Assembly: GCA_003194425.1 (NCBI GenBank)
Contig: PQXB01000001.1
Coordinates: 36,843-68,842 of the forward strand
Direction: 5' to 3'
DNA from: Candidatus Methanophagaceae archaeon
Lineage (GTDB): Archaea; Halobacteriota; Syntropharchaeia; Alkanophagales; Methanospirareceae
DNA length: 32,000 nucleotides
Shown here: positions 1 through 32,000 of the stretch, piece after piece
Layout: each line of letters starts with the position of its first letter
How positions within the stretch are numbered: position 1 is the first letter of the stretch
Program-made: the position numbers and the translations under genes
The notes under the pieces: generated by a model
The model's database searches: none
Told to the model about the DNA's origin: nothing
Seen by the model: the letters and a program-made list of their open reading frames with translations, nothing else

Positions 1-3000
1 CCTCGTTCTCCTTCTCGCTCTCCTCTCTCTGTTTCTCCTCCAGCCGCTTCTCAACCTCAGCAACATTCAACCGCGTCGAAATTATCGCGTCCGGGTTCAG
101 CGAAATCGAGTCAATCCCGCACTCGACGAGGAACGCGGCGAACTCTGGGAAATCGCTCGGCGCCTGCCCGCAAATCCCAACCTTCCGCCTCGGCTCGTGC
201 TCGTGCGCTACTTTTATGACCTGCTTCACCAACCTTTTCACTGCCTCGTTCCGCTCGTCAAACAAGCCCGCAACCAAGTCCGAATCGCGATCCAAGCCCA
301 GCGTCAGTTGCGTCAGGTCGTTCGAGCCGATGCTGAACCCGTCAAAGACCTCCGCAAACTCGTCCGCCAAGATCACATTCGACGGAATCTCGCACATCAC
401 ATAAACCTCCAACCCGTTCTCGCCCTGCCGCAGTCCGAACTCTGCCATCGTTTTTATCACTTTCCTGCCCTCCTCGGGCGTCCTGCAGAACGGAATCATA
501 ACTTTGACATTCGTCAGACCCATTTCTTCACGCACTTTTTTTATCGCACGGCACTCCAGCCCGAACGCGGGCTTGAACTTCTCGTCGTAGTAGCGAGACG
601 CACCACGCCACCCCAGCATTGGGTTGTTCTCCGCGGGCTCGTAGAGGTAGCCGCCGAGCAAATTCGCGTACTCGTTCGTCTTGAAGTCAGAGAGCCGAAC
701 AATCACCTCGTTGGGATAAAATCCTGCTGCGATCTTCGCAATTCCCCGCGCCAAGTTGTCCACGAAAAACTGCACCTTGTCCTCGTAGGACGCACTCCGC
801 TTCTCTATTTCTTTGACCACTCTCGCCAGCTTCTTGTCTCCTCCTGCTCCTCCTGCTCCTCCTGCTCCTGTTTCCGCCCGCCGCTTCAAGTCCTCGTACT
901 CAAGCAGGGCGAGGGGGTGAATGCCGATGTAGGAATTAATGATGAACTCCTCGCGAGCCAAGCCGACGCCGTCGTTTGGGATTTGCCCCTGAATAAAAGC
1001 GTTCTCCGGCACCGCCGCGTTCATCATTATTCGTGTCCCCGGTCTCGGAAGATTGTCCAACACCAGCTTCTCTACGCGGTATTTCAGTCTCCCCTCGTAG
1101 ATTCGCCCCGTCCCTTCCGAGCAGTCCACCGTAACATCTTTTACACCCTTCAACACCCTCGTCCCTCGGACTGTCCCGATAACGCAGGGAATGCCGAGTT
1201 CGCGTGAAATTATCGCAGCGTGGCAGGTCCGCCCTCCCCGGTTCGTAACAATCGCACCCGCGACTTTCATTATCGGCTCCCAGTCAGGGTCGGTCATATC
1301 CGTAACCAACACCTGCCCAGGCTTGAAGTTGAGAATGTCTCGGGCGTTCTCGATCACATTTACTTCGCCGTACCCGATTTTGTGCCCTACAGCCTCGCCC
1401 TCGACCAACAGCCTACCCGCCTCTTTGAGCTTTTCCACCTCCTCTTCCAGCACGTAAGTCTCGAGCGAGGAGAGGTCTTTCTGCGAGTGCACGGTCTCAG
1501 GTCGCGCCTGAACAACGAAGAGTTCGCCTGTCGTCCCGTCTTTCGCCCACTCGATGTCCATCGGCGTCCCGTAGTGCTCCTCAATAATGCACGCCCACCG
1601 CGCGAGCCTCAGCACCTCGTCGTCGGTCAGCACGAATTTTTTCCGGTCTTCTTCCCCTACCTTCTCCTGCCTCGTCCCTGTCCCTGTCTTTCTCGCCCCT
1701 GCCCCCGTTCCTGTCTTTCCTGCCTCTGCCCCCGTTCCTGTCTTTCCTGCCCCTGCCTCTTTGTAGACCATTTTCTTCCGCTTCGAACCCAGTTTCTTCT
1801 CAACAATCGGGCGGAAGCCCTGCCTCAAAGTCGGCTTAAAAACATAAAACTGGTCGGGATTTACCGCTCCCTGCACCACGTTCTCGCCGAGCCCGTAAGC
1901 GCCGGTGATGTAAACAGCGTCGCTGAAGCCCGACTCGGTGTCAATCGAGAACATCACGCCCGAGCACGCCAAGTCCGAGCGAGCCATTTTCTGCACGCCG
2001 ACTGAGAGGAAGACGCTGAGGTGGTCGAAGCCCTTGTCCACGCGGTAGGAAATCGCTCGGTTCGTGAAAAGAGAAGCGAAGCACTCCATCACTTTCTCCA
2101 CCAACTCGTCCTCACCCCGCACGTTCAGGTAAGTCTCCTGCTGCCCTGCGAAACTCGCTGTGTTGTGCGTTATTATCCCCCCCATTCCAGCAGCGAAATT
2201 CTCTACCCCCGGAACAACAAAATCGTAGACGTAACCCGAATATTCAATCGGTTCTATTTCTTTTATGCCGTCCCACATTACAGCCCCTTTCAAACCCTCA
2301 AGAACCTCCTCCGCTCCGTAATTCTCTGCTACTCTTCTCAAAAGTCTCGCCCCAATTCTTCTTGAAATCCCCCCTTTATTCCACGGCGTCGCCCCTTTCT
2401 CAAATCGCCGCTCCTTTTCAACCTCGTCTTCGTAAAACGCCTTACCGCATTTCTTGCAATAAAATCTCGTTTTACCTTTGTAACGACTCGTTCTTCCAAC
2501 CACCGAACTGCACAGCGGACAGCGGCTCTCTTCCACCTCTTCCCTGGGCAACCTCTCCTCAACCGCGTCTCTGAACAAATCGGGATTTATTTCAAAGACC
2601 TCAATGAAATCAAAATGCTTCTCTTTCCCTTTGTAGTCTTCAGCCAGCGCATTCAACCTCTCGGCTTTTTTGACGCACTCGAAACCTACCAGGCGACTGA
2701 ACCGCTCTGCCTCCTTGTAGGGAATTGAAATTCTGGTTAATTTCCTCCGCAAGTAAAACTTCACGCCAAGCCGCTCTAAAAGCACTGCGACTCCTCCAAT
2801 CAGGTCTTTAGAAAGGGAAGAGTAATTTATGGCGTTCTTTCCTACATCGCCGTCGCTGTCAAAACAGCCGCGCAAGAACGCACCCACCAACTCCCTCTCC
2901 AGCCCAAAGACAAAATCAGGCACCCTCTTCGTTCTGCAGTGCCGCCCTTTTCCCTGCTGATTTAGAGGCGCCCCTGCCACTCGGTGTAAGAACGAGACAA

Positions 3001-4168
3001 GCGAGGGGCAGTACACACGAACGCTTCCCTTGTTTATTTTCCTGCCCTCGTGCCACAAGCCCAAACCTTCAAGAAAGTCAGTCACTCGCTTTCGGATCTC
3101 AGGCGACGAGATTGTAATGCTGACCTCGTTCTGTTTGTAGGTGCTGCCTTCTGCGGCGTAGATTCCCAAGAAATAGAGAAACTCTTCGGTTAGGGGTAAA
3201 TTGCGAGGCAACCCGTTCTGAATCTTCCAATTCCCGCTTCTTTTTAGCTTTACCTTCCCTGCCTCGTCTGTTACCGCTTCGTCGCTCTTCTCGCCACTCT
3301 TCAAATATTCCAAAACATCCAAATGCCGTCTCGCAGTCCTTGAAGCCCCTCTCCCAGTCTTAGGGTTAGGGTCAGGGTTAGGGTCAGGGTCAGGGACAGG
3401 GTCAGGGTCAGGGAGCCGCCTTACAACAGGAATTTTGTCCTCGGGCTCTAAGTCTTGAATGGATTTTGTCCTGACTTTAAAGTCGCGGTCCAAGACGATT
3501 AGAGAATGGTCAGGGCTTACTTTTATCTCGCGTCCTGTTTTGGTGGTTATTTTGAAAAGAGTTGCCGCGTTTGCGGGATGCCTGTAAATCTCGTCCACCC
3601 TCTTCCACTTCACCTCTTTCCCTTTCTCCATCGCAGGGACTTCCATTCTGACGCCGGCGCCATTTCCGTTGTTTTTCGCTGCTTCTCTGTTGTACTCTTC
3701 GTACAGCCCTTCGACTTCCTGATAAACCGTCTTCCCTCCAAACTTGACCAACACCGGTTCGTCAGCAGCGATGCTCGGCAGATCCTCCGCGGTCGCACTG
3801 CTCCTAACAGCAACGTCAACGCCCTCGCCGTACCGCTTTTCCATTTCTCTGTAAGCGGCTCGAATCTCCTGCTCCAGCTCCGCGGGGCAGCCTGCGTTTT
3901 TTATCAGCGCCCGTATTTTGCTACCCCGCTCAGCCAAGTTCTTCATATCGTGCGTGTCTAAATCCGCAAGCGTGTCCCTGATTTTCCCCTGAATGCCCCC
4001 TACTTCGAGCACGTACTTGTAAGCCTCGGCAGTCACCGCAAAGCCCGAAGGAACATTCACGCCCTCCTCGGTCAGGTTTCTAATCATCTCGCCAAGAGAC
4101 GCGTTCTTACCGCCGACCAAGCCGACGTCGCCAGTTCCCACCTCTTCAAACCATTTTATGAATTTCAT
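1..4168 (-). CDS. ppsA: Phosphoenolpyruvate synthase (pyruvate, water dikinase), intein-containing; 3' end runs off the left window edge
   Basis: Not in the supplied ORF track because no stop lies inside the window. My reverse-strand translation from ATG at 4168 stays open to position 2. N-term MKFIKWFEEVGTGDVGLVGGKNASLGEM. Block VAVRSSATAEDLP / TASFAGQQETYLNV is interrupted by an intein. Phospho-His motif TNRGGRTCHAAIISRELGIPCVIG. C-terminal block GICGQAPSD...GIDSISLNPDA. Confidence 0.93.
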   Translation of the reverse strand, partial: MKFIKWFEEVGTGDVGLVGGKNASLGEMIRNLTEEGVNVPSGFAVTAEAYKYVLEVGGIQGKIRDTLADLDTHDMKNLAERGSKIRALIKNAGCPAELEQEIRAAYREMEKRYGEGVDVAVRSSATAEDLPSIAADEPVLVKFGGKTVYQEVEGLYEEYNREAAKNNGNGAGVRMEVPAMEKGKEVKWKRVDEIYRHPANAATLFKITTKTGREIKVSPDHSLIVLDRDFKVRTKSIQDLEPEDKIPVVRRLPDPDPVPDPDPNPDPNPKTGRGASRTARRHLDVLEYLKSGEKSDEAVTDEAGKVKLKRSGNWKIQNGLPRNLPLTEEFLYFLGIYAAEGSTYKQNEVSITISSPEIRKRVTDFLEGLGLWHEGRKINKGSVRVYCPSLVSFLHRVAGAPLNQQGKGRHCRTKRVPDFVFGLERELVGAFLRGCFDSDGDVGKNAINYSSLSKDLIGGVAVLLERLGVKFYLRRKLTRISIPYKEAERFSRLVGFECVKKAERLNALAEDYKGKEKHFDFIEVFEINPDLFRDAVEERLPREEVEESRCPLCSSVVGRTSRYKGKTRFYCKKCGKAFYEDEVEKERRFEKGATPWNKGGISRRIGARLLRRVAENYGAEEVLEGLKGAVMWDGIKEIEPIEYSGYVYDFVVPGVENFAAGMGGIITHNTASFAGQQETYLNVRGEDELVEKVMECFASLFTNRAISYRVDKGFDHLSVFLSVGVQKMARSDLACSGVMFSIDTESGFSDAVYITGAYGLGENVVQGAVNPDQFYVFKPTLRQGFRPIVEKKLGSKRKKMVYKEAGAGKTGTGAEAGKTGTGAGARKTGTGTRQEKVGEEDRKKFVLTDDEVLRLARWACIIEEHYGTPMDIEWAKDGTTGELFVVQARPETVHSQKDLSSLETYVLEEEVEKLKEAGRLLVEGEAVGHKIGYGEVNVIENARDILNFKPGQVLVTDMTDPDWEPIMKVAGAIVTNRGGRTCHAAIISRELGIPCVIGTVRGTRVLKGVKDVTVDCSEGTGRIYEGRLKYRVEKLVLDNLPRPGTRIMMNAAVPENAFIQGQIPNDGVGLAREEFIINSYIGIHPLALLEYEDLKRRAETGAGGAGGAGGDKKLARVVKEIEKRSASYEDKVQFFVDNLARGIAKIAAGFYPNEVIVRLSDFKTNEYANLLGGYLYEPAENNPMLGWRGASRYYDEKFKPAFGLECRAIKKVREEMGLTNVKVMIPFCRTPEEGRKVIKTMAEFGLRQGENGLEVYVMCEIPSNVILADEFAEVFDGFSIGSNDLTQLTLGLDRDSDLVAGLFDERNEAVKRLVKQVIKVAHEHEPRRKVGICGQAPSDFPEFAAFLVECGIDSISLNPDAIISTRLNVAEVEKRLEEKQREESEKENE
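836..871 (-). repeat. 9-bp tandem repeat in ppsA encoding (GAG)n
   Basis: Plus strand reads ctcctgctc x3-4. Sense strand encodes ETGAGGAGGAGGD between the conserved blocks EYEDLKRRA and KKLARVVKEIE. Confidence 0.8.
1672..1760 (-). repeat. 27-bp tandem repeat in ppsA encoding GAGKTGTGAEAGKTGTGAGARKTGTGT
   Basis: Two near-identical 27-bp units at 1701-1727 and 1728-1754, plus a degenerate flank. Inserted between KKMVYKE and EDRKKFVLTDDEV. Confidence 0.85.
2162..3775 (-). mobile_element. PpsA intein, 538 aa, with LAGLIDADG homing-endonuclease domain and an embedded CxxC...CxxC zinc ribbon
   Basis: It splits the conserved AEDLP|TASFAGQQ block. N-terminal block SIAADEPVLV (Ser1), block B SPDH, C-terminal YVYDFVVPGVENFAAGMGGIITHN followed by Thr+1. 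LAGLIDADG-like motifs LYFLGIYAAEGS and GAFLRGCFDSDGDV. Zinc ribbon CPLCSS...CKKCG at 2444-2521. Length is 1614 nt, in frame. Confidence 0.85.
3363..3413 (-). repeat. 6/12-bp repeat inside the PpsA intein encoding PDPDPVPDPDPNPDPNP; (GGGNNN)x9 on the plus strand
   Basis: Nine GGG tracts spaced by exactly 3 nt: gggttagggtcagggttagggtcagggtcagggacagggtcagggtcaggg. Confidence 0.9.
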
Positions 4169-4210
4169 AATTCGACTCCTTCGCCTACGAGTTGTAATTT
4201 TATCCTCCAA

Positions 4211-4250
4211 CTCTAATCTTTTAAAAGACTTAATAAACTTTATAAAAAAG
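4211..4250. promoter_or_regulatory. Divergent promoter region between ppsA and cinA with TATA-like boxes
   Basis: cttttaaaag at 4218-4227 and tttataaaaaa at 4239-4249, in an AT-rich island between divergent genes. A direct repeat ggggcaaaatagag lies at 4281-4294 and 4313-4326 in the cinA leader. Confidence 0.4.
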
Positions 4251-4339
4251 TGAAGACGCATAAAAGTGAAACACGAGAGAGGGGCAAAATAGAGGAGGAG
4301 CATAGTAGAGGAGGGGCAAAATAGAGAAATAAGAGACGA

Positions 4340-4867
4340 ATGATTGAAGAAGAAATCGGGAACGAGCTACGAAGAGCGGGCGGCGGCGCAACCCTTGCCA
4401 CCGCGGAGTCCTGCACCGGCGGGCTGGTCTCGCACAGACTAACGAACGCCCCTGGCTGCTCGGACTACTACAAAGGCGGTGTCGTCGCTTACGCCAACGA
4501 GGCGAAGGAGAAGGTTTTGGGTGTCGCGGGGGAGACGCTGCGGGAGAAGGGGGCGGTGAGCGCGGAGTGCGCGGTTGAAATGGCGCGGGGCGTGCGCGGG
4601 CTGTTTGAGAGCGACTTCGGCGTTGCAACCACCGGAATCGCAGGTCCCAGCGGGGGAACGCCCGAGAAACCTGTAGGTTTAGTTTTTATAGCAGTGGCGA
4701 CAAGAGACTTCGCAGACTATGAAAAACACTTCTTCCACGGGGACAGGGAAACGAACAAGCGCGAGGCGGCGGAGGCTGCGCTTGGAATGCTGAAGAAAAA
4801 AATCTTGAAAATAAAAACAGGAACAAAAGGGCTCGTAGCTCAGAAAGGTAGAGCAGCGGGCTTTTAA
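4340..4867 (+). CDS. cinA: CinA C-terminal domain / nicotinamide-nucleotide amidohydrolase (PncC)-like protein
   Basis: LATAESCTGGLVSHRLTNAPGCSDYYKGGVVAYANEAKEKVLGV and GVATTGIAGPSGGTPEKPVGLVFIA are typical CinA_C blocks. The reading frame has no stop until inside the tRNA gene. Confidence 0.8.
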   Translation: MIEEEIGNELRRAGGGATLATAESCTGGLVSHRLTNAPGCSDYYKGGVVAYANEAKEKVLGVAGETLREKGAVSAECAVEMARGVRGLFESDFGVATTGIAGPSGGTPEKPVGLVFIAVATRDFADYEKHFFHGDRETNKREAAEAALGMLKKKILKIKTGTKGLVAQKGRAAGF

Positions 4868-4902
4868 CCCGTCGGTCGCGGGTTCAAATCCCGTCGAGCC
4901 CG
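4829..4902 (+). tRNA. tRNA-Lys (anticodon UUU)
   Basis: Hand-folded cloverleaf of 74 nt. Acceptor GGGCTCG/CGAGCCC, D stem GCTC/GAGC, anticodon stem GCGGG/CCCGT with loop CTTTTAA, 5-nt variable loop, T stem GCGGG/CCCGT with loop TTCAAAT, discriminator G. No encoded CCA. Confidence 0.9.
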
Positions 4903-4912
4903 TTCCTTTCCA

Positions 4913-5242
4913 ATGAAAAAAATGAAAAAAACGAAGGTAGCCGAGTCAAAAATACTTGAGCACGCGTTAGTGCCAAAGCACGAAATAATGAGCGAGGCAG
5001 AGGTAAAAGAACTTTTAGACAGCTACAAAATAAGGAAAGCGCAGTTGCCCAAGATTAAATCTTCTGACCCAGTCTGCAAGGAGATAAAAATAAAAATTGT
5101 GGGCAAGAAAGGGGGCAAAAACAAGACCGCAGAGCAGACAAAGGAGAAGGAAAGAACGGCAGAGGTCGGCGATATCGTGAAAATAACGCGGCAGAGCAGA
5201 ACCGCGGGAAAAGTCTTTTCTTACCGTCTCGTCGTGGAGTAA
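4913..5242 (+). CDS. rpoH: DNA-directed RNA polymerase subunit H (Rpo5) with a lysine-rich insertion
   Basis: HALVPKHEIMSEAEVKELLDSYKIRKAQLPKIKSSDPV and GDIVKITRQSRTAGKVFSYRLVV are canonical RpoH blocks. About 22 extra residues (KIKIVGKKGGKNKTAEQTKEKERTAEV) lie between them. Position upstream of rpoB is as expected. Confidence 0.9.
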   Translation: MKKMKKTKVAESKILEHALVPKHEIMSEAEVKELLDSYKIRKAQLPKIKSSDPVCKEIKIKIVGKKGGKNKTAEQTKEKERTAEVGDIVKITRQSRTAGKVFSYRLVVE

Positions 5243-5243
5243 G

Positions 5244-5300
5244 GCAGGGTGGAGAGAAGGTGGAAAGCAGGGTGGAGAGAAGGTGGAAAGCAGGGTGGAG
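5244..5300 (+). repeat. 23-bp purine-rich tandem repeat (2.5 copies) in the rpoH-rpoB spacer
   Basis: gcagggtggagagaaggtggaaa at 5244-5266 and 5267-5289, with a partial third copy from 5290. It starts 2 nt after the rpoH stop. Confidence 0.9.
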
Positions 5301-5383
5301 AAAAAAAGTAAGGTGGAACAGGTGGGTAGAGCAGGAGCAGCAGAGCAAGTAGGTAGAGTAAAAGTAAAAGGGGAGAGAGCAGA

Positions 5384-8300
5384 GTGTTAGACCGGAATGT
5401 TGTTGCGAAATCATATTTCACGAGGGAAAAAATAGCGCAGCACCAGCTCGACTCGTTCAACTACTTCCTCGAGAAGGGAATGCAGAAAGTCGTGGACGAG
5501 CAGTCCTACTCCTGGACTTCAATCAGCGGCGAGGACGAAGTGGAGGACGAGTGGAAGGGCGAGAAGACGGACGAGAGAGAGGAGAAAAAAACAGGCGAGG
5601 GAAAGGGTGAGAGCGAGGTAGAAGTAGAAGAGGAGGGGAGCAAGAGAAAGTATAAAATTGGCGTTAAGTTCGGTGAAATAACTGTAGGCAGACCGAAGGC
5701 ACGGGAAGCAGACGGGTCTTACGAACCAATTTTCCCGTCGCAGGCGAGGTTGCGGAACTTGAACTACGCTGCACCGCTTCGTTTGGAAATGCAGTTAGTG
5801 AAAAAATACGAGGACGGCGACGCGGAAACAGGCGAAGCAGAAATTGTAGAGGTGGGCGAGAAGAAAGCAGTTGAAATCGGCGAGCTCCCGATAATGCTGC
5901 GGTCAAAGAACTGCAACCTTTACGGGCTTTCGGACGAGGAACTGGCGCTGGCGGGCGAAGACCCGTTTGACCCCGGCGGGTATTTTATCGTGAACGGGGC
6001 GGAGCACGTGATAATCACGCTTGAAGACCTCGCACCGAATCGGATTTTCGTGAGTTACGAGGAGCGGTACGGCGGTAAATCCCCAGTCGCAAAGGTCTTC
6101 TCAACTAAACACGGCTTCCGCGTCCCGATAAAAGTGGGAATAAGCAAGAAAGGGATTCTCGAGGTCTCGTTCCCCGCGGTCGCCAAGAAGATTGAGTTTG
6201 TAACGCTTCTGCGGGCGCTGGGGCTTGAGAGCGAGGAGGAGATTCTGCGGGCGGTCTCGGACGACCCGCAAATTGAGCGCTACATTCGCGAGAACATTGA
6301 AGAGAGCGATGTGAGCACGCAAGAGGAGGCGTTGAACAAGTTGGGTCGCAGAATTGTGCCCGCGCAGGCGAAGGAGTACAGGGAGAAACGCGTTAATTAT
6401 ATTTTTGACCGCTACTTCCTACCGCACCTCGACGACCACTTGGCGAAGGCGCATTTCATCGGCAGAATGGCGGAGGCGTGCTACGAACTTTATTTGGGCA
6501 GGCGGGGCGAGGACGACAAGGACCACTACGCGAACAAGCGGCTGAAACTCGCGGGCGACCTGATGGAAGACCTTTTCCGCGTCTCGTTCTCGAAATTGAC
6601 GCGGGATATGCGGTACCAGTTGGAGCGTGCAGAAATGCGGAAACGGGAACTGAAAGTCGCAACCGCGATTCGGTCCGATGTCCTGACCGAGCGGATTTTG
6701 CACGCGCTGGCGACTGGGAACTGGGTCGGCGGCAGAGCGGGCGTCTCGCAACTGCTGGAGCGGACGAATTATTTGGCGACTGCGAGCCACCTGCGGCGGA
6801 TAATTTCTCCGCTCTCGAGGTCGCAGCCGCATTTTGAGGCGCGGGACTTGCACCCGACGCAGTGGGGCAAGATTTGCCCGACCGAGACGCCAGAGGGTCC
6901 GAACTGCGGGTTGGTGAAGAATTTTTCGCAGCTGGTTGAAATCTCGGTTGGTGCGGAGGGTGCGGAGGGTGCGGAGGGTGCGGAGGGTGCGGAGGGTGCG
7001 GAGGGTGCGGAGGAAGAGCACGAGCGGCTTAAAATTGCTTTCTACGAACTCGGCGTTGTCCCTCCTGCAGCGAAAATAAAAGCGAAGGGAAGAACTCGTG
7101 TTAGGACTCGCGTCTTCCTGAACGGCGATTTTATCGGCTTTGTCGGCTCTTCTACCGAGCCAGAGCGGTTTGTAGCGGAGGTGAGGCGGAAGAGGAGAAG
7201 GGGCGAAATCTCGGGGCAGGTGAACCTCGCCTACTACCGGGACAGGCGGGACATTTTAATAAACTCGGACAGGGGCAGGGCGAGGAGACCGGTAATTGTC
7301 GTTGAGGACGGAAAACCGCTGGTTACGGAATCGCAGGTTGAACAGCTGAGAAACGGCGAGATTGTGTTTGAGGATTTGGTGAAGTCGGGGGTGGTAGAAT
7401 ATTTGGACGCTGAAGAGGAGGAGAACGCACTGGTAGCGTTGGAGGAGGCGGACCTGACGAGGGCGGGAAAGAAGGCGGGAGAGGAAGGCGACGCAGAAGG
7501 GGGTGCAGTAGCGAGGGGCGAGTACACGCATCTTGAAATCGACCCGTCGTTGATTTTGGGCATTGTTGCAGGCGTAATTCCTTACCCCGACCACAACTCC
7601 TCGCCGCGGAACACGATGGGCTGTGCGATGCTGAAACAGTCGTTGGGGCTTCCTGCTGCGAACTACAAGACCCGCACCGACACCCGAGTGCATCTTTTGC
7701 AGTCCCCGCAGAAGCCGTTGGTGAAGACGCGGACTGCGGACTTAATTTTGCACGACAAGCGACCGGCGGGGCAGAATTTCGTGGTCGCAGTCTTGAGCTA
7801 CGAGGGTTACAATATGGAGGACGCCCTGATTTTAAATCGCGCGGCTGTAGACCGCGGGCTGGGGCGGAGTTATTTTTTCAGAACCTACGAAGGAGAGGAG
7901 CGGCGGTACCCGGGCGGCGAGGAGGACAGGTTTGAGGTGCCGGACGCGGAGACGGTCGGCGTTCGAGGTCAGGAGGCGTACAGCCAGCTCGACGAGGACG
8001 GGATAATAAATTCTGAGGTTGCAGTGGCGCCGAACGATGTGCTGATCGGGAAGACGAGCCCGCCGCGGTTCTTGGAGGAGACGACCGAGCTCTTGAGCCC
8101 TTTGGAGCGGCGGGACAGCTCGGTCTGCACGCGGTCTAACGAGCAGGGGACTGTAACTTCGGTCGTGCTGATGGAATCGAGCAGCAACCGGCGTTTGGCG
8201 AAAATCGCTGTCCGCGACCACAAAATCCCCGAAATCGGGGACAAGTTCGCGTCAAGGCACGGTCAGAAAGGCGTGATTGGGTTGATCGTGCCGCCTGAAG

Positions 8301-8986
8301 ACCTGCCTTTCACCGCGGACGGAATTATTCCTGATATGATTATAAACCCGCACGCGATTCCTTCGCGAATGACCGTCGGGCACGTTTTAGAAATGATCGG
8401 CGGGAAAGTAGGAGCGTTGGAAGGGCGGCAAATTGACGGAACTGCTTTTTACGGCGAGCCTGAAGAGGAGTTGAGAGCTGCACTCGTGCGTTCGGGTTTC
8501 TCGCACACCGGCGCGGAAGTGATGTTTGACGGGCGGACGGGCGAGAAAATCGGGGCGGAGCGTGGGGCGGAGATCTTTGTCGGCGTTGTGTACTACCAGA
8601 AGTTGTACCACTTGGTCTCGGCTAAAATGCACGCCCGCGCGCGGGGTCCGGTGCAGATTTTAACGAGGCAGCCGACTGAGGGAAAGGCGAGAGAGGGCGG
8701 GCTTCGGTTCGGCGAAATGGAGCGGGATGTTCTCATCGGCTACGGCGCCGCGATTTCGCTGAAGGACAGGCTCTTGGACGAGTCGGACCGCGTGGTTGAG
8801 CTGGTCTGCGGGAACTGCGGAATGGTCGCGAGTCAAGATGTGAAGACAGGGACGGTGTACTGCCCGAACTGCGGTGCAGACACGGACATTTACCCGGTGG
8901 AGATGAGTTACGCGTTCAAGCTGCTGCTGGACGAGATGAAAGTGCTCTGCATTGCTCCGCGGCTGGAATTGGAGGAGGCGGTTTGA
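5384..8986 (+). CDS. rpoB: DNA-directed RNA polymerase subunit B (Rpo2), unsplit, 1200 aa, GTG start
   Basis: [137 protein letters not shown], and a C-terminal Zn motif CGNCG...CPNCG. Confidence 0.97.
6950..7012 (+). repeat. 9-bp perfect tandem repeat ggtgcggag x7 encoding (GAE)n in rpoB
   Basis: Counted directly from the sequence. It is in frame and lies 13 residues after the [11 protein letters not shown] block. Confidence 0.95.
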
Positions 8987-9025
8987 AGTTAAGTTGGGTT
9001 GAGGAGAGGAGGTTGTTGAGTTGAA

Positions 9026-12000
9026 ATGAGGACGAAGAGGATAAAAGCGGTAAAATTCGGGCTGCTCTCGCCGAAGGAGGTTCGGAAAATGAGTAGTTCA
9101 AAAATAATAACTGCAGACACTTACGGCGAGGACGGCTTTCCGATTGAGATGGGGTTGGTGAACCAGCGGCTTGGGGTCATCGATCCGGGGCTGAAATGCA
9201 AGACCTGTGGTGGCAAAATGGGCGAGTGCCCGGGGCATTTTGGACACATCGAGCTCGCTGCTCCTGTTATTCACATCGGCTACGCAAAGTTGATTTTCCG
9301 AATGCTGAGTGCGACTTGCAGGAAGTGCGGCAAGGTTCTGCTCGGCGAGAAAGAGCGGAAACGCGTTTTAGACGAAATTGAACTGCAGAGAGAGCGGCAG
9401 GCGGACGTGGACGTGGTAGTGAAGCAGGTCTTCAAGGAGGCGGCGAAGACGAGCGTCTGCCCGTTCTGTGGCGAGCCGAAAATGGTCGTAAAATTGGAGA
9501 AGCCCTGCACTTACATTGAAATCGACGAGGAGGAGAGGAAGCGGCGGTTAATGCCGACTGATGTGCGGGAGCGTCTTGAAAAGATTCCCGACGACGACCT
9601 GCCGCTCTTTGGAATAGACGCGAGGAGTGCGAGACCCGAGTGGGCGGTTCTAAAGGTGCTGCCCGTCCCGCCCGTGACCGCACGACCGACGATCACTTTA
9701 GAGAGCGGGCAGCGCAGCGAGGACGACCTCACGCACAAGTTGGTGGACATAATTCGGATAAACCAGCGGTTCGCGCAAAACCGAGACGCTGGCGCACCGC
9801 AACTGATAATCGAAGACCTCTGGGAACTCTTACAGTACCACGTAAGCACCTACTACAACAACGAAATCGCGGGACTGCCACCCGCGAGGCACAGGAGCGG
9901 GAGACCGCTAAAAACGATGGAGCAGCGGTTGAAAGGGAAGGAGGGCAGGTTCAGGGGCTCGCTCTCTGGGAAGCGAGTGAATTTCTCGGCTCGAACCGTC
10001 ATTTCTCCTGACCCCGACATTGAAATAGACGAGGTTGGCGTGCCTGAAGCGATTGCGAGGGAACTTACGATTACGGTTACTGTGACTGACCGAAACCTCG
10101 AGGCGATGAAGGAGACGGTGAAGCGGGGGAATAAGCACCCTGGTGCGAACTACGTGCGGCGGGCGGACGGAAAAAAGGTGAAAGTAACGGAGAGCAACTA
10201 CGAGTCGTTGGCAGACGAACTTGGCGTCGGCTGGAGGGTAGAGCGACACCTCCAAGACGGCGACATCGTCCTGTTCAACCGTCAGCCCTCGCTGCACAGA
10301 GTTAGCATTATGGCACACCGCGTGCGTGTGATGCCGGGCAAGACTTTTAGGTTGAGCCCTGTGGTCTGCGTTGCTGGGGACACGCCAGTTCTACTCGATG
10401 GGGAAGAGGCAAAGATTGAAGATTTGAAGAGGCTGTGGGAGGGTGGAGAAAGAGGGGGAGGAGAAGGAGGAGAAGGAGGAGAAGGAGAAGAAGGAGAAGA
10501 AGGAGAAGGAGGAGGGCGGGATTTGCGCGTGCTTACCTGCGACTGGGCGACGAGGGAACTCGTGCCTTCTCGGATAAAAGCGTTCCACTGCATAAATCCC
10601 GCGGAGTTTGGGCTGAAGTGCTACAAACTCAAGACCGAAAAAGGGCGGGAACTCAGAGTTACGGAAGACCACCCGTTTTACACCGCTCGCGGCGTGCTGC
10701 CCGCGAGGGAGCTGCGAGAGGGCGACAAAGTTGCGAGCTACCCGGTCGAATTCCCGAGTTTAGAGGTTGAGGGGGTTGAGGATTTGGCGGGTTTAGAGCC
10801 GAGAGTTCTGCTGACCGAGGAGGAAGTGCGAGGCTTCGTTCCTGAAAATGCCGACGCTGAGTACGTGGTTGCGACACTGAAAAATAAGGGGCTGCTTCCT
10901 CTACGAGTGGGTTCAAAGACAAAACCAAATTCAAACTTAAGCTCCAACTCAAAGCTTAAAATCCTCGCTCGCCTCGTCGGGCATATTTTTGGGGACGGGA
11001 CGCTTGGCTTGGTCAAAGTCGCCAAAGACCGCAGAAACTTCAGAATTTACTTCAGAGGGGAAATAAGCGATTTAAAGCGGATAAAGGAAGATTTAGCTCT
11101 GCTTGGCTTCGAAAGCGGAGAGAGAAAAATCGTAAACGGCGTCTCTAACTGGTTCAAACTTGGCTCGCAGCCGCTTGGCGTCCTTCTCGCTGCTCTTGGC
11201 GTTCCGGTTGGCGACAGGACTGTAAAAGAGGTGCGAGTGCCGGAGTGGCTCTTTGAGGTGCCGCTCGCGGTTAAGCGTGCTTTCCTCGCGGCGTACCTAG
11301 GCAGCGAACTCTCGTCGCCACTCACAGGCACGAGGAGCAAAAAGCGGTTTAGAGTCCCGGTCTTCAAAATAACCAAAGCAGAACGGCTCGTTGAAAACGG
11401 TTTTGCACTTGCCGACGACTTCGCGAGACTGCTGAAGGACTTCGGTGTCGCGGTCTCAAGCACGAAATTAGAGAGCGGGAACACTCGCAAGGACGGCACC
11501 GTGACGAAGACGGTCGTAGTGGAGTTGAGCAGCGGGTTGGAATCCCTTCAAAATCTCTACGGCAAGGTCGGGTTCGAGTACGCGGCTGCGAAGGAAAAAC
11601 GGGCACGGCACGCCTACTTCTACTTATCCGAGAAGTTGCGAGCGGGGAAGGAGCGAGCGAGGAAGCTTGAGGTTGCGAAGGCGCTGCGGGAAGAGGGAGC
11701 AACGCCGAAAGAAATAGCGGAGCGGGTTGGAATCCCGGAAGGGACTCTTAGTGGCTGGCTCCACCGTGGCTTCCCGAAGCAGCCGACCGCACCCAACAAC
11801 TTCCCAGAATTCAAGGAATTCACGAACACCGCAACCGCGGGTCTCAGCAAATCCGGCATTGTTTGGGACAAAATAGAGGTTGTAGAGGAGTGCTATTTGG
11901 AAACCGCCTACGATTTAACGACAGAATCGGAAAACCACAATTTCTTCGCCTCCAATTTGCTAACCGGGAACTGTCCACCCTACAACGCGGATTTTGACGG

Positions 12001-13537
12001 CGACGAAATGAATGTTCACGTTTTGCAGACCGAAGAGGCGAGGGCGGAGGCGAAGATTCTGATGGCTGTGCAGCACAACATAATTTCGCCCAGATTCGGC
12101 AAGCCAATCATCGGTGGCATTCACGACTACATCACAGGTCTCTTTTTACTCACATACGGTGAGAAGAAATTTACGAGGGAGGAGGCGTTGGGGATTTTAG
12201 AGAAAATAGAAATTGACGATTTGGGAGAACCTGCGGGTGTAGAGGCAGGTGCGGAGGCAGGTGCGGAGGCAGGTGCGGAGGCAGGTGCAGGGGCAGGTAC
12301 AGAAGCAGGCGCGAGTGTGGAGGGCGGTACGGAGGGCAGTGTGGAGGGCAGTGCGGAGAGCAGTGCGGAGAGCAGTGCGGAGGGCAGTGCGGCGAGTTAC
12401 TGGACGGGGAAGCAAATATTTAGCAGGATTTTGCCGAAGGGGTTGAACTTGCAATTTCGCGGAATGATGTGTGAGAAGTGCTTTGAGAAGGGAGGTAGGG
12501 CTGGGTGGAGGCGGGCTTGCGAGCGAGAGAACTGCACGCGTGAAGGCTACATAAAAATAAAGGACGGAGAGTTGGTGAGTGGCGTAATCGACGAGGTGGC
12601 GGTAGGGTCGTTCAAGGGCAGAATAATCGACAGGATTTTTAGGCAGTTCGGCGAAGACGCGACCAAAAAGTTTATAAAGGATAATTCGCGTCTCGCTACT
12701 AATTTTATCCTGCGGACAGGTTTTAGTTTCGGAATAAGCGAGGAGGACATTCCCGCGGAAGGGCAGTGGCAAATAAAAGAAGAAGCGGTGCGTGCTGCGG
12801 AAAGAAAGGTCGACGAGTTGATAAAAGCGTACGAGGAGGGTGAGTTGGAGGCGCTGCCTGGGCGGTCGCTGGAGGAGACGCTGGAACTCCTGATAATGCA
12901 GGAACTCGGTCGTGCAAGGGACGACGCGGGCGGAATCGCGGGGCGGTACTTGGGGATTGAAAACGCGGGCGTGCTGATGGCAAAGTCGGGTGCGCGTGGC
13001 TCGATGCTGAATCTAACGCAAATGGCAGCTTGCGTGGGGCAGCAGTCGGTCAGGGGTGAGCGAATTCGGCGCGGCTACCAAGACCGCACCCTGCCGCACT
13101 TTAAACCCGGCGACCGCAGTGCAAAGGCTCGCGGGTTCGTGCGGTCGTCCTTCAAAGACGGCTTGTCGCCGACCGAATACTTTTTTCACGCAGTCGGCGG
13201 GCGGGAGGCGTTGGTGGACACCGCGGTGCGAACTTCACAGAGCGGCTACTTCCAGCGACGGCTCATTAACGCCCTGCTCGACCTTGAGGTAAAGGAGGAC
13301 GGGACAGTCCGCGAGACGAGGGACACGGTCGTGCAGTTCAAATACGGCGAGGACGGAGCGGACCCGTCAAAGGGCGAGTACGGGAAAGTCGTGGATTTGG
13401 ACGAAATAATAAAAGAAGAAGTCAAAGAAAAAGAAGAAATGCCGAGGGAGAAGGAGAGGGAGAAAGAGAGGAAAAGGGAAAGGGAGAAAGAGAGGAAAAG
13501 GGAAAGGGAGAAGGAGAAGAAAAGGGAAAGGGAGTAG
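9026..13537 (+). CDS. rpoA1: DNA-directed RNA polymerase subunit A' (Rpo1N), intein-containing, 1503 aa
   Basis: Zn motif [67 protein letters not shown], and catalytic [12 protein letters not shown] immediately after the intein. Confidence 0.97.
10367..11971 (+). mobile_element. RpoA' intein, 535 aa, LAGLIDADG type with a C-terminal HTH-like segment
   Basis: Splits RLSPVV|[14 protein letters not shown]. Cys1 block [12 protein letters not shown], block B TEDHPFY, C-terminal block [23 protein letters not shown] followed by Cys+1. LAGLIDADG-like [14 protein letters not shown] and [18 protein letters not shown]-like [24 protein letters not shown]. Length is 1605 nt, in frame. Confidence 0.88.
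10441..10516 (+). repeat. 9-bp GGA/GAA repeat inside the RpoA' intein encoding [25 protein letters not shown]
   Basis: ggaggagaa / ggagaagaa units read directly. They lie between intein block A and block B. Confidence 0.85.
12233..12396 (+). repeat. Composite 12-bp repeat region in rpoA' (two unit families)
   Basis: gaggcaggtgcg x4-5 encodes (EAGA)n. It is followed by gagggcagtgcg / gagagcagtgcg x5 encoding (EGSA/ESSA)n. The region is inserted between EIDDLGEP and [14 protein letters not shown]. Confidence 0.9.
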
Positions 13538-13563
13538 GAGAAGAAAAGGGAAAGGGAGTAGGG
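13460..13563 (+). repeat. 24-bp purine-only repeat array (about 4.3 copies) forming the RpoA' C-terminal tail and extending past the stop codon
   Basis: Units begin at 13460, 13484, 13508, 13532 and 13556. 13513-13536 and 13537-13560 are identical, and each carries an in-frame TAG (13535-13537 and 13559-13561). Confidence 0.9.
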
Positions 13564-13575
13564 AGAGGGCGTAAG

Positions 13576-15000
13576 GTGAAAAAGGAAGAGGCGGAAGAAA
13601 TAGCAGAACTGCTAAAAGATGGAAAAGGCGATTTTACGGTGGCAGAGCTGACGGTTGGTCGCGAGGAACTCTTGGAGTCTGGGATTGAGGAGGCACACGC
13701 AGCGGACATTTTGAAAATGCTGGGCAGGCGAGAGGAGGGAGGGCTAAAACTCGCGGAGATAAAGTCGCGGGTGAATGCCTGCGAGCAGTTGTCGGAGAAG
13801 ATAAAATCTGAGTTAAATGAGAAGTTAAGGGCAGTGAGGCGAAGACTGAGTGCGGAAAAGTTGGACGCGATTTTGCGAAAGGTGGAGGCGAAATATGAAG
13901 AAGCGAAGGTGGAGCCGCGGGAGGCTGTCGGAATCGTCGCAGCGCAGTCAATCGGCGAACCGGGAACACAAATGACTCTCCGCACGTTTCACTACGCGGG
14001 CGTGGGTGCAATTTACATTACGCTCGGGCTGCCGCGGATAATTGAGATTGTGGACGCTCGGAAGAAGCCCTCTACACCTGCGATGAAGATAAAATTGGCA
14101 GGAGAGTACGCGACCGATAAAAACAAGGCAGTGCAGCTGGCGATGGAAATTGAGGAGACTTTTATAAAGGACATTGCCAAAATAGAAGCTTCTCCGGAGG
14201 ATATGTCTGTGTGGGTTTCGCTGAATGAGCGGGAATTGGAGCGAAGGAATATTGGGAGAGAGGAAGTAGTTGCGAAACTGAGCGGCTTAAGTACAGGCAC
14301 GAAGGCAGGCACGAAGGCAGGCACGAAGGCAGGCACGAAGGCAGGCACGAATGAGAAGGAGCACGCAGTAGAAATAGAAGAGACAGGAGCGGGCAGATTG
14401 CGAATCCCCGTGCAGACCAAATCTTATCACGAACTGCTGAGGCTCGAGGAGAAGGTGTCAAGCAAGCTGGCAGTGAAAGGAATCAACGGAATAAAAAGGG
14501 CGATTGTGAGGAAGGACGACGCGGACGGCGAATACATAATTTACACCGAAGGCTCGGCGTTGAAGAAGGTGCTGGAAGTGCCGGGTGTGGATTTCCGCAG
14601 AACAACGACGAACAACATCGCTGAGATTGCAGAAGTGCTGGGCATTGAAGCGGCTCGCAACGCGATAATCGAGGAAATGATGGAAACTTTAGACGAGCAG
14701 GGGTTGGATGTGGACGCTCGGCATGTAACGCTGATTGCGGACGCGATGACGATGGAGGGAGAGGTGAAGTCAATCGGACGGCACGGGTTGGCGGGCGGAA
14801 AATCGTCGGTTCTCTCGAGGGCTGCTTTTGAGGTCACGGTAGACAACCTCCTGGCAGCTGCTCTACACGGCGAGCGGGACGAGTTGCGGGGCGTTACCGA
14901 GAATGTGATTGTGGGGCAGCCGATAAAATTGGGGACTGGTGCGATTGAGTTGGTGGCGAGGCGGAGCGGAGGCGGGAGCACGCAGGCAAAAGGGCAGTAA
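13576..15000 (+). CDS. rpoA2: DNA-directed RNA polymerase subunit A'' (Rpo1C), GTG start
   Basis: [108 protein letters not shown]. Confidence 0.96.
14293..14352 (+). repeat. 12-bp tandem repeat ggcacgaaggca x4.5 encoding (GTKA)n in rpoA''
   Basis: Perfect units start at 14296, 14308, 14320 and 14332, with a partial fifth. Confidence 0.95.
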
Positions 15001-15014
15001 GGAAAGTAAAGAAA

Positions 15015-15506
15015 ATGGCAAAGGCAGGAAATTTAGGGGCAGGAAAAAAGGCGGTTGAACTCTCGGATGTGAACAGGGAGTTGCAGAAAGTAGTGAGCAG
15101 CGGTAAAGTGCGGTTGGGGTCGCGGAAGACGCTGAAAGCGCTGAGAGAGAGGGAGAAGGTAGGAACAGGGGCAGGAGCAAGGGCAGGAGCAAGGGCAGGA
15201 GCAGGGGCAGGAGCAGAGGCAGGAGCGAAAATTGTCATTTACGCTTCTAACTGCCCCGCCGAGATAAAAGAGGCATTTACGGGTACTGGTACGAGTACGG
15301 GGGCGGAGCAGAGTAAAAACGGTGGCGGAGAGACTATTTTTTACGAATATCCCGCAAACAGCCACGAACTCGGGCTTGCCTGCAAGAAGCCTTTTTCTGT
15401 TGCTTCTTTGTGCATTCTCGAGACTGGCGGGTCGGAAATTTCTCGGCTACTGTCTACCTCGAGCGAGGAAAACTTGAAGAAAGGAAGGTCGCGGGTAAGT
15501 AAGTAG
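15015..15506 (+). CDS. rpl30e: 50S ribosomal protein L30e (eL30) with two low-complexity insertions
   Basis: LQKVVSSGKVRLGSRKTLKAL, IVIYASNCPAEIKE, YPANSHELGLACKKPFSVASLCILETGGSEI. Conserved position between rpoA'' and nusA. Confidence 0.88.
   Translation: MAKAGNLGAGKKAVELSDVNRELQKVVSSGKVRLGSRKTLKALREREKVGTGAGARAGARAGAGAGAEAGAKIVIYASNCPAEIKEAFTGTGTSTGAEQSKNGGGETIFYEYPANSHELGLACKKPFSVASLCILETGGSEISRLLSTSSEENLKKGRSRVSK
15163..15227 (+). repeat. 12-bp repeat in rpl30e encoding GTGAGARAGARAGAGAGAEAGA
   Basis: gcaggagcaagg / gcaggagcaggg units read directly. They are inserted between two conserved L30e blocks. Confidence 0.9.
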
Positions 15507-15538
15507 AAGGGGGAAGAGAAGAGGAAAGAGAGAGAAGA

Positions 15539-15967
15539 ATGACCGTAAAGCTGGACACTGAGGGAGTTAGGTGCATCGGCGTATTCGAAAGTCTTACGGG
15601 TGCAAGAGTCAAAGATTGCGTGGTGGATAACGGGGCGAATAAAGTGACTTTCGTGGTGAAGAAAGGGGACATGGGCTTGGCAATTGGGAAGAACGGGGCT
15701 AACATAAACAAGGTAGAAAACAGGCTAAGAAAAGTTGTGGAGGTCGTAGAGCATTCTTCAGACTTAAGCGAATTCGTAGAAAATCTGCTTCGTCCCGCTT
15801 GTGTGAAGAGCGTTGAACTGCTGACAAAAAACGAGAAGTGTTGCGCGTGCGTGAAGATTTCCAAGAGATACAAGGGTGCTGCGATTGGACGAAATGGCGA
15901 AAAGATAAAAAGAGCAAAGTTATTGGTAAAGAGAAATCAAAATATAGACAATCTAATACTTGTTTGA
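15539..15967 (+). CDS. nusA: Archaeal NusA-like transcription termination/antitermination factor (two KH domains)
   Basis: GVFESLTGARVKDCVVD, KGDMGLAIGKNGANINKVE and YKGAAIGRNGEKIKRAKLL (GxxG KH motifs). Conserved position. Confidence 0.9.
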   Translation: MTVKLDTEGVRCIGVFESLTGARVKDCVVDNGANKVTFVVKKGDMGLAIGKNGANINKVENRLRKVVEVVEHSSDLSEFVENLLRPACVKSVELLTKNEKCCACVKISKRYKGAAIGRNGEKIKRAKLLVKRNQNIDNLILV

Positions 15968-15970
15968 GGT

Positions 15971-16405
15971 GTGCGAATGGGAAGAGGGATTTACGCAGCG
16001 AGGAAGGCGAAGAGGAAACGGAAGGAGCAGAGGTGGAAGAGCCCGGACTTTGTTCGGCGGACGTTGAAGACCGCGAGGAGGTCCGACCCGCTGGAAGGGG
16101 CGCACATGGGACGGGCGATCGTCTTGGAGAAGGTAGGGATCGAAGCGAAGCAGCCGAACTCCGCGATCAGAAAATGCGTTCGCGTTCAACTAATCAAGAA
16201 CGGAAAGCAGGTGACCGCGTTCTGCCCCGGCGACGGTGCGATAAAATTCATCGACGAGCACGACGAGGTGCTGATCGTTGGAATGGGCGGGCGGAAAGGA
16301 AGGTCGTACGGCGACCTCTCGGGCGTGCGATTCAAAGTCGTTGCGGTAACCGATGTCTCGCTGCACGAGTTGGTGAAGGGCAGAAAGGAGAAGGCGCTTA
16401 GGTAA
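15971..16405 (+). CDS. rps12: 30S ribosomal protein S12 (uS12); the start may be ATG at 15977
   Basis: [60 protein letters not shown]...[11 protein letters not shown]. Confidence 0.96.
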
Positions 16406-16420
16406 ACTTAGGTGAAGTGA

Positions 16421-16501
16421 TGGCGAGAAGAGAGGAAGAGAAGGGAAGGAGAGAAGAAAGGGGGAGAAAAGAGAGAGCAGAGATGGAGTGAAGAAGGGAA
16501 A
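16421..16501 (+). repeat. Near-homopurine spacer between rps12 and rps7
   Basis: I count only 5 pyrimidines in 81 nt. GA-rich degenerate repeats (gagaag, gaaggga). Confidence 0.85.
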
Positions 16502-17062
16502 GTGTTTGACAAAATATTTGAGAAATGGGACATCACGGAAGTGAAAATCGCAGACATCGGCGTCGAGAGGCACACAAGCCTCCAGCCGGTCTCGGCGCTG
16601 CACAGCGGAGGAAGGCACGCCAAACAGCAGTTCGAGCAAGCAAAGGTCTGCGTTGTGGAGCGGCTCGTCAACAAACTGATGCTGACCGAGCGGAACACAG
16701 GGAAGAAGTTGAAGACCTACAAAATCGTTAAGACCGCGTTTGACCTGATTTACGAGGCGACAAAAGAGAACCCGGTTCAACTGCTCGTTGACGCGATTCA
16801 GAACGCGGGACCGCGGGAAGAGACGATTCGGCTGCGCTTTGGCGGGATTTTGGTGCCCAAGCCAGTGGATGTGACCTCGCAGCGAAAAGTGGATCTTGCG
16901 CTGCTTTTTATCGCGCACGGGTCGCAGAAGTGCGCGTTCAAGAGCAGGCGGAGCATCGAGCGGTGCCTCGCCGACGAAATAATGAACGCAGCGAGGAATG
17001 CGAAGTGCTACTCGATAAACAAGAAGGAAGAGAAGGAAAGAATGGCACGGGCGGCGAGGTGA
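16502..17062 (+). CDS. rps7: 30S ribosomal protein S7 (uS7), GTG start
   Basis: VERLVNKLMLTERNTGKKLKTYKIVKTAFDLI, NPVQLLVDAIQNAGPREETIRLRFGGI, CLADEIMNAA. Confidence 0.95.
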   Translation: MFDKIFEKWDITEVKIADIGVERHTSLQPVSALHSGGRHAKQQFEQAKVCVVERLVNKLMLTERNTGKKLKTYKIVKTAFDLIYEATKENPVQLLVDAIQNAGPREETIRLRFGGILVPKPVDVTSQRKVDLALLFIAHGSQKCAFKSRRSIERCLADEIMNAARNAKCYSINKKEEKERMARAAR

Positions 17063-17063
17063 G

Positions 17064-17103
17064 TTTCTCTTTTTTGCGTTTATTTAGGTTTAAGTTTATA
17101 TAG
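17064..17103 (+). terminator. Oligo-T terminator of the rpo/rps operon, followed by a TATA-like box for the TRAM gene
   Basis: T6 run at 17070-17075 directly after the rps7 stop. gtttatatag at 17094-17103. Confidence 0.45.
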
Positions 17104-17198
17104 ACAGAAAAGAAATTATAAAACAGGTGGCGTGGAGGCGTAGTGTAACAGTAGTAGTAAAGTGCCTCTGCAGCACCAAGAAATAGGAGATCTGAAAT

Positions 17199-17411
17199 AT
17201 GGAATACAGCAGAGACAGAGGGGTGCCGAATGCCCCTTTGAATATTGGAGAGACCTACGAAGTAGAAATAGAGGACGTAGGGAGAGAAGGCGATGGAATA
17301 GCGAGAGTAGAGGGATTTGTGGTCTTTGTGCCCAATACGAAGAAAGGAGACAAGGTGAAGATAAAAGTAACAAAAGTCTCGAGGAGAGTTGGGTTTGCAG
17401 AAGTAGTGTAG
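17199..17411 (+). CDS. Small TRAM-domain protein (archaeal RNA-binding / chaperone-type)
   Basis: 70 aa. GETYEVEIEDVGREGDGIARVEGFVVFVPNTKKGDKVKIKVTKVSRRVGFAEVV matches the stand-alone archaeal TRAM fold pattern. Confidence 0.8.
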   Translation: MEYSRDRGVPNAPLNIGETYEVEIEDVGREGDGIARVEGFVVFVPNTKKGDKVKIKVTKVSRRVGFAEVV

Positions 17412-17430
17412 TTGCGTAGCTTCTGACCGC

Positions 17431-17507
17431 GTGGGGCTTCGCTTTGTCTTGCCCCACACCATTTAGGGGCTGTTGCCCCTAATCCCTTTTTATTTTTTTG
17501 TTTTTTC
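17431..17507. terminator. Bidirectional terminator region between the convergent TRAM gene and taw3
   Basis: Hairpin gtggggc(17431-17437)/gccccac(17451-17457). Hairpin ttaggggc(17463-17470)/gcccctaa(17475-17482). T-rich run 17487-17507. Confidence 0.6.
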
Positions 17508-18108
17508 ACTCAAGCATTTTTAACCCAGAATAAAACCGCTTTAACTTGGCTTTCCCGCGTGCGAGCGTGAAATTCGCTTTTGAGACGATAAAATCTAGGT
17601 GCGGGTCGCTGCAGAACAGCACGCCCCCTTCAGCCAGCGGAACGTTAATTCGCTCGGTGCTCACGATTTCTACTACCACTTTTCCGTTGTCGTTTGAGTT
17701 TGAAATCGTTTTTATGCCGCTGTATTTGAACCCTGACTCATTCGCTACCGCTAACAACGCCTTTGCCTTCCCCAAAGTTCTGCACGCCACGTGCAGAATC
17801 GGGGACTGCGACAAGAGCCAGACTTCGCCTTTCTCTGCTGTCCCTACCGCTGAACGCTTCAGCACCGCCAACACTTCTTCCTTCGTTACTGCGCGGTGCC
17901 ACTTCCCGAGAAACACTGCCTCCCGCTTCGCCCCGACTTCAGGGACGCGGAGCAGAACGATTCTGCCCGAGCAACTGCTCGTCGTGAAGAAGTCCTTGAG
18001 GCTGTTTAGTCGCCCGATTATTTCTACTACTTCTTCGTCTACTCGCCCCTTCTTCCCCTCCTCCGCGCGCAACCGCGCAAGCGCCCGCTCCTTCCGCTCT
18101 TCAAACAT
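17506..18108 (-). CDS. taw3: tRNA wybutosine/wyosine-synthesizing protein 3 (Taw3/TYW3 methyltransferase)
   Basis: RVDEEVVEIIGRLNSLKDFFTTSSCSGRIVLL contains the TYW3 SSCSGRI signature. I prefer the ATG at 18108 over the TTG at 18123 used by the track. Confidence 0.8.
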   Translation of the reverse strand: MFEERKERALARLRAEEGKKGRVDEEVVEIIGRLNSLKDFFTTSSCSGRIVLLRVPEVGAKREAVFLGKWHRAVTKEEVLAVLKRSAVGTAEKGEVWLLSQSPILHVACRTLGKAKALLAVANESGFKYSGIKTISNSNDNGKVVVEIVSTERINVPLAEGGVLFCSDPHLDFIVSKANFTLARGKAKLKRFYSGLKMLE

Positions 18109-18135
18109 CAACACCAAGAACAAGCCGAAAAATTT

Positions 18136-18177
18136 AGAAAATTATTTATAGAACCTGTTTTTTGTTTTTAAAGATAA
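18136..18177. promoter_or_regulatory. Divergent promoter region between taw3 and mrpF
   Basis: AT-rich. aaaattatttataga (reads tataaata on the minus strand) and tttttaaagata about 25-35 nt upstream of the mrpF ATG. Confidence 0.35.
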
Positions 18178-18201
18178 ACTAACACACCACACCAGCGAAA
18201 A

Positions 18202-18471
18202 ATGATAAAAATATTCTTGGCGGTCGGGCTGCTAATCGCACTCACGATATTACTTGCGTTGTGTCGAACGGTGCTCGGACCCGGCGTCTTCAACCGCGTG
18301 GCGGCGATAAATGTAATCGGGACAAAAACGATCGTCCTGCTGGTGATTATTGGGTATATTTTCGAGCGGCCGCTCTTCTTTGACATTTCGCTTCTTTACG
18401 CACTCCTGAATTTTATCGGGACTTTGGCGTTCGCAAAATATTTAGAAAGGGGAGAAGTATGGTCGGGGTAA
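18202..18471 (+). CDS. mrpF: Mrp/Mnh-type cation:proton antiporter subunit F (MbhB-like)
   Basis: Three TM helices. LALCRTVLGPGVFNRVAAINVIGTKTIVLLVIIG and DISLLYALLNFIGTLAFAKYLERG. Confidence 0.85.
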   Translation: MIKIFLAVGLLIALTILLALCRTVLGPGVFNRVAAINVIGTKTIVLLVIIGYIFERPLFFDISLLYALLNFIGTLAFAKYLERGEVWSG

Positions 18472-18558
18472 ATGTCGGGCTAATCGCAGCGGTAGGCGGT
18501 AGGGTAGGCGGTAGGAAAGGTAGGAAGAAGGTTAGAACAGGGCAGGGAGGGGACGGAG

Positions 18559-18912
18559 ATGATTGGGATAATTGAAATAATCGTAGTAATTCTCTTGGCA
18601 GCGGGCGTTTTTTTTATGCTCACGGGCGCGATCGGGCTGCTGCGGTTCCCTGATTTTTACACGCGGCTGCACGCCACTGGGAAGTGCGACACGCTTGGAG
18701 AAGTCCTTATAATTGCAGGGCTGCTGCTGCACCACTTCTTCGTTTACAGCTCGGTCCCGGGAGCGGAACTCTCGGTGAAACTCGTGCCTGTGAAGCTCCT
18801 GTTTTTGATTGTGTTCATTTTTCTCGCCAACCCGACGGCGACGCACGCGATAATGAAAGCGGCTTACAACACGGGCGAGAAGCCCTGGAAGGTGGGAGAG
18901 GAGCGGAAATGA
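18559..18912 (+). CDS. mrpG: Mrp/Mnh-type antiporter subunit G (MbhC-like)
   Basis: LTGAIGLLRFPDFYTRLHATGKCDTLG and FLANPTATHAIMKAAY. Confidence 0.88.
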   Translation: MIGIIEIIVVILLAAGVFFMLTGAIGLLRFPDFYTRLHATGKCDTLGEVLIIAGLLLHHFFVYSSVPGAELSVKLVPVKLLFLIVFIFLANPTATHAIMKAAYNTGEKPWKVGEERK

Positions 18913-19595
18913 AGAAGGGGGAGAAGGTAGAGAAAGGGAAGAAGGGGGAGAAGGTAGAGAAGGGGAAGAAGGGGGAGAAGAGTAGAGGGGTGAGGGGTAA
19001 AGAAGGGAAGAGAGGAGGGGAGGGCGGAGGAGGGGAGAGAGAAGGGGTGGAGAGGAAAGGAGGGAAGGGGTTTGGGATATTTGTAACCTTTTGCGTGTTG
19101 TTTCTGTTCTGGCTGCTTCTCTCAGGGATTTTTGATGCTTTTCATGTCGGAGCGGGTGTAATTTGCAGTGTGATTGTCGCGTTGATTTCGCACGACCTCT
19201 TGGTGCGGGAGCGGGGGGAGAAGGTGCTCCTGAAGTCGTTTAGGTTCGTAATTTATCTCGGCTGGGAGTTGTGGCAGATTGCGTTGGCGAATTTTGATGT
19301 CGCTTACCGCGTTCTGCACCCGAGGATGCCGATTGACCCGCTGATAATTGAGTTTGACACTCCGCTGCGAAGCGACTTCGCGCTCGTTACGCTCGCCAAT
19401 TCCATAACGCTAACTCCTGGAACGATAACCATTTCGGTGGAGCCGGAGAGGGGCAGGTTTTTGGTGCACGCGATTTCGAAGAAGCCTGCTGACGCGCTCA
19501 CGGTGGAGAAGACGATGCAAAATAAAGTGGCGGATGTTTTTATGGTGGGAGGACAAGAAAAAGGAGGAGAATGGAAAAATGATATGGCAGCTTGA
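18909..19595 (+). CDS. mrpE: Mrp/Mnh-type antiporter subunit E (MbhA-like) with a K/G/E-rich N-terminal extension
   Basis: The ATG at 18909 overlaps the mrpG stop (ATGA). WELWQIALANFDVAYRVLHPRMPIDPLIIEF...LVTLANSITLTPGTITISVE. The track ORF start at 18684 lies inside mrpG and is rejected. Confidence 0.85.
   Translation: MKKGEKVEKGKKGEKVEKGKKGEKSRGVRGKEGKRGGEGGGGEREGVERKGGKGFGIFVTFCVLFLFWLLLSGIFDAFHVGAGVICSVIVALISHDLLVRERGEKVLLKSFRFVIYLGWELWQIALANFDVAYRVLHPRMPIDPLIIEFDTPLRSDFALVTLANSITLTPGTITISVEPERGRFLVHAISKKPADALTVEKTMQNKVADVFMVGGQEKGGEWKNDMAA
18912..18990 (+). repeat. 27-bp tandem repeat (2 full copies plus 1 partial) encoding KKGEKVEKG at the mrpE N-terminus
   Basis: Units at 18912-18938 and 18939-18965 differ at one position. 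A third degenerate unit follows, then a G-run-rich stretch to about 19078. Confidence 0.9.
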
Positions 19596-19821
19596 CATCG
19601 CACTGTTGTTCTTGATTGTAGTGGTTGCCGTTGCTGCGATAACTTTGAGGGACCTCTTGAGTGCGATTATGCTCTTGAGTGCTTACAGTTTTCTGATGGC
19701 GGTGGTCTGGGTCGAGATGCACTCGGTGGATGTGGCGTTTACCGAGGCTGCGGTCGGCGCTGGTGCAACTACCGCTTTTTTAATCGCGGCGTTGTCCAGG
19801 ACGGTGAGGTGGGAAAAGTGA
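19579..19821 (+). CDS. MbhD-like small membrane subunit (DUF4040 / MrpA C-terminal-like)
   Basis: DVAFTEAAVGAGATTAFLIAALSRT is the MbhD/DUF4040 signature. The ATG at 19579 is preceded by aaggaggaga. It overlaps the mrpE end. Confidence 0.75.
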   Translation: MIWQLDIALLFLIVVVAVAAITLRDLLSAIMLLSAYSFLMAVVWVEMHSVDVAFTEAAVGAGATTAFLIAALSRTVRWEK

Positions 19822-19840
19822 GAGAGGAGAAGGAGAAGAA

Positions 19841-20461
19841 ATGAAACAACTCTCGGCAGTGGCACTATTGTTTGTAATCTTTTTGGGTAGTCTTTTCGTT
19901 TATGTAGCAGAGGACATTCCTGCTTTTGGCGACCCGAATTCCGCTCCTAACAGGTATGTCAAGTTGTTCGAAATTGATGCTGCGGGGTTAGAGGGCGATT
20001 TAGAGCAGGGCGTTCTCCCTGCGAGTTTAGTGGATAATTTAGAGGATGAGATTGAAGAACGCGGTTTTCCTCTTCCTTCTGGAGTTGCGAGGGTTTCGGG
20101 AAAGGGAGAGGGAGAAGGAGAGGGAGAAGGAGAGGGAGAGGGAGAGGAAGCGGAAGGCGCCTGGGAGGCGGTTATTGTCCCAGCGGAGACGGAGCAGCAT
20201 TTCTACCCGAAGGAGCAGAAGTACTACTTTATCGAGAAGAGGGGGGAGAAGTTGTGGGTTTACCGCTACGCACCTGTCAAAAGGTATATGGAGGAGGGGC
20301 CTAATGAGACAAATGTACCGAATATGGTAACTTACATTCTCGCAGACTACAGGGGCTACGACACGCTTGGGGAGACGACTGTCATTTTCACCGCCGGCGT
20401 TGCGGTTATGCTGTTATTGAGGAGGCGGGAGAAGAGACCGCGGGAGAAGCGACCGGAATGA
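19841..20461 (+). CDS. MbhE-like membrane subunit (MnhB-related), roughly doubled in length by an internal insertion
   Basis: N-terminal TM helix plus IPAFGDP. C-terminal NMVTYILADYRGYDTLGETTVIFTAGVAVMLLL is the MbhE signature. About 100 extra residues in between include (GE)n. Confidence 0.7.
   Translation: MKQLSAVALLFVIFLGSLFVYVAEDIPAFGDPNSAPNRYVKLFEIDAAGLEGDLEQGVLPASLVDNLEDEIEERGFPLPSGVARVSGKGEGEGEGEGEGEGEEAEGAWEAVIVPAETEQHFYPKEQKYYFIEKRGEKLWVYRYAPVKRYMEEGPNETNVPNMVTYILADYRGYDTLGETTVIFTAGVAVMLLLRRREKRPREKRPE
20098..20157 (+). repeat. 6/12-bp repeat encoding GKGEGEGEGEGEGEGEEAEG
   Basis: ggagagggagaa units read directly. Confidence 0.9.
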
Positions 20462-21066
20462 ATAAAAAAGAAAGTAGCAAAGGGGAAGAGAGTAGCAAAA
20501 GGGAAGCGAAGGGGGGGGATGTAATTATTGAAGTGGTTACGAGGCTGATGGTTCCTTTTATTCAGTTGTTCGCGTTGTATGTGATAATTCACGGAGCAGG
20601 CGGACCAGGAGGCGGATTTCAGGGTGGTGTCATCTTCGGCTCCTCTTTTATCCTGTATGCCATCGCGTTTGGCATCGTCAAAGCGGGCAACAGGTTCTCG
20701 GAGTCTGCAAATACCGTCTTCTTCAGCACCGGCGTCTACATCTACGCAGGCGTGGGGCTGCTCTGCGTAATTCTCAGTTACGGCGCTGCCCAGTTCCTAA
20801 ATTACGGCTTCATTCCGCTGACGCACCATTTTGAAGAGAACAGGGCTCTCGGAATGGACCTCGTGGAAATCGGAATTGGGATAACTGTGATGGCTGTAAT
20901 TACTTCAATTTTCTTTAACCTCGCCTGGAAGCGAGAAAACGAAGGAGGGAAAAAAGCAGGAGAAGGAGGAGGAGAAGGAGGAGGAGAAGGGAGAAGACAA
21001 GCGGAAGGAGGGGAAGGAAGAGAAAGAAGGGAAGGAAGAGAAAGAAGAGAGGAGGTGAGGGGATAA
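20458..21066 (+). CDS. mrpB: Mrp/Mnh-type antiporter subunit B (MbhF-like) with a G/E/R-rich C-terminal tail
   Basis: VVTRLMVPFIQLFALYVIIHGAGGPGGGFQGGVIFG. ATGA overlap with the upstream gene. The tail from about 20930 reads KRENEGGKKAGEGGGEGGGEGRRQAEGGEGRERREGRERREEVRG. Confidence 0.88.
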   Translation: MNKKESSKGEESSKREAKGGDVIIEVVTRLMVPFIQLFALYVIIHGAGGPGGGFQGGVIFGSSFILYAIAFGIVKAGNRFSESANTVFFSTGVYIYAGVGLLCVILSYGAAQFLNYGFIPLTHHFEENRALGMDLVEIGIGITVMAVITSIFFNLAWKRENEGGKKAGEGGGEGGGEGRRQAEGGEGRERREGRERREEVRG

Positions 21067-21068
21067 AA

Positions 21069-21449
21069 ATGATGGAGTGGTTAGTTGAGGAGGTGTTTGC
21101 GAAATACAATTACTGGATTTCCATTGTGCTTATGCTCATCGGTTTCTATGCGATGATTGCGAAGGAGAACCTGGTAAAAAAAATTATCGGACTAAACATT
21201 TTTCAGACCGCGATATTCCTGTTCTACATCTCGCTTGGCGATATTGTTGGCGGGACCGAGCCGATTGTGGTCGAAGGGTTTGAGAGCATTTATGTGAACC
21301 CGCTGCCGCATGTGCTTATTCTGACCGCGATTGTTGTCGGGGTTGCTACGACCGCGGTCGCTCTTTCTCTGGTAATTTTGATGTACGAGAAGTACGGGAC
21401 GATTGAAGAGCCGGAGATAATTGAGAAGGAGCGAGAAGGAGAGGCGTAG
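21069..21449 (+). CDS. mrpC: Mrp/Mnh-type antiporter subunit C (MbhG / NuoK-like)
   Basis: IGFYAMIAKENLVKKIIGLNIFQTAIFLFYISLG and PLPHVLILTAIVVGVATTAVALSLVILMY. Confidence 0.88.
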   Translation: MMEWLVEEVFAKYNYWISIVLMLIGFYAMIAKENLVKKIIGLNIFQTAIFLFYISLGDIVGGTEPIVVEGFESIYVNPLPHVLILTAIVVGVATTAVALSLVILMYEKYGTIEEPEIIEKEREGEA

Positions 21450-21501
21450 GGAGAGTTGAGGAGAGGAAAGAAATGAAGGGCGCTAAAATGTTGAAGGAGA
21501 A

Positions 21502-22278
21502 ATGCTTGAAGCACAGACAGTTAGCGTGGCGTTCTGCTTCTGCTGCCTGATTTACGCCTCTCTCTCGGACCTAAAGACGAGAACCGTAGGGAACTGGCTT
21601 TGGGTGTTTATGGCTGCGGTAGGTGTCCCGCTCGCTACTTGCGGCATTCTCACGCACGCCGCCCACACCGCCGTCCAACTAATCTTCTCCGTCCTCTCTA
21701 CCTCGGTGTTAGCCTTTTTCTGCTTTAGACTGGGTCTCTTTGGTGGTGCGGACGCGAAGGCACTAATTTGCATTTCGTTGCTTATTCCAAGTCATTTCTC
21801 GAGAGGGGTAGGAGCAGTAGGAGCAATTTCCTGTCCGTTTGCAGTTACGACGCTTTTTAACGCTGCTCTTCTCTCTACCGCTGCTCCGCTCTCGGTCTTC
21901 TTTTATAATTTATTTCAAGAGAGAAAAATAGAAAATGTTAAATTAATGTTCGTTGGTTACAAGGTCCCTGTCGGCGAGCTTGCGTGTAAAAAGTATGTAA
22001 GATTAGTTCATTCGTATGAGGAAGAGGTGGTGGGCGAGGGAGAAGGAGAAGACGAGGGGGAAGGAGAAGGAGAGAAGGTAGTAAAAAGATTTTCGTTTGG
22101 TGGTGTAGAGATTGACGAGGAGACGGTGAAGAGGTTAAAAGAGTACGCTGCGGAGGGTAAAATTGAAGACGAGGTCTGGGTGACGCCAGAATTACCGTTT
22201 ATGCTTTTCATCACCGCTGGCTTTTTTATCTCGGTTGTGTGCGGTAATTTAATAATGCTTGTATTTTCTTTACCATAA
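21502..22278 (+). CDS. A24-family aspartic prepilin/preflagellin (archaellin) peptidase
   Basis: First catalytic Asp context YASLSDLKTRTV. Second is in GLFGGADAKAL (GxGD-type). Polytopic membrane protein with a cytoplasmic insertion containing GEGEGEDEGEGEGE at 22033-22075. Confidence 0.8.
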   Translation: MLEAQTVSVAFCFCCLIYASLSDLKTRTVGNWLWVFMAAVGVPLATCGILTHAAHTAVQLIFSVLSTSVLAFFCFRLGLFGGADAKALICISLLIPSHFSRGVGAVGAISCPFAVTTLFNAALLSTAAPLSVFFYNLFQERKIENVKLMFVGYKVPVGELACKKYVRLVHSYEEEVVGEGEGEDEGEGEGEKVVKRFSFGGVEIDEETVKRLKEYAAEGKIEDEVWVTPELPFMLFITAGFFISVVCGNLIMLVFSLP

Positions 22279-22337
22279 AAAATAAAAAAGGGGAGGTTTT
22301 ACACAAAGTTTTACACAAAGGAGAGTTTTACACCTCC

Positions 22338-22739
22338 CTAAACCAACCTCTTCCCCGCGTTCGGTCCGACGCTGACTGAAAAAACCTCTTCCACTTTTAT
22401 CAGCCCTACACTCTTCGCCTCTAGTTTCAACTTCTTCTTCACCGCTGCCTTCTTCTCCTCAAAGACCGCTCCCGCTGTCTGGAATCCCAGAAAAGAGCCT
22501 TTTACTTGGTAGCCTTTCGAGCCCTTCCAAGCAGCAACTGCGACCTTCTTCGTCGCCTCCAAATTCGCCCTCGTCTTCCCCAAGAACACATCTCCGAACG
22601 CGAGCGTCTCCTCGTCCAGCACCGAAAATGTCAGCACTGGCACCACATTCAATCTTCCCTCGGCGTCCGCGGTCGCGACTGCTTTTTGTGCACCCCAGTC
22701 CCCAAACATCTCCACAACCTCCTTCGGCATCTTTACCAT
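22338..22739 (-). CDS. Pyridoxamine 5'-phosphate oxidase-like FMN-binding split-barrel family protein
   Basis: 133 aa. AVATADAEGRLNVVPVLTFSVLDEETLAFGDVFLGKTRANLEATKKVAVAAW resembles the PNPOx-like family pattern. This is recognition only, with no diagnostic catalytic motif. Confidence 0.5.
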   Translation of the reverse strand: MVKMPKEVVEMFGDWGAQKAVATADAEGRLNVVPVLTFSVLDEETLAFGDVFLGKTRANLEATKKVAVAAWKGSKGYQVKGSFLGFQTAGAVFEEKKAAVKKKLKLEAKSVGLIKVEEVFSVSVGPNAGKRLV

Positions 22740-22833
22740 TTTTTTTTCTCCCTCCGTCTGCTTTGACTACGCTTTGACTACTACTTAACTACTTTTAAAT
22801 GCGACCACAACTATAAAAACCTACACAACTAAA

Positions 22834-23763
22834 ATGTCAAGAATAAAAAAAATTTTGAGCCTTGCCCTTGCTGGAGTGGCGGTGGCGGTGGTGCTTTTGG
22901 CTGCACTCCACGCTTACTACTTCTTGCCGCCCGAGTCCGTTGAGTTGCTGCTGCCGTCTTCCGCTGGAGGCGGGGACAAAATCGCGATAATTGAGATTAA
23001 CGGCGAGATTAAAGAAAGCAGTTTAGAGCAGGTTCAAAAACTTTTAGACCGAGCCGAGACGGAAGACGAGATAAAAGCGGTCGTGCTCAGAATAAACAGC
23101 GGTGGCGGCGGTGCAGTGGCGTCGTGGAAAATGCACAACGCAGTGAAGCGGCTGAAGTCAAAGTCAAAGTCAAAGGCAGAGGCAGAGGCAAAGGCAAAGG
23201 CAAAGGCAAAGGCAAAGGCAAAGGCAAAGACAGAGAAGCCTGTTGTCGCGTTTATTTCGGATTTCGGGGCTTCGGGTGCGTATTTGGTCGCAGTTGCAGC
23301 GGACAAGATAATTGCAACGCCTGTCTCGACGGTAGGAAGCATCGGAGTGTTAATGGTTTTCCCTTTTGATGTCCCCGCAAACGCGTCCGAGAAAGCCAAG
23401 AACCTCTCCTCTCTCTCTACTGGCGAGTTCAAAGACATTTTTTCAGACTACCGGCTAAACGAGCGGGAGCGGGAATATTTAAATGAGCGGTTGCAGAGTC
23501 TCTTAAAAGTGTTCTTGGAGTGCGTCGCCGAGGGCAGGGGAATGAGCGTTGAGGAGGTGTCAAAGGTGGCACACGGTGGCTGGTTTACTGGGGCGGAAGG
23601 GGTGGAGTTGGGGCTCGTAGACGAGACAGGGGACTTGCAGGACGCTGTGGAGGAGGCGGCAGAACTCGCAAATCTCTCTTTGGAGGACACTAAAGTCGTA
23701 ACTTTAGGAGTCGTGGGCTCGCGAGTGAAAGAGAGAGACTACAAGGGAAAAGGAGAATTTTAA
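22834..23763 (+). CDS. sppA: Signal peptide peptidase SppA (S49 family, 36K type)
   Basis: N-terminal TM helix. IAIIEINGEI, AVVLRINSGGGGAVAS, KPVVAFISDFGASGAYLVAVAADKIIATPVSTVGSIGV. Confidence 0.88.
   Translation: MSRIKKILSLALAGVAVAVVLLAALHAYYFLPPESVELLLPSSAGGGDKIAIIEINGEIKESSLEQVQKLLDRAETEDEIKAVVLRINSGGGGAVASWKMHNAVKRLKSKSKSKAEAEAKAKAKAKAKAKAKTEKPVVAFISDFGASGAYLVAVAADKIIATPVSTVGSIGVLMVFPFDVPANASEKAKNLSSLSTGEFKDIFSDYRLNEREREYLNERLQSLLKVFLECVAEGRGMSVEEVSKVAHGGWFTGAEGVELGLVDETGDLQDAVEEAAELANLSLEDTKVVTLGVVGSRVKERDYKGKGEF
23155..23229 (+). repeat. 6-bp repeats (aagtca x3, gaggca x2, aaggca x7) encoding KSKSKSKAEAEAKAKAKAKAKAKAK in sppA
   Basis: Read directly. Inserted between NAVKRL and KPVVAFISD. 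Confidence 0.95.
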
Positions 23764-24410
23764 GGAGCGAACATTAAACTTATCTCTTCCACCTCCGGCG
23801 CCTTCGCAAAGATAGTTACGAGGTCGTGCGTTTGGATGACTGTGTTCCCTCTCGGCAGAATTACATCGCCGTTTCGCTCGATCGCAACTACAAGCCCGCC
23901 TTTTATCCGCAACTTCGAGAGCCTGCTCCCCACGACAGGCGACTCTGGAGAGACGACGACTTCAAAAATCTCGGCTTTGCCACCGCTCACGGTGAGGTAA
24001 TCTTTTATCTTAGGCCGCTTCACCGAGAAGTAGAGGTGGCTCGCGACGGTCATATCCGGGTTCTCGAAGAGGAAAATCTCCGCCTCCTTGAACATCTCCA
24101 CGTGCTCCTCCTGATTCACGACCGCAACGATTTTCTTCGTGCCGAGTCCCTTCGCGGTCAGCGACATCATCAGGTTCGCAGCGTCGTCCGAGGTCGTGGC
24201 GATGAGTGCGTTCGCTCTGCTCGCTTCCGCCTCTTCCAAGATTGACTTCTGCGTTGCGTCGCCGAGAATCGTTAGAACATCGTATCTCGCAGCGATTTCG
24301 CGGCACCGCTTCTCGTCCTGGTCGATCACGACCACGTCGTTCTTGTCCTTCGTCGCGATGTCCACCAGGTTTCGTCCGATTCCGCCCAACCCCACGATTA
24401 TTAGATACAC
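23760..24410 (-). CDS. trkA: TrkA-type K+ transport regulatory protein (RCK N- and C-terminal domains)
   Basis: Rossmann motif MYLIIVGLGGIGRNL, VVVIDQDEKRC, GDATQKSILEEA, C-terminal TrkA_C-like GGLVVAIERNGDVILPRGNTVIQTHDLVTIF. Confidence 0.85.
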   Translation of the reverse strand: MYLIIVGLGGIGRNLVDIATKDKNDVVVIDQDEKRCREIAARYDVLTILGDATQKSILEEAEASRANALIATTSDDAANLMMSLTAKGLGTKKIVAVVNQEEHVEMFKEAEIFLFENPDMTVASHLYFSVKRPKIKDYLTVSGGKAEIFEVVVSPESPVVGSRLSKLRIKGGLVVAIERNGDVILPRGNTVIQTHDLVTIFAKAPEVEEISLMFAP

Positions 24411-25117
24411 ACTGACAACCTCCTTATTGAAAGTCTCTCGTTCGCAAAATCCACATATTCCGGCACGATCTCGAACCCGATAAAACGCCTGTTCGTTGCT
24501 TTGCAGGCGACGGCAGTCGTGCCAGAACCCGCGAACAAGTCCAAGACCAAATCGCCCTCGTCGCTCGAGAAGAGGATTAATTTACGCACGAGTTTTACGG
24601 GCAGTTTCGTCGCCGTCTTCTCCTTCCCCCGCCAGTACTCGCGATTCACGACCAAAACATCCTCGGGGTAGTGCTCGATTTTGTTGAACTTGTATTTTCG
24701 CGGGTTCTTGACCACGAGCAGAATGTGGTAGTGGCTGGTAACAAACTTCCTCTTCGTGAAGACGCCGAACTGGTATTTCCAGATTAAGTGGTTCAGGGTC
24801 TCAAAGCCGACCTTGTCCGCAGCGACCAAAATCTCCTTGAGGTTCGTCCAGCCCGAGAAGACGTAGAGGCTTCCTGTCTCTTTTAGCACCCTGCGTGCCT
24901 CTCTCATCCACTTAACCGTGAAATCAAGGTAGTCGGCTTTCGGGATTTCGTTGTAGCCCTCGAGCACCCGCTCGGCGGTTCGGTGGTAGTTAGGTCGTCG
25001 CCCCGCGAATTCAATGCCAAACGGTGGGTCGGTTACCACGAGGTCGACTGCGCCCTCGGGAACGCTCTTCGCCAGCACGAGTGCGTCGCCGCAGTAAATT
25101 TTGTCTACTTCAAGCAT
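24401..25117 (-). CDS. Beta-class N6-adenine / N4-cytosine DNA methyltransferase (N6_N4_Mtase family), no cognate nuclease nearby
   Basis: Motif IV VDLVVTDPPFGI near the N-terminus. AdoMet motif I LVLDLFAGSGTTAVACKATNRRFIGFE near the C-terminus. This motif order (IV then I) is typical of the beta class. Confidence 0.85.
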   Translation of the reverse strand: MLEVDKIYCGDALVLAKSVPEGAVDLVVTDPPFGIEFAGRRPNYHRTAERVLEGYNEIPKADYLDFTVKWMREARRVLKETGSLYVFSGWTNLKEILVAADKVGFETLNHLIWKYQFGVFTKRKFVTSHYHILLVVKNPRKYKFNKIEHYPEDVLVVNREYWRGKEKTATKLPVKLVRKLILFSSDEGDLVLDLFAGSGTTAVACKATNRRFIGFEIVPEYVDFANERLSIRRLSVCI

Positions 25118-28077
25118 TTTAAAGATTCTCTTGTCGTCTGCAAGCCAGTAAAAATCGCTTCTTCCGCTTTCTCCACTCGCTCGCCGCCGCCCTGTGCGAG
25201 CGTTGCTGTCCCCCCGCCACCGCCTCCGAGAACCCCGCAGACTCGGTTTACCAAGACCGAAGCATTTACCTTCTCCTTTAAACCCGCAGGGACAGAGGAG
25301 ACGACCGAAGCCCGACCCCCACTTGACCCCACCAAAATCGTAACGAAACCGCCGTCCTCAGAGGCAGAGAGCTGAGAAGCGATCTTCAGCAGCTCCTTCG
25401 CGTCCGCGCCAGGCAGCACCTCGGCAACCACTTTCACACCGCACACCTCCCTTACCCGCCCCTTCAACCGCTCAAGTTCCAAGTCCGCGATCTCGGCTCG
25501 CAACCGCTCGTTCTCCTTCTTCAGCCGTTTCCAGTCCTCAAAGAACCGTTCAACCGTAGCAGGAAGCTTCTCGGACGGGACTTTCAACACGGACGCAGAT
25601 TTCCTCACCAGTTCTTCCAGAGCCTGCACCTCTTCGACCGCCGCTGCACCTGCCGAGAACTCGATTCTCGCAATGCCGTCCTGAATCCGCTCGGTTCGCA
25701 ATATTTTTATCGGACCGACCTCGCCAGTCCTTGAGCAGTGCGTTCCTGCACAGGCTTGCACGTCCTCGTCCTCGTCCTCTTTCTCCTTTCCCCCGTCCGC
25801 GGAGATTCGGACGATTCTTATTCGTTCGCCTGGCGGAACGCCGCCCTGATAAATTTGGAATCCGTATTTCTGCTCCGCTTCGTTCCTCTCCAAAAAACTT
25901 GCTTTTATTTCCTTGTTCTCCATCACCAGCCGGTTCGCAAGCACCTCAATCTCGCGTCGCTCGGCGTCAGAAATCCGTTTGAAGTGCGTGATGTCAATTC
26001 GCGCTCGCTTCTCGCCTTTCTGCGCACCCGCCTGCCAGACGTGCCCGCCCAGCACCTTCCTCGCCGCCCAGACGACAATGTGCGTTGCCGAGTGGTGTCT
26101 TGTGTGTGCAGCTCGCCGCTCTGCGTCTACGCGACCCAAGACTGCTGCACCTTTGCTCGTTTCGCTTGCTCCACCTTCTCCGATTTTATGAAGAACCACG
26201 CCCTCCGCTTCCTGAACGTCCAGCACTCTAAATCGCCTGTCTTTCAGTGTCCTGTCTTTCAGCGTCAGCGTTAAGAACCCAGTGTCAGCAGGCTGACCGC
26301 CGCCTTCGGGGTAAAAGAGCGTCCTGTCCAAGACCACGAAATCGCCAAACGCGTCCAAGACTGTGGCTTCAAACTCGGTCGCTGACGGCTTCTCGTAAAA
26401 CAACTTCGCCGTCTTCGGAAGTGCCTCCCTCCTCTCCGTCTCTCTCTCCGTCTCCGTCTCTCTCTCCGTCTCCCTCTCCGTCTCTCTCTCCGTCTCTCTC
26501 TCTCTCTCCCTCTCCCTCTTCCGCAACCGCTCTGCAACCGGCTCTGCCTCTTCCTCGTCCTTCCCTTTCCTCTCCTCCTCGCTGTGCATTCTCGCAACCA
26601 AAGAATAAAAATCTTCAGGAACCTCTACTTTCACCCCCCCGCCATTTTTCATTTCAGAGACCACCTCTTTCACAAACTCCGGCGGTAGCCCCTGCGTGTC
26701 GTACAAATTAATCAGTTTCTCAAGCGGAATTTCTCGCTTGCCCTCTTGCTCGACCCTCGTGAGTTGTTTCACGATTCGCTCGCCTTTCAAGAGCGTCTCG
26801 TCGAACCTCCTCTTCTCTAACGGCACGATTTCAAAAATTCTCTCCACGAAATTCTCCAACTCCGGAAAAGAGTTCTTGAGCGTTTTTATCTGCAGCAGCA
26901 CTACCTCCTCCAGCGGCATTTCGGTCTCAATTCCCAACAATTTCAGCATTCTAAAAGCCCGTCGCAAGACCAGCCTCGCAAGGTAGCCTTCCTTCGCGTT
27001 TGACGGCACGACACCGTCAGCGAGCATAAAAGCCAGGCATTTTGCGTGGTCTGCGACTGCGTAAACCGTCTCAATCGGCGCTAATATTTTGCTGAATTCT
27101 TCAGGTGAGACACCCAGCCTCTCGGCTCGCTCTCGCCGTCCCAACGCCCCGCACAACCTCGCATTCTGCAGAACAACCTCTGGGTGCGTCTCCAACGGGT
27201 GCTCAATTCCCGCAGCGTTCGTCAGCTCCGCCACTACCTCTGGGAAAACGGCGTCGTAGACCGTCGGCGTGCCTTTAGACGCCCACACGAACCGTTCCAG
27301 CCCGTAGCCGGTGTCCACGATGTAAGTGTCCATTTTCTCGTACGACTGCCCCTTCAGGTTTATTTCGCCTTCCCCTCGAGGCGTGTGAAGAGGAGCAAGT
27401 TTGAGGTTCATAAAAACGAGCGTAGCAAGTTCCAACCCGTTCGTGAGGACTTCAAGGCAGGGTCCCGCGTTCCCTCCGCCAACCCACGGCGCTTCCTTGT
27501 AGGTCACGCTCTCCTTCGGCACGCCGAGTTGCTGCAGAAAATCGTCGCAGTACCGCACCGTCTCCTCCTTCCAGTAAATCTCTTCGGACCGCGAGCGCGA
27601 GTGTGAGCGTGAGTTAAAGGCGTGGTGTCCCATCATTTCAAAAGCGGTTAAGTGGCGACCCGTCTTCCCGATTGACTCGAGGTCTTCAAGTCGGATGCAG
27701 GGCTGGGAAATGACGAGCGGGTTCGCAGGCGGCGGGACTTTCCCAGAGGTTACAAACGGCTGGAAGTTCGCGATCGAGGCGATGTTTAGGTAAATGTCGT
27801 CCCGCCAGCGTGCCACCACCGGGTACCGCTTCAGCCTCGTGTGCTTGTGCGGGCAGTGCTCGAAGAAAGACAGGAACGCCTCCCGCACTTCTTCCACGTT
27901 CTGCTCTTTGAAAATCGGGTTACCGATGAACGAGTAAAACTCGCAGGGTGCGTCGCCGCAGGTGCTTCTCTCCGTGTTGCGAGTCCAGAAGTGCGAGCCG
28001 CATTTTTCGCACCTCTTCCGCACGAACCCGTTCTCCTTGAAAAATTTTAGGTTGTACTCTTGGTCTTGGCTCGCCAT
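25105..28077 (-). CDS. alaS: Alanine--tRNA ligase, archaeal type, 990 aa with several low-complexity insertions
   Basis: N-terminal FFKENGFVRKRCEKCGSHFWT. FQPFVTSGKVPPPANPLVISQPCIRLEDL, VDTGYGLERF. Editing-domain HxxxH-type motif HSATHIV. C-terminal DHHA1-like GGGGGTATLAQGGG. Confidence 0.95.
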   Translation of the reverse strand: MASQDQEYNLKFFKENGFVRKRCEKCGSHFWTRNTERSTCGDAPCEFYSFIGNPIFKEQNVEEVREAFLSFFEHCPHKHTRLKRYPVVARWRDDIYLNIASIANFQPFVTSGKVPPPANPLVISQPCIRLEDLESIGKTGRHLTAFEMMGHHAFNSRSHSRSRSEEIYWKEETVRYCDDFLQQLGVPKESVTYKEAPWVGGGNAGPCLEVLTNGLELATLVFMNLKLAPLHTPRGEGEINLKGQSYEKMDTYIVDTGYGLERFVWASKGTPTVYDAVFPEVVAELTNAAGIEHPLETHPEVVLQNARLCGALGRRERAERLGVSPEEFSKILAPIETVYAVADHAKCLAFMLADGVVPSNAKEGYLARLVLRRAFRMLKLLGIETEMPLEEVVLLQIKTLKNSFPELENFVERIFEIVPLEKRRFDETLLKGERIVKQLTRVEQEGKREIPLEKLINLYDTQGLPPEFVKEVVSEMKNGGGVKVEVPEDFYSLVARMHSEEERKGKDEEEAEPVAERLRKRERERERETERETERETERETETERETERREALPKTAKLFYEKPSATEFEATVLDAFGDFVVLDRTLFYPEGGGQPADTGFLTLTLKDRTLKDRRFRVLDVQEAEGVVLHKIGEGGASETSKGAAVLGRVDAERRAAHTRHHSATHIVVWAARKVLGGHVWQAGAQKGEKRARIDITHFKRISDAERREIEVLANRLVMENKEIKASFLERNEAEQKYGFQIYQGGVPPGERIRIVRISADGGKEKEDEDEDVQACAGTHCSRTGEVGPIKILRTERIQDGIARIEFSAGAAAVEEVQALEELVRKSASVLKVPSEKLPATVERFFEDWKRLKKENERLRAEIADLELERLKGRVREVCGVKVVAEVLPGADAKELLKIASQLSASEDGGFVTILVGSSGGRASVVSSVPAGLKEKVNASVLVNRVCGVLGGGGGGTATLAQGGGERVEKAEEAIFTGLQTTRESLKCLK
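26426..26523 (-). repeat. 12-bp repeat encoding RKRERERERETERETERETERETETERETERRE in alaS
   Basis: The plus strand is a ctc/tct/cgt pyrimidine run, so the sense strand is purine-rich. It lies in the linker before the editing domain (upstream of LFYEKPSATEFEATVLD). Confidence 0.9.
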
Positions 28078-28210
28078 TTTGTTTTAGGATAAAAATGAGG
28101 AGAACTTAAAGTTTCTTTTTTTTGTTCTTGAGCACTTCTTCTACAACTGCGACGCTAAAGACCGCCACGCCTGAAATTTAGACTCTTTACCGGTACCAAA
28201 GAAGTTAAGG

Positions 28211-29266
28211 TCACCTCGAAAACTCGACAAACTCCTTCAACTTCGCTGCCGCCCGTCCTTCCTCCAAAACCCCACGAGCGACCTCAAAACCATCTTCTAA
28301 GCTCCCTGCCTCGTCAGCAGCGAAAATAGCCGCCGCCGCGTTCAGCAAAACAACAGCCCGCCTCGCTCCTTCTTCTCCTCCTTCTTCTTCTCCTGCTTCG
28401 GTGCCGGTGTCGGTGCCGCTGCCGCTCAAAACCGCCTGCAAAATTCTTGCACTCTCTTCCCGCGAGCCACCTGCAATCTCGCTCGGCGACGCAACCTGCA
28501 GACCAAAATCCTCTGGTTTTATGAAGTAGGAGGTTATTTCACCTTTTTCCGCTTCCAGCTGCGAGACCTTCGTCTTCCCGCAGACCGAGACCTCGTCCAG
28601 CCCCGGCTCGCCGTGCACCACCAACGCCTTCCGCAGTCCCAAAATCCGAAGCACCTTCGCCACCTTCTCGGTGAGTGCGGGGTCGTAAACGCCGACGAGT
28701 TGGTGCGTCGCGTTCGCGGGGTTCGTGAGTGGGCCCAGAATATTGAAGACGGTCCGCAACCCCAACCCACGCCTTACCGGCACCACATTCTTCATCGCCC
28801 GGTGGTGCAGCGGTGCGAACATAAACCCAATCCCAACCTTCTCGATGCACTCCTCAATCCTGCGAGGCGGTAAATTCAAATTCACGCCCAACTCCTCCAA
28901 AACGTCCGCACTGCCGCACTTTGAGGTTACCGACCTGTTTCCGTGCTTCGCGACTGGGACCACGCAGGCAGTGACGAAAGCCGCGGTGGTAGAAATGTTG
29001 AAGGTTTTTGTCGCGTCGCCACCTGTCCCGCAGACATCCACGCTCTTCTCCACCTTCGGGTTTATTTTTAACGCGAGGTCTCGCATAACTCTTGCGAACG
29101 CTGCAATTTCCTCCTCGGTCTCGCCCTTCATCCGCAAAGCAGTCAAGAAAGCAGCGGTCTGAATCTCACCTGCCTCTCCGCTCATCATCGCCCGCATCGC
29201 CGCTTCCGCCTCTTCTGCTGTCAGGTTCTCCTGCTCCGCAACCTTGCTGAGATAATTTTCAAGCAT
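28211..29266 (-). CDS. trpD: Anthranilate phosphoribosyltransferase
   Basis: FLTALRMKGETEEEI, DVCGTGGDATKTFNISTTAAFV, VAKHGNRSVTSKCGSADVLEELGV. Insertion SGSGTDTGTEAGEEEGGEEG at 28366-28428. No other trp genes are in the window. Confidence 0.88.
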   Translation of the reverse strand: MLENYLSKVAEQENLTAEEAEAAMRAMMSGEAGEIQTAAFLTALRMKGETEEEIAAFARVMRDLALKINPKVEKSVDVCGTGGDATKTFNISTTAAFVTACVVPVAKHGNRSVTSKCGSADVLEELGVNLNLPPRRIEECIEKVGIGFMFAPLHHRAMKNVVPVRRGLGLRTVFNILGPLTNPANATHQLVGVYDPALTEKVAKVLRILGLRKALVVHGEPGLDEVSVCGKTKVSQLEAEKGEITSYFIKPEDFGLQVASPSEIAGGSREESARILQAVLSGSGTDTGTEAGEEEGGEEGARRAVVLLNAAAAIFAADEAGSLEDGFEVARGVLEEGRAAAKLKEFVEFSR

Positions 29267-29282
29267 GATAGACCAGATTATA

Positions 29283-29334
29283 AATAAAGGAATAAATAAA
29301 AAAATAAAAAAAGGGGATAAAAAAGAACTCCCCT
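29283..29334 (-). terminator. Hairpin plus oligo-T terminator downstream of the beta-helix protein gene
   Basis: Stem 29312-29317 / 29329-29334 (aggggа-type 6 bp, 11-nt loop). On the minus strand it is followed by tttttttt atttttttatttatt. A TATA-like ctttatttataat for trpD follows. Confidence 0.55.
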
Positions 29335-29387
29335 CAAAATTTTTTTATGGTCCTTTATTCCCTGTTTTCTGCTGGTAGTCTCCTTCC

Positions 29388-32000
29388 CTAAACCTTCTCT
29401 CCGGGCAACTCTGCTCTCTCAACGGTCTTCTTTATCTCTTTTGCAATCTCTTTGGGTAGTACTGACGGTGTTTCAGGTGCTGTTTCGCCTTCGCCAGTGT
29501 ATTTCCAATCCGCAGTGTCTTCGCTGATGGTTTTATACGGCGGTGTCGTCTCCAGTAGTCCAACACGCCAGGTTGCGTTAAATCCTGCCGAGCCCCAGTT
29601 TCCTACTGGAATTGGAATGTCGTACGACTGGTCAAAGTTCGGCGGTAGCGTTAGCTGCGTAGTCATTATAGGGGTCCAGTAGCCGTAATCCGGCAGTCCG
29701 AAGTACCAAACGAAATAACTATCCACGCTAGTTGCGGTTGGGTTCTTGAAGCCAATGTTGACGGTCATCGTATCGCCTGCTTTGTAGCTCGTTTTGTCTG
29801 TAGATATTGAGATTGTTGGCTTACCTGTTGGCGGCAAAGTCTCGGCTGTCTCATTTACCCATGTTGTGTTTATGTTTCCACTCGTGTCAACCGTGTGCGT
29901 GCCTATTTCATACCAGGTATCTGGAGTAAGTCCATAGGAATTGTAGTAGGGCGCTGATGTGTTCGTTCGCCAAGTTCCGTCTAAATACACCGTCACGTGG
30001 CTGAAATCGGCATCTGCGGGGTTCGTCCACGTCCAATTGATCCAGGTCTGTCCAATGGTACTTTGCAGGTTCGTGATGCTTGCTGGTGGTGTGAGGTCAG
30101 TTATCCAACCGCTCTCGCTCTGGAACGGGTAGTGGTCAATGCTGTCCGCGTCTATTTTGTAAGGTTGCGAGCCGTTTGACGGATTTCCCGTGCATTCGTG
30201 GTCAGCCCAGTAGTTCCCGCCTGTTTCTGCACCTTCGTCCCAGAGATTTGATTTGTCGTCCTTTGCCTGCTTCTCGGTGTTGTTTATGAAGTTGTTGTGG
30301 AATATTTTGTTGCTACTGCACTTGTCGCCCAGGTGAGTGCCGACTTTGTTCTGACTTATCGTGTTCTCTTCCACCTTGTTGTATTTGCAGTAGGATTTGT
30401 CTCCGCTACCGTATATTTTTATTCCGTTCCCAGTGTTCGAGTTTATCGTGTTTGAGCGGATTTTGTTGCTGTTCTGGTAGCACCCTCTGGGATCACTGTA
30501 GCCGTGTTCATAGCCGTAGATGAGGATTCCATTACCTGTGTTTGATTCTATTTCATTGCCCTCTATCCTGTTTTCATTGCAATTCGTCGTCGGACGACGA
30601 TCCACACCTTCCGCGTACAGGTATATTCCTTGTCCGGTGTTCATCTTTATCTCGTTGTCGTTCATCCGGTTCTTGTTGAAGTTGCTGCTTCCTCTTTCAT
30701 ATTTGTATATTTTAGCGTAGATTCCTGTTCCCTTGTTCGAGTTTATCGTGTTTCCTTCTATCTGGTTCTCGTTGAAACTGCTGCTGACATCGTAGTTGTC
30801 GCTCTTGACGTGGATGTGAATTCCAATCCCTTCGTTTGAGTTGATGCTGTTGTTCGTGATGCGGTTCTCGTTGCTGTTCCCCTGATAAACGTAGATGTAG
30901 ATTCCTTTACCGTTTGAACTCAGTGTATTATTCTCTACCGTGTTCTTGTTGCTCGTTCCTCCGCTTGTGGTATAAAAATAGAAGCCGTTGCCTTTATTTG
31001 AAGAGATTTCGTTGCCTGTTATTTCACCGTAAGTGCTGTCTTTCAGGTATAGCCCGTTCTTCTTGTTCGCATTCAATTTGTTTTTACTTATCGTGCTCCT
31101 ATCCATATTCAGCATAGAGATTCCGTATTGGTTGTTGCAAGCGGAATTGTTCGTAATCTCGCCGTACTTGAAACCATCTGCGTAAATGCCGTAGGTATTG
31201 TATAACTCGAGGAAGTCGTCGGTTGAGAGGTCGTTGTTCGTTATTGTGATGCCATTTCCTGATGAGACGCGGACACCAGAACCGCTGTTCTTGAGTGTGC
31301 AATTCCTCACTGTTATGAATTGAGAATCCGCAATAACGACCTTTCCGAGGTTACTCACTCTCGGTTTCGTTAGCACGAGGTTCTCCAGGATTATTGGCGT
31401 GACCGAGCCGTCTGCTTTGTAGAAGTGATAAATCTGCTCGCCGTTCACGATGTTGTCCTGCGAAATCCAGTTCCTCGCATTTTCTATATACAGCCCGTAG
31501 TAATTGTCAATCTCGCTCTTCACGGTGTTGGTCTTCAGATTGTTGTCCTCGCAGTTCGCATCCATGTAGATTCCATACCCTTTCTCTGCTTTTATGTTGT
31601 TTGAACTTATCTCGTTCTCTTTGCTGTTGTACAGGTATAGTCCTCCATTCTTATCCGCTTTTATCTCGTTTGAATTAATCTCGTTCTCTTCGCTGTCGTA
31701 TATGTGTATCCCGCCGTCTACTCTACTCATCGAGATGTTAGAGACGGTGCAGAATTTCGACGAAGACATATAGACGCCTTTTTCACTGTATTTCAGCGTG
31801 CAGTTCCTCACTATTATGTATCTCGAATCCCATATCGTCATCTTCGCTATGTTTATCACATTCGGCTTCGTAAGCACCAAGTTCTCAACGATTACTGGCT
31901 CCTCCTCGTATGCCTGCACCTTGTAGAAGTGGTATATCGGCTCTCCGTTCACGGTGTTGTCTGAAGTTATGTAATGCTCTGCGCGGTTCAGCCAGATACC
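29388..32000 (-). CDS. Large secreted/surface protein: tandem right-handed parallel beta-helix (PbH1/NosD-like) modules, an Fn3-like domain and an Ig-like C-terminal domain; 5' end runs off the right window edge
   Basis: About 22-aa repeats of the type NxIxxNxxxGIYL. NosD-type cap GGNYWADHECTGNPSNGSQPYKIDADSIDHYPF. Fn3-like WINWTWTNPADADFSHVTVYLDGTWRTNTS...DTSGNINTTWVNETAET. The frame stays open from 31953 to 32000 (GIWLNRAEHYITSDNTV), so the GTG at 31952 is internal. Confidence 0.8.
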   Translation of the reverse strand, partial: GIWLNRAEHYITSDNTVNGEPIYHFYKVQAYEEEPVIVENLVLTKPNVINIAKMTIWDSRYIIVRNCTLKYSEKGVYMSSSKFCTVSNISMSRVDGGIHIYDSEENEINSNEIKADKNGGLYLYNSKENEISSNNIKAEKGYGIYMDANCEDNNLKTNTVKSEIDNYYGLYIENARNWISQDNIVNGEQIYHFYKADGSVTPIILENLVLTKPRVSNLGKVVIADSQFITVRNCTLKNSGSGVRVSSGNGITITNNDLSTDDFLELYNTYGIYADGFKYGEITNNSACNNQYGISMLNMDRSTISKNKLNANKKNGLYLKDSTYGEITGNEISSNKGNGFYFYTTSGGTSNKNTVENNTLSSNGKGIYIYVYQGNSNENRITNNSINSNEGIGIHIHVKSDNYDVSSSFNENQIEGNTINSNKGTGIYAKIYKYERGSSNFNKNRMNDNEIKMNTGQGIYLYAEGVDRRPTTNCNENRIEGNEIESNTGNGILIYGYEHGYSDPRGCYQNSNKIRSNTINSNTGNGIKIYGSGDKSYCKYNKVEENTISQNKVGTHLGDKCSSNKIFHNNFINNTEKQAKDDKSNLWDEGAETGGNYWADHECTGNPSNGSQPYKIDADSIDHYPFQSESGWITDLTPPASITNLQSTIGQTWINWTWTNPADADFSHVTVYLDGTWRTNTSAPYYNSYGLTPDTWYEIGTHTVDTSGNINTTWVNETAETLPPTGKPTISISTDKTSYKAGDTMTVNIGFKNPTATSVDSYFVWYFGLPDYGYWTPIMTTQLTLPPNFDQSYDIPIPVGNWGSAGFNATWRVGLLETTPPYKTISEDTADWKYTGEGETAPETPSVLPKEIAKEIKKTVERAELPGEKV

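Follow-up and report, generated by a model that had tools for sequence, protein, structure and literature searches.

Short in-frame, purine-rich tandem repeats of strain-variable copy number in the housekeeping genes of an ANME-1 archaeon

Background

In a Guaymas Basin species of ANME-1 (methane-oxidising archaea), short purine-rich tandem repeats lie in frame across genes for RNA polymerase, ribosomal proteins, tRNA synthetase and membrane complexes, and the question is how such repeats could arise and persist there. To our knowledge, archaeal chromosomes usually contain almost no such repeats, and we found no published description of arrays in ANME-1 housekeeping genes. Our material is a stretch of 32 kb (hereafter the window) within a genome sample of about 37 kb for this species, and 23 same-species contigs (97-99.5% identity to the window) drawn from independent assemblies (JGI, ENA, NCBI, Logan) that rely on different assemblers. 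Coordinates are those of the window, followed by the strand.

Pfam bears out all the gene names of the initial annotation: PpsA with an intein (2162-3775), CinA, RpoH, an unsplit RpoB, RpoA' with an intein (10367-11971), RpoA'', L30e, NusA, S12, S7, TYW3, MrpF/G/E, MbhD/E, MrpB/C, an A24 peptidase, SppA, TrkA, a DNA methylase, AlaRS, TrpD and a NosD/beta-helix protein.

Results

At least 20 low-complexity insertions had been claimed for these 32 kb, and the case is in fact stronger than first stated: TRF at a score of at least 50 gives 24 merged tandem arrays, or 5% of the bases, against a mean of 0.25 arrays in mononucleotide shuffles and 0 in triplet shuffles at the same score. In roughly 100 syntenic loci of further ANME-1 archaea the median is 0-1 arrays (0-0.05 per kb, versus 0.75 per kb in the window), and perfect repeats (at least 50 nt and at least 3 units) occupy 0.38% of the window versus 0.006% of the other ANME-1 loci (1.3 Mb). 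Other high-GC ANME-1 lineages are without arrays. Together with the literature, this comparison agrees with the view that the repeat density is unusual for archaea, even when set against close relatives. Heat adaptation was rejected as a cause of the arrays, since we are probably dealing with a mesophile whose genome is small.

TRF places arrays within a few bases of all the positions first proposed, but some of those segments (RpoH residues 60-82, RpoB N-terminal residues 53-88 and SRSHSRSRS in AlaRS) do not form clean tandem arrays but inserts of low complexity. Arrays that had gone unlisted occur in spacers (4279-4326, 16414-16499, 18491-18515) and in coding DNA (7462-7490 in RpoB, 20425-20506 across the C-terminus of MbhE and the N-terminus of MrpB, 26236-26266 in AlaRS); the neighbouring genes described as repeat-free do contain none.

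The suspicion that copy number differs between strains proved right, even for near-identical ones. Almost all indels between the window and the strain contigs lie within arrays and add or remove whole units. Random segments taken as controls differed in length in 36 of 1222 comparisons, mainly in intergenic DNA. Called protein lengths differ only in repeat-bearing genes, and a single length is kept by NusA, S12, TrkA, the methylase, PNPOx, MbhD, MrpG and MrpF.

In PpsA (PEP synthase), the first array (838-869, -; TRF, 100% match) has 3.6 copies of the sense unit CAGGAGGAG, encoding GAGGAGGAGG. Strains L121 and L122 lack it and read KRRAEAEGDKK where the window reads KRRAETGAGGAGGAGGDKK, which marks a recent birth of this (GAGG) array. 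The second (1665-1757, -; TRF), 3.5 copies of a 27-nt unit giving (AGKTGTGAE)-like repeats, has one length in the window and both these strains. Within the PpsA intein lies a Pro-Asp array (3362-3413, -; TRF and Pfam; sense GACCCT x8.7), the only one that is pyrimidine-rich in the sense direction, whose enclosing 78-nt in-frame segment measures 54, 78 and 135 nt in three strains. The ppsA-cinA spacer holds three copies of a 16-nt unit (4279-4326, +; TRF), GA-rich on the cinA sense strand and adjoined in L121 by an additional 11-nt repeat block.

RpoH carries a degenerate low-complexity insert at residues 60-82 (IKIVGKKGGKNKTAEQTKEKERT; 5090-5158, +), and L122 shows a further 7-aa duplication, GGKSKTE. 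The array between rpoH and rpoB (5244-5301, +; 23-nt unit x2.5, TRF, 100% match) has alleles of 45, 68 and 91 nt, a step of 23. RpoB has a degenerate array forming an acidic/basic N-terminal insert (residues 53-88; 5540-5647, +), then GGTGCGGAG x7.1, that is (GAE)7, between Pfam Rpb2 domains 3 and 4 (6950-7013, +; TRF), and a 20-residue insert delimited by ortholog alignment (7462-7522, +). GAE units number seven in the window, five in L056 and three in L103 and L104, and the same three strains have 8 extra residues at 7462-7522 as a (GKKx)n expansion.

The Gly/Glu array of the RpoA' intein (10445-10515, +; TRF and Pfam) differs by -15 and +42 nt among strains. A composite (EAGA)n/(SAES)n array within Pfam Rpb1 domain 3 (12242-12396, +; TRF) sits in a 63-aa segment that measures 21, 37, 43 or 63 aa across strains, at a site of variable length in other ANME-1 too. 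The C-terminal (EK/ER)n tail of RpoA' is a 24-nt array (13444-13569, +; TRF) that extends past the stop codon into the spacer between rpoA' and rpoA''; its residues 1474-1503 are not in orthologues, and L057 is shorter by 24 nt. In RpoA'', CAGGCACGAAGG x4.8 encodes (GTKA)n (14294-14351, +; TRF, 100% match), with four units in the window, L056 and L113, three in L057, L058, L104 and L105, and two in L103. The first insert of L30e, (GAGAR/GA)n (15161-15226, +), gives its enclosing 33-aa segment lengths of 17-37 aa in ten sequences, one further allele containing Ns; the second, TGTGTSTGAE (15278-15308, +; TRF), is at a site where ANME-1-LC (protein P0028) has a separate (TG)n insert. The same pattern extends beyond the left edge of the window, where Rpo7/RpoE ends in a C-terminal (EK)n tail (protein of 205 or 215 aa) and S24e contains an internal duplication (protein of 110 or 118 aa).

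The rps12-rps7 spacer is filled by a 13-nt array (16414-16499, +; TRF) that varies by +9, +33, +34 and +58 nt, multiples of 3 not being required, and the 12-nt array between mrpF and mrpG (18491-18515, +; TRF) by -12 and +12 nt. MrpE has an N-terminal K/G/E/R low-complexity extension of 27-nt and 9-nt units (18911-19064, +; TRF), whose enclosing 58-aa segment shows eight alleles of 49-64 aa among strains. In the MbhE-like protein, GGGAGA x8.3, or (GE)n (20098-20147, +), lies in a 26-aa segment of 24-40 aa in 12 sequences; the duplications REKRP x2 and ESSKGE x2 follow at the MbhE/MrpB junction (20425-20506, +; TRF), and the (GEGG)n/(GRERRE)n tail at the MrpB C-terminus (20954-21055, +) shows ten alleles in 13 sequences (enclosing 42-aa segment, 38-56 aa).

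The (GEGEDE)n array of the A24 prepilin-type peptidase (22035-22069, +) is longer by 18 nt in four strains. In SppA, AAGGCA x12.5, or (KA/KS/EA)n (23155-23229, +), comes in 7 lengths and 12 different sequences among the 13 compared, the enclosing 34-aa segment measuring 24-40 aa. AlaRS has an EDEDED micro-array (25761-25779, -; TRF) that lacks 6 nt in three strains, a TLKDR x2 duplication (26236-26266, -; TRF), an SRSHSRSRS insert read from the translation (27586-27612, -), and an (RE/TE)n array (26431-26519, -) in the linker that joins the half for catalysis and tRNA recognition to the editing half, where the enclosing 39-aa segment takes 8 lengths (19-53 aa) in 10 sequences. TrpD has (GEE)n plus (GT)n (28366-28424, -), in a 27-aa segment of 23-31 aa in 8 sequences. 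No length variation was seen among the strains sampled at the second L30e site (12 strains), the MbhE/MrpB junction (11 strains) or the AlaRS TLKDR duplication; such length-invariant arrays may have arisen earlier or be under constraint.

In all 19 coding arrays the unit is divisible by three, as the initial annotation had it, versus two of the five intergenic ones (units of 16, 23, 13, 12 and 12 nt), and this contrast shows a frame filter on a process that is itself blind to reading frame. Intergenic alleles differ among strains by 23, 25, 33 or 34 nt, and array density in the window is about five times higher between genes (3.45 per kb) than within them (0.62 per kb). An earlier proposal of transcription-strand-biased slippage filtered for frame is thus upheld as to the filter; transcription-strand-biased mutation is not proven.

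What had been said of composition stands. On both DNA strands, the sense strand of 18 of the 19 coding arrays is 0.74-1.00 purine, versus 0.583 in coding sequence outside arrays, and the sole exception is the Pro-Asp (PDP) array of the PpsA intein (0.29). The encoded peptides are drawn from G/A/E/K/R/T/S (G 25%, E 24%, A 13%, K 11%, R 10%), with no I, F, Y, W, M, C or H among the residues encoded by the arrays of the window. Purines make up 84% of fourfold-degenerate third positions inside arrays versus 59% outside, and exceed the background in 15 of 17 arrays; part of the bias therefore arises at the DNA or RNA level, and peptide selection does not fully explain it.

Ortholog alignments confirm that the inserts are lineage-specific and lie between conserved blocks: those of RpoH, RpoB, RpoA', RpoA'' and L30e were not found in 40 ANME-1 orthologues each. 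They fall at gaps of solved homologues or in low-confidence loops of models. RpoB residues 53-88 have no counterpart in Pyrococcus and Thermococcus RpoB (PDB). Against A. fulgidus AlaRS (3WQY), the EDEDED and TLKDR sites are gaps, the SRSHSRSRS site is a 6-residue gap, and the (RE/TE)n array lies exactly between the two HMMER-matched stretches. AlphaFold2 models, weak as a whole for L30e and RpoH (mean pLDDT 52 and 68), show coil with pLDDT below 50 at L30e residues 48-71, between a helix and a strand, and at RpoH residues 66-79.

Discussion

What has to be explained, then, is the existence of lineage-restricted arrays, polymorphic in copy number, filtered for frame and placed at gaps and loops. 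We think that replication slippage probably rose in this lineage, and that selection for frame, for harmless disordered peptides and for tolerant loops filtered its products. The arrays would be micro- and minisatellites of very high mutability, with units of 6-36 nt; they would be born, and grow or shrink, when short direct repeats realign out of register as DNA is synthesised, the molecular step being presumably replication slippage or possibly unequal recombination. That both inteins (PpsA, RpoA') also contain arrays agrees with a process that takes no account of function. Slippage of archaeal PolB and PolD on tandem-repeat templates is reported in work cited in PMC9879509.

A transcription-coupled expansion, in which stable hybrids of purine RNA and template (R-loops) or triplex DNA stall replication and drive expansion specifically at purine-rich transcripts, so that the sense bias comes from mutation, not selection, seems to us possible but rather unlikely. 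It would account for arrays that track gene orientation on both DNA strands instead of one strand, for the enrichment at fourfold-degenerate sites, and for the GA-rich intergenic arrays (4279, 5244, 16414) and the spacer part of the 13444 array, purine-rich along the flanking transcription where no peptide is selected. However, intergenic arrays are only a handful, and purine-rich seeds together with a filter against hydrophobic peptides predict an equal orientation, so that seeds and peptide selection could give the same pattern. The Pro-Asp array also shows that a purine-rich transcript is not needed for expansion. Finally, relatives without arrays have equal purine loading on the sense strand of their RNA polymerase genes (median 0.604, versus 0.59-0.60 here), and this reading therefore needs a further lineage-specific factor.

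It is improbable, in our opinion, that the arrays are adaptive disordered linkers, that is, charged Gly/Glu/Lys/Arg segments that, for instance, aid solubility, tune complex assembly or vary the surfaces bound by viral inhibitors, with copy-number variation as a means of tuning. Their composition is indeed strongly disorder-promoting and charged, inserts recur at permissive sites elsewhere (ANME-1-LC at the second L30e site, L062 at the RpoA'' site), and the authors of the Borg tandem-repeat study favour function (PMC9879509). But the 40 related ANME-1 orthologues work without inserts, and the wide range of lengths in near-identical strains (21-63 aa at the RpoA' site) suggests weak constraint. 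Arrays are, moreover, equally present in inteins and denser in intergenic DNA, and no common motif or position rule ties them to protein function.

Similar arrays are known elsewhere. Bacterial VNTR or simple-sequence-repeat loci include the contingency loci of phase variation and the in-frame repeats of Burkholderia mallei/pseudomallei. They share with the present arrays slippage-prone short repeats, strain-variable copy number and in-frame 3n units that alter protein length; contingency loci, however, switch on and off by frame shift, mainly in surface or virulence genes, whereas the coding arrays here keep frame in archaeal core housekeeping genes. Plasmodium falciparum housekeeping proteins contain lineage-specific low-complexity inserts whose composition follows nucleotide bias and whose length differs by isolate. 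As here, these stand between conserved blocks of essential proteins and vary in length among isolates, but the Plasmodium genome is eukaryotic and AT-rich, and its inserts are rich in Asn/Lys and frequently far longer, unlike the GA-rich, G/E/A/K/R inserts of 4-60 residues described above (for context, PMC7534687 and PMC12699852).

The closest parallel is with the tandem repeats (aaTRs) of Borgs, the extrachromosomal elements of Methanoperedens (Schoelmerich et al. 2023, PMC9879509). In both cases arrays pervade genes and spacers, genic units are all divisible by 3 and most intergenic ones are not, unit sequence is unique per site, copy number evolves fast, the repeats are missing from homologues, and a coding-strand composition bias goes with disorder-promoting peptides, including K/E polyampholytes. 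By the criteria of that study the densities are of the same order, 0.38% here and a Borg mean of 0.62%, versus at most 0.01% in Methanoperedens chromosomes (PMC9879509). The arrays here, unlike those of Borgs, are in a cellular chromosome, in essential information-processing genes and in ANME-1 rather than Methanoperedens; their bias is A+G with G/E/A/K/R peptides (A-rich with P/T/E/K in Borgs), and most are imperfect, grading into degenerate low-complexity inserts, whereas Borg repeats are almost all perfect.

The Borg study raised CRISPR-like addition as a possibility (PMC9879509), but we consider it very unlikely that a dedicated integrase- or reverse-transcriptase-like system adds these repeats, as unit sequence and length differ per site and a shared flanking motif is not evident; equally unlikely is their excision as introns or mini-inteins before the mature protein, which two real inteins in the window might bring to mind, as without translation of the arrays the strict 3n rule, the missing stop codons and the harmless composition would make no sense, and Pfam intein signatures occur only in the two large inserts. 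That short-read assembly of low-complexity regions, or binning, created the repeats is hardly conceivable: an N run in the L30e array of L105 and an apparent frameshift in the A24 array of one contig (L115) do show that arrays trouble assemblers, but the arrays recur in all 23 contigs despite their different sources and assemblers, every other coding allele keeps its frame, most arrays (25-155 nt) are below read length, and length differences are whole units.

Conclusion

Replication slippage raised in one lineage and filtered by selection remains our preferred reading. Birth and expansion would have run at a rate far above that of relatives in one ANME-1 species, presumably after a lineage-specific change in replication or repair. 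The process would act everywhere, and inside genes an array would survive selection only with a unit length divisible by three, a flexible, hydrophilic peptide (Gly, Glu, Ala, Lys, Arg, Thr, Ser) and a position in a tolerant surface loop, in a linker between domains or at the end of a protein. The purine bias would probably have three sources: seeds in runs of the purine-rich codons of Glu, Lys, Gly and Arg, the greater likelihood that two-letter purine runs hold chance direct repeats, and the mostly harmful effect of the antisense peptides, in which Leu, Phe, Ser and Pro abound. Point mutation would then decay arrays into non-repetitive low-complexity inserts such as those of RpoH and the RpoB N-terminus, and the inserts would be nearly neutral for the archaeon that carries them.

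Arrays in the window

Every low-complexity insertion pointed out in the initial annotation coincides with a TRF match, and at a TRF score of at least 50 the window holds 24 merged arrays, which make up 5.0% of its bases and have match levels mostly of 70-95%. Shuffled controls gave a mean of 0.25 arrays (mononucleotide shuffling) or 0 (triplet shuffling), so that these are tandem repeats properly speaking, i.e. short head-to-tail units present above chance; (GGAGAA)n and (GGTGCGGAG)n are repeat sequences of this type. The proposed rule that coding units are multiples of three holds for all 19 coding arrays, whereas this is the case for two of the five intergenic ones (units of 16, 23, 13, 12 and 12 nt). 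Array density is 5.5 times higher in spacers (3.45 per kb) than in genes (0.62 per kb).

The purine richness of the sense strand, also noticed at the outset, was recovered in 18 of the 19 coding arrays (0.74-1.00, against 0.583 in coding sequence outside arrays), in genes on both DNA strands, the sole exception being the Pro-Asp array within the PpsA intein (0.29). The 430 array codons, about 4% of the codons of the window, encode the expected peptides (G 25%, E 24%, A 13%, K 11%, R 10%, T 5%, S 4%), with not a single I, F, Y, W, M, C or H, a composition which, by residue counts, is disorder-promoting. Because fourfold-degenerate third positions are also enriched in purines (84% inside arrays, 59% outside; higher than background for 15 of the 17 arrays, p = 0.002 by sign test), the bias is partly a property of the DNA or RNA. 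It may come from transcription-coupled mutation, or from purine-rich seeds combined with selection against a Leu/Phe-rich antisense reading.

Gene content, inteins and tRNA

Pfam bears out the gene calls of the window: PpsA (PEP synthase) on the minus strand; CinA and then the canonical archaeal operon rpoH, unsplit rpoB, rpoA' (1503 aa), rpoA'', L30e, nusA, S12 and S7 on the plus strand; TYW3 (minus strand), next after the S7 operon; a cluster of Mrp/Mbh-type membrane-complex genes (MrpF, G, E, MbhD, E, MrpB, C); and, in the rest of the window, A24 peptidase, PNPOx, SppA, TrkA, a DNA methylase, AlaRS, TrpD and a NosD/beta-helix protein. Gene content differs somewhat between strains: three additional small ORFs lie between TYW3 and mrpF in one same-species contig (L103, 12592-13728), an additional 383-aa ORF lies between trpD and alaS in two others (L111, 5486-6637; L114, 1228-2379), and the NosD-like protein is anywhere from 905 to 1389 aa long.

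Inteins were recognised by a splicing-domain signature, Ser or Cys as first residue, a terminal His-Asn and a nucleophile at +1. Two large inserts qualify, both with a Pfam Intein_splicing match and both with a tandem array of their own inside: one in PpsA (2162-3775, minus strand; S...HN/T; with a LAGLIDADG domain) and one in RpoA' (10367-11971, plus strand; C...GN/C). The latter, which has a Pfam HTH_23 match, lies just upstream of the catalytic NADFDGD motif and is missing from 40 other aligned ANME-1 RpoA' sequences. None of the short arrays has a splicing signature, and they cannot be regarded as inteins.

Rfam and tRNA scans of the window returned a single tRNA-Lys (anticodon UUU; 4829-4902, plus strand), which overlaps the final 39 nt of the CinA ORF. 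The tRNA gene thus supplies the last 13 or so of the 175 residues of this ORF, and about 21 residues at its end lie outside the Pfam CinA domain (residues 3-154), which suggests that this tail may not belong to the functional domain.

Position of the inserts in the proteins

Alignment of each protein with 40 ANME-1 orthologues, in search of residues unique to the lineage of the window, agrees with the earlier view that the inserts sit between conserved blocks, each stretch of lineage-only residues being flanked by near-invariant sequence. Such stretches were found in RpoH (aa 60-82), RpoB (53-88, 524-543 and 702-713), RpoA' (1074-1109, the C-terminal tail 1474-1503 and the whole intein, 448-982), RpoA'' (239-259) and L30e (45-65 and 91-98). 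NusA, S12 and S7, already listed as repeat-free, have no such inserts relative to their orthologues, and none were found in the CinA alignment.

The RpoB inserts coincide with gaps in Pyrococcus and Thermococcus RpoB. When AlaRS is aligned with its A. fulgidus counterpart (3WQY), two halves match and the large insert is exactly between them, the three smaller inserts being gaps in the same alignment. In AlphaFold2 models of L30e and RpoH, which are weak to moderate overall (mean pLDDT 52 and 68), the insert is predicted as coil with pLDDT below 50, between secondary-structure elements.

Some of these sites are permissive in other lineages too. The length of the RpoA' site varies across ANME-1. 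L30e of ANME-1-LC (P0028) carries a (TG)n insert in the same loop as the second L30e insert of the window; from the sequences, this looks like independent use of one permissive site. At the RpoA'' loop equivalent to window 14290-14352, some 30 unrelated residues are inserted in an ERZ791558 contig (L062), and their CPGCG motif could possibly make them a small zinc-binding element.

Copy-number variation between strains

A metagenome scan and exact-protein look-ups (JGI, ENA, NCBI, Logan) gave 23 same-species contigs, 97.1-100% identical to the window; exact look-ups found no record for RpoA'', TrpD and one further protein (P0067), and only a 1.9-kb contig for CinA and RpoH. The suspicion that copy number varies between strains proved correct: most arrays have two to eight length alleles whose steps are multiples of the unit, and essentially all indels in pairwise alignments are within arrays and again multiples of the unit. 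Copy number thus differs in whole units between close genomes, as in variable-number tandem repeats (VNTRs).

Measured as lengths of the in-frame segment containing each array, or in units, the alleles are 3, 5 or 7 units for RpoB (GAE)n, 2, 3 or 4 units for RpoA'' (GTKA)n, 21, 37, 43 or 63 aa for the RpoA' EAG/SAE segment, 17-37 aa for L30e site 1, 49-64 aa for the MrpE N-terminus, 24-40 aa for MbhE (GE)n, 38-56 aa for the MrpB C-terminal tail and 23-31 aa for TrpD. SppA gives 24-40 aa (seven lengths in 13 sequences) and AlaRS (RE/TE)n 19-53 aa (eight lengths in 10 sequences). Among intergenic arrays, alleles are 23, 25, 33 or 34 nt apart. The GAGG array of PpsA, present in the window, is missing from two strains, which indicates that it was recently born. 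A random control segment differed in length in 36 of 1222 comparisons, mainly in spacers, and repeat-free genes have one called protein length each across strains.

Coding differences are all multiples of three except in one contig, L115, where the A24 array has an apparent frameshift (an 86-nt, out-of-frame allele); in another, L105, a run of N lies exactly at the L30e array. Either arrays break assemblies, or they occasionally inactivate genes. That the arrays themselves are an assembly artefact is excluded by the unit-step variation over 23 contigs from separate assemblies.

The pattern goes on in the 5 kb or so to the left of the window, recovered in two strains (L121 and L122). In Rpo7/RpoE (L121 4357-5004; L122 4482-5099) the C-terminal (EK/ER)n tail varies, the protein being 215 or 205 aa long, and in S24e (L121 3738-4070; L122 3839-4195; 110 or 118 aa) an internal GEKSAKGE duplication does so, so that the phenomenon reaches past the window. 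RpoH of one strain has an extra 7-residue duplication.

Restriction to one lineage

When one genome for each prokaryotic species was scanned with RpoA'', all matches were to ANME-1 (Methanophagales), at 74% identity at best, and the operon of the window is syntenic with about 100 ANME-1 chromosomal loci. TRF applied to 55 loci of relatives and 44 further metagenomic ANME-1 loci gave medians of 0-1 arrays per locus (0-0.05 per kb), against 0.75 per kb in the window. With the criteria of the Borg study (perfect repeats of at least 50 nt and at least three units, no mismatch), repeats make up 0.38% of the window and 0.006% of 1.3 Mb of other ANME-1 loci; the corresponding figures are 0.62% on average for Borg elements and at most 0.01% for Methanoperedens chromosomes (PMC9879509). 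In a large survey, short tandem repeats are not expanded in archaea and their density is the lowest of any domain (PMC12699852), and only about 0.07% of archaeal residues are in low-complexity regions (PMC6821194). The feature is real and lineage-specific.

Several causes can be set aside. Thermophily does not fit a likely source growing in a 37 C culture, and the IVYWREL index over shared columns, which is uncalibrated for these proteins, gives the window no outlier position. Purine loading of transcripts fails because the RNA polymerase genes have 0.59-0.60 sense purine, against a median of 0.604 in array-free relatives. High GC is no better, four related loci (L042, L044, L048 and L051) with GC of 0.54-0.585 having only 0-1 arrays. 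ANME-1-LC (L052, JACGMN010000032.1), with 8 arrays in 13.8 kb, is not a second case; since their periods (5, 7, 14, 17 and 20 nt) are not divisible by three, these represent a different, intergenic-type phenomenon. A lineage-specific change in replication or repair may have caused the restriction.

Comparison with known repeat systems

The closest parallel is with the tandem repeats (TR/aaTR) of Borgs, extrachromosomal elements of Methanoperedens. Both systems have multiples of three in genes but not in spacers (Borg genic repeats all, intergenic ones 14-38%; PMC9879509), site-unique units, rapid copy-number change, a composition bias on the coding strand and peptides of disorder-promoting composition, and in both the repeats are missing from homologues. 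They differ in that Borg repeats are virtually all perfect, whereas only two window arrays (6950-7013 and 14294-14351) pass the Borg-study criteria; in that the carrier is here a cellular ANME-1 chromosome; in that the arrays are in essential cytoplasmic machinery, unlike those of Borgs; and in their bias, GA-rich with G/E/A/K/R peptides here, A-rich with P/T/E/K peptides in Borgs. The likeness to Plasmodium drawn in the initial annotation is apt as a description.

Phase-variation contingency loci can be dismissed for the coding arrays because the frame is not shifted (all units are multiples of three, and recovered coding alleles are in frame save in the one L115 contig). CRISPR arrays are excluded, the units being directly adjacent, without spacers and mostly within genes.

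How the arrays may arise

The higher density in spacers, the limit to multiples of three in coding arrays only and the presence of arrays inside both inteins point to a process blind to function, followed by selection. Such a process would make arrays everywhere, and selection would then keep those that preserve the reading frame, encode harmless peptides and fall in tolerant sites. In molecular terms, replication slippage would be the simplest step; work cited in PMC9879509 reports that archaeal PolB and PolD slip on repeat templates. We consider this account, slippage plus a filter, well supported. There is a gradient from perfect arrays (6950, 14294, 5244, 838) through imperfect ones to low-complexity inserts that are not repetitive (RpoH, the RpoB N-terminus), which suggests that a cycle of array birth, expansion and decay is still running.

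Probable source lineage and significance

The RpoH of the window is 100% identical to PXF51879.1 over 106 called residues, and a 98% identical RpoH (P0068, from GCA_026133975.1) is in the same 90%-identity cluster as that of 'ANME-1 cluster archaeon ex4572_4' from Guaymas Basin; no other archaeal genome was as abundant as ex4572_4 in the Guaymas study (PMC5569505). We infer that the source lineage is that of G37 ANME-1a, a Guaymas enrichment culture grown at 37 C, with metatranscriptomes and a draft genome by Krukenberg et al. of 1.40 Mb (5 scaffolds, 1402 genes, 52% GC; PMC5947290), which fits the 53% GC of the window. This genome has the highest GC and the smallest size among the ANME genomes compared in that paper, which hints at an altered mutational regime. 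The same paper makes no mention of repeats, and in the searchable literature on ANME-1 with tandem repeats, low complexity or insertions we found no description of the feature. The arrays are in-frame VNTRs, themselves a known kind.

Against an archaeal baseline of near-zero repeats, the arrays occur in proteins that are among the most conserved known, and they offer a natural experiment on where archaeal RNA polymerase, L30e, S24e, AlaRS and Mrp/Mbh subunits have loops that can take an insertion. As a cellular counterpart to Borg repeats, they bear on whether host or element machinery makes the latter. They could act as high-resolution strain markers for this ANME-1 lineage; they are also a warning, because the genes concerned are standard phylogenetic markers and arrays can interrupt assemblies, make strains look more heterogeneous than they are and lead to faulty alignments. 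An enrichment culture of the organism, with transcriptome data, appears to be available.

Finally, having covered the window and about 5 kb to its left, we tentatively put forward, as a serious possibility that falls somewhat short of an even bet, that a free-living (syntrophic) archaeon with a very small genome, probably of the Guaymas G37 ANME-1a lineage, generates repeats genome-wide on its own chromosome with Borg-like intensity, continually creating and resizing disordered segments in its RNA polymerase, ribosomal proteins and tRNA synthetases. If this is true, the birth of repeats in essential proteins could be studied in an enrichment culture for which metagenomes and metatranscriptomes already exist. 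Borg-like repeat formation would then be a property of an archaeal replication/repair state rather than of Borg-encoded machinery, and its likely cause would be the loss or alteration of a function that suppresses slippage, such as a mismatch or flap-processing nuclease.
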